From Planctomycetota bacterium (GTDB lineage: Bacteria; Planctomycetota; UBA1135; UBA2386): a stretch of 64,000 nucleotides of DNA. A model generated the notes under the pieces. That model was not told the DNA's origin, made no database searches, and worked only from the letters and a program-made list of their open reading frames with translations. Every line of letters starts with the position of its first letter. The first letter of the stretch is position 1. This document shows positions 1 to 64,000 of the stretch, one piece after another. The translations under genes were made by a program, and so were the position numbers. The stretch spans positions 32,001-96,000 of the forward strand of contig CANMWZ010000012.1 of the NCBI GenBank assembly GCA_947501605.1. Direction: 5' to 3'.

Positions 1-45
1 GTGGGGTGACTGACGACCGAGACGGCGCCGCAGATCAGGGACCGG

Positions 46-1188
46 TCAGTTGCCGGTGACGGCTTGCTGGCAGAGGCGAAACGACACGTCCTTCAAGCGC
101 TGAAGCGAACCACTGCCGACAACCCAGTAGATCGTGCCGGCCTCGTGGAAGACGTAGGCGCGCATCGCTCGATCGTCGTAGCTGGCAATCGCATGTGCCG
201 CTGACGATGTGATCGTGGCGGTTGCGATGTGATCGAGGAACGGGTTGCCCCCACTGCGCGACTGCAGGATGAAGAACTCGTCGATGCCGTCTGAGTAGCC
301 AAGGACCACCGTTTGATCGCCGTTGACCGGATCCTCGGTGACCTGGACGAACTGCTGGCGGTAATCGCTGACTGTGCCGCCAATCGCGGGCTGAAGCGGA
401 ACAAAGACACCAAGCCTCATATTCGCGCTCTGCAGGTCGCCAAAGCGTGAGACTGTCATCCTTGGGCGCCAACTCCAAGCGGGCTTCGTGGCGCCTCGTG
501 AACTGACCTGGATCGCCGAACCCATCAAGGCGAAACTCGTAGTCTCCAGTTCACTGATCAGCCGGAGCTGAGAATCGTACTCGCCGGTGTAGAGCGCGAC
601 GCCAGTCACCACATCGAGGTCGAGCACCCAGATGCCTTTGTCGGTCCGCGTGGGAAACACAACGATCCGGCGCACTCCGCGACCAATGCGTGTGGCTTGG
701 CCAAAATCAAAGATCTGGTAGTTCTGCTGCGCGAGAGCCGGGTCAGTGACGTGGAACCCACCGTGCATGTGCAACAAGCCAGCGTTGTTGCGGTAGACCT
801 CACTCCACACCGCCTGAGCAGTCGCGCTCGGAGGGATAGAGCCAATCAAGTCGAGGAAGTCGAGCCTGAAGGCAGAGTCGCGAGTGCCGTCTCCCTGCAG
901 CATCAGCTGTTCGCGCACTTGCACGATCTCACTATTGCTGCCCAAGAACCGGCGCACACGAGTCGCCTGATACGACGACTGAAAGGGCGCTTGCGCCAAG
1001 TGCTGGAACGTCACCGGAGCACCGTTCGCGAGGACACCGTTCGCGAGGACACCGTTCGCGAGGACACTGCCACCGCCGCCGCCTCCGACGCCCTGAGCTG
1101 GCGCGAGCGCCACGACACAGAGCGAGGCTACCGCCAGCGCATGCGCGCGCAGCGATTGCAGGGTGCGGGAGAGACGGTTCATGAGCAA
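46..1188 (-). CDS. MucB/RseB-like periplasmic sigma-E regulatory protein
   Basis: Signal peptide. Segment QNYQIFDFGQATRIGRGVRRIVVFP...IWVLDLDVVTGVALYTGEYD resembles the RseB/MucB N-terminal LolA-like fold. Lies directly downstream of an ECF sigma and anti-sigma. Confidence 0.65.
   Translation of the reverse strand: MLMNRLSRTLQSLRAHALAVASLCVVALAPAQGVGGGGGGSVLANGVLANGVLANGAPVTFQHLAQAPFQSSYQATRVRRFLGSNSEIVQVREQLMLQGDGTRDSAFRLDFLDLIGSIPPSATAQAVWSEVYRNNAGLLHMHGGFHVTDPALAQQNYQIFDFGQATRIGRGVRRIVVFPTRTDKGIWVLDLDVVTGVALYTGEYDSQLRLISELETTSFALMGSAIQVSSRGATKPAWSWRPRMTVSRFGDLQSANMRLGVFVPLQPAIGGTVSDYRQQFVQVTEDPVNGDQTVVLGYSDGIDEFFILQSRSGGNPFLDHIATATITSSAAHAIASYDDRAMRAYVFHEAGTIYWVVGSGSLQRLKDVSFRLCQQAVTGN
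1021..1065. repeat. 3x perfect 15-bp tandem repeat (ACCGTTCGCGAGGAC) encoding VLANG x3
   Basis: Read directly from the sequence; in frame just after the signal peptide and Gly linker of the RseB-like gene. Confidence 0.95.
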
Positions 1189-1224
1189 GGGGTCAGGCTA
1201 ACGCGGAGGGAGTGCGCCTGACCA

Positions 1225-1265
1225 AAGAGGCAGGCATCCAACAAGAGGCAGGCATCCAACAAGAG
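1225..1265. repeat. 2.3x 18-bp tandem repeat (AAGAGGCAGGCATCCAAC), intergenic
   Basis: Read directly from the sequence; between the anti-sigma and RseB-like genes. Confidence 0.9.
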
Positions 1266-1286
1266 CAGAGCGGAGCAACGCGGCGA

Positions 1287-1901
1287 TCACCGCACGACCC
1301 CCAAACGGAGAGCCGCCGTCGGGTGCATGGCCGACGGCAGTTCAGAGACAGGCACGAAGACGATCTGGAGATCGGTGGTTGTTCCCTCAGAACGTCCGAT
1401 GCGCCAACCAAATACGGCCAACAACGCCACAGATGCGGCGACGGCTGCCAACATTCCGACCGATGCCGTTCGCCGCTGGGGTTGGGAAACCGCGCGTGCC
1501 CGAGCTTGGCGCCAGAGCCAAGCAGGGTTTGCTCGAACCGGCTCGGCGAGTCGGGCGGCCAGTCTGTCCTCCGCCACCTGAAGCGGCCACGGCAACTGCT
1601 CGACAGGTGCCACGACCCGCAGGGCGTCGGTGAGCTGCACACCGACCGGCGTTCGCTCGAAGGTGTCGATAGCACGTTCGTGGATCGAGGCCAGGAAGGC
1701 CGGGCTCGAGAGCTCTACAGGTACGGTGGGAGGCCCGCCCAAGTGGTCGCCCAAAGCAGCAGCCAGCTTGACTCGGCGAGCACAACTTGGGCACACCACA
1801 GCATGAGCCGACATCGCACCCTGCTGCCGCAGAGCGTCTACATGCGCAGCCAACTCGCGCGCAAAAGCCCGACAGGCAGCGGACATCGAGGATTCGTTCA
1901 T
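1287..1901 (-). CDS. Zinc-binding (ZAS) transmembrane anti-sigma factor
   Basis: HAVVCPSC (HxxxCxxC) near the N-terminus, one TM helix (VGMLAAVAASVALLAVFGW), 4-nt overlap with the ECF sigma stop. Confidence 0.75.
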   Translation of the reverse strand: MNESSMSAACRAFARELAAHVDALRQQGAMSAHAVVCPSCARRVKLAAALGDHLGGPPTVPVELSSPAFLASIHERAIDTFERTPVGVQLTDALRVVAPVEQLPWPLQVAEDRLAARLAEPVRANPAWLWRQARARAVSQPQRRTASVGMLAAVAASVALLAVFGWRIGRSEGTTTDLQIVFVPVSELPSAMHPTAALRLGVVR

Positions 1902-2524
1902 GCTCCACCTCCGTAAGACCGCCCTGCGGCAACCACGTTTTCTAGGTGCGGGAAGCGCTCGCGGAGGACGCGCTCCAGCGCCAAGTGCGCCCGTGCGAGT
2001 CGACTCTTGACGGTGCCAAGAGAGAGCACAAGAGTCGCAGCAAGCTCCTCGTAGGACATGTCTTCCAGGTATCTGAGCGCCAGGATCACCCGCAGCTTGG
2101 GGCTCAGCATGCCGATCGCTTGCTCAATCTGACCGCCAAATTCTCGCGCCTCTGCCGCGGCTGCGGGTGTCGGGCCAGGCTCCGCCGCTGCTTCAGACGC
2201 GAAGTCAAACTGCTCAGCGTGCTGCCAGCCACGGGAACGGGCACGGCGACGTTGGTCGATGCTGCAGTTGACCACGAGCCGAAACAACCAAGTGCTGAAC
2301 AGGGACCCGGCGCGGAAGCCATCGATCTTCCTGAAGACCAGCGAGAAGCTCTCCTGGACCACGTCCATCGCATCAACCGAGCTGCACGTGATGCGATACG
2401 CGATCGCGTATACACGCTCGCGGTAGCGCAGGAAGAGTTGTTCAAACGCGACTTCGAAGCCCTCGTGGTTGGGGTTGCGACAGGCGTCAACCAAGTCGGC
2501 ATCAGGATCCGGCACGAGCTTCAC
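1898..2524 (-). CDS. ECF-family RNA polymerase sigma-70 factor (RpoE-like)
   Basis: Region 2 motifs DVVQESF and FSTWLFRLVVN; region 4 SYEELAATL..GTVKSRLARA. Start placed at GTG 2524 (the ORF is open to 2608). Confidence 0.9.
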   Translation of the reverse strand: MKLVPDPDADLVDACRNPNHEGFEVAFEQLFLRYRERVYAIAYRITCSSVDAMDVVQESFSLVFRKIDGFRAGSLFSTWLFRLVVNCSIDQRRRARSRGWQHAEQFDFASEAAAEPGPTPAAAAEAREFGGQIEQAIGMLSPKLRVILALRYLEDMSYEELAATLVLSLGTVKSRLARAHLALERVLRERFPHLENVVAAGRSYGGGA

Positions 2525-2532
2525 AGGATTGA

Positions 2533-2559
2533 GACGTTTGGAGCACGGATTTGGGTTCC
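2533..2559 (-). promoter_or_regulatory. Candidate ECF-type autoregulatory promoter GGAAC-N18-CGTC
   Basis: Minus strand reads GGAAC ccaaatccgtgctccaaa CGTC, 8 nt before GTG 2524. The spacer is slightly long for ECF promoters. Confidence 0.35.
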
Positions 2560-2662
2560 CCTTGCCTGGGAACGCCGAGAAAAGTCGGTCCGCCAGACGC
2601 AGCTCCATACGACGCAGCCATGTCAGCGCCAGCCGAGTGCGACCAACCCCGACGGAGCTACT

Positions 2663-3547
2663 TCAGCCGCCAGTGATCGACCCGACACCGCCGGGGAGGA
2701 CTAGGACGGTCCCGACACTGGCGGCGCACTCGACGCCACAGATGAGGTCGTTGCAGTCCTGGCATTCGGCGCCTGAGACCACAAAGGCCGAACCACCCGA
2801 GCCACCCCCGACCGACTGCAGTTGCAGCACACAGACACGGTTGTTGGGAACAGTGCCGGTAGAAACACTCGCCACTGACTGAATCGCGAACAAGCCGGCG
2901 GCAAACGGGACCACAGAGCAGGTCGTGCCGTTGTGATCCAACAATGGGACCGACGTGTGCAGGGAACGCGTACCGATTCTGGCTACCGCACTGATCGCAC
3001 AAGGCAAGACCGCCTGCAGCACAGTCACCGACACCAACGACACCGACAAGTGCACCCAGAGGCCTTCATTGGCCACAGCGCGCTGCTCCATCGCGATCGG
3101 CTGGAGCGACAACGTCGACAGCGGGATGCGCAAACCCGGCACACTACCGACCTCGGCATACGCCTCGAGATTGGTCAACAACTCGACGTCGCCCATGAAG
3201 CGGAACAAGAGGTGCATCACCGCTTCGCTACCACCGGCACTGTTGCGGGTGGTGACCACGAGGCGCATCTCATGATCGGAGGGCATCGGCAGGCTGCGGT
3301 AGCGCGGATTGCCTCGCTGAACCACCTCGACAAAGTCCAACGTTCCGTCGCCGTCCGAGTCCGGGGACAACGCGTTGGTCAAGCAGGCCCACTCCAACGA
3401 GTCCGGCAGGAAGTCGCCATCCGAGTCCAGAGCGATTGCTGGCCGATCGGCGTGCAACACCTGTCCTTGTGATGCTCCGCTCACCTGCCAGCCAGCAACT
3501 GCCAGCAGGACCGCAATCACTACAGAAGCAATCGGGCGCAGGGTCAT
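2663..3547 (-). CDS. Secreted hypothetical protein with DxDxDG calcium-binding (thrombospondin type 3-like) motifs
   Basis: Signal peptide; DSDGDFLPD and DSDGDGTLDFVE; Cys-rich C-terminus (CQDCNDLICGVEC). Confidence 0.7.
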   Translation of the reverse strand: MTLRPIASVVIAVLLAVAGWQVSGASQGQVLHADRPAIALDSDGDFLPDSLEWACLTNALSPDSDGDGTLDFVEVVQRGNPRYRSLPMPSDHEMRLVVTTRNSAGGSEAVMHLLFRFMGDVELLTNLEAYAEVGSVPGLRIPLSTLSLQPIAMEQRAVANEGLWVHLSVSLVSVTVLQAVLPCAISAVARIGTRSLHTSVPLLDHNGTTCSVVPFAAGLFAIQSVASVSTGTVPNNRVCVLQLQSVGGGSGGSAFVVSGAECQDCNDLICGVECAASVGTVLVLPGGVGSITGG

Positions 3548-3740
3548 GAGCGGGGGTTCCTGGAGCTAGCCACCTAACCGGTGGAGGTTTCGGCGGGCTC
3601 CAAACGAGCCGGTGGATTTCAACCGCCAAGCGCGACGAATGCAACGCCCCACAAGGACCCAAGATCACAGGGGCAGGGCGAACCGGCCGATTCTGCGGTT
3701 GTGTCGCACGCGGGGCCCCGGTAAAGACCGAACCCTGCTG

Positions 3741-3817
<77 letters not shown>

Positions 3818-3828
3818 TCCGCCCCACC

Positions 3829-5613
3829 GTGAGCGACCTCAACTTCCGGCTGGACCTGCGAGCCCCCGAACGGCGCCGCATCGTCGTCTCTCTAGAACTC
3901 GACGTGGCCTGCCTGGAGCTGCAGTCAGACGCTTCGGTCGACGGCATCGATTTTTTCCTGCCGACCTGGACGCCAGGGAGCTACCTGATTCGCGAGTATG
4001 CAAGACACCTCGGGCCGGTGGGCGCCACCGATGCCGAAAGCGGCCACGAGCTTGCCGTCGCAAAAACGACGAAGAACCGCTACCGCGTCCGCCGCACGCG
4101 CGAGCTGCGTCGACTCCGACTCGACTACTGGGTCTACGCGCACGAGTTGACCGTTCGAACGGCGGACGTCACCGCGGAGCACGCCTATTGGAATCACGCC
4201 TGCGTGCTGTTGTGGCCTCTCGGGCACAAGCACTTGACGGCCAACGTGCAGGTAGAACTGCCGACGCATTGGAAGCTCGCGGGAGGGGTGCCAACAACCA
4301 CTCTTCGCGATGGCGTCGTCAGCTACGAACTACCAGACCTCGATAGTGCGATCGACGCACCGATCCTGGCCGGAACGTTTACCACCCTGGAGGTGGATGC
4401 TCGCGGCATCCGCCATGTTCTCGCGATCGACGGGGTCGACGGCGCGCGCATCGACCCGAAGTTCACGACTGACGTGCGCACCGTCATCGAACGCGCTGCC
4501 GATGTCTTCGACGGCACGCTGCCATACTCACACTACACCTTCCTGTGCCTGTTCGCGGACAGCGGCTACGGCGGATTGGAGCACGCCAACTCCACCACCC
4601 TGCTGACTCCGCGCACATCTCTAGGCGGAGGCAAAGGCTACCAGGAGTTCCTCGGCCTGCTGGCGCACGAGCTCTTTCACGCCTGGAACGTGAAGCGCAT
4701 GCGCCCCGTCGAACTGTGGAACTACGACTACGAGGTCGAGAACCTCACGCCGATGCTCTGGCTCGCCGAAGGTTGGACGGCGTACTACGACGACCTCATC
4801 TGCCGCCGCGCTCATTTGTTGTCGGTCGAGGAGTACCTCGCAGTCGTCGCGAAAAACATGACGGCGCTGTGGGCTGGCATGGGCCGATTCCGCCAGTCGC
4901 TCGCGGAGTCGAGCTTTGATGCGTGGATCCGCTACTACCGCCCCGATGAGAACACCCGCAACAGCACTCAGAACTACTACGGAAACGGCGCGCTGGCAGC
5001 GATGGTGCTCGACCTCACCATCCGGCGGGCAAGCAACGGTGCGCGCTGTCTCGATGACGCACTGCGCTCGCTCTACCGCGAGACATACTCCGCCAACCGG
5101 GGCTACCGAATCGACGACGTCGAACGTTGCTTGGCACAGGCTGCGGACTGCGATCTCTCGATGCTGCTGTCGTCGCTGACTCGCGGCCCACTGGATCCAG
5201 ACTTCGCCAGCTTGCTCGCCGACTTCGGCGTGCGCGTTGAGCCCATTGACCGCGATCGACCATATCTGGGCTTTGGACTCGAGAGTGGCACGACGAAGGT
5301 CGCGAACGTGAGTGACGACTCGCCAGCCTTCGCGGGTGGCATCGCACCCGGCGACGAAATCCTCGCGTTGAACGAGCTCCGCGTGAGCAACGAGCGTTGG
5401 GCCGACTTGGTCCGCTCAGTTGCAATCGTGAACAAACCGCTACGGGTTCTCGTTGCGACGCGCGGGGTCGTGCGCGAGCGCGTGATCACGCCGATGGAGA
5501 TGCCGAACCTCGGCGTGCGCCTAGCTCTCGAGCGCGACGTCACCGAGCACGTCGTGTCGCTGCGCACAAGCTGGCTAGGCACGGATGCACCAGCGAAGCA
5601 GTCGACGAGCTGA
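3829..5613 (+). CDS. M61 family (glycyl aminopeptidase-like) metallopeptidase with C-terminal PDZ domain
   Basis: PTWTPGSYLIREY, GGLEH, HELFHAWNVKRMRP, LWLAEGWTAYY; PDZ-like DSPAFAGGIAPGDEILALN. Confidence 0.93.
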   Translation: MSDLNFRLDLRAPERRRIVVSLELDVACLELQSDASVDGIDFFLPTWTPGSYLIREYARHLGPVGATDAESGHELAVAKTTKNRYRVRRTRELRRLRLDYWVYAHELTVRTADVTAEHAYWNHACVLLWPLGHKHLTANVQVELPTHWKLAGGVPTTTLRDGVVSYELPDLDSAIDAPILAGTFTTLEVDARGIRHVLAIDGVDGARIDPKFTTDVRTVIERAADVFDGTLPYSHYTFLCLFADSGYGGLEHANSTTLLTPRTSLGGGKGYQEFLGLLAHELFHAWNVKRMRPVELWNYDYEVENLTPMLWLAEGWTAYYDDLICRRAHLLSVEEYLAVVAKNMTALWAGMGRFRQSLAESSFDAWIRYYRPDENTRNSTQNYYGNGALAAMVLDLTIRRASNGARCLDDALRSLYRETYSANRGYRIDDVERCLAQAADCDLSMLLSSLTRGPLDPDFASLLADFGVRVEPIDRDRPYLGFGLESGTTKVANVSDDSPAFAGGIAPGDEILALNELRVSNERWADLVRSVAIVNKPLRVLVATRGVVRERVITPMEMPNLGVRLALERDVTEHVVSLRTSWLGTDAPAKQSTS

Positions 5614-5667
5614 TCCCAGCTCGTCGTTACGGTCGCGGCGCTATTGCCGCATCACTGCGACGAGTGC

Positions 5668-5952
5668 TCAGGAAAGTCGCGCGTGGGTGCCGTCGCAGTA
5701 CGGCGCGTTCTGGCTGAGTCCGCACGCACACCACACGACGGTCTTGGGCTCGTCGAACATGACCTTGATGGGCACAACATCCGAGCCGCGGTGCGTTCCA
5801 TCGCAGTAGGGATACTGCGCGCTGCGTTCGCAGCGGCACCACGCGTGCTTCCCGGCCTCGCACCTCGCGACGAACGGGCCCTTTTGCTTGCGCCCGGGCG
5901 GAGGTGTGCCGCTTGGGCGATTGCCAATCGGATTGTCTTCGTCAGCAGACAC
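5668..5952 (-). CDS. CDGSH iron-sulfur domain (NEET-type) protein with two repeats
   Basis: WCRCERSAQYPYCDGTH and WCACGLSQNAPYCDGTH; GAGG RBS before the GTG start. Confidence 0.9.
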   Translation of the reverse strand: MSADEDNPIGNRPSGTPPPGRKQKGPFVARCEAGKHAWCRCERSAQYPYCDGTHRGSDVVPIKVMFDEPKTVVWCACGLSQNAPYCDGTHARLS

Positions 5953-5962
5953 GGCCTCACTC

Positions 5963-6583
5963 TCAGCGGAAGCGGCGGATCACGCCGCGCACGACGCCGC
6001 GAATCGTGACTCGACTGACGTAGATGGGCTCCATGCTCGAGTTCGCCGGCTGCAAGCGAATGAGCCCGTTGCGCTCGCGATAGAAGCGCTTGAGCGTTGC
6101 CTCTTCGTCCTCAAGGATCGCGACGACGATGTCGCCATCGTTCGCTGTCTCCCGACGCTCGACCACCACGAGGTCGCCATCGTCGATGTGGTCTTCGATC
6201 ATCGATTTGCCGCGAACGCGCAGCAGGTAGATCGCATCGCCGGTCGGCACGAGTTCAGCGAGACTGATGTCCTCACGATCTTCGAGCGCCTCGATGGGAC
6301 GACCCGCCGCAATGCGACCGAGCAACGGCAAGGTCGGGAGGTTTGCGATGGGCTCCTCTGCTGCGTCGGGGTCGTGAAGGATCGCAACGGCTCGGGCCTT
6401 GGCGCGGTCGCGATAGATTGCACCCTTGCGCGACAGTTGCTTGAGGTGCTCATGGATCGTGATCTTGCTCACGCCTAGAGCTGCCGCGGCCTCATCAAGA
6501 GTCGGTGCGATGCCCTTCTCGCGACGGAAGTCGCGGAAGTAGCGCAGCACACGGATCTGCTTCTCCGTCAGCATTAGCTTCAT
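5963..6583 (-). CDS. lexA: SOS response repressor LexA
   Basis: LTEKQ..VL and PTLDE wHTH; GRIAAG (Ala-Gly cleavage site); LRVRGKSM (Ser); ATLKR (Lys); LQPAN. GGGAGG RBS. Confidence 0.96.
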   Translation of the reverse strand: MKLMLTEKQIRVLRYFRDFRREKGIAPTLDEAAAALGVSKITIHEHLKQLSRKGAIYRDRAKARAVAILHDPDAAEEPIANLPTLPLLGRIAAGRPIEALEDREDISLAELVPTGDAIYLLRVRGKSMIEDHIDDGDLVVVERRETANDGDIVVAILEDEEATLKRFYRERNGLIRLQPANSSMEPIYVSRVTIRGVVRGVIRRFR

Positions 6584-6600
6584 GTGGAGAACCCTCCCAG

Positions 6601-6615
6601 GTTCGGTTGTCGTTC
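6601..6615. promoter_or_regulatory. Candidate LexA operator GTTC-N7-GTTC immediately upstream of the lexA RBS
   Basis: GTTCGGTTGTCGTTC read directly; the same motif recurs at 6944-6994. Confidence 0.6.
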
Positions 6616-6629
6616 GTCACCCAACTGGC

Positions 6630-6932
6630 TCATGCGAAGAGGGCCAGCACCAGGAAACCGAGCAGCATGATACAGCTACCAACCAGCTCAACCGTACGAC
6701 CAAGTCGCTGGCGCGCAAATTGATGACCGGCAGGCAGGACTTCGGCGAGGTGCCCCGGCCGCTGAGTCCCCGGCCGAATGGCTGGCTGCAGCCTCATAAC
6801 GGCAAGCATCTTGTGATCGCCTGCTGGCGGAGTAGCGACCTGCCGCTGTCCCTGCGAGCGCGTGGAGGACGCCGGCAGGGCAGTGGGACGGCTGATTGGA
6901 CGGCGGGGGGAGCTGAGGTTGGCGGTGATCAT
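6630..6932 (-). CDS. Small hypothetical protein with a C-terminal transmembrane helix, upstream of lexA
   Basis: ATG preceded by AGGAG at 6 nt spacing; C-terminus LVGSCIMLLGFLVLALFA; same strand as lexA and 46 nt upstream of it. Confidence 0.65.
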   Translation of the reverse strand: MITANLSSPRRPISRPTALPASSTRSQGQRQVATPPAGDHKMLAVMRLQPAIRPGTQRPGHLAEVLPAGHQFARQRLGRTVELVGSCIMLLGFLVLALFA

Positions 6933-6943
6933 CGATGGCTCCT

Positions 6944-7005
6944 GTTCGTGGCAGGTTCGTTCGTCTTTGGTTCGCCTACGTTAGCAACCTGTTCGGGTAA
7001 CACAA
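6944..7005 (-). promoter_or_regulatory. Sigma-70-type promoter (TTGTGT-N16-TAACGT, extended TGn) overlapped by three GTTC-N7-GTTC-type boxes
   Basis: Boxes at 6944-6958, 6959-6973 and the degenerate GTTA-N7-GTTC at 6980-6994. The -35 is at 7005-7000 and the -10 at 6983-6978. Confidence 0.55.
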
Positions 7006-7282
7006 GGCAAAACTTTTGACAGTTCTCCACAGAGTGCGACGGCTGCGGCGGGCCCCAACACCTCGTCCCAGCGGAAGTCGCATGCCTCCCGTCCCAGACT
7101 CGCGGCCACCACTCTTGCCTCGAGGCAGAGCAGCTTCAGAATGCCACATCATCCCTGGCTTGCCTCGGTGGCCCGCGGTCAGGGTCGTCGACAGGCATCT
7201 CCGGTCGTCCCGCTCTCCCGCCCCGTTGTCACGTCGGTCCCGGTCTGGGTCGGTCCCCCGGTCGGCGATGGAAGGTCTCCTG

Positions 7283-7945
7283 ATGCTGGTCCAGTTGTCC
7301 CGTCCGCTCGTCTTCCTCGACTTCGAGACCACGGGCCTCGACACGCAGAACGACCGCATTGTCGAACTCGCGTTCGTCAAGTTGCACCCGGACGGCAGGC
7401 GCGAGCCATTGGTCCAGCGCATCAACCCCGGCATGGAAGTCAGCAAGGGCGCTTCGAAGGTCACCGGCATCCACACGTCCGACGCGTGTGGTCTGTTCTG
7501 GGGACCGCCGCTGAAGAAGGTCGGCGCCAAACTCGCTGAGTTCCTCGTCGGCAGTGACATCGCCGGCTTCAACCAGATCAGCTACGACGTGCCACTCTGG
7601 CTCGCCGAGTGCAAGCGCCACGGGATCGCCTTTGAGCTCGGCGATCGGAAGCAGGTCGATGTGCGCATTCTGTTCAACACCAAGGAGCCGACGTGGGATC
7701 GGTTTCTCATGGGCCCGCGCAATCTCTCAGCCGCCGTGCGCCACTACTGCGGCCGCGAACTCGTCAACGCACACTCCGCCGAGGCCGACTGCAACGCCAC
7801 CGCCGATGTGCTGCTAGCGCAACTCGATCGCTATCCGGATCTACCGCGCGACGTCCCCGGCCTGCACGAGTTCTGCCAGCGCAACCGTCGCGAAGCCCGA
7901 GAAGAAGAAGCGGGCGACAAGAAGAGCGGCAACTCCTTCGCATGA
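7283..7945 (+). CDS. DEDDh 3'-5' exonuclease (DnaQ / DNA polymerase III epsilon-like)
   Basis: FLDFETTG (ExoI), GFNQISYDVP (ExoII), AHSAEAD (ExoIII); GGAAGG RBS before ATG 7283. Confidence 0.9.
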   Translation: MLVQLSRPLVFLDFETTGLDTQNDRIVELAFVKLHPDGRREPLVQRINPGMEVSKGASKVTGIHTSDACGLFWGPPLKKVGAKLAEFLVGSDIAGFNQISYDVPLWLAECKRHGIAFELGDRKQVDVRILFNTKEPTWDRFLMGPRNLSAAVRHYCGRELVNAHSAEADCNATADVLLAQLDRYPDLPRDVPGLHEFCQRNRREAREEEAGDKKSGNSFA

Positions 7946-8385
7946 GCGCTTGGCAACAGCGCGTTCGCTATCGCTTCGGCGATATCGACCACGCTGGGAT
8001 TGCCTATTACCCAAAGCTCTTGCACCTCTTTCACTGTGCGTTCGAGGACTGGTGGAGCGACGCGCTTGGTCATCCGTACGCGCAGATCCTCGATGTCGAC
8101 AAGATCGGCTTCCCAGCAGTGCATCTCGACGTCGACTTCTACACGCCGGTGATCTACGGCGATGAACCAGTGGTGCATCTCGGCGTGCTGCGCATCGGCA
8201 CTTCGTCAGTTGAGTTTGCGTTCTGGCTCACACGCGGCACCGAACCACGGCCTCTTTGCCGCGCACGCATCACGACGGCGGCGGTTGACATGAACACGAT
8301 GCAGAAGATCGCGGTGCCCGACCGATGGCGATCGAAGTTCGCGGCCTTCTCGATCCGCGAAGAGGATTTGCCACGGGGACGCTGA
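7942..8385 (+). CDS. Acyl-CoA thioesterase (4HBT/YbgC hot-dog family)
   Basis: VRYRFGDIDHAGIAYYPK motif; ATGA overlap with the exonuclease. Confidence 0.88.
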   Translation: MSAWQQRVRYRFGDIDHAGIAYYPKLLHLFHCAFEDWWSDALGHPYAQILDVDKIGFPAVHLDVDFYTPVIYGDEPVVHLGVLRIGTSSVEFAFWLTRGTEPRPLCRARITTAAVDMNTMQKIAVPDRWRSKFAAFSIREEDLPRGR

Positions 8386-8408
8386 CGACTTCCTGGCCGC
8401 ATCCAAAC

Positions 8409-9173
8409 TCAGCGCTTGGCCTTGAACTCCCGAGGGAAGTAGCTGCTGGGCGCGTGCGACTCGACACCGAACACCGTCGCGATGTTGCTCTCGTCGAGGA
8501 CGCGCTCTGGCTCGCCGCTGGCGTGCACCAAGCCGTCGTGCAGCAGTACCGCGCGATGCGCTACTGGGGCCAACAAGTTCAGGTCGTGTGCCGCCACCAG
8601 AAGACCCCGCCCCTGGTCGGCGAGCAGCCGCAAGAGGTCGCACAGCAGCACCGCGTGTTCTAGATCGAGGTTGGTCGTCGGCTCGTCGAGCAGCAACAGC
8701 GGCGCCTCGGTCGCCAACGCGCGCGCGATGGCGATGCGGCGCAGTTCGCCACCGCTGAGCGTCGTCACCGGACGATCGCAGAAGGACAGGGCGTCGACCA
8801 CCTCGAGCGAGCATGCGATCGCCCCGCGGTCCGCTGCGGACTCAGGTTGCATCGACCCGCGATGCGGATGCCGCGCCATCGCGACCAGTTCGCGACCAGT
8901 GAACTCAAACGGCGTCTCCGTTGCCTGCGGCACGAACGCGATGCGCCGCGCCCGCGCCCGCGGCTCCCAGGTCGCGAGTGCACGACCATCGAGTTGCACC
9001 TCGCCGACATCGGCTCGCTGCGCCCCGAGAAGAACACGCAGCAACGTGCTCTTGCCGGAACCGTTGCGTCCCGCGAGCAGCACGAGCTCGCCAGGCACGA
9101 CCTCGACATCGACGCCGGCGAGCACCACGCGTGCACCGTGGCGCACTTCGATCCGTCGACCGCGCAAGGTCAT
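8409..9173 (-). CDS. ABC transporter ATP-binding subunit (FepC/BtuD-like)
   Basis: GRNGSGKST, LSGGE, LLLDEPT, H-loop AAHDLNL. Confidence 0.92.
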   Translation of the reverse strand: MTLRGRRIEVRHGARVVLAGVDVEVVPGELVLLAGRNGSGKSTLLRVLLGAQRADVGEVQLDGRALATWEPRARARRIAFVPQATETPFEFTGRELVAMARHPHRGSMQPESAADRGAIACSLEVVDALSFCDRPVTTLSGGELRRIAIARALATEAPLLLLDEPTTNLDLEHAVLLCDLLRLLADQGRGLLVAAHDLNLLAPVAHRAVLLHDGLVHASGEPERVLDESNIATVFGVESHAPSSYFPREFKAKR

Positions 9174-10204
9174 CGCAGGGCCTCTCCCCGGCGATGACGT
9201 CGCAGCAAGAACAAGAAGTACGGCGTTCCTAGCATGCTGGTGACGACGCCAAGCCGCAGATTGGCGATGGGCACGTTGCGACACACGATGTCGGCAGCGA
9301 GCAAAACGACGGCGCCGGCAAGGGCCGAGGCCGGCAGCAAGAAGCGATGCGCCGGTCCGACCAGCAAGCGCGACAAGTGCGGCACAACGAGACCGAGAAA
9401 CGCGATGCCGCCAGTGTTGGCTACCGTAGCAGCGGTCAGTCCGCACGCGAACCAAAGCAACCAGCGCCGTGCCTGTGCGACGTCGAGACCCAAACTGAAG
9501 GCGGTGTCGTCCTGCAAGGTCAGCAGATCGAGGTCGCGCGCGCGAAACACCAACGGCAACCCGAACCCGACGAACCCGATCAAGGTGATCAGCGCCTTCG
9601 TCCAACTCTGCGCGTCGAGACCGCCCATCAACCAGAACAGCACACTCGAACTCGCGGTGTAGTTGTCGACGGTAAACGTGACGACAAACGTAGTCAGTGC
9701 ACCGATCAACGTGTTCATCGCAACGCCCGCGAGCAAGAGGCCTGCGACCGAGAACCTTGCGCCAGTCCCCGCGAAGGCGAAGACCAGTGCGGTAACTACC
9801 GTCGAACCGAACATCGCCGCGATGGGTGCCGCGAGCACGCTGGCGACCGCGAATCCAGACGCGATGGCGACCGCTCCACCGAACGCGGCGCCGGCGGCAG
9901 TGCCGACGACATCGGGCGAGGCCAGCGGATTGCGGAACGCGGCCTGCATCACGGTGCCAGCAAGCCCAAGAGATGCGCCACCAAACACCGCCACCAGCAA
10001 TCGCGGCAACCTCAACTGCAGCACGATCTCGCGATCGAGCTCGTCGCCGTTCGCGCCACCGAACAGCGCTGCAACCATCCGCCACACTTCGGCAAAGCCC
10101 GGCCCGACTGGCACCCAGCAGAGGTGTACCACCACCACAAAGACGAGCACGGCTGACAAGGTGAGCAAGAACGCGCGCGGCATGATCCGCCTCGCGCTCG
10201 TCAC
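9170..10204 (-). CDS. FecCD/BtuC-family iron-siderophore or cobalamin ABC permease
   Basis: LRLPRLL, QAAFRNPLASP, GGIAFLGLVVPHLSR. Start is GTG 10204 or ATG 10183. Confidence 0.92.
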   Translation of the reverse strand: MTSARRIMPRAFLLTLSAVLVFVVVVHLCWVPVGPGFAEVWRMVAALFGGANGDELDREIVLQLRLPRLLVAVFGGASLGLAGTVMQAAFRNPLASPDVVGTAAGAAFGGAVAIASGFAVASVLAAPIAAMFGSTVVTALVFAFAGTGARFSVAGLLLAGVAMNTLIGALTTFVVTFTVDNYTASSSVLFWLMGGLDAQSWTKALITLIGFVGFGLPLVFRARDLDLLTLQDDTAFSLGLDVAQARRWLLWFACGLTAATVANTGGIAFLGLVVPHLSRLLVGPAHRFLLPASALAGAVVLLAADIVCRNVPIANLRLGVVTSMLGTPYFLFLLRRHRRGEALR

Positions 10205-11145
10205 GGGTTCCCCCACGCCCGCAATTGCTGCTGGACGATCGCAGCAATCTCGATCGCATGGTGCGACGTGTTGCTGAGCAATGACCCCGGCACGTGAACG
10301 ATGCGGCCCTTCTGCACGCACGGCAGCAGCCGAAGCCCAGGATGCTGCTGTAGCCACTCCGCTCGCGCTTCGGCGCCGTCCTCATAGCTGAGAATCAACG
10401 CGTCAGGTCGCCACGCCAGCACGGTTTCGATGTCGAGCTTGCGATAGCCGCCGACACCGAACAGCGCCGGCAAGTGCGTTGCCCCCGCAATGCGCACCGC
10501 GTCATCGAGCAACGAGCGCGAGCCATAGGTGTCGAGCGCCCCGTTGAGGTTCATCACTCGCCAGGCAGCGAGCCCTTCACCCTGCGAGCGGATATCGCGC
10601 GCCCGGGCCGCGAGCCGCTCGCACATGGCCTCGGCCGCAGCATCGGCACCAACGACCCAGCCAAGAAGACGGATGTCCGTGGCTACGTCGGCAAAGCTCG
10701 CGATCGCACGTGTGCGCACCACAGGGATGCCGAAGCTGTGCAACAGCATGGGCGTCTCGGCGAGTGTGAACTCATCGACGATCACGAGGTCGGGGCGCGC
10801 GGCAATGAGCTGCTCCGGGGATGCCCCTAGCAGAAGCAGGTCCTTGGCGATCCCCGCAACTCTGCTGTAGCGCGGCTCAGCAGCGAGAACGTGGACGCCA
10901 GCGATGCGGTCCTTCGGCAGGAGCTCGAGCAGCACTTCGGCACTGAGCACGGAGGCCGCGACGATCCGGCGCGGGGCGCTGGCGATGGTCGCGGCGTTGA
11001 TTGCGCGCGGGAACGGTGCGTCGATGCGCTCTGTCAGCTCAGCGGGAACCGTGTGCGTCCCGGCCTCTGCCCCCGGCGCGGTCGCCATTGCGATGCCGCA
11101 CCCCAAGACGGCGAGCATCATGACGTGGCCTGGACGAAGGGGCAT
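10201..11145 (-). CDS. ABC transporter substrate-binding protein (BtuF/FepB helical-backbone family)
   Basis: PRRIVAAS...EVLLEL, EQLIAARPDLVI, ETVLAWRPDALI; signal peptide. Confidence 0.85.
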   Translation of the reverse strand: MPLRPGHVMMLAVLGCGIAMATAPGAEAGTHTVPAELTERIDAPFPRAINAATIASAPRRIVAASVLSAEVLLELLPKDRIAGVHVLAAEPRYSRVAGIAKDLLLLGASPEQLIAARPDLVIVDEFTLAETPMLLHSFGIPVVRTRAIASFADVATDIRLLGWVVGADAAAEAMCERLAARARDIRSQGEGLAAWRVMNLNGALDTYGSRSLLDDAVRIAGATHLPALFGVGGYRKLDIETVLAWRPDALILSYEDGAEARAEWLQQHPGLRLLPCVQKGRIVHVPGSLLSNTSHHAIEIAAIVQQQLRAWGNP

Positions 11146-11530
11146 TCGCGCATCATGGCTGCGGGCACGTTGCGAGGAAATCGGCGAGAGCAGGCTTCGA
11201 GGTCGGAAACGGAGACGGGGACGGCTATTCGCCACAGCAGATCCTCGAGGTCCCGCCACCGGCAACGGTGGAAGACGAGCGCATCACGATCGGCAGGCTC
11301 GCGCAATGAGGGGCCGTCGGTGGCAAGCCGTCGATTCGGATCCATGCGCTACTCGTGGGTCGGTGCCGATGGCTGGATCCAGGTCCTGGACCTACCCTCC
11401 TGCCGGCTTTGGGCCCGGTCGACCTACACGGCAACTGGTCGCGCTGCGAATGCACCTCGCCTACTTCGCCGTCAACTGTGGGTTGCGCCATGGCGCTGCG
11501 TATCGCAGGCCACCTCTCGTTGCCTTACTC

Positions 11531-12712
11531 ATGCCGATACTCCCACGCACCCTCGCCTCCTTCCTCTGTAGCGCCGCCGCGATCTCCCAGGGGAATGCCG
11601 GCTATGCCGACCTGAGCTTCCAGAACCCCACGGCTCAAGGCACGGCCACCTTGACTGCTACCGTCTACTACCCGGCCATGGCGCCGGGCCGCGATGCTCC
11701 TCTGCTACCGCGGGCTGGTGGTCATCCCGTCGTGGTCTTCTTGCACGGACTCAACGTTCTCGGCCGTGGCTACGGTGCCCTTGGTCAGCGGTTTGCCGAG
11801 CAGGGCTACGTGGTGGTACTCGGCAACACCGCTCTGAGCTCAGCGACCACCCAGATCAACGACGGCATCGCCATGTTTCCGGCACTGGTGCAGGCCAACG
11901 GTCAGGCAGGCCATCTGCTGCAAGGGGCCTTGGACATGGGCCGAGCGGCTGTCTCCGGCCACTCGATGGGCGGCTCGTCGACGTGCGGCGTCCTGGCGGC
12001 CAATCCGGGCTATCGCGCGGGCTTCTGTTTCTCGCCTGGAGTGGCGCCTGCTGCCGCCCAAGTACACGTACCCATGGGAATCTGCCACGGCACCGGCGAC
12101 ACGTTTCTCGACTGGCAGACCTTTGGCGTCGCGCTCTACCAAGGGCTGGTCAATGTGCCGGTACTGAAGTTCTTCTACGTGCTCGGCCAAGACTGCACGC
12201 ACGGCAACGTCGCCGGCTACACCCAGAACAACCAGATCGACCTCGACGTGTTCGCCGCGTCGAGCCAAGTAGCACTCGGGTTCTTCGACCGCTTCCTTCT
12301 CGACGACGCGGCGGGCCTCGAATCTGTGATCGGTCCGACAGCACGCGCAGAAGCGCGGCTGTTCCAGTTGGACACCGCAATCTACTCGCCGCAACTCTGG
12401 GTCGTCGGCAATCCGCGACCGGGGCAAACCGTGACCTTCACCACCGCCGCCGCCCCTGGCCCCGCCGCCTTGTTTTGCGCGCTGGCTGAAGGCAACTGGC
12501 CCACGCCCTTTGGCACGGCGTTGCTCGACCTCACATCGCTGATCGAGGTTTCGACCGGCGTGGCCGGCATCGACCATCTCTGGCTGTCGCCGCTGACGAT
12601 CCCCAACGACGCTGCGCTGGTCGGCCTGCAGCTTCCCTTCCAGGGCTTGGCTACCTCGGAGCTTGGCGCGTTTCAGGTGACCGGTATGGTGCGAGTGCAG
12701 GTCCTGCCCTGA
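11531..12712 (+). CDS. Secreted alpha/beta hydrolase (chlorophyllase/cutinase-like) with C-terminal beta domain
   Basis: PVVVFLHG, nucleophile GHSMGG, HGTGD (Asp), CTHG (His); signal peptide. Confidence 0.85.
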   Translation: MPILPRTLASFLCSAAAISQGNAGYADLSFQNPTAQGTATLTATVYYPAMAPGRDAPLLPRAGGHPVVVFLHGLNVLGRGYGALGQRFAEQGYVVVLGNTALSSATTQINDGIAMFPALVQANGQAGHLLQGALDMGRAAVSGHSMGGSSTCGVLAANPGYRAGFCFSPGVAPAAAQVHVPMGICHGTGDTFLDWQTFGVALYQGLVNVPVLKFFYVLGQDCTHGNVAGYTQNNQIDLDVFAASSQVALGFFDRFLLDDAAGLESVIGPTARAEARLFQLDTAIYSPQLWVVGNPRPGQTVTFTTAAAPGPAALFCALAEGNWPTPFGTALLDLTSLIEVSTGVAGIDHLWLSPLTIPNDAALVGLQLPFQGLATSELGAFQVTGMVRVQVLP

Positions 12713-12915
12713 CGAAGACCATGCGGTGGATCGGGCCTTGGGCGCCGCCGCAGTCACCAAGCACCGCAAAAACCGCGACCGCGCGCTGCTAGGTCATCGT
12801 TCGCGACTTCACCATAATTGGGTAGCACCTCCGCTGTGGCAGCGGACCCGCGGTCCATGCTTGCCCGCACGACCGACTCTGCGGCCTCGGCCCCTACTCC
12901 AAGGCTCCACTCACC

Positions 12916-13980
12916 ATGCGCTTCCGCTTTGCCGTGCCCCTGCTCATTCTGTTCGTCGCCGTTGCTTGGCTGAACTGGCCCAGCACTTCGGCACCAACGC
13001 ATGGCCCTCTGATCACCGTCGAGCGCGGCTCCATCATCCGCCGTGCCATCGCTTCGGGGCAGGTCGATCCGGTCCAGGAAACCCAGGTCAACACCCAACT
13101 GACCGGGTTCGTACGCACGTTGCACACGCAGCTCGGCAAGAAGGTGTCGGCCGGTGAGCCTCTGGCCGAGGTGTGGCCGGCCTTGACCGAACAGGACCTA
13201 CTGCGCGCCGAACGCGGCCTGCAGCAAGCGATCGAAGGGGAAGAGGCGGCGGCCGAGTTCCACGAGGGCCAACACCTGCTCGCGAGCATGACGCGGTTTC
13301 TGCAGGGCCAGAAGAACCTCGATCGCATGCAACAATCGGCGCAGCGCGGGCGGCGAATGGCCGAAGAGTCGCTGAAGTTGCTCCGCGAGGGCAAGGTCGA
13401 GATCGACGGTCGACTCGTCGACTTCGTGGTCCGCGCGCCGGTCGCCGGCCACGTGCTCCAGCTAGTACGGCAGGGCGATCCAATCACGCCGGCGAGCAGC
13501 TATGGCCTGGGCACTGTACTCGCGGTGATCGGAGACCTCGATCGTCCCGTGTTCCGCGGCACGGTCGACGAAATCGACGTTGGCCGGCTACGAACGGGAA
13601 TGCCCGCAAGCGTGACGCTCGGTGCGTTGCCGGGCGTCGTGCTGACCGGAGCCGTCGTCGAAATCGGTCTCCGAGCACGACGTCAAGACAACGCGGCGTT
13701 GTTCGATGTGCGCATCCAACTCGAGCCCCGAGCCGACGTGATGCTCCGCGCCGGCTACAGTGCCGTTGCCGAAGTCGAGGTCGCCCGCGTCGATGAGGTG
13801 TTGGTGCTCCCCGAACGCTGCTTGGTGCATCGAGGCGGCGAGTCGTTCGTCACACTGCTGCAGGCCGATGGCAAGACTGAGGAGCGCGCCGTCAAACTCG
13901 GACTCGGCGACGGCCTGCGGATCGAGATCGTTGACGGCTTGCCGGCCGACGCTCGCGTACTCGAGCCCCTCGTGCGCTGA
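12916..13980 (+). CDS. Efflux periplasmic adaptor (MacA/HlyD-like)
   Basis: N-terminal anchor, lipoyl halves (GKKVSAGEPLAEV; VRAPVAGHV), VDEIDVGRLRTG. Confidence 0.88.
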   Translation: MRFRFAVPLLILFVAVAWLNWPSTSAPTHGPLITVERGSIIRRAIASGQVDPVQETQVNTQLTGFVRTLHTQLGKKVSAGEPLAEVWPALTEQDLLRAERGLQQAIEGEEAAAEFHEGQHLLASMTRFLQGQKNLDRMQQSAQRGRRMAEESLKLLREGKVEIDGRLVDFVVRAPVAGHVLQLVRQGDPITPASSYGLGTVLAVIGDLDRPVFRGTVDEIDVGRLRTGMPASVTLGALPGVVLTGAVVEIGLRARRQDNAALFDVRIQLEPRADVMLRAGYSAVAEVEVARVDEVLVLPERCLVHRGGESFVTLLQADGKTEERAVKLGLGDGLRIEIVDGLPADARVLEPLVR

Positions 13981-13982
13981 GC

Positions 13983-15221
13983 ATGCGTGCGCTCGCCGAC
14001 ACCCTGCACGAACTGTTGCGCGATCTCGGCGCACAAAAGTTGCGCACCGCACTGTCTCTCCTGGGCATCGCCTGGGGCACGCTGGCGACGGTGCTCTTGC
14101 TGGCGTTCTCGTTCGGGTTCGAGGAGCTGTTCGTCGAACGCGCACGCGGCCTCGGTGACGGCCTGACGATCGCTTGGCCGAACCGAACGACGCTGGCCGC
14201 GCGCGGACTGCCGGCTGGACGACTGCTGACCATCCGTCGCGACGACGTGACGGCGGTGGCTGACGAGGTGTCGTCGTTGCAGAGCATGAGCGCCGAGTAC
14301 GCGCTCACCGAGCGCGTGCGCATCGGTGGAACGGTGCATCGCGTGCCGCTCTCTGGTGTAGACCCTCAGTTCGCTGGGCTCCGTTCGCTGAGGCCTGCCG
14401 GCGGAGGTCGATTCCCGAACACGCGCGACTCCGAACTGCGCGCCCGCGTCGTGTTCCTCGGCGATTCGCTGGCCAACACGTTGTTCCCTCGACAAGACCC
14501 GATCGGGCGCACCGTGACGCTGCACGGTTTGTCGTTCACCGTAGTCGGCGTGTTGCAATCGAAGCTGCAGGACAGCGACTACGGTGGTCAGGACAAAGAC
14601 CGAGCGTGGATTCCGGCGACCACGTTCTTGGCGGTGTTCGGCCAACGCGGCATCAGCAACTTTGTCTTCCGCGCGATCGACGCCACGAAGCAAGAAGAGT
14701 GCACGCGGAGCGTGATCGCCGCGTTCGCACGACGACTGCAGTTCGACCCGAGTGATCGCGAAGCCCTGTCCATCTGGGACACGACCGAACAGCGACGGAT
14801 GCTGTCGTTCATCTTCCTCGGGTTTCACACGATGCTTGGAATCGGTGGAGTGTTCACGCTGGTGGTCGGCGGTCTCGGCATCGCGCATCTGATGCAGCTG
14901 ATGGTGCGGCGGCGCACCGTCGAGATCGGCCTCAAGCTCGCGGTCGGTGCCGAACCAGCCCGCGTTCGCAATGAATGGCTCTTGCAGGCGCTCGCCTTGG
15001 TGCTCGCCGGAGCCGGCGGCGGACTGTTGTTCGCCATCGCTGCCATCGCCGCAGTACGCAGCTCTCCATTCACCGCGCAAGTCGGCATGCCCTTCGTACC
15101 ATTGCCGCTCGCCATCGCCACCGCTGCACTGTTGGCCGGTATCGCGTTCGTCGCCGGTTACTTGCCGGCCCGAACCGCATCGCGCCTCGATCCCGTCAGC
15201 GCACTGCGAGGTGGCGGATGA
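13983..15221 (+). CDS. MacB/FtsX-type ABC permease
   Basis: KLRTALSLLGIAWG, RTVEIGLKLAVGA, PARTASRLDPVSALR. Confidence 0.9.
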   Translation: MRALADTLHELLRDLGAQKLRTALSLLGIAWGTLATVLLLAFSFGFEELFVERARGLGDGLTIAWPNRTTLAARGLPAGRLLTIRRDDVTAVADEVSSLQSMSAEYALTERVRIGGTVHRVPLSGVDPQFAGLRSLRPAGGGRFPNTRDSELRARVVFLGDSLANTLFPRQDPIGRTVTLHGLSFTVVGVLQSKLQDSDYGGQDKDRAWIPATTFLAVFGQRGISNFVFRAIDATKQEECTRSVIAAFARRLQFDPSDREALSIWDTTEQRRMLSFIFLGFHTMLGIGGVFTLVVGGLGIAHLMQLMVRRRTVEIGLKLAVGAEPARVRNEWLLQALALVLAGAGGGLLFAIAAIAAVRSSPFTAQVGMPFVPLPLAIATAALLAGIAFVAGYLPARTASRLDPVSALRGGG

Positions 15222-16448
15222 ACGAGTTCTTGGACCTGCTCGGCGAGACCTGGAGCAACCGCCGACGGCTCATGCCCGCCGTGATCGGTCTCTGCTTTGG
15301 CACGCTCGGACTATCGATCCTGCTCGCGTTCGGCGACGGCTTTGACACCGCGATGAACAGCGCTCTAGGGCGCTCAGGTGAAACGATGATCCGCTGGTTC
15401 GGCGGCACCACTTCGCGGCCGTTCCGAGGCCAGCCCGCAGGACGCCTCGCGGCCTTCAGTCCGAGCGATGTCGAGTTGTTGCGCAGCGCACCCGGCGTCC
15501 TTGCCGCCAGTCTCGAGACTGGCCTCAATGCCCGCGTGGTCGCCGATGATGGGACGCGCAGCGCCAATCCGTACATCGCCGCGGTCGGTCACGAATGGCT
15601 GCTGGTGCGTCGCCGCGCGGTGGAGCCGGGCGGCCGCTTCTTGTCACCTCTGGACGAAGGCGATCGGCGGCGTGTTGCGGTAATCGGCGCCGAGCTCGCG
15701 CAGCAGTTGTTTCGCACTGAAGCCGTCGTTGGCCGAACGGTGCGCGTGTTCGAGCAGCCTTTCACCATCGTCGGCGTACTCGGTCAACAGACGCAGTTGA
15801 TGCAGAGCAACGGCGACGATGCCGGCAAGCTGTTCGTGCCGTTCCGCACCGTGGCGCCGCTGCGCGGTCTGCGCGCGCCCCAAGTGGTCATGACGCGGAT
15901 CGACAACGCCCTGCTTGCGCGCGAGCGCGAGGCCCAGCAGCGCGTGTTGCTGGCCAACCGCCTGCAATGCGACCCCGCCGACGTCGCCGCCTTGCGCGTG
16001 TCCAATCACGCGATCACGGCGCGCGAGATTCGCGGCATCCTCACCGGCACGCGCGTGTTCCTCTTCGTCATCGGCGTGCTCGGTCTGCTGGTCGCCGCCA
16101 TCGGCGTCGCCAACATGACCATCGTGCTGGTGGAAGAGCGCATCCCCGAGATCGGCTTGCGCATGGCGTTTGGCGCCACACCACGGCAGATCCGGCGGCG
16201 CCAACTCGCCGAGACGCTGGCAATGGTCGGCATCGGCGGCGGCGGCGGCCTGCTGCTCGCCGCCGCGTTGTTCTGGGGCGTGAATCAACTGCCATTCGAC
16301 CCGATCGCGAAGGGCTACCTCGGCGAGCCGGTGTTGTCCGTGACGACGTCGCTGACCATCGCCGGACTGCTCGGCCTCTGTGGCGGCATTGCCGGTTGGC
16401 AGCCGGCCGTGCGCGCCGCCAATGTGCAACCCGTAGAGGCCCTGCGTC

Positions 16449-16456
<8 letters not shown>
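15218..16456 (+). CDS. MacB/FtsX-type ABC permease (second paralogue)
   Basis: GVANMTIVLVEERIPEIGLRMAFGA, PAVRAANVQPVEALR; ATGA overlap. Confidence 0.9.
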
Positions 16457-17147
<691 letters not shown>

Positions 17148-17319
17148 TGCGAGGCCTCACCGAAGTGAGTAGGGCTGCAGCCGCCGAGAATGACCGCGGC
17201 CAACGAACGCCGACTCGCACGGCTGTCTCTGCAGTAAAGACGCCGATTGTCGCGGTACCCACCCACCAGGGGCAGCAGCAGGCTCACGGCGCTCGTTCAC
17301 GACTCCTTCGCCTCGTCGA

Positions 17320-18390
17320 TCACCGCCGTCCACGACGGACCCGCGGAACCAACGATTGATCGATCGGCGTGCGCGACACCAGCACGCTGGTGACGCCGGC
17401 GGCGCGCGCGTGTGCGCATTGTGCGCCGACGTCCGCATCCACACTCCAGCCTTCGACCACTGCCAATAGCGACTCGCCAAGCAACTCGCGCGCATGCTGC
17501 TTCTTCTCGCGCGCGCGCAGGTGCTCGATCGCAAACTCGACCCAACCGGCGGTGCCACCAAAGCGCGGCAAGTCGCGACCGAACGCGCGATAGGCCAGCA
17601 GGAGCGCCACCTGCGGCGCGGCGGCACGGAGCGGGGCCCACTGCGCGTCGAACTCGCGCCAGCACGCACCGCCGTAGCAGCCGACGCCGTGGCAGGCGCC
17701 GTCCTTGACCGTGTCCGCCTCCTCGCACTCGGTGACCCATACCGGGATCACCAAGCTCTGCGGCACCATGGCCGCCACTTCGCACACAAAGCGCGCCGCC
17801 GCGTCGTTGCCGAGCGGAGTTGCACTGCGAAGGGGTACGCGACCGCCGAGCGTGTAGTCCGTAGCCCAGCGGCACAGCACGTTGCCGCAGCCGCACGCGG
17901 AGGGCGGGCCCTGCAAGTCGTTGAGAAACACGAAGTCTGCGGGCGGTAGCGCAGCGAGGCGCGCGGCGAGTCGATCTCGCTGCACGGCGAAGACCTCGGC
18001 ATAGGCAATCGGCACCCACGGCCAGGCCTGCACGACCTCGCCCACAGCCAACGCATGCGCCCCGTGCTGTTGTTGCCACTCCTCGTGGCCTTGCAAACTC
18101 GCGACCCACTCGGGGTGCGCATTGGCCAACGCTTCGTCGCGGCCAATCTCAAACCAATAGCCAAGCTGCAGGCCCTGGCTTCGCACCTGCTGCGCCGCCG
18201 CCAAGACTGCTTCGTCGGTGCTCTGTGCACCGACTACCAGCACCACCGTGTCGAGCGGAGCAGCAACGTCGACGAGCGCGCGCGACCAGACAGCGCCCGG
18301 CTCGATCAGCTCGCCGTACTTGAGCGCGCGCGGTTGCGGCGACACCAAGCACGCCGCGAGCAGCGTGGGGGCGAGCAGCAAGGTCCGCAC
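17320..18390 (-). CDS. Hypothetical Cys-rich lipoprotein
   Basis: Lipobox LAAC; Cys clusters SACGCGNVLC and ACHGVGCYGGAC. Confidence 0.7.
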   Translation of the reverse strand: MRTLLLAPTLLAACLVSPQPRALKYGELIEPGAVWSRALVDVAAPLDTVVLVVGAQSTDEAVLAAAQQVRSQGLQLGYWFEIGRDEALANAHPEWVASLQGHEEWQQQHGAHALAVGEVVQAWPWVPIAYAEVFAVQRDRLAARLAALPPADFVFLNDLQGPPSACGCGNVLCRWATDYTLGGRVPLRSATPLGNDAAARFVCEVAAMVPQSLVIPVWVTECEEADTVKDGACHGVGCYGGACWREFDAQWAPLRAAAPQVALLLAYRAFGRDLPRFGGTAGWVEFAIEHLRAREKKQHARELLGESLLAVVEGWSVDADVGAQCAHARAAGVTSVLVSRTPIDQSLVPRVRRGRR

Positions 18391-18392
18391 GA

Positions 18393-19373
18393 CTACTTCT
18401 TCGCCTCGTCCGTCGACGGCGGCTCAACGTGCACCGCGGTATCCGGATGCTCGGCGACCCAGGCAAACCACTTGCACTGCACGCTGTCGACCCAGGTCAA
18501 CTCCTCGCCGCGCAGCAATCCGTCGATGCCGCGCCCGGCGATCGACCAACGCGTGCTCGTGTTCTTGTCCTTGAAGGGCGCCGTCACAGGGGCGATGCCG
18601 TCGACGCCGAACTCCAGCTTGGCATCGCCCTTGACGGCGCGAAACGCCGTCGCTGCGCGGGCCGCGTCCTGCACGAACACCGCCACGCTGATGCCGCCGA
18701 CCTTGTCCTGCAACACTGCGCACGGCGGCAGCTCGCTCAAGGGGAACGCCATGCACTTGCCATTGACCAACACACCGAGCACCGGAGCCTCGGCCGGCAG
18801 GCGCGTGTCGATGGCTCCGCGCGTCGCCACGCTCGCGAGCTCCGGCTCTGTCGGCAACTCGACGACGGGGTAGCGCTTGCCGTCGAACAGGTCGTAGGCG
18901 GTGGATTCGGGGTGCAGCGAGAGCCAGTGGCCCCACGTAGTGGTCAGGCTTGGAATGCGCGGCAACTGCTCCCCGTTGCGCGGACCTGCGATACCGCGGC
19001 CCGTGAGCGCGGAGAACAGCGTTCCGTCCTCGTGCTTCACGACCATCACGCCGCGCCGCCATCCGTGGAATGAGTAGCCGTAGGCCTTCTCGTAGGCGGC
19101 GACGTAGCCGCCGTCCGGGTCGTAGAAGAACAGGCCGTAGGTATCGTTGACCACGCGTGGTCCGGCCAAGAAATGGCGCAGTGGCGCGGCCCCACCGTTG
19201 TGGCGAGCGCGGATCCAGGCGATCACTGGGTCGCCCGTCGACACGAAGCCCTTCTGGTGCTGCGTGATGACATACGAGCACGGCGGCTCGTTCAGGGCCG
19301 CGCAGGGTGGGCAAGCGGTGATCGCTTCTGGATCTTGCTGCAACAGCAGCGTGAGCATCAGGGTCGTTAGCAT
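18393..19373 (-). CDS. DUF3179-family secreted protein
   Basis: RVVNDT, DGTLFSALTGRGIAGPRNGEQL, TTWGHWLSLHPES, DKNTSTRWSIAGRGIDG, WFAWVAEHPDT. Confidence 0.75.
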   Translation of the reverse strand: MLTTLMLTLLLQQDPEAITACPPCAALNEPPCSYVITQHQKGFVSTGDPVIAWIRARHNGGAAPLRHFLAGPRVVNDTYGLFFYDPDGGYVAAYEKAYGYSFHGWRRGVMVVKHEDGTLFSALTGRGIAGPRNGEQLPRIPSLTTTWGHWLSLHPESTAYDLFDGKRYPVVELPTEPELASVATRGAIDTRLPAEAPVLGVLVNGKCMAFPLSELPPCAVLQDKVGGISVAVFVQDAARAATAFRAVKGDAKLEFGVDGIAPVTAPFKDKNTSTRWSIAGRGIDGLLRGEELTWVDSVQCKWFAWVAEHPDTAVHVEPPSTDEAKK

Positions 19374-19494
19374 GGTGCCTAGCAGATCCGACAAGCGTAG
19401 CGACGACCCAGCTCGGCGCAGCGTCGGCACCCGGCAGCGATCCGCGCTCGAGCACGGGCCGCCGCCGTGTCGAAGGGCTCTTGCAGCGCACCGA

Positions 19495-20394
19495 TCACAA
19501 CGGCTGGCTTCGGCCTGTCCGCCGTACCGTCGTACTCGCTGGCAATCCGCGCTGCCGCTGCGCAATCGCCAGCAGGGCCTCGTGCACCTCGTCGATCGTG
19601 CGGGCCAGGGTCGACGTGCCGGCCGTGAGGCCCACAACCGCGCGGCCATCGAACCATTGGTCGTCGAGTTCGCTCGCCCGCTCGATGTGCAATGCCGGCA
19701 CACCCTGTTCGGCCGCACTTGCAACCAACTGCTTCGTGTTGTTCGAGTTGTGACCGCCTACCACGACCAACGCATCAATCCTCGGCAACAGCGCTCGCAA
19801 CGCGTCGACTCGGGCCTTGGTCGGGCTGCAGATGGTGTCGGCGAAGTGCACCACGGCGTGCGGGTTTGCCGTGCGAATTGCGGCCAACAGCTGCTCGGCG
19901 ACATCGACTTGGGTGGTCGTCTGGCAGACGACCCCCAGGTGTGCATCCGGCCAAGTCGCGACATTGGCGGCCGTGGTGACGACGATTGCATCGGTCAAGT
20001 CTTCGATGATGCCGAGGACCTCGACGTGATCGCGCTTGCCGAGCACGACGACGCGGCAACCTTGCCGTTGCAGTTGCTGCGCCGCCGCGTGGGCCTTCTG
20101 CACGAGGGGGCACGTGGTGTCGATGAGTTGCTTGCCAGCGGCCTCGAGTCGCGTTCGCTCACGCTCACTGATGCCGTGCGCAGTGACCAGCACGACGGGC
20201 TTCTCGGGCACCTGGCGCTCACCCTCAGGCGACCTTGTGAAGCCGCGCCGGTCGAGGTCGCGCAAGACCTCGGGGTTGTGCACCAACTCGCCGTGGATGG
20301 TGACGGCCGTCGGAGCCGAAACCTGATCGAGTACGTGCAGGGCATCGCGCACGCCAAAGCACATGCCGAGTTCTTCGGCTCGCAGGATCTTCAT
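19495..20394 (-). CDS. ispH: 4-hydroxy-3-methylbut-2-enyl diphosphate reductase
   Basis: GMCFGV, ELVHN, TAHG, DTTCPLV, HVEV, QTT, DTICSPT, GGHNSNNT, TAGTST; GGAG RBS. Confidence 0.95.
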   Translation of the reverse strand: MKILRAEELGMCFGVRDALHVLDQVSAPTAVTIHGELVHNPEVLRDLDRRGFTRSPEGERQVPEKPVVLVTAHGISERERTRLEAAGKQLIDTTCPLVQKAHAAAQQLQRQGCRVVVLGKRDHVEVLGIIEDLTDAIVVTTAANVATWPDAHLGVVCQTTTQVDVAEQLLAAIRTANPHAVVHFADTICSPTKARVDALRALLPRIDALVVVGGHNSNNTKQLVASAAEQGVPALHIERASELDDQWFDGRAVVGLTAGTSTLARTIDEVHEALLAIAQRQRGLPASTTVRRTGRSQPL

Positions 20395-20417
20395 CGCGTT
20401 CTCCATGGTCGGTATCT

Positions 20418-20434
20418 GCTTGGCATTGCAAAGT
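20418..20434. promoter_or_regulatory. Imperfect palindrome GCTTGG-N5-CAAAGT, candidate operator upstream of ispH
   Basis: Matches the palindrome at 21486-21502. Confidence 0.5.
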
Positions 20435-20477
20435 TTCACTCCGTGGTGCTGCAGGAGGTGAAGTGACAAGGTCGGCG

Positions 20478-20864
20478 TCACGCCGGCTGAAAGCCGTCGG
20501 GGTCGCTGCGCTTCTTTGCCCTGGACGACTTGGCCGCCTCATTGGCGTCGCTGACTACGGCACCGAGGACGGCGACGTAGTCGAGGAAGCGCTTGCGTCC
20601 GACATCGGTCAACCGGCAGAGCGTCTGCGGCCGCTTGCCTTTGAAGCCTTTCCAGATCTCGACCAGTGCAGCGTCTTGAAGCACGGTCAGATGGCGACTG
20701 AGGTTGCCGTCGGTGAGCTGGCACAGCTCCTTCAGATCCGTGAACAGCACGCCTTCGACGCGGGCCGCGAGTGAGGTCAGGATGCCGAGGCGGGCCTTTT
20801 CGTGGATGACGCGATCGAGTCCGTCGTAGGCGTAGCGGCCGGTCGATTGCTTCTTCTCGGTCAT
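20478..20864 (-). CDS. Winged-helix transcriptional regulator (HTH_34/ArsR-like)
   Basis: LDRVIHEKARLGIL, FTDLKELCQLTDGNLSRHL, GKRPQT. Confidence 0.9.
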   Translation of the reverse strand: MTEKKQSTGRYAYDGLDRVIHEKARLGILTSLAARVEGVLFTDLKELCQLTDGNLSRHLTVLQDAALVEIWKGFKGKRPQTLCRLTDVGRKRFLDYVAVLGAVVSDANEAAKSSRAKKRSDPDGFQPA

Positions 20865-21469
20865 GCGAGTTCTCCATCGCGCTCGAGCTGCCAGTAGAGG
20901 ATTGCGCTCAGCACGAGTTGCCCGAGGGTGAACGGAACGCCCATGGCCCACGGTTCGAGTGCTTGTTGGCCGAGCCACAAACACGAGGTGCCGCTGAGCA
21001 AAAAGAACGCGCCGACGACGAATCCAAGGCCCGGCAACAGGCGCCACGCCGCCAGGATGCCGAGACCGAACAGCATCTGCCACAGACCCGGCAACAACCA
21101 CAACTGGTCGCCCAGCCGAGTCGCCACAAAGGTCGTGAGGGCGGCGCCCGCGAACAGTGCCGGTGCGAACTGCTCCCACGCCAGCAGCGTCGTGGCGCTG
21201 GCCAAGGTGCCGCTGCTGCGGCGCACGCGGAAGGCCATCTCCATCGCTGCCGCCACCATCGAGGTGACCGCGCTGCCGACCCATAGGATCAGATATCGCA
21301 TCGGTTCGGCGGTTGGGTCAGCGATCCAACAACTCTGCGCGAGCGCAGCGATGAGGGCGAGGACCGCTGAAAACGCCACGGGCACGGCGCGCAAGCAGCG
21401 CAACCGTTCGGTGCGCGCGAGCTGGGACCGGATCACTGTCAGTTGGTCGATGGCGTCGCGAAGTTCCAC
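20861..21469 (-). CDS. Integral membrane protein (about 6 TM) translationally coupled to the wHTH regulator
   Basis: GGAGG RBS and GTG start (VELRDAIDQLTVIRSQL); hydrophobic helices; ATGA overlap with the regulator. Confidence 0.8.
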   Translation of the reverse strand: MELRDAIDQLTVIRSQLARTERLRCLRAVPVAFSAVLALIAALAQSCWIADPTAEPMRYLILWVGSAVTSMVAAAMEMAFRVRRSSGTLASATTLLAWEQFAPALFAGAALTTFVATRLGDQLWLLPGLWQMLFGLGILAAWRLLPGLGFVVGAFFLLSGTSCLWLGQQALEPWAMGVPFTLGQLVLSAILYWQLERDGELA

Positions 21470-21485
21470 GGGCAAGAGCCTCCAG

Positions 21486-21502
21486 GCTTTGTGCAGCAAA
21501 GT
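21486..21502. promoter_or_regulatory. Palindrome GCTTTG-N5-CAAAGT, candidate operator of the wHTH regulator
   Basis: Perfect CTTTG/CAAAG inverted repeat adjacent to the RBS of the first operon gene. Confidence 0.55.
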
Positions 21503-21741
21503 AGATGGCCGTGCAATGGTGTCAAGTACCTGGATCGTCGCCAGCGGGCCGGCCCGCTGGGCTCTTGTCCATCGTGCGCCCGGCTGCGAGCTCAGCGTTG
21601 CGCTTCCGCCACTCCGCACTGCAACACCGACCAACGCGCACGGCCGGCGCCGCCCAGTTGGGGGTCGCGATTCGCCGTGTTTGCTCCTCCCCGATCCCGC
21701 GCGTTGCGTCCCCCCATTACGCTTCGTCGCTCGTGCTTCGC

Positions 21742-24700
21742 ATGCTCCGTCACCGCCAACGTCTGGTTCTCGCGCTCCTGCTTGCGCCATCACTCGCAGT
21801 CCAAGACCCTGCGGCGTCGATCCCGGTCCGGGTCACGGCAACGGTGGACCCCAGCTCGATCGCGGTCACCGGCAGTGCGCGCCTGCAGCTGCACTTCGTC
21901 GCCGAGGAAGCGCTCGATCGGCCACTCTCCGTACGCATCGAGCTGCGCCGCGGTGGCCGCTCCTTTCTGCGCCGCGACCACACGCCGCCCGTCGCCACCA
22001 AGCAGTGGACCAAGGGCAAACCCGTCGACTACGCGATCCCGTTGGTGTTCCGCACCCAGCCCGCCGGCGTGAAAGCAGGCGACACCGTCGAGGTATGCCT
22101 CGGGTTCTTCGATCCCGCCATCGACAAGGTCGTGCCGGGGCTCGCATCGTCCATCGGCAGCGACGGCATGGCAGCGGTGGCCAGCTTCGTGTTCCCCGAC
22201 TTGTCGGCAACACCCGATGCCGCGGCCGTCGACGCCGTGATCGCAGCCGCCACCGCACTCGCCGCGAGACAACCCCAGGACGCCTGGGATCAGCTCGAAT
22301 TCACCTTCCGGCGCATCGACGACTACCCGCTGAAGGACAAGCTGCAGAAGGCGCTCGCCGCGGTGGGCAAGATGCCGCCGGCGCCGCTTACGTTCGAAGA
22401 ACACGACATCGTGCAAGGCCGCATCCGTGAGGAACGCGCGCGCTACCTGCGCCAGGTCGCCGGTCGCATGCACGATCGCGGCAAGCTGCTCGGCGCCCTG
22501 TTGCTGCTCGACGACGTCGGCGGCGCGCTGCAAGAGGACGCCGACCGCGCCGTGCTCGGGGCGCTTGGCGACCAACAGCGCGTTTCTCAGGATCGCGACG
22601 GCATCGTCGCCAAGGTCTTCGCACTCGACGACGCGCAGGACCGCGAGCTCAAGCAGCTCGACGCCAACACCCCAAAGGGGCAAGCGCGCTTCGAGGTCGC
22701 GACGAAGATGGCGAAGGACCGCAGCAAGCGGGCCGTCGCCCGTGAGCTGATGCGCACGCTCGAGTTCACGCCGGAGCTGCGCCAAGAAGCCGAGGTCGCG
22801 CGGGCCGCGATCGAGAAGGCCTGGCTGGACGACGTCCCCGCCGAGGAGCGCGTCGAAGCCGAAGCCGCCATGAATCACCCATGCTGGGCGCGAACTGGGC
22901 AGCGCGTCTCCCATCGCTTCGTGCTGATCGGCCCGCAGCAACTCGTCGACGGCATCGTCGACGACAGCCTGCTGCGCTTCGACCTCGCCTACCTCTACCT
23001 CACCGATCTGTTCGGCCGCGTGCCCAACCCCGATGGCGATCGCGTCACCGTCTACTGGAAGGAACTGTGGGAGTTCGGCGGTGGCGTCGGTGGCGGCAAG
23101 ATCATCGACATCGGCAACGCGGATGCGACGCAGAAGGCGCTGCGCGTCGACAACGGCCTGCTCTACCACGAGCTGACCCACTGCATCGACGACACCGCAC
23201 CGGTCTACGGCGGGATGCACGAAGGACTCGCCGATTTCGGCGCCGCCGTCGCGATGACGGAACTCCATCAGGTTGCCGGCGGCCGCGCCGCCATGGGCTT
23301 GGCGGCACGCGCGTTCTTGCAGGACTACCTCGATCGCGATCTCGAGTACTGGCGCATCCCCAACTACGGGCCCAGCGCCGGCTTCTTCCTGCACTTCATC
23401 ACGACGTACGGCAAGAGCGGCGACGGCTACCGCTGGCAGTTGTATCGCAAGTTCTTCCGCGACTACCGCGCGTGCCCCATCAAGGACGCGCGCACGCCAA
23501 CGCTGGCTCGAGCTTTCGCGTTCCATCTCTGCGAAGCGTTCGGTGATCAGGCACTCGACGATCTCATTCGCTTCCGTTGGCCGCTGCTGCCGAGCGATCT
23601 CGCCGCAATTCGGCTCGAGCAGACAGCCGCCAAGAAGACCGCGCTCGGGCCGACTCTCGAAGACTCCCCCGGTTCGCCAGTGCCGCGCGATCGCATGGCC
23701 TCGCGCCTACAAGCGGAGCGCGCTGAGCTTGCGGACCACACCCAGGAGCTCGGCGTCGTTCGCGACTGGTGGATCATCGGCCCGTTTCGCAAGCAAGGTG
23801 TCGATCCCGACACCTTCCGCTTCCCACCAGAAGTCGAGGTCGACCTGAAGGCGCGCTACGAGAGCATCAATTCCAACCCCACCTGGCGGAAGCCCGGACC
23901 CAAGCCCGTGACGGTCGATGCGACCGGCTGGCTCGCGTTTGACTTTGCCTACATGGACGACAGCGCGATCTACGCGCTGACGCACGTCGCATCCGACAAG
24001 GAACAGGAGGTGTCGTTCCACCTGCGTGCCGACGACGACGTCACGCTGTTTGTCGACGACGAACTGATCGGCAAGCATGACCACGCCCGCGGCCCGCTCG
24101 GACCGTGGCGTCCTGACTGGCGCGTGCAGCTGCCGGACGCAGTCCGCTTTGCCGTCAAACTGAGGAAGGGCCGCAACAAGGTGCTCGTGAAGGTCAAGAA
24201 CACGTCCGGGCCATCGGGCCTGACCCTCGCCATCGCGCAGCGCAATGGTCTACCGCTGCCCGGTTGGAGCACAGACCTCGACGAACCGACCAAGCAGCTC
24301 GCGGCGGTCGAGTTGCCCGACGGCCAGAAGTGGCCATCTCGGTTTCGTGTGCGCTTTGACCAGACCGGAGCCCACCGAAAGCTGGACCCGACGGTCGGCA
24401 AGTGGCGCGTGCGCAATGGCGCGCTCGAGGGCTTCGCGACCGAACGCGAAGTCGAGTGGCGCAAGTACACCGTTCGCCCCGGCTTTCCCAAGGACTCGCC
24501 CTCCAACCTCGCTTGGCTTCCCGAGAAGGCAACCGAACAACTCGACGCTTTCCGTCTGGTTGTCGAGTTGCCGGCCGACAACGCCGCGCCGAAGGCCTGC
24601 GTCATCGTGCAGGGCGACGGCCAGCGCGATGCCCTGTGCGGTCTCACGCTGATCCTCGAGCCGCACGACGACAGGGTTCGTGCCTACATCGAACGCTACG

Positions 24701-24936
24701 ACTTGCGTATCCACATGTCAGACCTCGTGCCCTTCACCAAGGACGGCAAGAAGTCGGTGGAACTCGAACTCACGTATTGGGCCAAGCGACTGTCGGTAAA
24801 GCTCGGCGGTCAGGTGTTGTTCGACCAAGCACCGCTGCTCCCGATCCCGGGCAAGACACGGATCGGGATTGCGACGTGGGGAGAGCAACTGCGCGTCGAG
24901 TCCATCGAACTGCGCGGGCCCTCGCGCACCAAGTGA
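21742..24936 (+). CDS. Large secreted protein with a gluzincin HEXXH motif and PA14-like/lectin-like C-terminal domains
   Basis: Signal peptide MLRHRQRLVLALLLAPSLA; LYHELTH...MHEGLADF; DWWIIGPF...RADDDVTLFVD...LRKGRNKVLVKV. Confidence 0.75.
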   Translation: MLRHRQRLVLALLLAPSLAVQDPAASIPVRVTATVDPSSIAVTGSARLQLHFVAEEALDRPLSVRIELRRGGRSFLRRDHTPPVATKQWTKGKPVDYAIPLVFRTQPAGVKAGDTVEVCLGFFDPAIDKVVPGLASSIGSDGMAAVASFVFPDLSATPDAAAVDAVIAAATALAARQPQDAWDQLEFTFRRIDDYPLKDKLQKALAAVGKMPPAPLTFEEHDIVQGRIREERARYLRQVAGRMHDRGKLLGALLLLDDVGGALQEDADRAVLGALGDQQRVSQDRDGIVAKVFALDDAQDRELKQLDANTPKGQARFEVATKMAKDRSKRAVARELMRTLEFTPELRQEAEVARAAIEKAWLDDVPAEERVEAEAAMNHPCWARTGQRVSHRFVLIGPQQLVDGIVDDSLLRFDLAYLYLTDLFGRVPNPDGDRVTVYWKELWEFGGGVGGGKIIDIGNADATQKALRVDNGLLYHELTHCIDDTAPVYGGMHEGLADFGAAVAMTELHQVAGGRAAMGLAARAFLQDYLDRDLEYWRIPNYGPSAGFFLHFITTYGKSGDGYRWQLYRKFFRDYRACPIKDARTPTLARAFAFHLCEAFGDQALDDLIRFRWPLLPSDLAAIRLEQTAAKKTALGPTLEDSPGSPVPRDRMASRLQAERAELADHTQELGVVRDWWIIGPFRKQGVDPDTFRFPPEVEVDLKARYESINSNPTWRKPGPKPVTVDATGWLAFDFAYMDDSAIYALTHVASDKEQEVSFHLRADDDVTLFVDDELIGKHDHARGPLGPWRPDWRVQLPDAVRFAVKLRKGRNKVLVKVKNTSGPSGLTLAIAQRNGLPLPGWSTDLDEPTKQLAAVELPDGQKWPSRFRVRFDQTGAHRKLDPTVGKWRVRNGALEGFATEREVEWRKYTVRPGFPKDSPSNLAWLPEKATEQLDAFRLVVELPADNAAPKACVIVQGDGQRDALCGLTLILEPHDDRVRAYIERYDLRIHMSDLVPFTKDGKKSVELELTYWAKRLSVKLGGQVLFDQAPLLPIPGKTRIGIATWGEQLRVESIELRGPSRTK

Positions 24937-25062
24937 CGAGAACTAGAGACCATGCAAGAGCTCGTCCGCGGTCAGAAGGATGCCGACTTCTTCGAGCACC
25001 ACAGCCATCGCCTTGCCAGCACCAGGTAGTTGCCGGTCGACGCCGCGCGAGAACTGCGCGCT

Positions 25063-26466
25063 TCACGACAGCACAGCACGCACGACGCGACCGTGCACGT
25101 CGGTGAGTCGAAACTCGCGACCCTCGTAACGAAACGTCAGCCGTTCGTGATCGAAGCCGAGCAAGTGCAGCAAGGTCGCGTTGAGGTCGTGCACGTGCAC
25201 CGGGTCGGCGACCACGTTGTAGCCCAGTTCATCGGTGGCTCCGACCTGAGCCCCCGCGCGCACGCCGCCGCCCGCAAGCCAGGTGACGAAACAGCGCGGA
25301 TGATGGTCGCGGCCGAAGCTACCGTCCTCGAGCTCGCCCTGGGCGTAGACCGTCCGACCGAACTCGCTGGTCCAGACCACCAGCGTGTCGTCGAGCATGC
25401 CGCGCTGGCGGAGGTCGATCAGCAGCGCCGCCGTCGCACGATCGATGTCCGCGCACTGCCGCGGCAGGTCCAAATCCAGGTTGCGGTGTTGATCCCAACC
25501 GCGATGGTAGATCTGGACGCAGCGCACGCCGCGCTCCAGCAGTCGCCGCGCCATCAGCGCATTGTTGGCAAACGTGCCCCGCGTCATCACCTCCTGGCCA
25601 TAGAGCGCACGAACGTGCTCCGGCTCGGACTCGAACGCGACGAGTTCTGGCACCGCCATCTGCATGCGGAACGCCAACTCCGCTTGCTGCTGCCGCGCCG
25701 CGATGCCGGGATCGAGATAGCGCTCGTGAGCTGCCGCGTTGAGTTCGGCCATCGCTGCGAGTTGCTGGCCGCGGTTCGCACGCGTGATGCCGGCTGGGTT
25801 CTGCAAGAACAGCACGGGATCGCCCTGACCGCGCAGCAACACCCCCTGGTGCTCTGCCGGCAGAAAGCCTGCGCCCCACAATCGGTGATAGAGCGGCTGA
25901 TCGACCTTGGGCCCGCTCCATGAGGAGTGCAGCACGACAAAGGCAGGCAAGTCGCGCGCCTCGCTGCCCATCGCCCACGCGAGCCACGCACCAAAGCTCG
26001 GGCGCCCCGACTGCTCTGAACCGGTCTGCAGCAGATTGATCGCCGGTTCGTGGTTGATGGCGTCGGTATGCATCGAACGCACGATCGCCAGTTCATCGAT
26101 GACTTGGGCCGTGAACGGCAGCAAGTCGCTGATCCACGCGCCGCACCGCCCCCGTTGCGCGAAGGCGCGCCGCGTGTTGACGATGCGAAGTCGCTTCTGA
26201 CTCGAGGTCATCGTCGTGATGCGTTGGCCTTGTCGCACCGAGTCCGGCAAGTCAGATCCGTGCCAGCGCGCCAGTTCTGGCTTGTGGTCAAACAGGTCGT
26301 GCTGCGAAGGTCCGCCCGACATGTGCAGGTAGATCACGCGGCGCGCGCGCGCGGCAAAGTGCGGCAATCGCCGTGGCTCATCGCCCAGTCCGAAGAATGC
26401 GGCGCCTGCCGTCGCGAACACGGACCTCGCCAAGAACGTCCTGCGGTCCGTTACGGGTGCGTCCAT
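25063..26466 (-). CDS. DUF1501 domain protein (Tat-exported, sulfatase-like fold)
   Basis: RRTFL Tat motif, GGPSQHDLFDHKP, ARRLLERGVR, GWDQH, EFGRT, GRDHHP, RLTDVHG. Confidence 0.93.
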   Translation of the reverse strand: MDAPVTDRRTFLARSVFATAGAAFFGLGDEPRRLPHFAARARRVIYLHMSGGPSQHDLFDHKPELARWHGSDLPDSVRQGQRITTMTSSQKRLRIVNTRRAFAQRGRCGAWISDLLPFTAQVIDELAIVRSMHTDAINHEPAINLLQTGSEQSGRPSFGAWLAWAMGSEARDLPAFVVLHSSWSGPKVDQPLYHRLWGAGFLPAEHQGVLLRGQGDPVLFLQNPAGITRANRGQQLAAMAELNAAAHERYLDPGIAARQQQAELAFRMQMAVPELVAFESEPEHVRALYGQEVMTRGTFANNALMARRLLERGVRCVQIYHRGWDQHRNLDLDLPRQCADIDRATAALLIDLRQRGMLDDTLVVWTSEFGRTVYAQGELEDGSFGRDHHPRCFVTWLAGGGVRAGAQVGATDELGYNVVADPVHVHDLNATLLHLLGFDHERLTFRYEGREFRLTDVHGRVVRAVLS

Positions 26467-26467
26467 G

Positions 26468-28963
26468 TCAGTTGCGATGCAGCGCTTCGTCGAGCGACAA
26501 CAGCAGGTTGGTGAGCACCGTCCACGCCGTCAGTTGCTCCGTCGCTGTCGTCAGCGTCGGGTGCCGATCGAGCAGGCGAAGACAGGTCGCTGTCTCCGCC
26601 GTCGTCGGTTCGCGCTGCAGCACGGTGCGGAAGGCAAAGTGCACCCGAACCACGTCATCGTCGCTCGCCGCAAGACACCGTTCGGCAAATGCGCGCGCCG
26701 CCTCGACGAGGCCTTCGTCGTTCCACAGGGCGAGAACTTGCAGCGGCGTGTTGGTCACTTGGCGTTCGACCACACAGTGCTCGCGACCCGGCGCGTCGAA
26801 GATCGACATGAGGGGTGGCGGGGCCGTGCGCTTCCAAAACGTGTAGAGGCTGCGGCGATGCAGCGCGTCGCCGGTGTCGGCCGTGTAGCGCTCGGTGTTG
26901 CTGCCCGGAAACGCGACGGCCTCCCAGATGCCCGGCGGCTGCGAGATACGCACGCTCGGCCCACCGATCGTCGGCACCAGCAAGCCGGCGATGGCCAGCG
27001 CCTGATCCCGAATCGACTCGGCCGGCAGACGAAGGCGCGGCATGCGCATCAGGTAGAGGTTGTCGGGGTCCCGCTCTAGCTGCAAGGGCTGCACGCGCGA
27101 CGACTGTCGATAGGTCGCCGAGGTCACCAGCAGAGTGTGCAGGTGGCGCTCGTCAAAGCCGCTGTCGCGAAACTCGCAGGCCAGCCAGTCGAGCAGCGCT
27201 TCGTGACTGGGACGCGCGCCGAGAACGCCGAAGTCGTGCGGCGTTGCGACCAGCCCGCGCCCGAAATGGCGCTGCCAGATGCGGTTGACGGCGACGCGCG
27301 CGGTCAGCGGATGGTCGCGATCGAACAGCCACGCGGCGAGCGCACGACGGTCCGCTGGCAACGAGGCCGGCAACGGCGGCAAGAAGCTCGGCGTGCCGGG
27401 AGTCACGCGTTCGCCGTGCAGGTCGTAGCGCCCGCGCAGCAGCACGTGCACGGCTCTTGGCTCAGCCAAGTCCGCGCTGACCATGCACTGCGGCAGAGCA
27501 GCATCGAACGCGGCGAGCGCCCGCAGCGCGTCCCGCAGGCGCTCGGGCTGCGCCGTCAACTCCGCCGCAGTTGCGTGGATCGCGAAGCGACCGATGAGAT
27601 GCCGCGCATGCACCGACTGGTGGCACAGACGAACTTCGATCGTCGTCGTCGCTGCAGGCAACGGCGCCGCAAATGCGACCTGCAGGTGCATCGGTTCGTG
27701 CCGGCCTTGCACAGCCCATCCGGTGGTCGCATCGCCGTCGATTGCACGCATTGGCTCGTGGCCCTCTTGCGCGTAGTCGGCATCGGCGGTCGCCAGCGCG
27801 ATGCGCTGCGGTTTGCCCTCGACAGAGGCGAACACTGCAAGCTCACAGAGCACGAAGTTGCCGTTGTCGGCGCGACCTGGACCGCGTTCCGGCAGACTGT
27901 CGTCGGGCAAGACCGAAAGCCGCAGCGCACGCACCGCGGCAAAGGAACCGGTGGCGCGCACCACGTAGTCCGCGCGCTCCGGCACCGCCCCGGTCGCCAC
28001 CAGGGACCCATCGTCGCGCGCTGCAAACGGCGTTGGGCCAACGGCCGCGAGATCGAGCCGTTGCCACCCAAGGCCATCAAACCCGGCCTGCGCAGCGATC
28101 ACCGCCGCATCGAGACGCTGGCGTTCGGCGACTTCGTGGACCCGCGGCGCCGGGATCGCCGGCGCCGGCGCGAGGTCCCCACCATCGTTGCCGGCCTCGG
28201 CGAAGGACGCGAAGTAAGCCGACAAGCGGTAGTAGTCGCGCTGCGACAGTGGATCCGACTTGTGGTCGTGGCACTGCGCGCAGCCGACCGTCAACCCGAG
28301 CAAGGCCGTGCCAAAGGCGTCGGTTCGGCTCTTGGCATAGAGGACGAGGTACTCCTCCGGGATCAGCCCGCCTTCGTCGGAGCTCGGGTTGTTGCGCAAG
28401 AACCCGCTGGCGATGCGCTGCGCGGTGGTCGCGTTCTGCAACAGGTCGCCGGCGAGTTGTTCGGTGACGAAGCGATCAAACGGCATGTTCGCCAGCTGGG
28501 CGTCGAGCACCCAATCGCGCCAGCGCCACAACGAACGCACTTGATCGCGCTGCATGCCGTGAGTGTCGGCATAGCGAGCAAGGTCGAGCCACAGGCGCGT
28601 CGACTCCTCGGCTGCCGCTGGCGACGCGAGCAACTGCTGCACGACGCGTTCGTGGGCATCGCTGCTCGCGTCGAGTTGAAACCTCTCGAGGTCGGCGAGA
28701 GTCGGCGGCAAGCCGGTGAGGTCGAAGGTTACACGCCGCAGCCACTCAGCCCGAGACGCCTCGGGCGACGGCGACAAACCGCGACCAGTGGAACGCGCAA
28801 GCACGAAGCGATCGACGTCATTGCGGGACCAGTCGTCCGCAGCTCGGGTCGCGAGGTCGACCTTTGGCACCGCGGGGCGAACCGGCGGCACGAAAGCCCA
28901 GTGCCGTTCTTGGGCGCCTAGGCCTGTGACCAACAGACTGGCGATGAGGAGGCGAGCCGCCAT
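26468..28963 (-). CDS. DUF1549 + DUF1553 (PSD1) domain protein
   Basis: HWAFVPP, RRVTFDLTGLPPT, WLDLARYADT, CAQCHDHK, HPLTARVAVNRIWQ, RRSLYTFWKRT, TNTPLQ. Confidence 0.93.
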   Translation of the reverse strand: MAARLLIASLLVTGLGAQERHWAFVPPVRPAVPKVDLATRAADDWSRNDVDRFVLARSTGRGLSPSPEASRAEWLRRVTFDLTGLPPTLADLERFQLDASSDAHERVVQQLLASPAAAEESTRLWLDLARYADTHGMQRDQVRSLWRWRDWVLDAQLANMPFDRFVTEQLAGDLLQNATTAQRIASGFLRNNPSSDEGGLIPEEYLVLYAKSRTDAFGTALLGLTVGCAQCHDHKSDPLSQRDYYRLSAYFASFAEAGNDGGDLAPAPAIPAPRVHEVAERQRLDAAVIAAQAGFDGLGWQRLDLAAVGPTPFAARDDGSLVATGAVPERADYVVRATGSFAAVRALRLSVLPDDSLPERGPGRADNGNFVLCELAVFASVEGKPQRIALATADADYAQEGHEPMRAIDGDATTGWAVQGRHEPMHLQVAFAAPLPAATTTIEVRLCHQSVHARHLIGRFAIHATAAELTAQPERLRDALRALAAFDAALPQCMVSADLAEPRAVHVLLRGRYDLHGERVTPGTPSFLPPLPASLPADRRALAAWLFDRDHPLTARVAVNRIWQRHFGRGLVATPHDFGVLGARPSHEALLDWLACEFRDSGFDERHLHTLLVTSATYRQSSRVQPLQLERDPDNLYLMRMPRLRLPAESIRDQALAIAGLLVPTIGGPSVRISQPPGIWEAVAFPGSNTERYTADTGDALHRRSLYTFWKRTAPPPLMSIFDAPGREHCVVERQVTNTPLQVLALWNDEGLVEAARAFAERCLAASDDDVVRVHFAFRTVLQREPTTAETATCLRLLDRHPTLTTATEQLTAWTVLTNLLLSLDEALHRN

Positions 28964-29237
28964 CGACCCAGCGTAGCGGCACTGGCGCGCGACCGGTCAC
29001 GCGGCGGTGTTCGGACCTGCGATGTCCGGCAGCCACCCGATCGATTCCCTGCTTCGGCACGCCGAGTTCTTGCGGCGTCTGAATCGACGCTTTCCTCGCC
29101 TGCCGCGCTGACCACGCGACCGCTCTCGCCGCCGTTCCCGTGCTCGCCGAAGTGGTACGCGGCGGTCAAGCTCTGGATGCAGTGACTGGCGCGCAAACGA
29201 CGCCCGCACGGCTGGGACTCGGTATGTTCTGCCGCGC

Positions 29238-29486
29238 ATGTCGCACGCACCGCCAGCTAAGAGCCCACCATCGGGCGCGCCCAATCGACACAAGATGGTA
29301 CTGCTGACCTGGATGGGAATCTGGCCAACGATCACGACCGTGCTCTGGCTCTTGCTGCCACACCTCCTGCCGCACTTCCCGCTGCCGGTGGTCACGCTGA
29401 TCGTCACCGCGATCGTGGTGCCGTTGATGGGCTACGTGGTCATGCCGTTCTTGCTGCGGCGGTTTGGGGGCTGGGTTCGGCAGTGA
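29238..29486 (+). CDS. Small two-TM membrane protein
   Basis: PNRHKMVLLTWMGIWP...VPLMGYVVMP resembles the membrane module often attached to ABM-fold proteins. Confidence 0.65.
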   Translation: MSHAPPAKSPPSGAPNRHKMVLLTWMGIWPTITTVLWLLLPHLLPHFPLPVVTLIVTAIVVPLMGYVVMPFLLRRFGGWVRQ

Positions 29487-29589
29487 CTGCAGGAGTCGGC
29501 GAATCGCGCGCGGTGCCGCGTGTGCTGCGCGCGCCAGTCTGTGGCCGCCCATTCGCCCAGCGAAGCCCCTCTCGGTTACCCTTCGCCCG

Positions 29590-30402
29590 ATGGTCCGCAC
29601 CGAAGTCCACCGCATTACTTCCGGCACTGGGTTCCGGCTCGCCGATCACGATCCGCGTAGCACCAAGGCCTTCGATGGCGACAAGGCTGCGGCGCTCGAG
29701 CACCAGGCGCGTTGCAACGCGCGGCTCGAAGCCCTCCAAGAAGCCATGTACGCCGAAGGTCGCCAGCGCCTACTGGTCGTGCTTCAGGCAATGGACGCTG
29801 GCGGGAAGGACGGCACGATCCGCAGTGTTTTCGACGGCGTGAATCCCCAGGGCGTAACGGTCAAGTGCTTCAAGAAGCCGACCGAAGCGGAGCTCGCGCA
29901 CGACTTCTTGTGGCGCGTCCATCCGCATGCTCCGGGCCAGGGCGAGATCGCGATCTGGAACCGCAGTCACTACGAAGATGTGCTGGTCGTACGGGTTCAC
30001 AACCTCGTGACCAAACCAGTCTGGCATCGCCGCTACCACCACATCGCCGCGTTCGAACAACTGCTCGTCGAGGAGGGCACCGTGGTCCTCAAGTTCTTCC
30101 TCCACATCTCCAAGGACGAGCAGCAGCAACGGCTGCAGGAGCGCATCGACAACCCGGCGAAGCGATGGAAGTGGAACGACGGCGACCTCGCCGAACGCCA
30201 GCATTGGGACGACTACCAGAGCGCCTACGAAGACGCGATCGCGGCAACGAGCACGAAGACCGCACCGTGGTACGTGGTTCCCGCCGATCGCAACTGGTAC
30301 CGCAACCTCATCGTCTCCCAGGTTCTGGTCGAGACGCTCGAAGCGATGAAGATCGGAATGCCAGAAGTGGATCCGAAGATCGCCAGCATCCGCGTCGAGT
30401 GA
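29590..30402 (+). CDS. ppk2: Polyphosphate kinase 2 family phosphotransferase
   Basis: QAMDAGGKDG, HDFLWR, NRSHYEDVL, KFFLHISKDEQ, PWYVVPAD. Confidence 0.93.
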   Translation: MVRTEVHRITSGTGFRLADHDPRSTKAFDGDKAAALEHQARCNARLEALQEAMYAEGRQRLLVVLQAMDAGGKDGTIRSVFDGVNPQGVTVKCFKKPTEAELAHDFLWRVHPHAPGQGEIAIWNRSHYEDVLVVRVHNLVTKPVWHRRYHHIAAFEQLLVEEGTVVLKFFLHISKDEQQQRLQERIDNPAKRWKWNDGDLAERQHWDDYQSAYEDAIAATSTKTAPWYVVPADRNWYRNLIVSQVLVETLEAMKIGMPEVDPKIASIRVE

Positions 30403-30555
30403 GCGAGTGCCGTTCGCTCGACATGTTGGCGCCGGATCATCGACGGCCTCGCGGCCAACCTCGCAGCGGTATCAGCCGATGGCAGCAGTCGCCCGACTCT
30501 CGCTGCGACACCAGACCCATGGACCTCGTCCGGCGCAGGCACAGAGCGACCGCTC

Positions 30556-32658
30556 TCAACCGCGCAGCTTGTCCAACGGCAGATCGCGCTTGTTGAGGTA
30601 GAAGTCGATCCGTTCGTACTCCGTGTGCGTCTTGCGCTCGGCGACTTCGGCCATGGTCTTTGGCGGTGGCACGATGACCTTGTCGCCCGGCTTCCAGTTG
30701 ACCGGCATCGCACAGCCGTGCTTCTCTGACATCTGCAGGCCGTCGAGCAATCGCAGCAGTTCGTCGCAGCTGCGACCGACGCTCATTGGGTAGTAGACCA
30801 GCGCGCGAATCGTCCGCTTGGGATCGAGCAGAAAGACCGAGCGCACGGTCGCCGTGCTCGAAGCGCCGGGATGCAGCATGCCGTAGGCCATCGCGACCTT
30901 CATGTCGAGGTCGGCGATCATCGGGTACTTGATGGCAACACCGAGGATGTGCTCGAGGTTCTCGATCCACGCAAGGTGACTGTGGACCGAGTCAATGCTC
31001 AGTCCGATGAGCTTGGTGTTGCGCAGGGTGAACTCTTCACTGCGCCTTTGGAACTCGGTCAACTCGGTCGAGCACACCGGCGTGAAATCGGCCGGGTGGC
31101 TGAACAGCATCACCCATTTGCCGTCCTGCCATTTGCTGAAGTTGAGTTCGCCGTGGGTCGTAATCGCGGTGAAGTCGGGGGCGAGATCGCCGATGCGCGG
31201 AATGCCGCCACTCGTGGTGCAGGTGTCCATTTTGGGCTCTTGGTTTGGATGCTCAGGCGTCACTGTGCGTGAATGAGTCGGGGGAAACGCGGCGAGCCAA
31301 CCGGCCATGCCGCCTTCAAGATCACTGGGTTGCTCGTGTCCGTGCTGCACCGCGATCGTGGCAGCAATCGTCGAGCGATAGCCGCTCTGACATTGAAACA
31401 CGAGCGAACGGTTGCGCGGCAACTCGCCGATGCGCGACCCGAGGCTGCCGAGTGGGATGTGCACACTGCCGGCGATGTGGTTCTGCGCGCGCTCACCCGC
31501 TTCGCGAATGTCGACCACGAGCGGCGGTGCCGGCCCGTCCAGCACCGCGGCAAGTGCCGGCGGCAGCAGGCGGATGAGGCGAGGCAATGCTCGACCTCGC
31601 CCGAGCGCCGCCGCCTCAGGTGCAGCGAGGACTCCGTGCACGAGGTCGAAGCCGATGCGAGAGAGCCGCATCACGGCTTCGCGTTCGCGGCCGACATCGG
31701 CGATGACGACGATTGGACGCGCGCCATCGACAAGCGCGCCGACCCAACTCGCGAAGCGGCCATCGAGTCCGATGTGGATGCTCCCGCGTACAAAACCGGC
31801 GGCCAACGCATTGGGATTGCGCACGTCGAGCACCGTCATTCCCTGCTGCTGGCAATCGAGCAACTCGGCCATCGACAACGGTCGCAAGCGCGTTGCGATG
31901 GTCGAGTCGAGCGTCGGGAGTTGCTCGCGGTTCTTGGCTGCTGCCCGCGCGAAGTACGCTGGCGCCGGTGGTAGGTCCTTCACCGCCAGGTCGACGAACT
32001 CTTGCGCGCTCATCGGTCGCAGCATGCAGTTGCCGGTGCGCTGTGCGCCGATGGTCGAAACGCGGTCCTGGCTGAGGTTCTTGCCACAGGCAGAACCGGC
32101 GCCGTGCCCGGGGTAGACCAACGTGGCGTCAGGCAACCGCAACAACTTGTCGTGCAGCGACGCGTGCAGCCTTCGCGCGAGGTCGTGCGCCGTCACCCCG
32201 CTCGCAGCCATGAGGTCGGGCCGGCCGACATCACCGAGGAACAAGGTGTCGCCGGTCAGCACCGCGACGGGTTCGTCGCCGTGATCGAGATCGTACACGG
32301 CAAAGCACACGCTCTCCGGCGTGTGACCCGGCGTCGCCAGCACGGCGATGCGCAGCGCGCCGAACTGAAGCGCTTGGCCATCGGTCAGTGGTTGGTAGTC
32401 AAAGTCAGTCCGTGCGCCAGCACCGAGATGGATCTTGGCGCCCGTGCGTTGCTGCAGTTCGAGATGGCCCGCCACGAAGTCAGCGTGCACGTGCGTCAGC
32501 AGCACGTGCTCGATGCGCAGACCAAGAGCCGTGGCCCGCTCGACGTACTCATCGACGTCGCGGCGCGGATCGACGATCACAGCAATGCCCGTGGACTCGT
32601 CGCCGAGCAGGTAGGAAGCCTGCGAGAGGCACGCGAGATACAACTGCTCGAGGATCAT
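30556..32658 (-). CDS. MBL-fold persulfide dioxygenase-like + two rhodanese domains, in frame with a C-terminal Prx6-type peroxiredoxin
   Basis: THVHADF, PGHTPES, GDTLF, PGHGAGSACG; active rhodanese CQSGYRS; peroxiredoxin HPADFTPVCSTE starting at internal ATG 31230. Confidence 0.85.
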   Translation of the reverse strand: MILEQLYLACLSQASYLLGDESTGIAVIVDPRRDVDEYVERATALGLRIEHVLLTHVHADFVAGHLELQQRTGAKIHLGAGARTDFDYQPLTDGQALQFGALRIAVLATPGHTPESVCFAVYDLDHGDEPVAVLTGDTLFLGDVGRPDLMAASGVTAHDLARRLHASLHDKLLRLPDATLVYPGHGAGSACGKNLSQDRVSTIGAQRTGNCMLRPMSAQEFVDLAVKDLPPAPAYFARAAAKNREQLPTLDSTIATRLRPLSMAELLDCQQQGMTVLDVRNPNALAAGFVRGSIHIGLDGRFASWVGALVDGARPIVVIADVGREREAVMRLSRIGFDLVHGVLAAPEAAALGRGRALPRLIRLLPPALAAVLDGPAPPLVVDIREAGERAQNHIAGSVHIPLGSLGSRIGELPRNRSLVFQCQSGYRSTIAATIAVQHGHEQPSDLEGGMAGWLAAFPPTHSRTVTPEHPNQEPKMDTCTTSGGIPRIGDLAPDFTAITTHGELNFSKWQDGKWVMLFSHPADFTPVCSTELTEFQRRSEEFTLRNTKLIGLSIDSVHSHLAWIENLEHILGVAIKYPMIADLDMKVAMAYGMLHPGASSTATVRSVFLLDPKRTIRALVYYPMSVGRSCDELLRLLDGLQMSEKHGCAMPVNWKPGDKVIVPPPKTMAEVAERKTHTEYERIDFYLNKRDLPLDKLRG

Positions 32659-32723
32659 GGCTAGCGAGGCATCTAGAAGACTGTCACGTTAGCGAACAGG
32701 CCGTCGGTTGCGATCTGCCCACA

Positions 32724-32859
32724 CTAGAAGTGGTTTCACAACAAGCCGGCGAGCGAGGCCGAGCAACGAAGGCCGCGGGCAAGGAGCGAGTTCGCAGCAG
32801 CCTCCGTGAGCACCGCGGAGAACTCGCGACGCCGCCACCGGCATGCGAGCTGGCCCTAG
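32724..32859. mobile_element. Possible MITE/REP-like hairpin element bounded by CTAG
   Basis: Inverted repeat GCGAGTTC (32786-32793) / GAACTCGC (32820-32827) with an inner stem; CTAG at both ends. Confidence 0.3.
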
Positions 32860-32885
32860 AGCCTCGTCGTAGTGTTCGCGGCGCT

Positions 32886-34043
32886 CTACTTCTTCTCTTC
32901 CGGCACCGGGAAACCTGCCGGCAACTCCACTGGCCCGTTCTCCACGTCGCCGCTCCCGGGAAGGTCCGCCAATAGCACCGTCATCGACACCGGCGCGTCT
33001 TCGCGCTTCTTCTGCACGCGCATCCCCACGGCGTCGCCGGCCATGCGTGCGCCGATCAACATCTGCAGGTGCGCACCGTTGCGGATCGCAATGCCGTCGA
33101 TGTCGACGATCACATCGCCCTTGCGCAGCCCGGCCTGTGCCGCGACGCCATCTTTCGGCGTGCCACTCAGGCGCGCGCCAGGACCCAAGTGCGCCGGATC
33201 GAGCGTGACCCCGAGCCAACCGCGCTGCAGTCGTTCGCCCTGCTTCATGCGTTCGATCAGCTCTGGGATGTCGGCGATCGTCGAGCAAAAGCCGATGCCC
33301 GAGTCGTACCACTCCACACCGGCATCGCGACCCGATGGCGACAACGGCACCGCGAGACCCAGCACCTTGCCCTCGACGTCGACCACCGCGCCGCCGTAGT
33401 TGGCGGGTGACGTGTAGGCGTCAATCTGCAAGGCGCGACCAAACTGCCGCTTTTGGGCGCTGACGATCCCGAAGTGCACCGTCGGCTCGTCGCTAGCGAA
33501 CGTCCGGCCCAGCACGAACGCCCACTGCCCGACCCGCACATCCTTCGGATCGACCAGTTGCGCAACCGGCAGACTCGTTGCCTCGATCTTGAGCAGCGCC
33601 ATACCGCGGCTGGTGTCCTCGCCCTTCCGCACCGCATGGAAGGTCTCGCCGCCAGGAATACCGACCAGGATCGTGGTCGGGTCGTAGTTGAGGCAGAACC
33701 GCGACACCAGGATCCAGCCGTCCGCGCCAACGATCAGGCCCGTGCTCTTGCCTTGCGATTGATGGAAGCCCGGGTCCTTCAGCGGCAGGTTGCCTTTGCG
33801 ATCGGGATTGGCCGGCGGCTTCGGCACCGGTCGCGGTTGCGCTGGAGCTGTCGAGTCGACGGGCCCGTCATCGCCCAGAACTCGGCGCGTGCCGCCAAAG
33901 GTCTCGATCGTCACGACCCACGGCGCGGCGTGTTCGACCGCCGCCCGGAGCACGGGCTGTAGACGCACGAACTCGTCGAGGTCCGCGCGCTGTTGCGCAC
34001 TCGCGAGAGCGCCGAGCACGACGGCAACAAGCCACCGCCTCAT
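32886..34043 (-). CDS. HtrA-like trypsin fold + PDZ protein, catalytic triad degenerate
   Basis: STGLIVGADGWILVSRF (no His), SRGMALLKI (no Asp), SPANYGG (Ser replaced by Tyr); PDZ GWLGV...AGLRKGDVI. Confidence 0.85.
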   Translation of the reverse strand: MRRWLVAVVLGALASAQQRADLDEFVRLQPVLRAAVEHAAPWVVTIETFGGTRRVLGDDGPVDSTAPAQPRPVPKPPANPDRKGNLPLKDPGFHQSQGKSTGLIVGADGWILVSRFCLNYDPTTILVGIPGGETFHAVRKGEDTSRGMALLKIEATSLPVAQLVDPKDVRVGQWAFVLGRTFASDEPTVHFGIVSAQKRQFGRALQIDAYTSPANYGGAVVDVEGKVLGLAVPLSPSGRDAGVEWYDSGIGFCSTIADIPELIERMKQGERLQRGWLGVTLDPAHLGPGARLSGTPKDGVAAQAGLRKGDVIVDIDGIAIRNGAHLQMLIGARMAGDAVGMRVQKKREDAPVSMTVLLADLPGSGDVENGPVELPAGFPVPEEKK

Positions 34044-35131
34044 TGCTTGTCCTCCGCGAGTTCAAGGTCTCTCTGCATCACCTTGGTGCCGCGCTTCCAG
34101 GTCAGCATGACCTTGTCGCCCGGTTCGAACTTCTTCAGCACGTCGTCGAACTCCTTGCAGCTACGTACCGAGTAGTCGCCGATGCGGACGATCAGGTCGT
34201 CCGGACGCAGCCCGATCGCCGCCGCCGGCGAATCGCGCTCTGCACGGTCGACGTAAGCGGGCGGCGAAGCCCGGCCAGCCTGGCGAAACAACACGATGCC
34301 GGTGCGCACGGGGCGCCGATCGCTCTCGGTCACCTCGCGCAAATCGCCGTTCACGTGCTCGCGCAGGTACGGCAGCAGATCGCGCGACGGAATCGCAGCC
34401 GACAGCATCGTGTTGGTCTCCTTGCTCTCGAGCAATCGCATGTTGAAGCCGATCCAACGGCCGTCGAGAGCAAATAGCCCGCCGCCGTAGTGGCCCGGGT
34501 TGTTGCACGCGTCAGTCAGGATCAGATCGCCGTCGTACTGCACGTCGGCGAGACGAAAGCGCAATGCCGTGTTGGCCCTGCCCACCACGATGCCGAACGT
34601 CGCTGAGACCTTCTCGGAGAACTCCGCAAGGCGGAAACAGTTGCCAAGCGACACGACGAAATCGCCGGTCCGGTAGAGCGGCGCATCGCTCTCGTCGGGC
34701 CAGATCGGGTGCAGCAGACCCTGGCATTGCTCCGGGTCGATCTTGAGCAGACGCACGCCGAGTTTGCCGTCCTCGGGCAGCACTTGTGCGTCGTGCACCG
34801 AACCGTCGTAGAGCACCACACGCGTCCGTTCCTTTTGCACCAACACTTGGTCCAACGTCAGCACGTGACCCTTCGCACTGACGACGATGCCCGTCGCGTA
34901 CGGAGTGATCGTCGAGAGGCCTGAGGCGCCGTGCACCTTGACGATGCTCGGCAGCAGCCGGTCGATCGCGCTCTCGACCTTGGTCGCCGGCGCGCGCTCG
35001 GCAAAGGCGTAGCTCGCGTGCACATCCGCGGACTGCGCTTCCGCAGGCGGCTTCGTTGCATCGGGCAAGTTGGGTTCCCCTTGCGCCGCGAGATCTGTCA
35101 GGGCCAGGAGTAGAACGAGGTACCTCTTCAC
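34040..35131 (-). CDS. HtrA-like trypsin fold + PDZ protein, catalytic triad degenerate
   Basis: ATGIVVSAKGHVLTLDQV (no His at the catalytic position), NNPGHYGG (Ser replaced by Tyr); PDZ DSPAAAIGLRPDDLI. Confidence 0.85.
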   Translation of the reverse strand: MKRYLVLLLALTDLAAQGEPNLPDATKPPAEAQSADVHASYAFAERAPATKVESAIDRLLPSIVKVHGASGLSTITPYATGIVVSAKGHVLTLDQVLVQKERTRVVLYDGSVHDAQVLPEDGKLGVRLLKIDPEQCQGLLHPIWPDESDAPLYRTGDFVVSLGNCFRLAEFSEKVSATFGIVVGRANTALRFRLADVQYDGDLILTDACNNPGHYGGGLFALDGRWIGFNMRLLESKETNTMLSAAIPSRDLLPYLREHVNGDLREVTESDRRPVRTGIVLFRQAGRASPPAYVDRAERDSPAAAIGLRPDDLIVRIGDYSVRSCKEFDDVLKKFEPGDKVMLTWKRGTKVMQRDLELAEDKQ

Positions 35132-36915
35132 TGCGGCCTCCCGAACACGGAGTCTTCGACTTGGACGTCGGTCGCGTAGCTCGCCACTCGCCAACCGCGG
35201 TCGAACACGCCGTCGCGGATGACGCGAACACTGCTGCCATCGCAATGCAGTTCGAGCTTCTCGCGGCGCACGGGATCGCGCAGCGAACAGCCCGCCGCAC
35301 TGCCGTCGGCGAACAGAAAGAACTCGAGTTCCCCGTCGCCTGGGAGCGAGTAGCGGTAGGCCGGGCGGCCGAGCACGTGCACGCCGCCGAGAAGAAGCGC
35401 CTCATCGAACCGCTCGCCGCGATCACAGCCGATCCACAGCAGTGGATTGCAGCGCACGAGCCGTTGCAGCAACGCGTCGCCTTCGACATTGGGGTCGGCT
35501 TCACTCCGCGTGCGAAGGAAACGCACGCCATCGCGGTCCATCGCGGTGGCTTCGCGCGCCATGTCGCGCACTATCGACCACTTGGCGCCGTCGCGGTCCG
35601 CGAATGCGAGTGTGACCGTGCGCTGCGCCGTGGGCGATGTCGCGCGCGCCCTCATCGCCTTGGTGGCGAGCTGCCGTTCGATCAGACTGCTCAGGCGCTC
35701 AGTGTCCGTTCGCGCATCCTTGCTGCTGCCGGTGTCGAGACGCGCCAAGCGGATGTCGACGAAGCGCTCGTCGCCAAAGCTGTTGTCGACGTTCTCTGGG
35801 CGATAGCCGAGTTCGATCCAGGCTCCCGCCGGCAACACGCCGATGCGCGTCGCCAGTTGGTTGGCCGAACGCACATCTTCGCCTTGGAAGTGCACGATCT
35901 CGTCGCCGAGCTTGATGCCAGCGACCGCGGCGACCGAGTCCTTGTAGAGCTGCTGCACGAAGACACCGTGCCGCTCGTCGCCGTTCTTCGTCTTCTTGAA
36001 CCAGGCACTCAGGTCCAGCGTGCCGTGCTCCGCGTGGCGACCGGCGAGCAGGTCGGGCAAGAAGTTGCGCACCTGATTGCACGCGATCGCAAAGCCGACG
36101 CCGACGTTGACGCGACCGCGATCCCCGAGCGAGATGCGGCCGTTGATGCCGATGACTTTGCCGTCCTCGTCGAACAGCGGCCCCCCCGAGTTGCCCGGAT
36201 TGATCGCTGCATCGACTTGGATGCAGTCGGGATATACCAGCATGCGATTGCCCTGGCCTTCCTGGTACCGATGCGTGCCGGAGACGATGCCAAAGGTCAC
36301 CGTCGGCGTGAAATCGGTCGCCAGCAAGAACGGGTTGCCCATGGCAAACACCGTCTGGCCGACGAGCAGCGCGTCCGAATCGCCGAGTTCGCAGCAGGGC
36401 CAGGTTTGGCCGTCGAGCTTTGGCAGCAGCCGCAGCACCGCGAGATCGCTGCCGGGATCGACACCGAGCACCACGGCTTCATAGAGCTCGCCGTCCGGCA
36501 GACCGACCTTCTTGTTGCGCCAGTGGTTCGTGCCGGATGGCCAGTGCTGCTGCTTCCACGCGTCCTGCCAGTCGCTGACGAATCGGTTCTCGTCTTCGCT
36601 GCTGGCTGCGGGATTGGCGGCCTTGAAGGTCTGCAAGGCTTCGGCCGGCGGCGCCGGCGGTGCGGGCAGCACCTTGTCCTTCGGCGTCTTGTCGTTGGTG
36701 TCGGCACCACCGATGACGTGGAAGTTGGTCAGCACATAGCCGCGAGGGTCGATCACGACGCCGCTGCCGCCGCCTGGGGCTTGCATGTCCATCACCGAAC
36801 ACACGGCGGGAGCACACCGGGCAATGACTTCGACGCGGCGTTGCTCCGCGACACGCACGGCGGCGACCGAAGGGTCTTGAGGCCAGAGCGCGATCAACAA
36901 CGACAACACCAGCAT
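35128..36915 (-). CDS. S1C (HtrA/DegP-like) serine protease with PDZ domain and C-terminal extension, intact triad
   Basis: GSGVVID, LTNFHV (His), SDLAVL (Asp), INPGNSGGPL (Ser). Confidence 0.92.
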   Translation of the reverse strand: MLVLSLLIALWPQDPSVAAVRVAEQRRVEVIARCAPAVCSVMDMQAPGGGSGVVIDPRGYVLTNFHVIGGADTNDKTPKDKVLPAPPAPPAEALQTFKAANPAASSEDENRFVSDWQDAWKQQHWPSGTNHWRNKKVGLPDGELYEAVVLGVDPGSDLAVLRLLPKLDGQTWPCCELGDSDALLVGQTVFAMGNPFLLATDFTPTVTFGIVSGTHRYQEGQGNRMLVYPDCIQVDAAINPGNSGGPLFDEDGKVIGINGRISLGDRGRVNVGVGFAIACNQVRNFLPDLLAGRHAEHGTLDLSAWFKKTKNGDERHGVFVQQLYKDSVAAVAGIKLGDEIVHFQGEDVRSANQLATRIGVLPAGAWIELGYRPENVDNSFGDERFVDIRLARLDTGSSKDARTDTERLSSLIERQLATKAMRARATSPTAQRTVTLAFADRDGAKWSIVRDMAREATAMDRDGVRFLRTRSEADPNVEGDALLQRLVRCNPLLWIGCDRGERFDEALLLGGVHVLGRPAYRYSLPGDGELEFFLFADGSAAGCSLRDPVRREKLELHCDGSSVRVIRDGVFDRGWRVASYATDVQVEDSVFGRPQ

Positions 36916-36954
36916 CGCGACTCCGTCAGTTCGGGGATTCGGTCGTTCGGGGGG

Positions 36955-38184
36955 TCACTTCGGCGCGACAGTCGAGGTCTGCAGTACACGCGCTTCTGCG
37001 AAGGCACACAGGTCACCCAGATCGAAGTCGTTGCCAAAGTCGGCTTCGAGCGTGAGTTCGCGGCAACGCGCCAGTTGGAGGTGGATCAACCGCGGCTGCG
37101 AACCAGGTCCACTCAGCGTCACCTCGAACAACAGCTTGCCATCCGTGAGCACGCGGAAGATCGCGTGGGCCTGTGGGCCGGAACGTTCGTCGAAACCGAG
37201 GACCGCCTCGAACACGTCGTAACGGCCACCGAGTTCGAAGGTGAGGCGCGTGCGCGGCACCATCACGAGGCCACGCGCGTAGGTCACGCCACCGAGCACG
37301 ATTCCGGGGCCGGCCGGTGACCGATCGACAGTCCACGGCCAGACACGATCGAACGCAGCAGTTTGCTCCACCCTTGGCTGCATCGATGAGAGCCATGCGA
37401 GCTTGTCGCTCTGGACGTCGAGGCCGAGCAGGCGCGAAGCGGGCACTTCCAAGATCGCGCCTTCGTCAAGCTGCAGCTTCACGCTGGCACCAATCGCCAG
37501 CAGCTTGCCAAAACAGACTTCGCCTCCGGCCAACGAAGCTTGCACACGCGGCGCCGGCAGGCGATCCGGCGCGAAGCCAGTGTTCTTGCCGAACACGATC
37601 GCAGCCACACTGTTGTCACCTCGCAGCGGAAACTCGTAACTCGAGCCACGGAGGTCGAAGTGCACGTTGCCGTCGCGCACGGCCTCGATCGTGACGCCAA
37701 ATCGCTGCGGGGCGCCGTCCTTGACCACGTACAGGTAGTCGCGGTTCTCATCGGGCTCCTTGCGATCGGCGGTGAAGGTCTGCGGATCGTTGGCGCGCGA
37801 GCGCACGGCGGCAACCGTGGTCAGTGGCACTCGAAGCTCGCCCCCGGACGCCAGCTCGATCAGCAGCTGATTGGGTGTTGAGGCAGTGGCGGCAACACCG
37901 TCGATCCTGGTAGCCGGCAACAGCGAGCCCGATCGCAACCACACGCAGAAGTTCGCCTTCGCCGGCGCTTCGACCCCGGCGGCGTCGAGCCGCAAGGACA
38001 TCACGTCAGCAAGTGCGATCGTCTCAGCGCCGATCTGTAGCTCGTTGGCGTCGCCGACGACGATGCCAGTCAGCGTGCGACCGTCAATCGTCACGATCGT
38101 GGCAGCCGACCCCTGCGCAGAAGCCGAGGCAAGGCCAAGCGCGACGCAGGCCGCAGCGACCGAGTATGTCCGTGCGCGCGTCAC
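36955..38184 (-). CDS. Secreted protein with C-terminal NPCBM/NEW2 carbohydrate-binding domain
   Basis: GIVLGGVTYARGL...LTFELGGRYDVFEAVLGFD...FRVLTDGKLLF...LTLEADFG...FAEARV. Confidence 0.85.
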   Translation of the reverse strand: MTRARTYSVAAACVALGLASASAQGSAATIVTIDGRTLTGIVVGDANELQIGAETIALADVMSLRLDAAGVEAPAKANFCVWLRSGSLLPATRIDGVAATASTPNQLLIELASGGELRVPLTTVAAVRSRANDPQTFTADRKEPDENRDYLYVVKDGAPQRFGVTIEAVRDGNVHFDLRGSSYEFPLRGDNSVAAIVFGKNTGFAPDRLPAPRVQASLAGGEVCFGKLLAIGASVKLQLDEGAILEVPASRLLGLDVQSDKLAWLSSMQPRVEQTAAFDRVWPWTVDRSPAGPGIVLGGVTYARGLVMVPRTRLTFELGGRYDVFEAVLGFDERSGPQAHAIFRVLTDGKLLFEVTLSGPGSQPRLIHLQLARCRELTLEADFGNDFDLGDLCAFAEARVLQTSTVAPK

Positions 38185-39218
38185 TTGCCGTTGTTGCCCG
38201 TGCCAAGCTTCTTGTAGTAGCCCTCGAGCAGCTTGCGGTACTGCGGCGGCAGCTTCGTCTGCACCTGCGATTCGATCTGCTTCCGATCCTTCTCGGGCAT
38301 CGGCCCCCATCGGTCGGCGAGGCTGACGCGCTTCTCGAGGTTGCCGATGCGGCCTTCGCCTTCGGTCAACGCACTCTGCGTCGCGGGGTTGTTCGAGGGA
38401 CCATTGCCATTCGGCGGACCACCGGACTGCTTCTCTTGCTGCTCGTACATCTCGATGAGCTCGCTGAGCTCTTCGATCATCTCCTTCTGCTCGACTTGGA
38501 TCGGTTCGTTGGTCTTCTGCTTCTTCAGGTCGCGCCCGACCTTCTTCATGCGGTCGGCGAGCACGTGGAGCCGACTCTCTTGCTGGCGCTCTAGTTCAGC
38601 GACGCGCTGCTGCGCCGTAGCCCGGAAGCGTTCACTCGCCTGAGGAAACCATTCCATAAACGCGCGGAACCGCGGCAAAGCCAAATCGCCGCGAGGGATC
38701 TCCGCCAGCGCCTGGGCATAGAAGAAGGCCGTTTCGCCATCGAGCGGCGTCAAGTTGATATCGAGCTGGAAGTACTCGTTCAGGATTTCGACCGCGCGCT
38801 CGGGGTCGTCACTGTCGAGGAACAGTCGCGCCATGTGGTAGCGCACATGGCCGCCGAGCACCGTATCGGAGTCTTTGGCGAGGATCTCAGCGAGCGCGAG
38901 CACGGCCTTGGGATCCCCGTCCTCACCGAGCCTGACCGCGGCGTCGAAGTCCTTGCGCAAAGCGCGCATCAGAGCATCGGCAGCACGTTCGACGCCGACC
39001 TCGCCGACCTCGCGGGTGAACTGCTCCAACTGCGCGTCAGTGGCGCCGAGCTTCTTCGCATGCGCCTCGTAGGCCGCGCGATCGAATGGACGAAAGGGGC
39101 TCTGCACCGCCGGTGCCGAGGCCGCGGGCTCGTCCTGCGCGCGCAACACGCCGAACAGCGACGATGGTGCAAGACACAGAAAGGCGAGCGCGGCGGTCAG
39201 CTTGCTCGAAAGCGTCAC
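38181..39218 (-). CDS. Secreted TPR-like protein with conserved C-terminal WGxxP...PPQYR..L..YY motif
   Basis: Signal peptide; TPR-like helices (ETAFFYAQALAE); C-terminal WGPMPEKDR...LPPQYRKLLEGYYKKL. Confidence 0.75.
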   Translation of the reverse strand: MTLSSKLTAALAFLCLAPSSLFGVLRAQDEPAASAPAVQSPFRPFDRAAYEAHAKKLGATDAQLEQFTREVGEVGVERAADALMRALRKDFDAAVRLGEDGDPKAVLALAEILAKDSDTVLGGHVRYHMARLFLDSDDPERAVEILNEYFQLDINLTPLDGETAFFYAQALAEIPRGDLALPRFRAFMEWFPQASERFRATAQQRVAELERQQESRLHVLADRMKKVGRDLKKQKTNEPIQVEQKEMIEELSELIEMYEQQEKQSGGPPNGNGPSNNPATQSALTEGEGRIGNLEKRVSLADRWGPMPEKDRKQIESQVQTKLPPQYRKLLEGYYKKLGTGNNGK

Positions 39219-41107
39219 TTGCCCTCCTCGGCGTTGTTCTCCTGGTTGAGCTTGGTCGCAAGCTTGCGCGTGAGATCACGGACCTTCACCTGCTTGCCCG
39301 AAAGCTCGACCGCCTCCGCTCTCCCCTCGTCGGTGTCGCGCATCTCAGCGGGCATACCTTCTTCGTAGTCCTTGGTGCGCTTGTTGACGCGCTCTTGCAG
39401 GTAGCGGACGAGCTTGAGTTCGGCCGAGATCGGCACGAGCTGAGGCTGTCCGTTGCACTGACCGGGCTCACCGCCGCCTTCGCGCTGTTCGATGGCCTTG
39501 CGCAGCGAATTGATCAGCAACTCGAGCGTCTGCTCGACCTCGAACTGACGCTCCTGCACCGGCTTGTCGGTAGCGTTGCCACGGCAGCGCTTCCCGACCT
39601 CGCGCAATTGGTCCTTGAGGTCGGAAACGATCTCGGGGAACACGGCAGTGGTGCCTTCTTCTTCGAGCAACTTCAGCGCATCAGAGGCCTCGACCTCGAG
39701 GTCCTGCTCGCCGGACGCGACGGCCTGGATGCGCGACTGCAGGGCAGCGGGCAGCCCACCGTCGGCAGTCAGCACCTGGGCGCGTGTCTTGTCGAGCGTC
39801 TTGGTCTGCAGCGATAGTTCGCGCTGCTTGGCCAGCATCGCCGTGAAGCGCTCTTCGAGTGCGCGCAGCACTTCGTCTTGCAGTTGCTGCCGCAGTTGGT
39901 TGATCGCTTCGTCGAGCTCGTCACGGGCCTTCTCGAGGTCTTCCTTGGCGTCCTGCTGCTTCTGTTTCGCCGGCTTGTACTCCTTGAGCTGACCCGCGGC
40001 GGCCTTCTGCTTTGGCACCGCCTGCTGCACCGACTTGCGACCAGGCGTCGGTTGACCGTCCTGGTTCTCGCCATCTTGCTCGGACTTCTCCATCTTCTGC
40101 GCGAGGGTGTCGGTCGCGTGCTGGGTGTCGTCCTGGCGCTTGGCCTGCTGGTCGAACGGCAGCTTCTCGAGTTCGCGGCGTGCCTGATCGGCCATCGCTT
40201 CGAGCTCTTTGACGGTCGACTTCAGTTGCTCGATCGCCTGATCCTGGTCCTTCAGCGACGGCTCGGCGTACTTCTGGTCGAGCTGCTGTTGTGCCTTGCT
40301 CATCGACTGCGCCGCGCTGCGCGCGCTGTTGCCCGACTTCGACGACGAACTCGGCGATGGCTTCGACGGCTTCGCTTCGCCGTCCTTCGGAGGCGCCGAC
40401 TCCGAGGGCATGGCCAGTTCGGCGGCCTTCTTGTCGAGTTGGTCAAGGTTCTTGCCGAGCTCTTCGGTTGCAGCCTTCAGCTCGTTCTCCTTCTGCGCCA
40501 GCGGCTTGGTCGCCTCGCCGACGGCCTGCAGGCCGAGCGCATTGGTCTGCTGGCGCAACTGCTGCTGTTCAGCGAGCAGTTGTTCGGTGGCGGCCTTGGC
40601 TTTTTGCACTGCTTCGAGCTGATCCTGCAAAGCCTGCGTGCGTGCCGATGCATCCTTCTCGGCCGCCTGATCCTTGACCAGCTGGTCGACTTCACCGCGA
40701 TAGCCCTTCAAGCGCTCGAGTTGTTCGAGCAACTTGGCGAGGTCGAGGTTGCGGTTTTGCAGCAGGTCGAGCAGTTGGACGAGATCGGCACGAACGGACT
40801 GCATGCGCTCGAGCGCGGCGTCCCACTTCTGCTGATCGAGCAGCGTGCGCACCTGGCCCATCGCGTCCTGGATCTTCTTCTCCTGCGCCAGCGTGAGGCC
40901 CGCGCGCACGAGCTTCACGTCGTCCTGGTTGCCGGCCTTCGTGAGGTAGGCGTGCAGGCGCTGCATGCTCTCCGTCAGCTCACGGAAGCGTGCTTCGGCA
41001 GACTGTTGCTGCTGCGCCACGGGCGGCGGGTCTTGCGCGAGCAACGCCTTAGTCGGAGCCGAGGCGAGGCAGATCGCCGCGCATGCCAATGCAAAGAATC
41101 GTCTCAT
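39215..41107 (-). CDS. Secreted long coiled-coil Gln/Glu/Lys-rich protein (DUF4175-like)
   Basis: Signal peptide; extended heptad-rich helical sequence; C-terminal QLVPISAELKL..LQERVNKRT. Confidence 0.75.
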   Translation of the reverse strand: MRRFFALACAAICLASAPTKALLAQDPPPVAQQQQSAEARFRELTESMQRLHAYLTKAGNQDDVKLVRAGLTLAQEKKIQDAMGQVRTLLDQQKWDAALERMQSVRADLVQLLDLLQNRNLDLAKLLEQLERLKGYRGEVDQLVKDQAAEKDASARTQALQDQLEAVQKAKAATEQLLAEQQQLRQQTNALGLQAVGEATKPLAQKENELKAATEELGKNLDQLDKKAAELAMPSESAPPKDGEAKPSKPSPSSSSKSGNSARSAAQSMSKAQQQLDQKYAEPSLKDQDQAIEQLKSTVKELEAMADQARRELEKLPFDQQAKRQDDTQHATDTLAQKMEKSEQDGENQDGQPTPGRKSVQQAVPKQKAAAGQLKEYKPAKQKQQDAKEDLEKARDELDEAINQLRQQLQDEVLRALEERFTAMLAKQRELSLQTKTLDKTRAQVLTADGGLPAALQSRIQAVASGEQDLEVEASDALKLLEEEGTTAVFPEIVSDLKDQLREVGKRCRGNATDKPVQERQFEVEQTLELLINSLRKAIEQREGGGEPGQCNGQPQLVPISAELKLVRYLQERVNKRTKDYEEGMPAEMRDTDEGRAEAVELSGKQVKVRDLTRKLATKLNQENNAEEGK

Positions 41108-41118
41108 GGGTCGTGCTC

Positions 41119-43437
41119 CTACTTGTCCTTGTCCGGCTGTTCACCACCCGATGGCTTGATGGCCTCGGGCTTCGACGGCTGAGCAGGCTTCTGGAAGATG
41201 CTCTCGCCAGCGGCCTTGATCTTGTTTTCGACTTCGCGGATGGCGGAGTCCTCGACTTTTATCACGCCGCGCAGTTGCTCGATGAGGCCCGCGAGGGTCT
41301 CGACCTGCTCCATCACTCGGAGAATCGCTTCGAGGCGCCGCAGGATCTCGGCGTAAGCGTCGACCGCAGCGCCCCTTAACTCCTCATCGCCGGTGTCGGC
41401 GAAAGTCGCAACCGCGTGTGCGCTGTTCGGGAAGGAGGCCTTCCCCAAGTCGAGCAGGGGCACGGCCGTCAGCGCCTCATACTCGCGCACCTTGCTGGGC
41501 TCCCAGATGCGGTTGTTCTCGTACTCCCAGAGGATGCGCTGGTACAGATCCGCGGTGAAGGCCGCGCGGCGACCGAGCGTTTGCTGCCGCGCTGCCAGTT
41601 GTTTGAACTGCAATCGCGCCTGCGCGGCTCGGGAGTCGTTGGCCTTCGGACTCAGGGTTTCGCGCAGCGCCAACAACGCTGCCGACTCTTCGTCGCGCAC
41701 CTTCTCCAGCTCCATCCGCTGTTCGACCTGACGACGACGCAGTTCGTCGACAAGCTTCTCGCGCGTGACGACGCGAAACGCAAAGGCCTCGCCCTTGCTC
41801 GTATGCGGCTCGCCAGGACCGAAGTTGTCGGTCGCGCAGAAGCGCAGCGACAGCAACATGCCAGGCCGTACCTCGTTGCTCGGATCCTCTTCCGTCTGCG
41901 GCTTCGGGTTGCGCTGCATCACATCGAGGATGCCCGTGGTGTCGTAGCGGACGCTGCCCGGTTCGAGCGCGTCGGCGAGGGCCATCTCCATCGGCACGAA
42001 CGGGAGCTCCAGGGGCGGCGCAACTGCGGACTGTTCGGTCGCAGTCGGCGCCTTCGCTTCCGGCGCGTCGATGACGGCGCGGAACTCGGCTGCGACCTTG
42101 GTCACGCCGAAGTCGTCCTTGCACTTCAGCTCGCCCGGGATGCGCACCTGAGCAGTGACCAACGGGCCGATGCCGCGCAGCTTGAACTCCACGCTCGGAG
42201 CCTTGTCCTCGACCATGCGCACGAACAGCTTTGGTGGAGTTGCGGCGCCAAGTTGATCGGTGTCGATCACATCGATCGTCAAGAGACCACCGGCCTCGGG
42301 GGCTACGGCGCCCGAGAAGACCATCGCGTCGGCATCGAGCTCCAGCGGCAGCTTCGTGTCGGCCAGCAACGCAAACGCGGACGCCAGCTTCTTGTGACTG
42401 GTGCCACGCAGGCGCAGCTGGCTGCCGCGGACGATGCGGAGTTCGCCCTCCGTCGGCGGCACGTCCTCCGGCTCCTTCTGCATGTATGACGGGAAGACGA
42501 TCTGCAGCGTGACATTCTCGATGCGCGGGCGAGCGACGATCTCGATGCGCAGCGGCGTCGAGATCCCGTCGCCTCCTTCGGCGACGATCGTCGCGTTTTC
42601 GAGCAGCGTCTCCATCGTCAGCGTGAACTCGCCGTCACCGGTGCGACTCATCGGCTCGTACGCGGTATCGCCGTTCGCAAACGTACTGCGCAAGTGCACC
42701 TGCTCCGGCAGTTCGCCCGCGGCGCGCACGATGATGGTCAGCGGGTCGCCCTGCGGCAGTCGCCTCACACCCTCGCCGACGTCGGCGAAGTGCAGTTGCG
42801 TGTAGCGCGGCCACTCGACGCTCGACAGCATCAGATTGCGCTGCGCCCAGAGCTGCAGCGCCGCGCCCGAGGCAAGGCCCCAGACGACGAATACGAGCCC
42901 GATACCGACGAGGGCCGAAGTCGCACGCCGCATGCGGCCTGCATCCAGCGCCTCCGCGAACGGCATAGCCGCGACGCGGGCCTCGACGTCGACCACGACG
43001 GCGCGCATCAGCTCCCGCGACTCGGTTACGCGGCGCTCACCGCTCAGCGACCGCTCGAACTGCATCGAGCTGATGAGCGACTGTCGCAGGCCGGGTGTCT
43101 GGCGTTCGACGGCCAGTGCCAGATCGTCGTCCCCGAGTTGCACCCGCAGTGGCACGACGAGGCGCTGCCACACCGTCCGCGCCACGAGCACGAGGAACAC
43201 GCACAACAGGACAGCGCGGACCGGCGTCTCGAGCCGCAAGGTGCGATCGGCAGCAAACGTCAGCGCCGCGTAGACGAGGAGTGCTGCGACGACGTAGGCC
43301 GACGACTCGGTCCACACCGCCACTCGAATCTTGGCCCGCAGCAACGCGAAGCGGAAAGCAGCAACGCGCAGCACCGAACTGGCCGGGCCGGGGCCTTCGT
43401 GCTCGCGTGGCACCAGCGGCGGAGGGGCGGCGGTCAT
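41119..43437 (-). CDS. DUF4175-like membrane protein (3 TM + Ig-like domains + coiled coil)
   Basis: LALAVERQTPGLRQSLISSMQF, PSYMQ, DKAPSV, DDFGV, ATDN. Confidence 0.78.
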   Translation of the reverse strand: MTAAPPPLVPREHEGPGPASSVLRVAAFRFALLRAKIRVAVWTESSAYVVAALLVYAALTFAADRTLRLETPVRAVLLCVFLVLVARTVWQRLVVPLRVQLGDDDLALAVERQTPGLRQSLISSMQFERSLSGERRVTESRELMRAVVVDVEARVAAMPFAEALDAGRMRRATSALVGIGLVFVVWGLASGAALQLWAQRNLMLSSVEWPRYTQLHFADVGEGVRRLPQGDPLTIIVRAAGELPEQVHLRSTFANGDTAYEPMSRTGDGEFTLTMETLLENATIVAEGGDGISTPLRIEIVARPRIENVTLQIVFPSYMQKEPEDVPPTEGELRIVRGSQLRLRGTSHKKLASAFALLADTKLPLELDADAMVFSGAVAPEAGGLLTIDVIDTDQLGAATPPKLFVRMVEDKAPSVEFKLRGIGPLVTAQVRIPGELKCKDDFGVTKVAAEFRAVIDAPEAKAPTATEQSAVAPPLELPFVPMEMALADALEPGSVRYDTTGILDVMQRNPKPQTEEDPSNEVRPGMLLSLRFCATDNFGPGEPHTSKGEAFAFRVVTREKLVDELRRRQVEQRMELEKVRDEESAALLALRETLSPKANDSRAAQARLQFKQLAARQQTLGRRAAFTADLYQRILWEYENNRIWEPSKVREYEALTAVPLLDLGKASFPNSAHAVATFADTGDEELRGAAVDAYAEILRRLEAILRVMEQVETLAGLIEQLRGVIKVEDSAIREVENKIKAAGESIFQKPAQPSKPEAIKPSGGEQPDKDK

Positions 43438-45944
43438 AGGAGGTTGAACCTCTTGCGCAGTAGCCACTCGAGCGAAAGCGCGATCAGCAAGATCGCGACG
43501 GTGATCCAGCCGTCCCAGATCGCGTGCGGCGTGCGGTAGGTGTCCGTGGCGCTGCGCGAGGGGATCTCGCCGAGCGCGGCGAACAGAGCCGCTGGGGTAT
43601 CGAACAACCGACCGCCATTGGCGGCTGCGATCGCAGCAAGTTCGGATCGATCCACCGGACCCTCGCTCTCGATCTGGGCGGGGACCACCTGGAACGGCAC
43701 TTCCACACTCTTGCCGCCCGCCGCCAGCGTTCGCAGCCGGTAGACACCGAGTTGGTCGGGTCGCAGCTGCAACTGGTAGGAACCGGGCACCTCGGCGACC
43801 GGCTCGAGCTTCAGCGGTTCGAGTTCTTTGCCCTCGCGTTCGAGCAGCAGCTCATACGTCGGCGACACCAGCGGCTGCATCTGTTCGTCCTTGGCGTCGA
43901 CGGTGATCGTCAGCGCGTCGCCGAGCTCGACCTTCTCGTCGCTGATGCGCAGCTGGAGGCGGCTGTTGCCGGCGTGAATGCGGCCGTCGAACAAGAAGCG
44001 GATGCCCTTGACCCACAGACGGTCGTAGGCGTCCTCGAACAACGAACGCCACCGATAGGTCTCGTCGATGCCGCTGAAGATCACGCGCCCTGCTCCCACG
44101 AAGTGCGAAGCCACGAGCGGCATGCCGCGGCCATCGCGCTTCAGGCGAGGATCGCAGTTCTCGTGCACCACGAGCACGGTTGCGGCGGGCTTGAGTTGCT
44201 TGACCGGGAACGCCAGGTGGAAGCCCGGGAGCCGCGACCACATCAAGCGACACTGCTCGCGAGACTCGGTGATCCGCGTGATCTTGCTGGCGACGCCGTC
44301 CTCGCCCTCGGGAGTCAGCGTGTAGGGATAGAGCCTCGTATGCGCGAGCCCAAGACCGAGGTTGGCGACACTCTCGGCGTAGACGAGATCAGGAACGATC
44401 GGCAGCAGATCGACGAGCGACTTGGTCGGAGAGGTCTCTTTGAACGAGTCGATGGCGAACTTCTCGCCAGCGATCCACCACAAGCCGCAGCCATTCTCGA
44501 GCACGTGCTTGCGCAGCAACTCGCAGAATGACGGTGTCAGCTTGCTGGCGTCCGGATCGATGGCGATGACCACGTCGAACGGGTCGAGCTGCTTCTCGTC
44601 GACTGGCAATGCGTCAAGACGCACCCCTTCGTCACCGTCTTGAGGAAAGTTCGGATCAGCGCTCTGCAGCCAGCAGCTGACATCGATCGTCTTGTCGCGA
44701 ATCAGCAAGTTGCGCAGGATCTGGAACTCGTGGTTCGAACCGCCCGCAAGCAACAGCACGCGCGCTCGTTCGCCCAACACTTCGACCGGCAGGTTCTTCT
44801 GATGCCGCTCGGGGGCGGGCGGTTCGCCGCTCGGCGGTTCGATCACGGCGCGGTAGACAAAGCGTCCAATCTCCACCGAAGTGATGTCCTTCCACTCGAC
44901 GACGGCTTCGCTGACGGCGCCGCCCACTTCGAGTTGCTGCGTGCGCACCACCGACTCAACGCCCTCGGCGTCGGTGCGCAGCAGGCGGATGGTCATCGGC
45001 ATGGCGTCGTAGCCCTGCGCGACAACGGTGGCGCGGACTTCAAACGGGTCCTTCTGAAACACCTTCTCTGGCGCCTCGAAGTGGCCGATTGCAACCGTCT
45101 GCGTCGCCGACGAATCGCCGATGCCGAGCACGAAGGTGTGCGGCACCTTGCGCTGATTGAGCATGCGCGCAATCTCGGCGGCCTGCGGGCCCGCGTTGCG
45201 CCGGCCGTCACCCAGAATCACGACTGCGGCGATCTCCGAGTTGCGGCTCTTGTCGAGCGCCGAACGCAGGGATCCACCAAGGTTGGAGTAGCGGCCCTTG
45301 GCGGCGATCGCGGCAACATCGAGGCGCGGCGGCGAAAGCCTGCCTTGGTCGTCGCGCGGCGCCGCAGTACTCGAGCTCGAGGCGCCATTGGCCGGCGCCA
45401 GCAAGGGCAACGCATCGATCCCCGACGAATAGCCGTAGAGCATCACGTCGTTCTTGGCCGCAAGTGCGCGGGTGAGCGCGCCGTCATCGTGCGCCAGCAG
45501 CGCCTTGAGCAACTCGATACGCGGCACCGATGCGGGCTCAGCGATCCCGATGCTGCGCCAACCGTCAGCCAGCGCCCGGACTTCGTCGCGGCGGTAGGGA
45601 TCGAGCTGTTGCATCGACTGGCTGGTGTCGGCCAGCAGGATTGTGGTGCCGGGGCGCGTGTCGTGCTTCACCGCCACGAGATTTGGCTCCAGCAACAGCA
45701 GCGCGGCCGCGAGCACCGCGAGTCCGCGAAGGCTCACCAGCATCAGGCGTTGCCGCGAGGTCAGGTTCTTGCCATCGCGCCGGTAGACGAAGCTGACAAA
45801 CAGCACCAGCAGCAACAGCAACAACAGCACGGCGAGGCCGAGGCCACCGCCGGGGAAGCTGGCGAACTCAAACTGCATCTCGACACCATCGGTGGCGATG
45901 CCTTGGAGGTTGGCGATCCAGCGGAGCAGTTCCTGCATGGTCAT
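43434..45944 (-). CDS. vWA domain membrane protein with Ig-like and glutamine-amidotransferase-like domains
   Basis: MIDAS DTSQS, GDG; ARVLLLAGG; GAGRVIFSGIDETYRWR; C-terminal TM ending EWLLRKR. Confidence 0.85.
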   Translation of the reverse strand: MTMQELLRWIANLQGIATDGVEMQFEFASFPGGGLGLAVLLLLLLLVLFVSFVYRRDGKNLTSRQRLMLVSLRGLAVLAAALLLLEPNLVAVKHDTRPGTTILLADTSQSMQQLDPYRRDEVRALADGWRSIGIAEPASVPRIELLKALLAHDDGALTRALAAKNDVMLYGYSSGIDALPLLAPANGASSSSTAAPRDDQGRLSPPRLDVAAIAAKGRYSNLGGSLRSALDKSRNSEIAAVVILGDGRRNAGPQAAEIARMLNQRKVPHTFVLGIGDSSATQTVAIGHFEAPEKVFQKDPFEVRATVVAQGYDAMPMTIRLLRTDAEGVESVVRTQQLEVGGAVSEAVVEWKDITSVEIGRFVYRAVIEPPSGEPPAPERHQKNLPVEVLGERARVLLLAGGSNHEFQILRNLLIRDKTIDVSCWLQSADPNFPQDGDEGVRLDALPVDEKQLDPFDVVIAIDPDASKLTPSFCELLRKHVLENGCGLWWIAGEKFAIDSFKETSPTKSLVDLLPIVPDLVYAESVANLGLGLAHTRLYPYTLTPEGEDGVASKITRITESREQCRLMWSRLPGFHLAFPVKQLKPAATVLVVHENCDPRLKRDGRGMPLVASHFVGAGRVIFSGIDETYRWRSLFEDAYDRLWVKGIRFLFDGRIHAGNSRLQLRISDEKVELGDALTITVDAKDEQMQPLVSPTYELLLEREGKELEPLKLEPVAEVPGSYQLQLRPDQLGVYRLRTLAAGGKSVEVPFQVVPAQIESEGPVDRSELAAIAAANGGRLFDTPAALFAALGEIPSRSATDTYRTPHAIWDGWITVAILLIALSLEWLLRKRFNLL

Positions 45945-45954
45945 CTCGGGCCGC

Positions 45955-48201
45955 TCAGCGGCGTCCGAACCTCCAGGCCAGAAGGGTCTCGAGCAGCAGC
46001 GCGAGCAACATGCCAAACCCGAGCAGGCGCCACAATTCGCCCTCGCTGCCACCACTCCCGAGGCCCGCGCTCTCGTCGCGGAACGTCACTCGATCGTGTA
46101 TCTCGGGCGGGAACACCCGCGTGAAGTCCGCAGTCGCAAGGCGCACGAGGCGGCTCTCGAAGATGTCGGGATTGCGGGCAAACACGCGCGTCTCGACCGT
46201 GCCGGAGTGCAGTCTGAGTTGGACGTCGTAGCAGCCGAGCGACGTGAGTTCGGCCATCGGCAGCGCCAGCTCCAGTGCGCGCGGGACGGACTCGGCGGTC
46301 GTCGTCGGGCTCGTGGCCGGCGAAGCGACTTCGGGCAGCGTTGCCGTCAGCGTCCGCTCGTCACCATCTTCGGCCAACGCCCGTACGACGACGTCGGCTT
46401 CGTAACTGCCCGGATCGAGTTGCAGGCGGTAGATGCCATCGGGCTGCAGGTTCCGGCTCGCGAGTTCACGGGGGCGGCTGGCAAAGCGGTGCACCTGGTG
46501 CGCCATCACCACATTGGCGTCGGTGTCCGGCCAATTGGACCAGTGCTTGTCGGCCGAGAACGCGAACAGCACGACTTCACCGCCGCCGCTGCCGAACGTG
46601 CGGGTGACGATTGCCGGCGGGCCGTCCGCATCGCGCATGCGCGCGAGAACCGCGGCGTTGGCACTCCGCTCCTCGACGATCGTGAGGTAGCGCTTGGCCA
46701 GCACGGCATTGTCGATCAACAACTGCAAGACATCGCCGATCTTGCCGCAAACAGGATGGCTCTGATCGGTCAAGACGACGTGTTCGCGTCGATCCGGGTC
46801 GCCGGCGATGTCGCCGAGCGGCAGCGGCAAGAGGCCCTGCCCGCCACGCCACATCGCGTCCGTGTAGCGAACCGGGTCGACCTGCGCACCGACGAAGATC
46901 GCGATGCCGCCACCAGCGGCCGCGAACCGTTCCAACTTCTCGACCGTGCTGCGCGGCGGCACCGGCACGTTGCACAGCCAGATCATGTCGAACGGAGCGA
47001 GGTCGAGTTCGGCGAGCGAACTCTCGGCGACGACCTCGGCCGCGATCCCCGACGGTTGATCGCTGCCCGGGTCGAGCGCGACCTGCAAGAACAGCGTTTC
47101 GCCGCCTTCGCCGTCCTCGGGCTCCCCATCCACGAGCAACACGCGCGAACTCGGCAGCACCGGCAACGCGAGCGCACGGCGGTCATCGACCAGGTAGTGG
47201 TCGACCGCGACGAAGGACGCCTCGACCCGATGATCGCCCGGCTGGTGAAACGTGTGCACCACTGCGACCGAGACGCGTTCACCGGGCGCGAGCGGCGGCA
47301 ACGGGCGCGCAACGCGGGTCTTGCCGTCGACCTCGATCGCGAGCTCACCGGCTGCCGTGGCATCGAGACCGAGGTTCTGCACATCGATCGCGAGTTCGAC
47401 CGGTACGCCCGCCGTCGCCAGACGATCGACGCACCGGACCGCGACGATCGCGAGGTTGTCGGCGTCGCGCGAACCGACACCCGTGGCGTGCAGGTGTTCG
47501 TTCTGCGGATCGAAGGCTGCAATCGTCTGCAGCAACTTGCCGCGTGGCTTGTCGTCGTCGCCGATCCAGTCGATCGCCCGGAGGTCACCGACGAGGTAGT
47601 AGTCGTTACGACTGGCCTCCTTCATCGCCGTCGCGCGGGCGCGGGCATCGTGGAGGACGCTGCCAAAGTCTGCCGTGCCGTCGCCTACCCGCATCTCCGC
47701 CAGCACTGCCCCGACCCGGCGTTCGAGATCTTCGCCAACTCGCTGCGCCCACAAGTCAGGCTGCGCTGGTCGGCTCGCCCGCAGGATCGACAACAGGTCC
47801 CCACTGCGCGAGTCGGCGAGGGCTGTCACGAGCTGTCTGACCTGGTCCTGCGCCTTGTCCCAGAGCGCAACACTGCCACTCCGCTGGCGCATCGAGGCGG
47901 TGTCGTCGAGCACGACGACGTGGTGCGTGACCGTCGAAACGAGACCACCGCCACCGAGTTGGGGCCGCGACACCAGCATCACCAACAGCAGCACCGCCAG
48001 TGTTCGCAGCAACAGCACGAGCCATTGCTCCATGCGCAAGCGCTTGCGGTTGCGCTCGAGAGCCTTGAGCAAGTACTCCATCGCAGCCCACGACACCTGC
48101 TGGAACCGTCGGCGATTCAGCAGATGGATGAGGATAGGCACTGCCGCGAGTGGCACCGCCCAGAGCAGCATCGGGTTGAGGAATGAGAACGCGAAGATCA
48201 C
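45955..48201 (-). CDS. BatA-domain / vWA protein with CARDB-like and GATase-like domains
   Basis: FLNPMLLW...VPILIHLLNRRR...WAAMEYL (BatA N-terminus); LDDTASM (MIDAS); C-terminal TM ending AWRFGRR. Confidence 0.9.
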   Translation of the reverse strand: MIFAFSFLNPMLLWAVPLAAVPILIHLLNRRRFQQVSWAAMEYLLKALERNRKRLRMEQWLVLLLRTLAVLLLVMLVSRPQLGGGGLVSTVTHHVVVLDDTASMRQRSGSVALWDKAQDQVRQLVTALADSRSGDLLSILRASRPAQPDLWAQRVGEDLERRVGAVLAEMRVGDGTADFGSVLHDARARATAMKEASRNDYYLVGDLRAIDWIGDDDKPRGKLLQTIAAFDPQNEHLHATGVGSRDADNLAIVAVRCVDRLATAGVPVELAIDVQNLGLDATAAGELAIEVDGKTRVARPLPPLAPGERVSVAVVHTFHQPGDHRVEASFVAVDHYLVDDRRALALPVLPSSRVLLVDGEPEDGEGGETLFLQVALDPGSDQPSGIAAEVVAESSLAELDLAPFDMIWLCNVPVPPRSTVEKLERFAAAGGGIAIFVGAQVDPVRYTDAMWRGGQGLLPLPLGDIAGDPDRREHVVLTDQSHPVCGKIGDVLQLLIDNAVLAKRYLTIVEERSANAAVLARMRDADGPPAIVTRTFGSGGGEVVLFAFSADKHWSNWPDTDANVVMAHQVHRFASRPRELASRNLQPDGIYRLQLDPGSYEADVVVRALAEDGDERTLTATLPEVASPATSPTTTAESVPRALELALPMAELTSLGCYDVQLRLHSGTVETRVFARNPDIFESRLVRLATADFTRVFPPEIHDRVTFRDESAGLGSGGSEGELWRLLGFGMLLALLLETLLAWRFGRR

Positions 48202-48211
48202 TGGCGCCGAC

Positions 48212-49264
48212 TCAACGTTGGTAGATGGGGACGAGAGCGAACGGCAACTGCAGGATCGTCAGCGCGATGGCGGTGCCGAAGACCGGACCGCAACCATCGC
48301 TCTCCCACGAACCATCCTTGCGCTGCAAGCGCACGAGATAGGGTCCGATCTTGGCGAGGTAGTCGTCCCAGTCCTTACCGCCGCGCTGGTACAGCGCCTG
48401 CGAGAAATAGAGCTGCGTGTAGAAGTGATGGCCCGTCGTGTCGGACGTCGGATTGACGTTGCGCATGACGTACTTCATCGCCTTGTCGACGAACGGCTGA
48501 TCGTCGTAGAAGCCGGCGTTGTAGAGCACGGCGACGCCGGCAGCGCTGATGGCGGGCCGGCTGGAGCCGCGCGATCCGAGGCTGTAGCTGATGCCGCCGT
48601 CCGCGTTCTGGCACTTCTTGATGTAATCGACGGCACGATCGATCGTCTTCTTGTCGACGACGATGCCGTCCATCCGACAGGCGCGCAGCGCTTGCACTTG
48701 CGTGACCGTCACGCTGCCTTCGTCACCACCTGAGTCGGGCGTGTAGATCCAACCGCCGGCGCTCGACTGCGCGCGCTCCACCAGCTTCACCGCCCGCGTC
48801 AGCACGCCCTGAAGTCTCTGTTGGCGCTGCGCGTCCTCTTCCATGCCATAGACCGACGCGAGATACAGCAACGCGAAGCCGTGCCCGTACATGTTCCGGT
48901 TCTCGGTCGACATGTCGGTGATGACGCCAGTCTGCGGATCGGCCTGCTTCATCAAGAACTCCATCGACTGGCGCACTTCGCGCCAATGCACGCCGCGGGT
49001 GGGCGTCGATCCCGATGCGACCAGAGCCATGCCAGCAAGGCCGGTCATCGCGGTGGGATACGTGCCGTGACCACCAGCGTTGCGCCACGAGCCATCGGTC
49101 GACTGGTTGCGTTTCAAGTACTGCAGCCCGCTCTGGATCGAAGTGTACATCTCGCGCGAGATGCCGCGCGGCAGCAGCTCTGGGACCGCTTGTGCCCTAG
49201 CAGTTGCGCCGAAGAGCAGGATCGTGGCGAGAGCAGACACAGCGAGTGCATGTGGCGTCGTCAT
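48212..49264 (-). CDS. Secreted prenyltransferase/squalene-oxidase-repeat (alpha-alpha barrel) protein
   Basis: QW-like repeats NQSTDGSW, AQSSAGGW, CQNADGG, LQRKDGSW; MYGHGFA; signal peptide. Confidence 0.88.
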   Translation of the reverse strand: MTTPHALAVSALATILLFGATARAQAVPELLPRGISREMYTSIQSGLQYLKRNQSTDGSWRNAGGHGTYPTAMTGLAGMALVASGSTPTRGVHWREVRQSMEFLMKQADPQTGVITDMSTENRNMYGHGFALLYLASVYGMEEDAQRQQRLQGVLTRAVKLVERAQSSAGGWIYTPDSGGDEGSVTVTQVQALRACRMDGIVVDKKTIDRAVDYIKKCQNADGGISYSLGSRGSSRPAISAAGVAVLYNAGFYDDQPFVDKAMKYVMRNVNPTSDTTGHHFYTQLYFSQALYQRGGKDWDDYLAKIGPYLVRLQRKDGSWESDGCGPVFGTAIALTILQLPFALVPIYQR

Positions 49265-52029
49265 TGCTTGCCCTCCATGTAGCGGTAAAGGAGCTGTTGC
49301 TCCTGCTCGAGTGCAGGTAGGTCGTTCAGGGCGCGCGACACGTCCATTCGGGCGAGATGCCATGCGAGGCGAACGCGGCGGTCGGTGACCAACGGCTGCA
49401 TGCGGTCGAGTGGCGCGAGCGACCTCACGGCTTCGGTCACCGACAATTCACGCGCGTAGTCGATGGCGAGAAGACTCGCACGTTCGCGGTCGGCTGGCGT
49501 GGCGTTCGAGCTGGACGCAAGGTCGGCGACGAGCGCATCGAAGGCATCTTGCTTGCGGCCCACCTGCACGAGGTAGCGCGCACGCTCTTCGACGGTCCCA
49601 CTGCGAGCTGCGAGTTCGTTCAACGCCGTCGCACTGCTGTAGAGCTCGATGCCGGTTGCGTAGCAGACTGCGAGCCATGGACCGGCTGAGAACAGGTTGT
49701 TGGGCCCAGCGAGCGGTTCGTCACCGAGGCCAAACGACGGCAGAGTCAATCGGTTGAACGCAGCAGGCCTCTTCACATCCAGCACGAGCACTTCGCGATC
49801 ACTCGGCAGCAAGACAAAATCGCCAACCACGCAGCCGCGCCCAGGCCATCGCGTCAATCGTTCGCTGGGGCGCGGGATCTCGATCGACCAACGAACGATG
49901 CCCGTCGCGATCTCGATGCCGACGAGATGGTCGCGCAAGTCACCCGAAGCCTCCGCGAACAGCAAGGGTCCGCTCACGCCGAGGAGGTAGCGGATCTTGC
50001 CGTAGGGCGCGTAGCGGGAGGTGCCGTCGAGCATCCAGACGGGATCGCCACTAGCGCCGTCGAGACAGAACACCATGTCGGTGTCGCAGGCCGCAAACAC
50101 CACCGAGCCGCCGATCTCGAAGATCGCGCTCGGCAAGAAGCCTGGAAGGTCTGCCTCCGAGAAGGCACTGCTGAAGCCAAACGGTGAGTTGCCGTTCTCG
50201 CGCTTCCGTTTGGCCGGCCGTCGGCGCAGCGGGTCGTCCCGCTCGTACTTGCGGATCCATCGCAGGTCGCCAGCAAACGCGTCGACGGCACCGACGGCAC
50301 CGGCGTTGGTGAGCATGTAGGCGAGGTTGCCGATCACGTGCACGCGGGCGCCCGGCGCCTTGAAGTAGCTCGTGCCGCCGCCGTGAATGCGGGTGTGCCA
50401 CAACGGCTCGCCGGTGCGCCGGTCGAGGCACTGCAACTCGTAGGCGCCGTTGCGCAGTGTCGGTACGAGCAATCGTTCGCCGAACAGGGTCGGAGCGGCG
50501 AGGAAGGTCACGTCCGCAAGGCCGTCGTCGCCGGCGCAGAAGTCCTTCGTCGACCACGCGCGTTGGCACTCAGGCTTGCGATAGGCAACGATCTCGTTGA
50601 GCTTCAGCGGATCGACGCTTTGCGTGACGCGGTTGTAGCCAAGGACCGCGTAGTAGCGCTCTTGGTCCTCGACCGGCGCCATGAGCGCAAAGTCGTATGC
50701 CGGCACTCGTGGACGCGGTCGCATCTCCTGAGGCTTTGGCGGCAACTGCTCGCCGTCGCCTTCGACTTGCAGCACGCCCGAAAACGACTCTGCGATGCGC
50801 AGCCGGAAGTTCTCGAGAAACAGCGTGCGAGGCAAAGCCGCACCGCCGCCACTGAATGCGACCTGGGTGCCGACGCCGTACTTCGACCCCGGCGGCGCTG
50901 AGTTGGCAACGGTCTCACTGCCAAACATGAAGATCGAGTCGCTGCCGCGTCGGTCCTTGATCGGTTCGTAGGGATTCGACCCGGCGAAGCGATAGACCCA
51001 CATGGGTAGCAGCGTGGTGCTCGCCTCGGTGAGCCACTCGATGTTGGCGCCCGGTTGCAACGCCGTGGTCGCCGGCTGCGCGTCGCTGGTCGCAAAGAGC
51101 GGGTGCTCGGGCAACTGACTCACGGGCTGCAGCTCGCCCATCAGGCGCAGCGACTCGTCGGGGAAGTCCGCGGCGATCTTGCGCGCCGCATCGTTGGCCG
51201 CACCAATCTCGCCAGCAAGACGAAGGCACAGTGCGATCTTGAATCGGCACCACAGCGGCGAGATTCCCAGCTTGGCCAGATTGGCCGCCGGATAGAGCTC
51301 GAGAACATCGCGTAGCACCTGAACCGCGGCGCGGTATTGGCCAGCGTTGAGATGGCGGTCGGCCAGCACCTGTTGCGCCGTTCCGGCTGCGAGAGTCGGA
51401 AAGTAGCGCAGCGCCACCTGCTCGAGGTCGCGCAGCGAACCGCTGGTCTGCGCCTGCGCCAACATCTCGCCAGCTACCGCCTCGAACAGGCTTTGATAGA
51501 GTTCGATCCCGGTCGCGGGCATCGCCGCGAGGTACTCCTGGCACAGTCGACCGGCAGGGCGATAGACGCGGCCGTCGGCAGAAAACACTGCCTGCCGCGG
51601 GTCGATGGCCGCCGCGTCGGCCGCCGGCGGAGCGGGCGCTTCGCCCTCGACTGGCGGCTTGCGCTCACCTTCCGCGGCTTCAGGCGCTGACGGTGCGGGC
51701 GTGGGCGTCGCCTGGGTCTCGCCTGCTTCGAGCGGCATCGCCTCCAGGGTCCGCCCCTCGACCACGGACTGCAGCACCTGGATCGCGTCGGCGAAGCGCT
51801 CCTCGGTCAAGAACTGGCGTGCGCGCCGAACGAAGCGGTCGAGGTTGGGGCTCTCGAACAACTCGACCGGCGGGCCGGAATCGCCAGTCTCGTTGCCGCT
51901 CTCCGGCGCCTGAATTGCCCCGCCCGCGCGCCCGACCTGGATTCGCAGTTGCTGACCGCGCACATCACTGCCCAGCAGAGCGGCGACGGCGCAGAGCACA
52001 GCCGGAACGGGCGGCAATAGGAAAATCAC
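49261..52029 (-). CDS. TPR + PQQ-like (BamB-type) beta-propeller protein
   Basis: Repeats CLDRRTGEPLW, AVDAFAGDLRW, CLDGASGDPVW, GIEIATGIVRW; TPR-like N-terminal half. Start codon uncertain. Confidence 0.82.
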   Translation of the reverse strand: MIFLLPPVPAVLCAVAALLGSDVRGQQLRIQVGRAGGAIQAPESGNETGDSGPPVELFESPNLDRFVRRARQFLTEERFADAIQVLQSVVEGRTLEAMPLEAGETQATPTPAPSAPEAAEGERKPPVEGEAPAPPAADAAAIDPRQAVFSADGRVYRPAGRLCQEYLAAMPATGIELYQSLFEAVAGEMLAQAQTSGSLRDLEQVALRYFPTLAAGTAQQVLADRHLNAGQYRAAVQVLRDVLELYPAANLAKLGISPLWCRFKIALCLRLAGEIGAANDAARKIAADFPDESLRLMGELQPVSQLPEHPLFATSDAQPATTALQPGANIEWLTEASTTLLPMWVYRFAGSNPYEPIKDRRGSDSIFMFGSETVANSAPPGSKYGVGTQVAFSGGGAALPRTLFLENFRLRIAESFSGVLQVEGDGEQLPPKPQEMRPRPRVPAYDFALMAPVEDQERYYAVLGYNRVTQSVDPLKLNEIVAYRKPECQRAWSTKDFCAGDDGLADVTFLAAPTLFGERLLVPTLRNGAYELQCLDRRTGEPLWHTRIHGGGTSYFKAPGARVHVIGNLAYMLTNAGAVGAVDAFAGDLRWIRKYERDDPLRRRPAKRKRENGNSPFGFSSAFSEADLPGFLPSAIFEIGGSVVFAACDTDMVFCLDGASGDPVWMLDGTSRYAPYGKIRYLLGVSGPLLFAEASGDLRDHLVGIEIATGIVRWSIEIPRPSERLTRWPGRGCVVGDFVLLPSDREVLVLDVKRPAAFNRLTLPSFGLGDEPLAGPNNLFSAGPWLAVCYATGIELYSSATALNELAARSGTVEERARYLVQVGRKQDAFDALVADLASSSNATPADRERASLLAIDYARELSVTEAVRSLAPLDRMQPLVTDRRVRLAWHLARMDVSRALNDLPALEQEQQLLYRYMEGKQ

Positions 52030-52266
52030 GGCTCCTGTCGAGGGTTGCGGAGGGGTCGAGCAGCTGGATCCGAGGAGGGGTCGGCGAGTTCTCCTCGATC
52101 CAACGGCGCAATCGCCGGGAGGGATCGGTTTGCAATCTACGTCAATCGCCCCCAACCGGCGAGGCTCGCAGACCGTTTCTGCCAGTCAGCCGTCCTGGGC
52201 TAGCATCCAGACCGAGCACAGGCACGGATTCTTCCGCGGCTTTCAAGACAGCTCGAACCGACCATC

Positions 52267-54528
52267 ATGATGCCGCGCAACCCGAAGGCAGTTCGTTTCC
52301 TGTTCCCGCTGCTGTTGGTCGGTGCCGTCCGCAGCCAGGAATGGAGCGACGAACAACTGGTCGAAGCGTGCAGCGCCTTCCAGTCGGAGTCATTGCCCGA
52401 GCGCTTGGCGCAGATCGGGTCCCTGGTGCCAAAGCAACAGGAAGCGCGCTCCGCAATAGTGGCTCGGATCCACGGCGACCACCGTGAGTACATGCTCAAG
52501 ATCGACCGACTGGTCACTGAGCTAACCGATTCTCGGTGGACCGTTCGAGAACAAGCCGAACGGTCCCTGATCGAAGTCGGTGCCAGGGCGACGACCACGT
52601 TGCAGCAACGAGTTGAACAAGCACAACTCGTCGAGGAACGCATGCGCTGCCGTCGCATCCTCGACGCCATCTTGGCGCGCGGCACGGCCGACGAAGAGCG
52701 ACAACTGCGACTCCTTCGCGGCCTGGTCGCGACCTCGGCCTACATGAAGTCGGACGAGCGCATGCTGCGATCGCTGCGCTCTGCGCTCGGGCACACTGAC
52801 GCGTCGATCGTGGACGCAACGATCCGCTCGCTGGGCCTGCACGGCGGCGACGACGAAGCCGAGGCGGTGTTTCAGCTGCTCGATTGGAGAGGCGGCGTCT
52901 ACCGCGCGAACGTGCTCAACGCTCTAGGACGAATGCAGACGCCGCGCTCACTAGCGCTGTGCACGCAGTTGCTGACCGATGGCAAGCTGTCCCGCAACGA
53001 ACAGTGCAACCTCGTGTTCGCATGCCAGACTCGAAGCGATGCCGCCACGTTGGTCGAACTACTGCGCACGAGTAGCGACCCAGTCGTTGCCGCCGGCACC
53101 AAACTGCAATTGCCGACTCCTGAGGCCGCGCCGACGAGAGTCAGCCTGATGCTCGCCAACCGAACCGCCCTCGAAGGCACCTTCGAGGGATTTGGCACCG
53201 ACCACACGAACGTCGGCAATGCGGTAGCTGGTTTGCCCGTGGCGCAGATCTCCTTCAGCGATGCCGACATCCTCGACTTCCCCGAGCACAAGGCCGAACC
53301 GTCGACCGATGTGCGTGTGTTCTTGAGCCAGGGCAGCCTCGTCACCGGCAAGCTCCAGGCGATCGACAAAGCGACCGTTCAACTTCTGTCGCCAACGTTC
53401 GGTGTGCTCAAGCTGGCGCGCGCTGGCCTGCAAGGCATCGCCATCGACCCGGAACTGGACCGGCTGGTGGGCGCGTCCGTTGACTACGATCGCGTTCGCC
53501 TGCGCAACAACGAGCTAGTCGAAGGAACCGTCGATCGACTCGACGGCAACTCGCTCGCTGTCACGCTCGCGACCGGGGGCACGAGATCGATCCCGCTGAC
53601 CGAGATCGCGGGCTTCCTCACCATTCGCCCTGCGTCTCCTGAGCCCGACAACTCCTCGTACGCGCGCGCAGACTTGGTGAACGGCGACCGCATCCTGGGT
53701 TTCGTCGTCGGCGGCACGCGGTCGCACGTGACGTTCTCGGTGCCGTTGCTCGGTGCAACCGTCGTTCCGATCGCCTCGCTGATGCACGTCGAGATCGGCG
53801 TTGGCGGCGGCGCGATGTGGGGCTTCACCGTCATTGCTGACTACAGCGACAATCGCGTCTTCGAGGTCGACGACCAGGGCCGTGAGGGGTTCAAGATGGA
53901 CGATGTCTTTGGCGCCTGGGACATCGAGTGCCTCGACAACAGCAACCTGCTGATCACCGAGTTCCCGGTGAGTCGCGTGCAGGAAGTGAATCGCAAAGGT
54001 GAGGTCGTGTGGTCCTATGACGATCTCAAGAACCCGTACGACGCCGACCGCCTGCAGAACGGCAACACGCTGATCGCCGACACCTTCGCTCTGCGCGTCA
54101 TCGAGGTGAATCCCAAGAAGGAGATCGTCTGGACCTACGACAAGGACATCCGGCCCTTTGACGTCGAACGGTTGACGAACGGCAACACGCTCATCTGCGA
54201 TGTGCTGAAGGACCGCGTCATCGAGGTTTCGCCCGCCGGCGAGATCGTCTGGGAGCTGAAGGGCATGAACAACGTGCACGACGCCGACCGGCTGCAGAAT
54301 GGCAACACGTTGATCACTCTGCGGTCAAAGGGCTCGGTGCTCGAGGTGGACCGCGACGGCACAGTCGTCTGGGAACTCGAAGCACTCAACTCGCCAAGCG
54401 ACGCCGATCGCTTGCCCAACGGACACACGCTCGTCTCCGAAAACGGGGTCGTGCGCGAGTTCGACCGTCGCAAAAACGTGGTGTGGCGACGCGAAGTCAA
54501 CTGGGCCGTCGAAGCCAATCGCTACTGA
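52267..54528 (+). CDS. Secreted HEAT-repeat + small beta-domain repeats + beta-propeller protein
   Basis: DSRWTVREQAERSL (HEAT); repeated (A)DRLxNGNTLI..RVIEV..GEIVW blades at the C-terminus. Confidence 0.8.
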   Translation: MMPRNPKAVRFLFPLLLVGAVRSQEWSDEQLVEACSAFQSESLPERLAQIGSLVPKQQEARSAIVARIHGDHREYMLKIDRLVTELTDSRWTVREQAERSLIEVGARATTTLQQRVEQAQLVEERMRCRRILDAILARGTADEERQLRLLRGLVATSAYMKSDERMLRSLRSALGHTDASIVDATIRSLGLHGGDDEAEAVFQLLDWRGGVYRANVLNALGRMQTPRSLALCTQLLTDGKLSRNEQCNLVFACQTRSDAATLVELLRTSSDPVVAAGTKLQLPTPEAAPTRVSLMLANRTALEGTFEGFGTDHTNVGNAVAGLPVAQISFSDADILDFPEHKAEPSTDVRVFLSQGSLVTGKLQAIDKATVQLLSPTFGVLKLARAGLQGIAIDPELDRLVGASVDYDRVRLRNNELVEGTVDRLDGNSLAVTLATGGTRSIPLTEIAGFLTIRPASPEPDNSSYARADLVNGDRILGFVVGGTRSHVTFSVPLLGATVVPIASLMHVEIGVGGGAMWGFTVIADYSDNRVFEVDDQGREGFKMDDVFGAWDIECLDNSNLLITEFPVSRVQEVNRKGEVVWSYDDLKNPYDADRLQNGNTLIADTFALRVIEVNPKKEIVWTYDKDIRPFDVERLTNGNTLICDVLKDRVIEVSPAGEIVWELKGMNNVHDADRLQNGNTLITLRSKGSVLEVDRDGTVVWELEALNSPSDADRLPNGHTLVSENGVVREFDRRKNVVWRREVNWAVEANRY

Positions 54529-54553
54529 GCAGCGCGCTCACTCGACCGTGGCC

Positions 54554-56257
54554 TCACTGCGCAAAGACACTTGCGAGTTCCGTGGGCACGCCGAGAGCGC
54601 GGACTTGGGCCGCCGCCGCGTCCATGCCTTCGAGGTCGGCATTCACCGCGGCTTCGCAGAACAGCAGAACGCAACGCCGTAGCGGCGATCGGGCCTCGTC
54701 TTCCGTAGCGAGCGACATCCACGGCCGCGCTGCGGCCGGCCCATCGCTCACGAGCACCTCGATACCGCGCCGCCAACCCTCCGCGGCTAGTCGCGGTTGC
54801 AGTTGTTCCCACTCGCCGCCAGCCCCGGCGATCGCTTGCGCGGCATCCAGATCCTGGCGGAAGTGCTGCCACCATTCCCACTGACCTGCGGGGACATCGA
54901 CGCCGACCACGTCGGCCTGAGCCCGCGCGCCGGCGAGATCGCCGTTGTAGAAACGATGTGCGGCGCGTTCGTACGGCCACGCCCGATACCAACTCCATCC
55001 GCCGGCGACCATTGCCAACAACACGACGGCGGCAATGCCACGGCGAAGGTGCAGCCCGCGCAACGCGAAGCGTGCTCGGAACCGAGGATCTTCGGCGAAA
55101 CGCCGCAGCAGGCTCACCCGCGCAGTCTCGCTCGGATGCAGCGTTGTCGCGTAGTGCGGCTCGCCATGGACCACTTCGCCCACGCGAGACAGCGCGTTGA
55201 TGCACGGCTCGGCACCGCCGAGTGCGATGGCCGAAAGCACGTCCGCCTCGTGCTCGAATCGATGCGAAACCCTGCGCAGTACCCACCAACCGCCTAGCGC
55301 AACCACGGCTGCTGCTGCGATGCCCCACGGCAACGACAACTCGTCGAGCGGCAGCTGTTGCAGCAGGTTGGTCAGCAACAGGGGCGAGGCAACGAACAGC
55401 GCCAGTAGAAGCGCCGGATGGCCCGCTTGCGCATGCCCCACCTCATGGGCAACGACGCCGCGCAGAGCCTGCAAGTCCAGTATCGCCAGCAGGCCATCGG
55501 TGAGCACGAGGTAGCGAGGCCACGGAAGCGGACCGATCATCAGCGCATTGACCGTGCGAAGCCCGCTGTCGAGGAACATGACGGCACTGCCGCGGAAGCC
55601 GAGTGCCGCCGCCGTCGCGCGCAGTTCGGTGCCAACAGGCTCCGGCAGTCGCCGCGACAGACCCAGTGCTACGCGAAACACCAGCGGCAGCAGAATGCCC
55701 ATGCACAACACGAACACGAGAGTTCCGATCGTGAGACCCGTGCTGGTCCCGACGACAAACGAGTAGAGCGATCGGTTCTGCCGAATCACGTCACCAAGAA
55801 TGCCGAGCAGCAGCCACGGCAACGTGAAGAGACCGACGAACGCGAACCGGTTGCGCAACATCGCGCGCAGTTCGGACGCCCCCTCGAGCGCTGCTATCAA
55901 TCGCACTTCGCAGACGACACGCATCGTCTCGGCAACAAGCAAGGGAACCAACAACAGGGCAAGGTGCGCGAGATGGCTGCTTCCGGCCCACGTCTCAGCA
56001 ACATCGAGATAGCCGAGCGGCGCGAGAAAGATGGCGTAGCAGGCAGGGAGCATCGCCGGCGCCAGCCGTGCCAATGCACGCCCCGTTCGTCCTTCGCGAG
56101 CGCGGTGAGCGAGGATCGTCAGGACCATCGGAACGGCGAGCAACGGCAGTCCGAGGAGTGCCAGCAGCGCATTGCCCGAGCCCGGCAGGACGACGAACGC
56201 CTCGCGCGCGAGCAACATGACCACGAGCGAGAGGGCATACGCGAATGGAATCGACAA
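54554..56257 (-). CDS. M48 family (HtpX/Ste24-like) membrane metalloprotease
   Basis: VNALMIG, GVVAHEVGH, FEHEAD, LHPS; multiple TM helices. Confidence 0.85.
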   Translation of the reverse strand: MSIPFAYALSLVVMLLAREAFVVLPGSGNALLALLGLPLLAVPMVLTILAHRAREGRTGRALARLAPAMLPACYAIFLAPLGYLDVAETWAGSSHLAHLALLLVPLLVAETMRVVCEVRLIAALEGASELRAMLRNRFAFVGLFTLPWLLLGILGDVIRQNRSLYSFVVGTSTGLTIGTLVFVLCMGILLPLVFRVALGLSRRLPEPVGTELRATAAALGFRGSAVMFLDSGLRTVNALMIGPLPWPRYLVLTDGLLAILDLQALRGVVAHEVGHAQAGHPALLLALFVASPLLLTNLLQQLPLDELSLPWGIAAAAVVALGGWWVLRRVSHRFEHEADVLSAIALGGAEPCINALSRVGEVVHGEPHYATTLHPSETARVSLLRRFAEDPRFRARFALRGLHLRRGIAAVVLLAMVAGGWSWYRAWPYERAAHRFYNGDLAGARAQADVVGVDVPAGQWEWWQHFRQDLDAAQAIAGAGGEWEQLQPRLAAEGWRRGIEVLVSDGPAAARPWMSLATEDEARSPLRRCVLLFCEAAVNADLEGMDAAAAQVRALGVPTELASVFAQ

Positions 56258-56260
56258 GTC

Positions 56261-57307
56261 TCATCGCCCCTTCGCAGCTTCCGCCGGCTCAGGAAATGCA
56301 CGCTGCAGCAGTGGCAGGAACCGCGGATCGGCACGCAAGGCAGCGAGCTCGGGATCGGTGTCGAAGAGCGCTCGCGGCAACTTGCGAACCGGATCGACGT
56401 TCGCTGCGACCTGCAAGTCGACGCAACGCCCCAGTGCGACGAAGCCGGCATCGACACGCCCGGCAAGCGCGTTGTAGCAAGCTCCCCAGTACCAGTCGGT
56501 CGGTAGCAGCTCGTAGTTACTTCGCTCGGCAATCGTCGTCATCGCACCATGGGTCGTCGCAGCGCGCCGGTTTTCCTGCACGCGGTACCACAGGTTGGAA
56601 AGCTCGCGGAAGGCGAGAATCCGGTCTTCGGCATCGCCGTCGGCACTGTCCTTCTGCAACTGCGCAGCACGCGCTTGCACGTACTGCTTGCGGCCCCACT
56701 GCCACGCGAGGCACGACAACGCGAAGCGAAGGTCCTCGGGTTCGCCCTCAATGTTCTCGACGATGTCGGTGACGCCGAGCAGCAACTGCGGGTCAGGAGG
56801 TGTCGCTTGCAGGTCTGCAATTGCGGGCACCAACGTCACGCGCTGCGTGTCTGGGAGCCAAAACGGTGTGTGCAGGAGCCACTCGAAAAGCAACTTCGAG
56901 GCAAAGGGCTGCAGCGCGTCGAGCATTGCGTACTGGCCGCGATAGACCACACCGCTGCGACGCTTCTGTTCGATGAAGCCAAGCAGCACGTCGGCGGCGA
57001 GAGCGCGCGTGCCCTTGCTGCGCGGACTCTCGTCGTCGACAGCGAGCGCACGCAGCCGCTGACCCAGCCACGGCAGCGAACGATCTGGAGTGCCGAGCAG
57101 TGCCTCCACGGCGAGTTCCTTCTGCGCCGCGTCACTCTGGTCGGAGGCCAGGAAGGCCTCGACAACGGCGGTGAAGGTGTCTGCAGGTGGGTCCTGGGGC
57201 CGAACTCGCGGGGACACTGGCGGCGCTGACGCGTCCGACTGGTGCAGAGCACCGAGTGCTGCGATCACCATCGTGAACGATGCCAACGGCCGCCACACGG
57301 CGTGCAT
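56261..57307 (-). CDS. Hypothetical protein with C-terminal TPR-like domain
   Basis: WYWGACYNALAGRVDAG...DTDPELAALRADPRF. Start uncertain. Confidence 0.7.
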   Translation of the reverse strand: MHAVWRPLASFTMVIAALGALHQSDASAPPVSPRVRPQDPPADTFTAVVEAFLASDQSDAAQKELAVEALLGTPDRSLPWLGQRLRALAVDDESPRSKGTRALAADVLLGFIEQKRRSGVVYRGQYAMLDALQPFASKLLFEWLLHTPFWLPDTQRVTLVPAIADLQATPPDPQLLLGVTDIVENIEGEPEDLRFALSCLAWQWGRKQYVQARAAQLQKDSADGDAEDRILAFRELSNLWYRVQENRRAATTHGAMTTIAERSNYELLPTDWYWGACYNALAGRVDAGFVALGRCVDLQVAANVDPVRKLPRALFDTDPELAALRADPRFLPLLQRAFPEPAEAAKGR

Positions 57308-57312
57308 GAGGG

Positions 57313-58029
57313 CTACGAAGTGCTCCGCGGCACGGGATACAGTGGTCCGGATCCCACCGGTGCAAACGCTGCGGCGAACATCGCGCGAACAACGACGTCC
57401 ATCGGCACCCACTGCGACGTGTCCGCACCCGGCATCGCTGCGCGATTGCTCGGTGTGTCGATGGTGCTGGGCACGATTGCGGCGGCTCGCACTCCGGTCC
57501 CCACGAGTTCTGCTGCAAGTGCTCGCACCCACTCGTGCAGAGCAGCCTTGCTGGCGAGGTAGTTGGCGACACCCGCGCCGCCCAAACCAACGCCGGCGCT
57601 ACCGACACAGACGATGCTGCCAAGGCGGCGCTGCTTCATGGAACCGACCATGGCCCGGGCCAAGTTGGCGACCGCGAACAGGTTCGCTGTCATCAAGTCT
57701 TGCAGATCGCCAGTCGAATCACGGCCGATCTCGCTGGCAGCAAATGCGCCATTGCAGCACAGCAATGCGTCGATGGGTCCGAGAGCATCGTTGGCACCCT
57801 TCGCAAAGCCGGCGGCAGCTTCGCCATCGACATCCGGCACGCACCCGACAAGGACTGACTTGGTGCCGAACTGCGCTGTGGTTTTTTCGACCTGCCACGA
57901 CTTGCGCACGGCAATGGCAACACGAGCCCCCGCCTCGAGTGCGTAACGCACCACTGCACCACCGACTTGGCCCGATGCGCCGCCGACGACCAGAACCTTG
58001 CCAGAGAGGGACGTTGGATCTTGGGTCAT
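57313..58029 (-). CDS. Short-chain dehydrogenase/reductase (SDR)
   Basis: VVGGASGQVG, YLASK, PSTIDTPSNR. Confidence 0.9.
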   Translation of the reverse strand: MTQDPTSLSGKVLVVGGASGQVGGAVVRYALEAGARVAIAVRKSWQVEKTTAQFGTKSVLVGCVPDVDGEAAAGFAKGANDALGPIDALLCCNGAFAASEIGRDSTGDLQDLMTANLFAVANLARAMVGSMKQRRLGSIVCVGSAGVGLGGAGVANYLASKAALHEWVRALAAELVGTGVRAAAIVPSTIDTPSNRAAMPGADTSQWVPMDVVVRAMFAAAFAPVGSGPLYPVPRSTS

Positions 58030-58075
58030 GACGGGCGATGCGCGCTCTCGCATGGCCAGCGCTGTGCGCGCTGGC

Positions 58076-58645
58076 TCAGAACTGGACCTTGACGACTTTG
58101 CGCTCTTCGGCCGCTTCGACCTCGAAGAACTCAGCGAGCTTGAAGCCCGACATGTTGGCGATGAGAGAACCCGGGAACTGCTCGCAGGTGTTGTTGTAGC
58201 GCATCACCGAGTCGTTGTAGGCCTGGCGAGCAAACCCGATGCGGTTCTCGGTCGAGGTCAACTCTTCCTGCACCTGCAACATGTTCTGGTTCGCTTTGAG
58301 CTCGGGATAGTTCTCGGCCACCGCGAACAACTGACGCAGCGAGCCTGCCAACGCGCCTTCGGCCTTGACGAGGTCACCGATGTTCCCGGCGTTGCGGAAG
58401 TCGACGCAGGTCTGGCGAGCCTTGATGACCGCTTCGAGCGTCTCGCGCTCGTGCTTCATGTAGCCCTTTGCGGTCTCGACCAAGTTTGGAATGAGGTCGT
58501 AGCGACGCTTCAGCTGCACGTCGATCTGGCTCCACGAGTTCTTGGTCTCGTTACGCCGACTGACCAGCCCGTTGTAGGTGCTGATCCACCACATGACGAG
58601 CACGAGGCCGATGGCGAGCGGGATGATCCAAACGAGGTTCTCCAC
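58076..58645 (-). CDS. lemA: LemA family protein
   Basis: YNGLV, WSQIDVQLKRRYDLIPNLVET, ENYPELKAN, ENRIGFARQAYN. Confidence 0.95.
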   Translation of the reverse strand: MENLVWIIPLAIGLVLVMWWISTYNGLVSRRNETKNSWSQIDVQLKRRYDLIPNLVETAKGYMKHERETLEAVIKARQTCVDFRNAGNIGDLVKAEGALAGSLRQLFAVAENYPELKANQNMLQVQEELTSTENRIGFARQAYNDSVMRYNNTCEQFPGSLIANMSGFKLAEFFEVEAAEERKVVKVQF

Positions 58646-58702
58646 TAGGGTCTCCTGAGCAGGGCGACGAAGGTGTGCGGATCGGGCAGAGAGGGTCAGT
58701 AT

Positions 58703-59521
58703 TCAGATCAACAGGCCGATCTCACCGCAGAAAACCGTACTTGCCGGCCCCGCGATGACAAGGGACCGCTCTTTCTTGACGACGCGAAGTTGGCCCCCGC
58801 GAAGGTGAACCAGGACCTCAGGGCCGCGCACCAGACCGAGCTCGAGTGCACACAGAGCCGCCACGGCGGCGCCCGTGCCGCACGCTAGCGTCTCGCCGCT
58901 GCCGCGCTCGAACGTCCGCTGGAACAGGCTCCCATCGTTGCGGATCTGCACGAACTCGACGTTGACGCCCCCAGGAAAATCCCGGTGTTGCTGCATGCGT
59001 TCACCCAAGACGCCGACCGCGAACTGCTCGGGATCGGAGTCGAGCATGACTACTGCATGCGGGTTGCCGGCGTCACCGCGCCGGTACTCCACGCGACGAC
59101 CGCACACCTCGATCGACCGCGGGGCCACGTCAATTGTGACCAGGCCGAGGTCGGCGTGGACGGCAACGAGCGCACCGCGTTCGTCGCGCTCGAGGCGCAC
59201 GTCGCGAACACCGGCGCTCGTCTCCACCGCGAACTCGTCACTGGCGACATGACCGTGGTCGAACGCCAAAGCCGCGAGACAACGCAGGCCATTGCCGCAC
59301 ATCGAGCCCAGCGAGCCGTCGGCATTCCACATCGCCATCGCAACGGCAGCCGTACGGCTTGGGCGCATCACGATCAGACCGTCCGCGCCGATACCGAAAT
59401 GGCGATCCGACCATGCGCGTGCGAGCTGGGGCGCGCGTGCCAACGGGAACTCGTCGCGGATCGCATCGACGAACACATAGTCATTGCCCGCTCCCTCCAT
59501 CTTGGTGAAGGGGATCCGCAT
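58703..59521 (-). CDS. dapF: Diaminopimelate epimerase
   Basis: KMEGAGNDY, GIGADG, MCGNGLRC, GNPH, NVEF, ERGSGETLACGTG. Confidence 0.96.
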   Translation of the reverse strand: MRIPFTKMEGAGNDYVFVDAIRDEFPLARAPQLARAWSDRHFGIGADGLIVMRPSRTAAVAMAMWNADGSLGSMCGNGLRCLAALAFDHGHVASDEFAVETSAGVRDVRLERDERGALVAVHADLGLVTIDVAPRSIEVCGRRVEYRRGDAGNPHAVVMLDSDPEQFAVGVLGERMQQHRDFPGGVNVEFVQIRNDGSLFQRTFERGSGETLACGTGAAVAALCALELGLVRGPEVLVHLRGGQLRVVKKERSLVIAGPASTVFCGEIGLLI

Positions 59522-60903
59522 CACACGACCTCGAACCGATCGCCTTTCTGCGGGACCTCGACCTTGCTGAACCCGTGGTCGCGCAGTTTTTGGGCATACG
59601 ATTCGGCCTGTGGACCCTCGCCGTGCACGACGAACACTTGCCGGCATGTCTTGCGCAGATGGCCGGTCGCCGCGAGCAGTTCTTCGTAGTCTGCATGGGC
59701 CGAGAACCCGGGCATGAACGCGACCTTGCAGGCGACGTCGTACTCGTCGCCATAGATGCGGACGCGCTCCCAGCCGTCGAGCAACTTGCGGCCCAGGGTC
59801 CCCTGCGCCTGGTAGCCAACCAGAAGCAAGCAGTCCTCCTTTCGCCCGACGCTCTGCTTCAGGTGGTGCAGGATGCGGCCGGCCTCGAGCATCCCCGAGG
59901 CGGAGACGATGATCCCCCGCCGCATTGCGTTGAGGGACTTGCTCTCCTCCATGTCGGCGACGTAGCGCACGCCGTCGAAAAAGAAGGGGTTCTCGCCGCG
60001 TTCGAGGATCGCGCGAGTCTCGCGATCGAACAGCTTGGGATGGCGTGCCATGATACTCGTCGCTTCGCGGCTCATCGGTGAGTCGACCCAGATGGGCAGC
60101 TTGGGGATGAGACCCTTCGCCATCAGTTGCCCGAGATAGAGCACGACCGTCTGCGTGCGGCCGACGGAGAATGCGGGGATCAGGATACGCCCGCCGTCCT
60201 GTTGCTCTCTGTTGATGATGCGCATCAACGACTCCCGCATGTCGATCTCCTTGTCATGCAGGCGGTCGCCATAGGTTGACTCTGTGATCAGCACATCGCA
60301 GCGTTCGATGCGGTCCGGATCGCGGAGGATCGGTAGGTTCTTGCGACCGTGATCGCCCGTAAACACGATGCGGCGCTGCTTTCCTTCGTGGTCCACGTCG
60401 AGTTGGACGATCGCGGCACCGAGGATGTGGCCCGCGTCGAGAAACTCACAGCGCACGCCGGGTACGACCTCGAACGGGTGGCGATAGGGCACCGGCCGCA
60501 CCAGTTTGAGCGTTTCGGCAACGTCCATCTCGTCGTAGATCGGCTCGATGTCCTGGCCGTGCTTGCTCAAGTAGCCGAGGTCCTGCGCCTGGATCTTGGC
60601 CGCGTCGTACAACATCAAGTGCAACATGTCGGCCGTTGCCTCGGTGCAGTGGATTGGGCCGCGGAAGCCGTCCTTGACCAGCTTCGGAATCGAGCCGCAG
60701 TGGTCGATGTGCGCGTGCGAGAGCACGAGCACGTCGACCAGAGTGCCGGCGATGGGGAGGTTGCGATTGGCAGCCTCGGCAATCTTGCGCGGGCCCTGCA
60801 CCATGCCGCAATCCAGCAGGATCTTGGTTGGCCCCACCGTCAGCAGGTGTTTGGTGCCGGTTACATGGCGGGCGGCGCCGAGAAACTGGAGCGCGATGGT
60901 CAT
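59521..60903 (-). CDS. MBL-fold beta-CASP ribonuclease (Ysh1/YhfI-like)
   Basis: LSHAHIDHCG, AGHILG, ESTYGDRLH, PAFSVGRTQ, FSAHAD, VVHGE. Confidence 0.92.
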   Translation of the reverse strand: MTIALQFLGAARHVTGTKHLLTVGPTKILLDCGMVQGPRKIAEAANRNLPIAGTLVDVLVLSHAHIDHCGSIPKLVKDGFRGPIHCTEATADMLHLMLYDAAKIQAQDLGYLSKHGQDIEPIYDEMDVAETLKLVRPVPYRHPFEVVPGVRCEFLDAGHILGAAIVQLDVDHEGKQRRIVFTGDHGRKNLPILRDPDRIERCDVLITESTYGDRLHDKEIDMRESLMRIINREQQDGGRILIPAFSVGRTQTVVLYLGQLMAKGLIPKLPIWVDSPMSREATSIMARHPKLFDRETRAILERGENPFFFDGVRYVADMEESKSLNAMRRGIIVSASGMLEAGRILHHLKQSVGRKEDCLLLVGYQAQGTLGRKLLDGWERVRIYGDEYDVACKVAFMPGFSAHADYEELLAATGHLRKTCRQVFVVHGEGPQAESYAQKLRDHGFSKVEVPQKGDRFEVV

Positions 60904-61817
60904 GAGCGGAGGCCTTTCACTCGTTCGCTGTTCTTGAAATGGAGCTTGGCGATGCGACCCATCAATTCTCGGCCGCCGATCGCGAACGCGCGCTTGGCGG
61001 CGACGTCAACCGGCGCCCCACCGCCCTTGTGCAAATCGGTGCCACTCTCGGCCTCGCACTCCTGAAACCCCTCGACGAAGCGCACGCGCGCGACAACGCT
61101 GGCGGCTCCCACGACGGGATGGGCTTCGGCGCGCGGCACCTGCACGAGACGTCGAGGCGGCTTGCCACACCTGGTCGCAAGCCGCGTGCGAATCAGGCTC
61201 TCGTCGGCGAAGCGGTCCACGATCACTGCAGCATCCGGATGGCGCATGAGCAGGGTCGCAATCGCGTCGGCATGCAGATCGGCAAGCACGTGGTTGACGT
61301 TCTTGGCTTCGGACCAGCGCGCGTTGTAGTCCACGGGCATCAGCACGCGCACTTCGCAGTCGAAGCTGCGTTCGATCAACTCTGCCATCGGAAACATGCG
61401 CTGATCCGAGAGAGTCTTGCTGTCAGCGACACCCATGGCCTTCAGCTCTGTGCTCTTGGCTGGTTCGACGTAGACCGATGCGACGACGAGCGGACCGAAG
61501 AAATCACCCTTTCCAGCTTCGTCGGAACCGATGGTCGGCATGTCGAATGGAAGGTCGGGGTCGCCGTCATCGCGCGGCTTCGAAGGCGCCGCCGCGGAGC
61601 CGACGAAGAACTCGTTGACGAAGCTGTCGAGTGACTTGCCTTGGAGCACGATCTTGCCGCTCGTGTAGCACACGAGGCTGACGCCCATCGCCTTGACTGC
61701 GTAGCGCGCATGATCCACGTGGCGCCATTCTGCATCCGGCGGCAAGGCTGCACGAAGGTGCTGCTCGAGCGCTGCCGCGGCGCGCGCATCGAGTGCGAAC
61801 ACCTTCGTCGTCGTCAC
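60900..61817 (-). CDS. rnhC: Ribonuclease HIII
   Basis: N-terminal TBP-like domain (CYTSGKIVLQG); IGSDEAGKGDFFGPLVVA, GVADSKTL, IVDRF, AASVVAR, AKLHFKN. Confidence 0.9.
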   Translation of the reverse strand: MTTTKVFALDARAAAALEQHLRAALPPDAEWRHVDHARYAVKAMGVSLVCYTSGKIVLQGKSLDSFVNEFFVGSAAAPSKPRDDGDPDLPFDMPTIGSDEAGKGDFFGPLVVASVYVEPAKSTELKAMGVADSKTLSDQRMFPMAELIERSFDCEVRVLMPVDYNARWSEAKNVNHVLADLHADAIATLLMRHPDAAVIVDRFADESLIRTRLATRCGKPPRRLVQVPRAEAHPVVGAASVVARVRFVEGFQECEAESGTDLHKGGGAPVDVAAKRAFAIGGRELMGRIAKLHFKNSERVKGLRS

Positions 61818-62119
61818 GTCTTCACCGTGACGGTCCGACTGGACATGGTCAGTGGCAAGATCAGCGGGAACAACAGCAAGTCCGTGAACGAGAACTCGGT
61901 CTCGATCGTGTAGCTCGTCAGGTTGTTGGCGATGTTCTGCGCGTTCACCTCGTTGAGGCGAACGAGGCCGAAGAAGATGTAGTACTGACGAACCGTCGTC
62001 TGACCGATCCCGGTCGGGCCGAGGCCGACGATGTGCTCGTGCGCGACACAGCTGACGCACGGAAGAAAGCAGAACGCAGCGGCCAGTGGCCAGCGCCGAC
62101 GAGTTGCAGGAAGACGCAC
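61814..62119 (-). CDS. Bor/Iss-like small lipoprotein
   Basis: Signal with VSC; QYYIFFGLV...YTIETEFSFTD...SRTVTV. Confidence 0.65.
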   Translation of the reverse strand: MRLPATRRRWPLAAAFCFLPCVSCVAHEHIVGLGPTGIGQTTVRQYYIFFGLVRLNEVNAQNIANNLTSYTIETEFSFTDLLLFPLILPLTMSSRTVTVKT

Positions 62120-62158
62120 GGTGCCGTTGTAGCGCGAGGCGCTGCTTCGGGCATCGGG

Positions 62159-63298
62159 TTAGTCTGCTCGTGGTGGCCCATCCCGATCTGGAGCGTGGAA
62201 GGGGGAATCGCCGAGCTCGTCGTCGGACCAGTCGTCGCGGGGCTCTTCAGCCAGACCGTGCGGTCCGTCATCGACCTCACCGGCGATCGACTCGCTCAAG
62301 GCACGCAAGTCAGACTCGTGGTCCGGCGAAGACTCCGCGTGTTCTGCCGCCTCGACGCCTCGGGACCCGGAGATCGCACTCGTCGCCGCCGCAGCCAGTT
62401 GATTCTGTTCGTCGAGGTCGGCCCGCCGCAGCCGTTCGCGCGCGGCGTTGTCGACCCTAAGTCGCTTGATCAGCGCCATCGCCAGCAAGGGCAGTGTGAG
62501 CACCATAGAGATCGAGAAGAACTGCTCGAGCAACGATCGCCACGCAGCACCAGAGCCGTGGACGACGTGCTCCCGCCACGCTTCCTGCAGCGCGGCGGTC
62601 GGGCGGTGAGTGGCGGCGACGAGCGCGCGATCGAACGAGGTTTCGTCATCGACCGCGGCAGCCATGGCGACCAGGGTCTTGATGTCGTACTCACGCTGGA
62701 GCCACGACACGAAGGAGTAGCTCTGCGCGTAGGCGATGCCGAGCATGTGCCGCCCAGACGGAAACACCGCCTCGAGATCGGAGAACGGGATCAACTGTCC
62801 AGTCGCGGCACGCCAGACGATCATCTCCTCGCTGGCGCCGAGATAGGTGTCGTTGGCTAGCACCTGCGCCAAGCCTTCATGAAACCAGCGCGGGAGCCGA
62901 CCGCCGTGACGGCCACAGTGTTGGTCGAGCAGTTCATGCACGATTTCATGCATGACCACCGGCCGAAGGCCGCGCCCGTTTGCTTTGGTCTCGGCAAGCA
63001 ACAGGTGGATCTCGTGGCGCGCGAGCAGCGCGAAGCCCGGCGAGCCCTCGTGGTGCATGGCTTGGAGTGACTTGGGTAGCTCAGCCCCGGATTCGTGGAC
63101 GATGACGCGAAACGGCTGACGCGGGGCACCGGGAAAAGTCGCACGTAGGGCTAGCAGGCACGGCCCGATCTCTGCCTGCACCGCGGCGATCGACTGCGGA
63201 GCGACATCCGGACTCGCTGCGGATACGGTCACGCGGCCGCCGGACGGATCTTGCGTCCAGCAGCAAAGCAGCAACGAGAGAATGCCCGGCAGGATCAT
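62159..63298 (-). CDS. Peptidase MA-like metallohydrolase with C-terminal TM helix and acidic tail
   Basis: HEIVH, LPRWFHEGLAQ, AYAQSYSFV. Confidence 0.85.
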   Translation of the reverse strand: MILPGILSLLLCCWTQDPSGGRVTVSAASPDVAPQSIAAVQAEIGPCLLALRATFPGAPRQPFRVIVHESGAELPKSLQAMHHEGSPGFALLARHEIHLLLAETKANGRGLRPVVMHEIVHELLDQHCGRHGGRLPRWFHEGLAQVLANDTYLGASEEMIVWRAATGQLIPFSDLEAVFPSGRHMLGIAYAQSYSFVSWLQREYDIKTLVAMAAAVDDETSFDRALVAATHRPTAALQEAWREHVVHGSGAAWRSLLEQFFSISMVLTLPLLAMALIKRLRVDNAARERLRRADLDEQNQLAAAATSAISGSRGVEAAEHAESSPDHESDLRALSESIAGEVDDGPHGLAEEPRDDWSDDELGDSPFHAPDRDGPPRAD

Positions 63299-63363
63299 GC
63301 GCGGGCGCCGTCATAGGCCCGCTTCCCACACCGGAGAAGCCCGCTAACAACAACGAGCGAACG

Positions 63364-63729
63364 ATGAAGACCTGGCAAGTGCTCCTTCCTGTTCCCTGTG
63401 TCCTGGCTCTTCTGGCGATGGTGCCGCAAGACCCCCAGGGCACTCAGGACCCCTCGGTCACCGACGTGTCCAACGTAATGCAGGTTTCGGAACTGCAGTA
63501 TGTCGACCTGCAGGGCAAGACGAGTGTGGTGCCATCCCGCAACGTCTTCGAGGTGCGGTTGCTCGAAGACACCGAGCGCGGCATGCGGATCGAGATCCTC
63601 TACGACAACGGTGATTACTCGCTCATCGACGCACAGGCGATGCACATCCTGCGCAGCGGCAAGGACCCGATGGACGTCCGTTTTGTTCGCAGCGCGCGAT
63701 CGCGCATGCGCTTCCCGAAGATGAAGTGA
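63364..63729 (+). CDS. Secreted hypothetical protein
   Basis: Signal peptide, coding-like codon usage, divergent from the MA peptidase. Confidence 0.65.
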   Translation: MKTWQVLLPVPCVLALLAMVPQDPQGTQDPSVTDVSNVMQVSELQYVDLQGKTSVVPSRNVFEVRLLEDTERGMRIEILYDNGDYSLIDAQAMHILRSGKDPMDVRFVRSARSRMRFPKMK

Positions 63730-63854
63730 CACAGCTTGGTGGCGGCGGGAGCCAGTGACATCGGTGCTTGGTGAGCGCTGTGTCGCGGACTTCACCACCT
63801 GGTGCGCGAACGTCGAAAAGCGTTCGCAGGATCAGGTCGGCTCCCAGGATCGAA

Positions 63855-64000
63855 ATGTCCACAACGTCACATCGCCACCGCCAGAGACTCTTGACCCGCA
63901 GCGACCTCATCGAGCTCTCGGTGGCGGAGGATCGCATCCTGACTTGGCTCGGTAACGGCGAGCTCGTGTGCGTCGGCGAACTGACGGACGAGGCTGCTAC
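63855..64000 (+). CDS. Partial CDS running off the window; N-terminus may be a MerR/excisionase-like HTH
   Basis: AGGA RBS, ATG 63855, open frame MSTTSHRHRQRLLTRSDLIELSVAEDRILTWLGNGEL... (not in the ORF track because it is incomplete). Confidence 0.5.
   Translation, partial: MSTTSHRHRQRLLTRSDLIELSVAEDRILTWLGNGELVCVGELTDEAA

Follow-up and report, generated by a model that had tools for sequence, protein, structure and literature searches.

The operon described here represents a planctomycete form of a known envelope cluster, MoxR-DUF58-BatA/vWA-DUF4175 of the Bat/cmd kind, and not a new class of system; we class it as a variant because MoxR and DUF58 are absent at this locus yet present in distant orthologous loci. 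Our preferred reading of its function, held tentatively and at slightly less than an even call, is an inner-membrane platform that would assemble or quality-check periplasmic or surface proteins, driven by MoxR and DUF58 encoded elsewhere and coupled to a mixed HtrA oligomer. Within the window, meaning the whole 64-kb stretch of DNA that was analysed, the operon comprises 11 minus-strand ORFs running from 52029 to 32886, next to a divergent gene, g0:

g1, 49261..52029, minus strand: exported TPR and PQQ-type beta-propeller protein, 922 aa (PF13360, E 1.8e-11; hydrophobic N-terminus)
g2, 48212..49264, minus strand: exported alpha/alpha barrel of squalene-cyclase/prenyltransferase type, 350 aa (model pLDDT 86)
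g3, 45955..48201, minus strand: BatA two-TM N-terminus, vWA, CARDB/Ig, GATase-like domain, and C-terminal TM, 748 aa
g4, 43434..45944, minus strand: two TMs, vWA, Ig, GATase1-like, Ig, and C-terminal TM, 836 aa; g3 paralogue
g5, 41119..43437, minus strand: three-TM protein (TM scan), 772 aa; probable N-terminal portion of a split DUF4175-type protein
g6, 39215..41107, minus strand: exported helical/coiled-coil DUF4175-like protein, 630 aa
g7, 38181..39218, minus strand: exported helical protein, 345 aa
g8, 36955..38184, minus strand: exported NPCBM/NEW2 (lectin-like) protein, 409 aa (PF08305, E 2.2e-21)
g9, 35128..36915, minus strand: HtrA-type protease with PDZ and a further C-terminal domain, 595 aa
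g10, 34040..35131, minus strand: HtrA pseudoprotease with PDZ, 363 aa
g11, 32886..34043, minus strand: HtrA pseudoprotease with PDZ, 385 aa
g0, 52267..54528, plus strand: divergent exported HEAT-repeat and propeller-like protein, 753 aa

The ORFs of the operon have a GC3 of 0.73-0.83 against a GC2 of 0.38-0.50. With the best starts, the junctions from g1 to g11 measure -4, 10, 10, -4, 11, -4, -4, 39, -4, and -4 nt, so that six are 4-nt overlaps and four are gaps of 10-39 nt, in agreement with a preliminary description of this DNA that reported 11 same-strand genes with 4-nt overlaps or gaps of at most 40 nt. The propeller, prenyltransferase-type barrel, and NPCBM domains named in that description were recovered by Pfam as PQQ_2 (g1), SQHop_cyclase_C/Prenyltrans (g2), and NPCBM (g8). 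The N-termini of the products, together with a basic scan for hydropathy, predict that they are exported or membrane-anchored. A promoter and terminator scan returned no promoter-like sites and 10 terminator-like sites, compared with 12.1 in shuffles. Four metatranscriptome contig sets gave depth in 30, 30, 23, and 26 of 30 bins over the operon, coverage that may reflect DNA and says nothing of transcript because a control stretch was covered similarly in the same sets (30, 30, 26, and 19 of 30 bins).

The preliminary description proposed a survey of gene neighborhoods, and gene order proved to be conserved across the phylum. It is the same in the six close relatives for which the complete locus was fetched, g7-g10 precede g11 in 61 of 65 loci with sufficient flank, and in 8 of 10 distant loci the HtrA trio comes immediately after g7/g8. 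In seven of ten picked distant loci, MoxR-DUF58 lies directly before g3 (BatA). Both genes are absent at the present locus, with g2 abutting g3 in all 10 close relatives in which the junction is visible, and by this comparison they have been lost from the locus in this lineage. MoxR and DUF58 are found on another contig of the same genome (C20), in a paralogous operon. Of the MoxRs in this genome, the one on C20 best matches seven of seven in-operon MoxRs (58-64% vs. 35-49%) and groups with them on a tree (support 88/96), and it is probably the best candidate for a trans-acting partner of the operon. Our literature search found no paper describing this 11-gene system, in keeping with the earlier statement that no function is established for the full assembly. 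A 2012 study by Kamneva (PMC3542564) describes a conserved module as electron-transport related, and a term search of it gave no match.

The last three genes of the operon were initially described as an HtrA trio. All three products do carry Trypsin_2 and PDZ domains by Pfam, but they are better described as one enzyme and two pseudoenzymes. The triad of g9 is intact (H66/D157/S243), with H, D, and S kept in 77 of 77 homologues. The corresponding positions are Q95/G125/Y215 in g10 (aligned to DegQ 4ynn) and F116/G147/Y216 in g11 (aligned to DegP-like 22kg), and the catalytic Ser occurs in 0 of 77 homologues of either. Among the 77 g10 homologues, 6 keep His and 3 keep Asp, neither residue is found in those of g11, and Tyr occupies the Ser position in all 77 of the latter. 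By these residues, only g9 is catalytically intact, and g10 and g11 are pseudoproteases. The protease cores average 58-76% identity across homologues; for the C-terminal domain of g9, a sequence comparison with the PDB gave no match, the best E being 0.59. The database label "serine protease" is attached to dead g11 copies and needs correcting.

Several lines of evidence bear on whether the three proteins act together. Fusion of g9 to g10 is seen in 11 genomes and requires at least three changes on a 51-row tree. A second clade contains 15 free-standing one-live/two-dead trios in 13 genomes, with unrelated neighbors, and the dead pair is fused in 3 of these 15; g10 and g10-like proteins form two groups on the tree. 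A single copy of the g11 orthologue is found in 54 of 301 genomes of the phylum (clear score gap, 282 vs. 209 bits), including 24 of 24 in family f13. In two genomes (G148 and G238), the trio genes are scattered, with all three still kept singly. The trio lies 9 kb from the scaffold in G015, the scaffold loci of G276, G127, and L128 lack it, and the L087 locus has no g9 match. Most of the paralogous BatA modules taken from G161, G101, and G094 likewise have no protease next to them. A mixed HtrA oligomer is likely because one live and two dead copies are conserved and because g9-g10 fusions and free-standing trios occur; fusion and co-retention suggest that g9, g10, and g11 likely form one complex.

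In the platform that we favor, cytoplasmic MoxR, through DUF58, would act on a short basic loop between the N-terminal TMs of g3. The g3/g4 pair, anchored at both ends, would grip clients with its periplasmic MIDAS-vWA domains; the vWA topology and the link from MoxR to BatA are inferred. A long stalk of helices would be built from g5, g6, and g7, perhaps with redox gating at a Cys/Sec linker in g6, and g1, g2, and g8 might recognize clients or glycans. The proteases would assemble as a 1:1:1 g9:g10:g11 unit, with substrate binding and control of the only active site falling to the dead subunits, and this unit would trim or remove clients. A more specific generalization, namely an as yet undescribed and partly essential planctomycete family of trans-membrane machines in which MoxR powers ATP-driven force through a BatA/vWA heterodimer to a redox-gated Cys/selenocysteine periplasmic stalk and clients are handed to a heterotrimeric HtrA of one live and two dead subunits, is possible but doubtful.

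Alternatively, the operon may hold two systems that do not touch directly, a Bat/cmd-type membrane module (g1-g8) and a self-standing live/dead HtrA complex (g9-g11) serving general envelope quality control. We regard this as unlikely, if a serious contender: the free-standing trios with unrelated neighbors, the scattered trio genes of G148 and G238, and the scaffold loci without proteases all favor it, while the position of the trio right after g7/g8 in most distant loci, the arrangement retained in 61 of 65 closer loci, and the 4-nt overlaps seen here speak against it. The same findings temper the initial proposal of a single trans-envelope machine. Conserved order across the phylum supports that proposal, but one machine for all 11 genes is not established because the trio is also found apart from the scaffold genes.

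The membrane core of the platform is the BatA/vWA pair. g3 matches PF07584 (E 1.3e-17) and TIGR02226, both above cut-off, as well as CARDB, and its alignment shows the BatA N-terminus in 16 of 16 members and a VWA_2 match in 11 of 16. Its MIDAS reads D99-x-T-x-S103 in this genome and DxSxS in 15 of 15 homologues; that of g4 reads D106-x-S-x-S110 here and DxSxS in 17 of 18. g4 itself has no Pfam match, and VWA is matched by 8 of 19 members of its alignment. In the g4 model (pLDDT 83), a vWA and a GATase1-like domain are visible, with matches to 2gk3 (Z 21.4), 3rht (Z 21.1), and BatB 3ibs (Z 16.8, rmsd 3.6 over 183 residues); Foldseek with the whole model gave low TM-scores throughout, the best being OST48/Wbp1 (TMq 0.20). 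The MIDAS motifs and the BatB match bear out the early assignment of two MIDAS-bearing vWA membrane proteins. Profile alignment of g3 with g4 (hhalign, 99.6%, E 4.5e-25, 586 columns) indicates that they are paralogous.

The DUF4175-like scaffold named at the outset may correspond to g6 through its homologues (9 of 38 match PF13779, best E 3.6e-8) and less directly to g5, with 0 of 62 homologues matching and a link through the Atlas only. The g5, g6, and g7 of this genome themselves give no Pfam match to DUF4175 (PF13779). The Atlas links g5, with a score of 0.95, to a cluster of 1169-aa DUF4175 proteins, 37% of which carry PF13779, and in paralogous operons, proteins of 1196-1465 aa match the g5 profile over their N-terminal 450-600 aa. 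At its C-terminus, g7 has a P-x-x-Y...Y-Y motif that resembles, by eye, the ends of long fused paralogues. We consider g5, g6, and g7 likely to be pieces of a split DUF4175-type protein, a reading that leans mostly on g5 and the terminal motif because g6 and g7 HMMs match the C-termini of six long fused paralogues weakly (best, 8 bits).

In another reading, the role of g3-g7 would be mainly structural, as a tether or a force-transducing scaffold spanning the wide periplasm of planctomycetes and acting in shape, budding, or membrane spacing, with g9 only maturing or turning over the scaffold. According to the supplement of PMC10632474, Plim_2312 (COG2304 and COG1572) and Plim_2313 (COG2304 and COG5426) of Planctopirus limnophila belong to a quartet, Plim_2312-Plim_2315, with TraDIS insertion indices of 0.003-0.009 compared with about 0.1 for neighbors; MoxR Plim_1689 and COG1721 Plim_1690, a MoxR-DUF58 pair at a different locus, are likewise low-index and essential. 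The essential vWA pair shares COG labels with g3 and g4, and on these matching labels its members are candidate orthologues only. They may belong to another paralogue because there are 5-9 BatA-type loci per genome in the five genomes counted; pdxJ, which neighbors Plim_2312-2315 and was taken as a marker for that paralogue, was near neither a BatA nor a g7 locus in 15 of 15 genomes. Rhizobium cmd mutants are described, second-hand, as having defects of envelope and shape (PMC5700661, PMC3893208). This essential quartet and these shape defects, together with the double anchoring of g3/g4 and the long, helical g5-g7, speak for a tether. None of the subunits shows a domain for binding peptidoglycan or anchoring in the outer membrane, however, and a tether leaves unexplained the 5-9 paralogous modules with their differing accessory genes. 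We judge it improbable.

The putative stalk contains an unusual site. Cys551 of g6 (codon TGC here) lies within a Gly-rich linker, and an in-frame TGA stands at this position in 33 of 61 loci; each of the 43 stops is a TGA, and the g6 homologues of 10 loci have two. Tails past the TGA are 69-77 aa long, compared with 70-76 aa in loci without a stop, and SelA is present in five of five genomes checked. The site is missing in 5 of 61 loci and also in the distant members L105 and L119. Hairpins fold 3' of the TGA and are not more stable than those after Cys codons (-6.9 vs. -8.3 kcal/mol). The in-frame TGA probably encodes selenocysteine. This motif, with its doubled TGAs, might point to loading of metal or redox cofactors or disulfide reshuffling of periplasmic enzymes, and MoxR proteins are known to serve methanol dehydrogenase, as NorQD does nitric oxide reductase (PMC3893208). 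The PQQ-type propeller of g1 would fit as well, but its match is solely to the structural PQQ_2 repeat. With no linked redox client gene, and with the Cys/TGA site absent from the loci just named, a cofactor role seems to us quite improbable.

The remaining genes are the candidate recognition components of the platform. In g1, a TPR match is weak beside PQQ_2, and the protein reaches about 1550 aa in several distant relatives, compared with 922 aa here. g2 is tandem-duplicated in three genomes (G005, G014, and G018). It is a single barrel, scoring 39.5 bits against TIGR01507 (cut-off, 431 bits), and its sole DxDD, at 298, is not conserved in the homologue alignment (A3); an invariant DEGSVTVTQ segment could be catalytic. 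The head-to-head arrangement of g0 and g1 is kept in seven of seven close relatives where that end was fetched, and g0 is a possible twelfth part of the system; its comparison with g8 yielded a 47-residue match alone (E 0.002).

A complement-like or counter-invader system of the vWA-MoxR ternary type is very improbable and was rejected: vWA-MoxR conflict systems do include trypsin, inactive trypsin, and NPCBM domains (PMC7159879, PMC8195603), and g2 has a weak TED match (E 0.0045), but the CxEQ thioester motif is absent from all 12 proteins (g0 and g1-g11), no propeller lies C-terminal to the vWA as subsystem 4 requires, and the fixed order, single copy, and conserved protease cores are unlike variable conflict systems. 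The analogy to complement factor B/C3 offered at the outset fails too: besides the missing thioester motif, C3 (Z 19.7) matches the g2 model less well than squalene-hopene cyclase does (1gsz; Z 27.0, rmsd 2.7 over 281 residues), and the vWA domains are not fused to a protease.

MoxR-vWA operons of the Bat/cmd type occur widely. At this locus the core is accompanied by fixed exported partners and a protease, which offers candidate clients and an assay, and a cultured planctomycete with essential genes of matching domain labels makes the mechanism of such operons directly testable. A conserved complex of one live and two dead HtrAs, if true, would extend HtrA biology past homo-oligomers. Known HtrAs are homo-oligomers built on trimers. 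The present proteins share Trypsin_2 and PDZ with HtrA/DegP/DegQ (S1C), and the best PDB matches of g10 and g11 are DegQ and DegP-like; for the trio, the prediction is a natural hetero-oligomer in which a single subunit type is active.

The live/dead pairing is similar to that of MamE/MamO in magnetotactic bacteria, where an active HtrA depends on a pseudoprotease for its activity (PMC4794232; the words "trimer" and "hetero" are absent from its main text). MamO activates MamE through a TauE domain and binds metal. The trio described here has two different dead paralogues, both of them carrying PDZ, and shows recurrent fusions. The vWA-MoxR beta-propeller ternary systems (PMC7159879) likewise combine MoxR, vWA, and a third gene with TPR and propeller, and occur in planctomycetes. 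In those systems the vWA strictly carries a propeller at its C-terminus, and GxxxTAKS is frequent in the MoxR; in the present case Ig and GATase-like domains come after the vWA, and the C20 MoxR reads GVPGLAKT. The closest likeness is to MRP-subfamily operons, namely cmdA-D of Rhizobium leguminosarum (RL3499-RL3502), Bat of Bacteroides fragilis, and bb0170-bb0176 of Borrelia, which, according to PMC5700661 and PMC3893208, share paired BatA/MIDAS-vWA membrane proteins with this locus; the MoxR/DUF58 partnership and the envelope association are common to cmd/Bat operons and this family. Compared with these operons, the present locus is without MoxR and DUF58, with no BatD or SH3 partners detected among its proteins, and adds GATase1-like and Ig domains, a split DUF4175-type scaffold, an alpha/alpha barrel, a TPR-propeller, NPCBM, and a live/dead HtrA trio.

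The operon comprises 11 genes, g1 to g11 in transcription order, on the minus strand of the window, which covers 32001-96000 of contig C12; they run from window position 52029 to 32886, with coding-like GC3. Its tight packing, as first described, held up, with 4-nt overlaps at six junctions and gaps of 10-39 nt at the other four. Pfam and NCBIfam identified the propeller (g1), barrel (g2), BatA (g3), NPCBM protein (g8), and three trypsin-PDZ proteins (g9-g11), and neither database gave any match for g4, g5, g6, or g7. A hydropathy scan agrees with the prediction that all products are exported or membrane-anchored: g3 and g4 each have two N-terminal transmembrane segments (TMs) and one C-terminal TM, g5 has three TMs, and g1, g2, and g6-g11 have signal-like N-termini (g8-g11 judged by eye). 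The surroundings of the operon include the following window features:

52267-54528, plus strand: g0, an exported HEAT-repeat and propeller-like protein, head-to-head with the operon in a conserved arrangement
30556-32658, minus strand: metallo-beta-lactamase, rhodanese, and 1-Cys peroxiredoxin fused in one 700-aa ORF
25063-28963, minus strand: DUF1549/DUF1553 and DUF1501 gene pair

The solenoid-plus-propeller layout of g0 is, in our estimation, reminiscent of membrane-coat-like proteins. The fusion ORF lies 227 nt downstream of the operon, and the DUF1549/DUF1553 and DUF1501 pair matches a kind of planctomycete module that Kamneva 2012 reportedly describes.

The operon is real and conserved. 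Relatives of the window are mostly labeled as Planctomycetota MAGs, and 19 of 31 genomes, counting the source genome, contain a g11 match at E<=1e-20. The gene-neighborhood survey proposed in the preliminary description found the order preserved: six of the 13 relatives with retrieved loci have the complete g1-g11 order, G015 has g1-g8 and g11, and the other six are collinear over the visible part, their loci ending at contig or retrieved-stretch edges. Among 80 named loci, g7-g10 precede g11 in 61 of the 65 with sufficient flank, and g0 is kept in all seven relatives whose g0-side end was retrieved. In two loci of one family (L101, L104), 2-3 kb between g5 and g6 lack a profile match and may encode an extra subunit.

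In a non-random sample of 10 loci from distant families, chosen from top g7 matches, the trio g9-g11 lies downstream of g7/g8 in eight, and MoxR and DUF58 genes stand immediately ahead of g3 in seven. Judging from this gene order, the ATPase-less operon of the source lineage is a lineage-specific loss or relocation. The source genome has six strong MoxR matches and two BatA-type loci, and it carries a paralogous operon recognized by gene content:

62954-79675 of contig C20, continued at the end of contig C4 (205961-207346, minus strand): MoxR, DUF58, g3-like, g4-like, large g1-like (propeller-like, ORF about 1800 aa), barrel, g5-like, and g6-like, the last running onto C4

The two contig ends overlap by 149 nt. 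The C20 MoxR is the genome's best match to all seven in-operon MoxRs (58-64% vs 35-49%) and clusters with them in a tree in which the remaining MoxRs of the genome sit on long branches; we infer that it serves the g1-g11 operon in trans. Five other genomes have 5-9 BatA-type loci each, and most of 13 further stretches have g3/g4 pairs accompanied by a g5-like protein; in six of those cases this protein is one chain of 1196-1465 aa. These modules are a paralogous family with varying accessory genes. The stretches 30-8368 of C4 and 18716-26336 of C27 hold Bat-like operons of the classical type, with DUF58, TPR, and pairs of small vWA proteins, and these are not the same as the g1-g11 cluster.

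Within the scaffold, g3 and g4 are paralogous. The g4 model (pLDDT 83, pTM 0.50) contains two recognizable folds: a vWA domain matching BatB (3ibs, Z 16.8), and a second domain that is GATase1-like and matches 2gk3 (Z 21.4) and 3rht from P. limnophila (Z 21.1). Because the loop between the BatA TMs is basic, the positive-inside rule suggests that the vWA domains are periplasmic. DUF4175 was matched by nine of 38 g6 members and none of 62 g5 members; g5 is linked by the Atlas to a DUF4175 cluster. The g2 protein is a single alpha/alpha barrel nearest in structure to squalene-hopene cyclase, and neither a conserved DxDD nor a thioester motif was found in it. At one locus (L108:11565-13697), a barrel ORF directly follows g11, which connects the barrel with the trio in that family.

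The linker ahead of the g6 C-terminal motif contains an in-frame stop in 33 of 61 motif-bearing loci, Cys only in 23 (the source genome among them), and neither in five. All 43 linker stops are TGA, with the frame continuing to its usual end, and they probably encode selenocysteine. SelA was found in five of five family genomes, and a crude energy test distinguished no SECIS signal after the TGA. Two TGAs lie a few codons apart in L044, L055, L057, L059, L060, L063, L064, L069, L072, and L077, a possible diselenide motif.

The "HtrA trio" of the preliminary description stands as three trypsin-PDZ proteins, but only g9 retains a catalytic triad. With triad positions set by alignment to solved HtrAs, the complete His-Asp-Ser triad is present in g9 at all 77 loci of L021-L120 in which the three genes are nearly whole; the Ser is absent from every g10 and g11, and every g11 has Tyr. 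Mean pairwise identity of the protease core is 76% for g9, 58% for g10, and 67% for g11, and on these values the dead copies are therefore under constraint. The g11 profile gives a single match of at least 282 bits in 54 of 301 phylum genomes, the next match being 209. G148 and G238 retain the full set of three, though at widely separated positions. Fusion of g9 and g10 into one ORF, seen in nine genomes of the 80-locus set plus G015 and G082, takes four changes on a FastTree tree (51 of 78 rows), at least three of them forced by strong branches.

Twenty additional loci, chiefly mid-scoring g11 matches, yielded 14 with trios of a second clade, ordered dead-dead-live, three of the first clade (g9-g10-g11), and three lone ordinary HtrAs. 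The second clade comprises 15 trios at 14 loci (L134-L144, L147, L148, L153) in 13 genomes, of which G124 and G249 hold two copies apiece. H-D-S is intact in every one of the 15 live members, and His is absent from all 15 g11-like members. No g10-like member has Ser; its position is taken by Asp or Glu. In L153, L147, and L142 the two dead members are fused. As each adjacent pair is found fused and the trio genes are co-retained, g9, g10, and g11 probably form one predicted three-subunit complex. Second-clade trios are free-standing among unrelated neighbors (60 of 103 flanking ORFs scanned), and the trio can exist apart from the scaffold genes. The main rival reading, that two separate systems share one operon, seems rather unlikely to us; the most likely reading, which we hold tentatively, is that g1-g11 would form a platform for envelope assembly and quality control, driven by MoxR and coupled to an HtrA of mixed subunits.

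We take COG2304 with COG1572 to denote vWA plus CARDB, and COG2304 with COG5426 to denote vWA plus a GATase-like domain. In full-text literature largely outside the subscription journals, neither the g1-g11 cluster nor a natural HtrA heterotrimer from bacteria was found described. The operon is a variant of a known system whose function is unexplained. In the accessible portions of the sources, MoxR-DUF58-vWA Bat operons are of unclear function and mutation of Rhizobium cmdA-D leads to defects in the envelope and in cell shape (PMC5700661, PMC3893208), RL3499 and RL3500 are linked to impaired growth on TY medium (PMC5118466), and the CenR targets include one MoxR and one TIGR02302 gene (PMC9275681). 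Four consecutive genes, Plim_2312-2315, have insertion indices in the essential range, Plim_2312 being labeled COG2304+COG1572 and Plim_2313 COG2304+COG5426; the essential list also holds MoxR Plim_1689, COG1721 Plim_1690, COG1657 Plim_0306, and two COG0265 genes (excerpts of PMC10632474). The COG labels of Plim_2312 and Plim_2313 match the vWA pair of the operon, and these essential genes may represent any paralogue of the family. As far as the available excerpts go, the vWA-MoxR systems of PMC7159879 and PMC8195603 differ from the g1-g11 system, and the closest live/dead HtrA precedent to the trio is that of PMC4794232.
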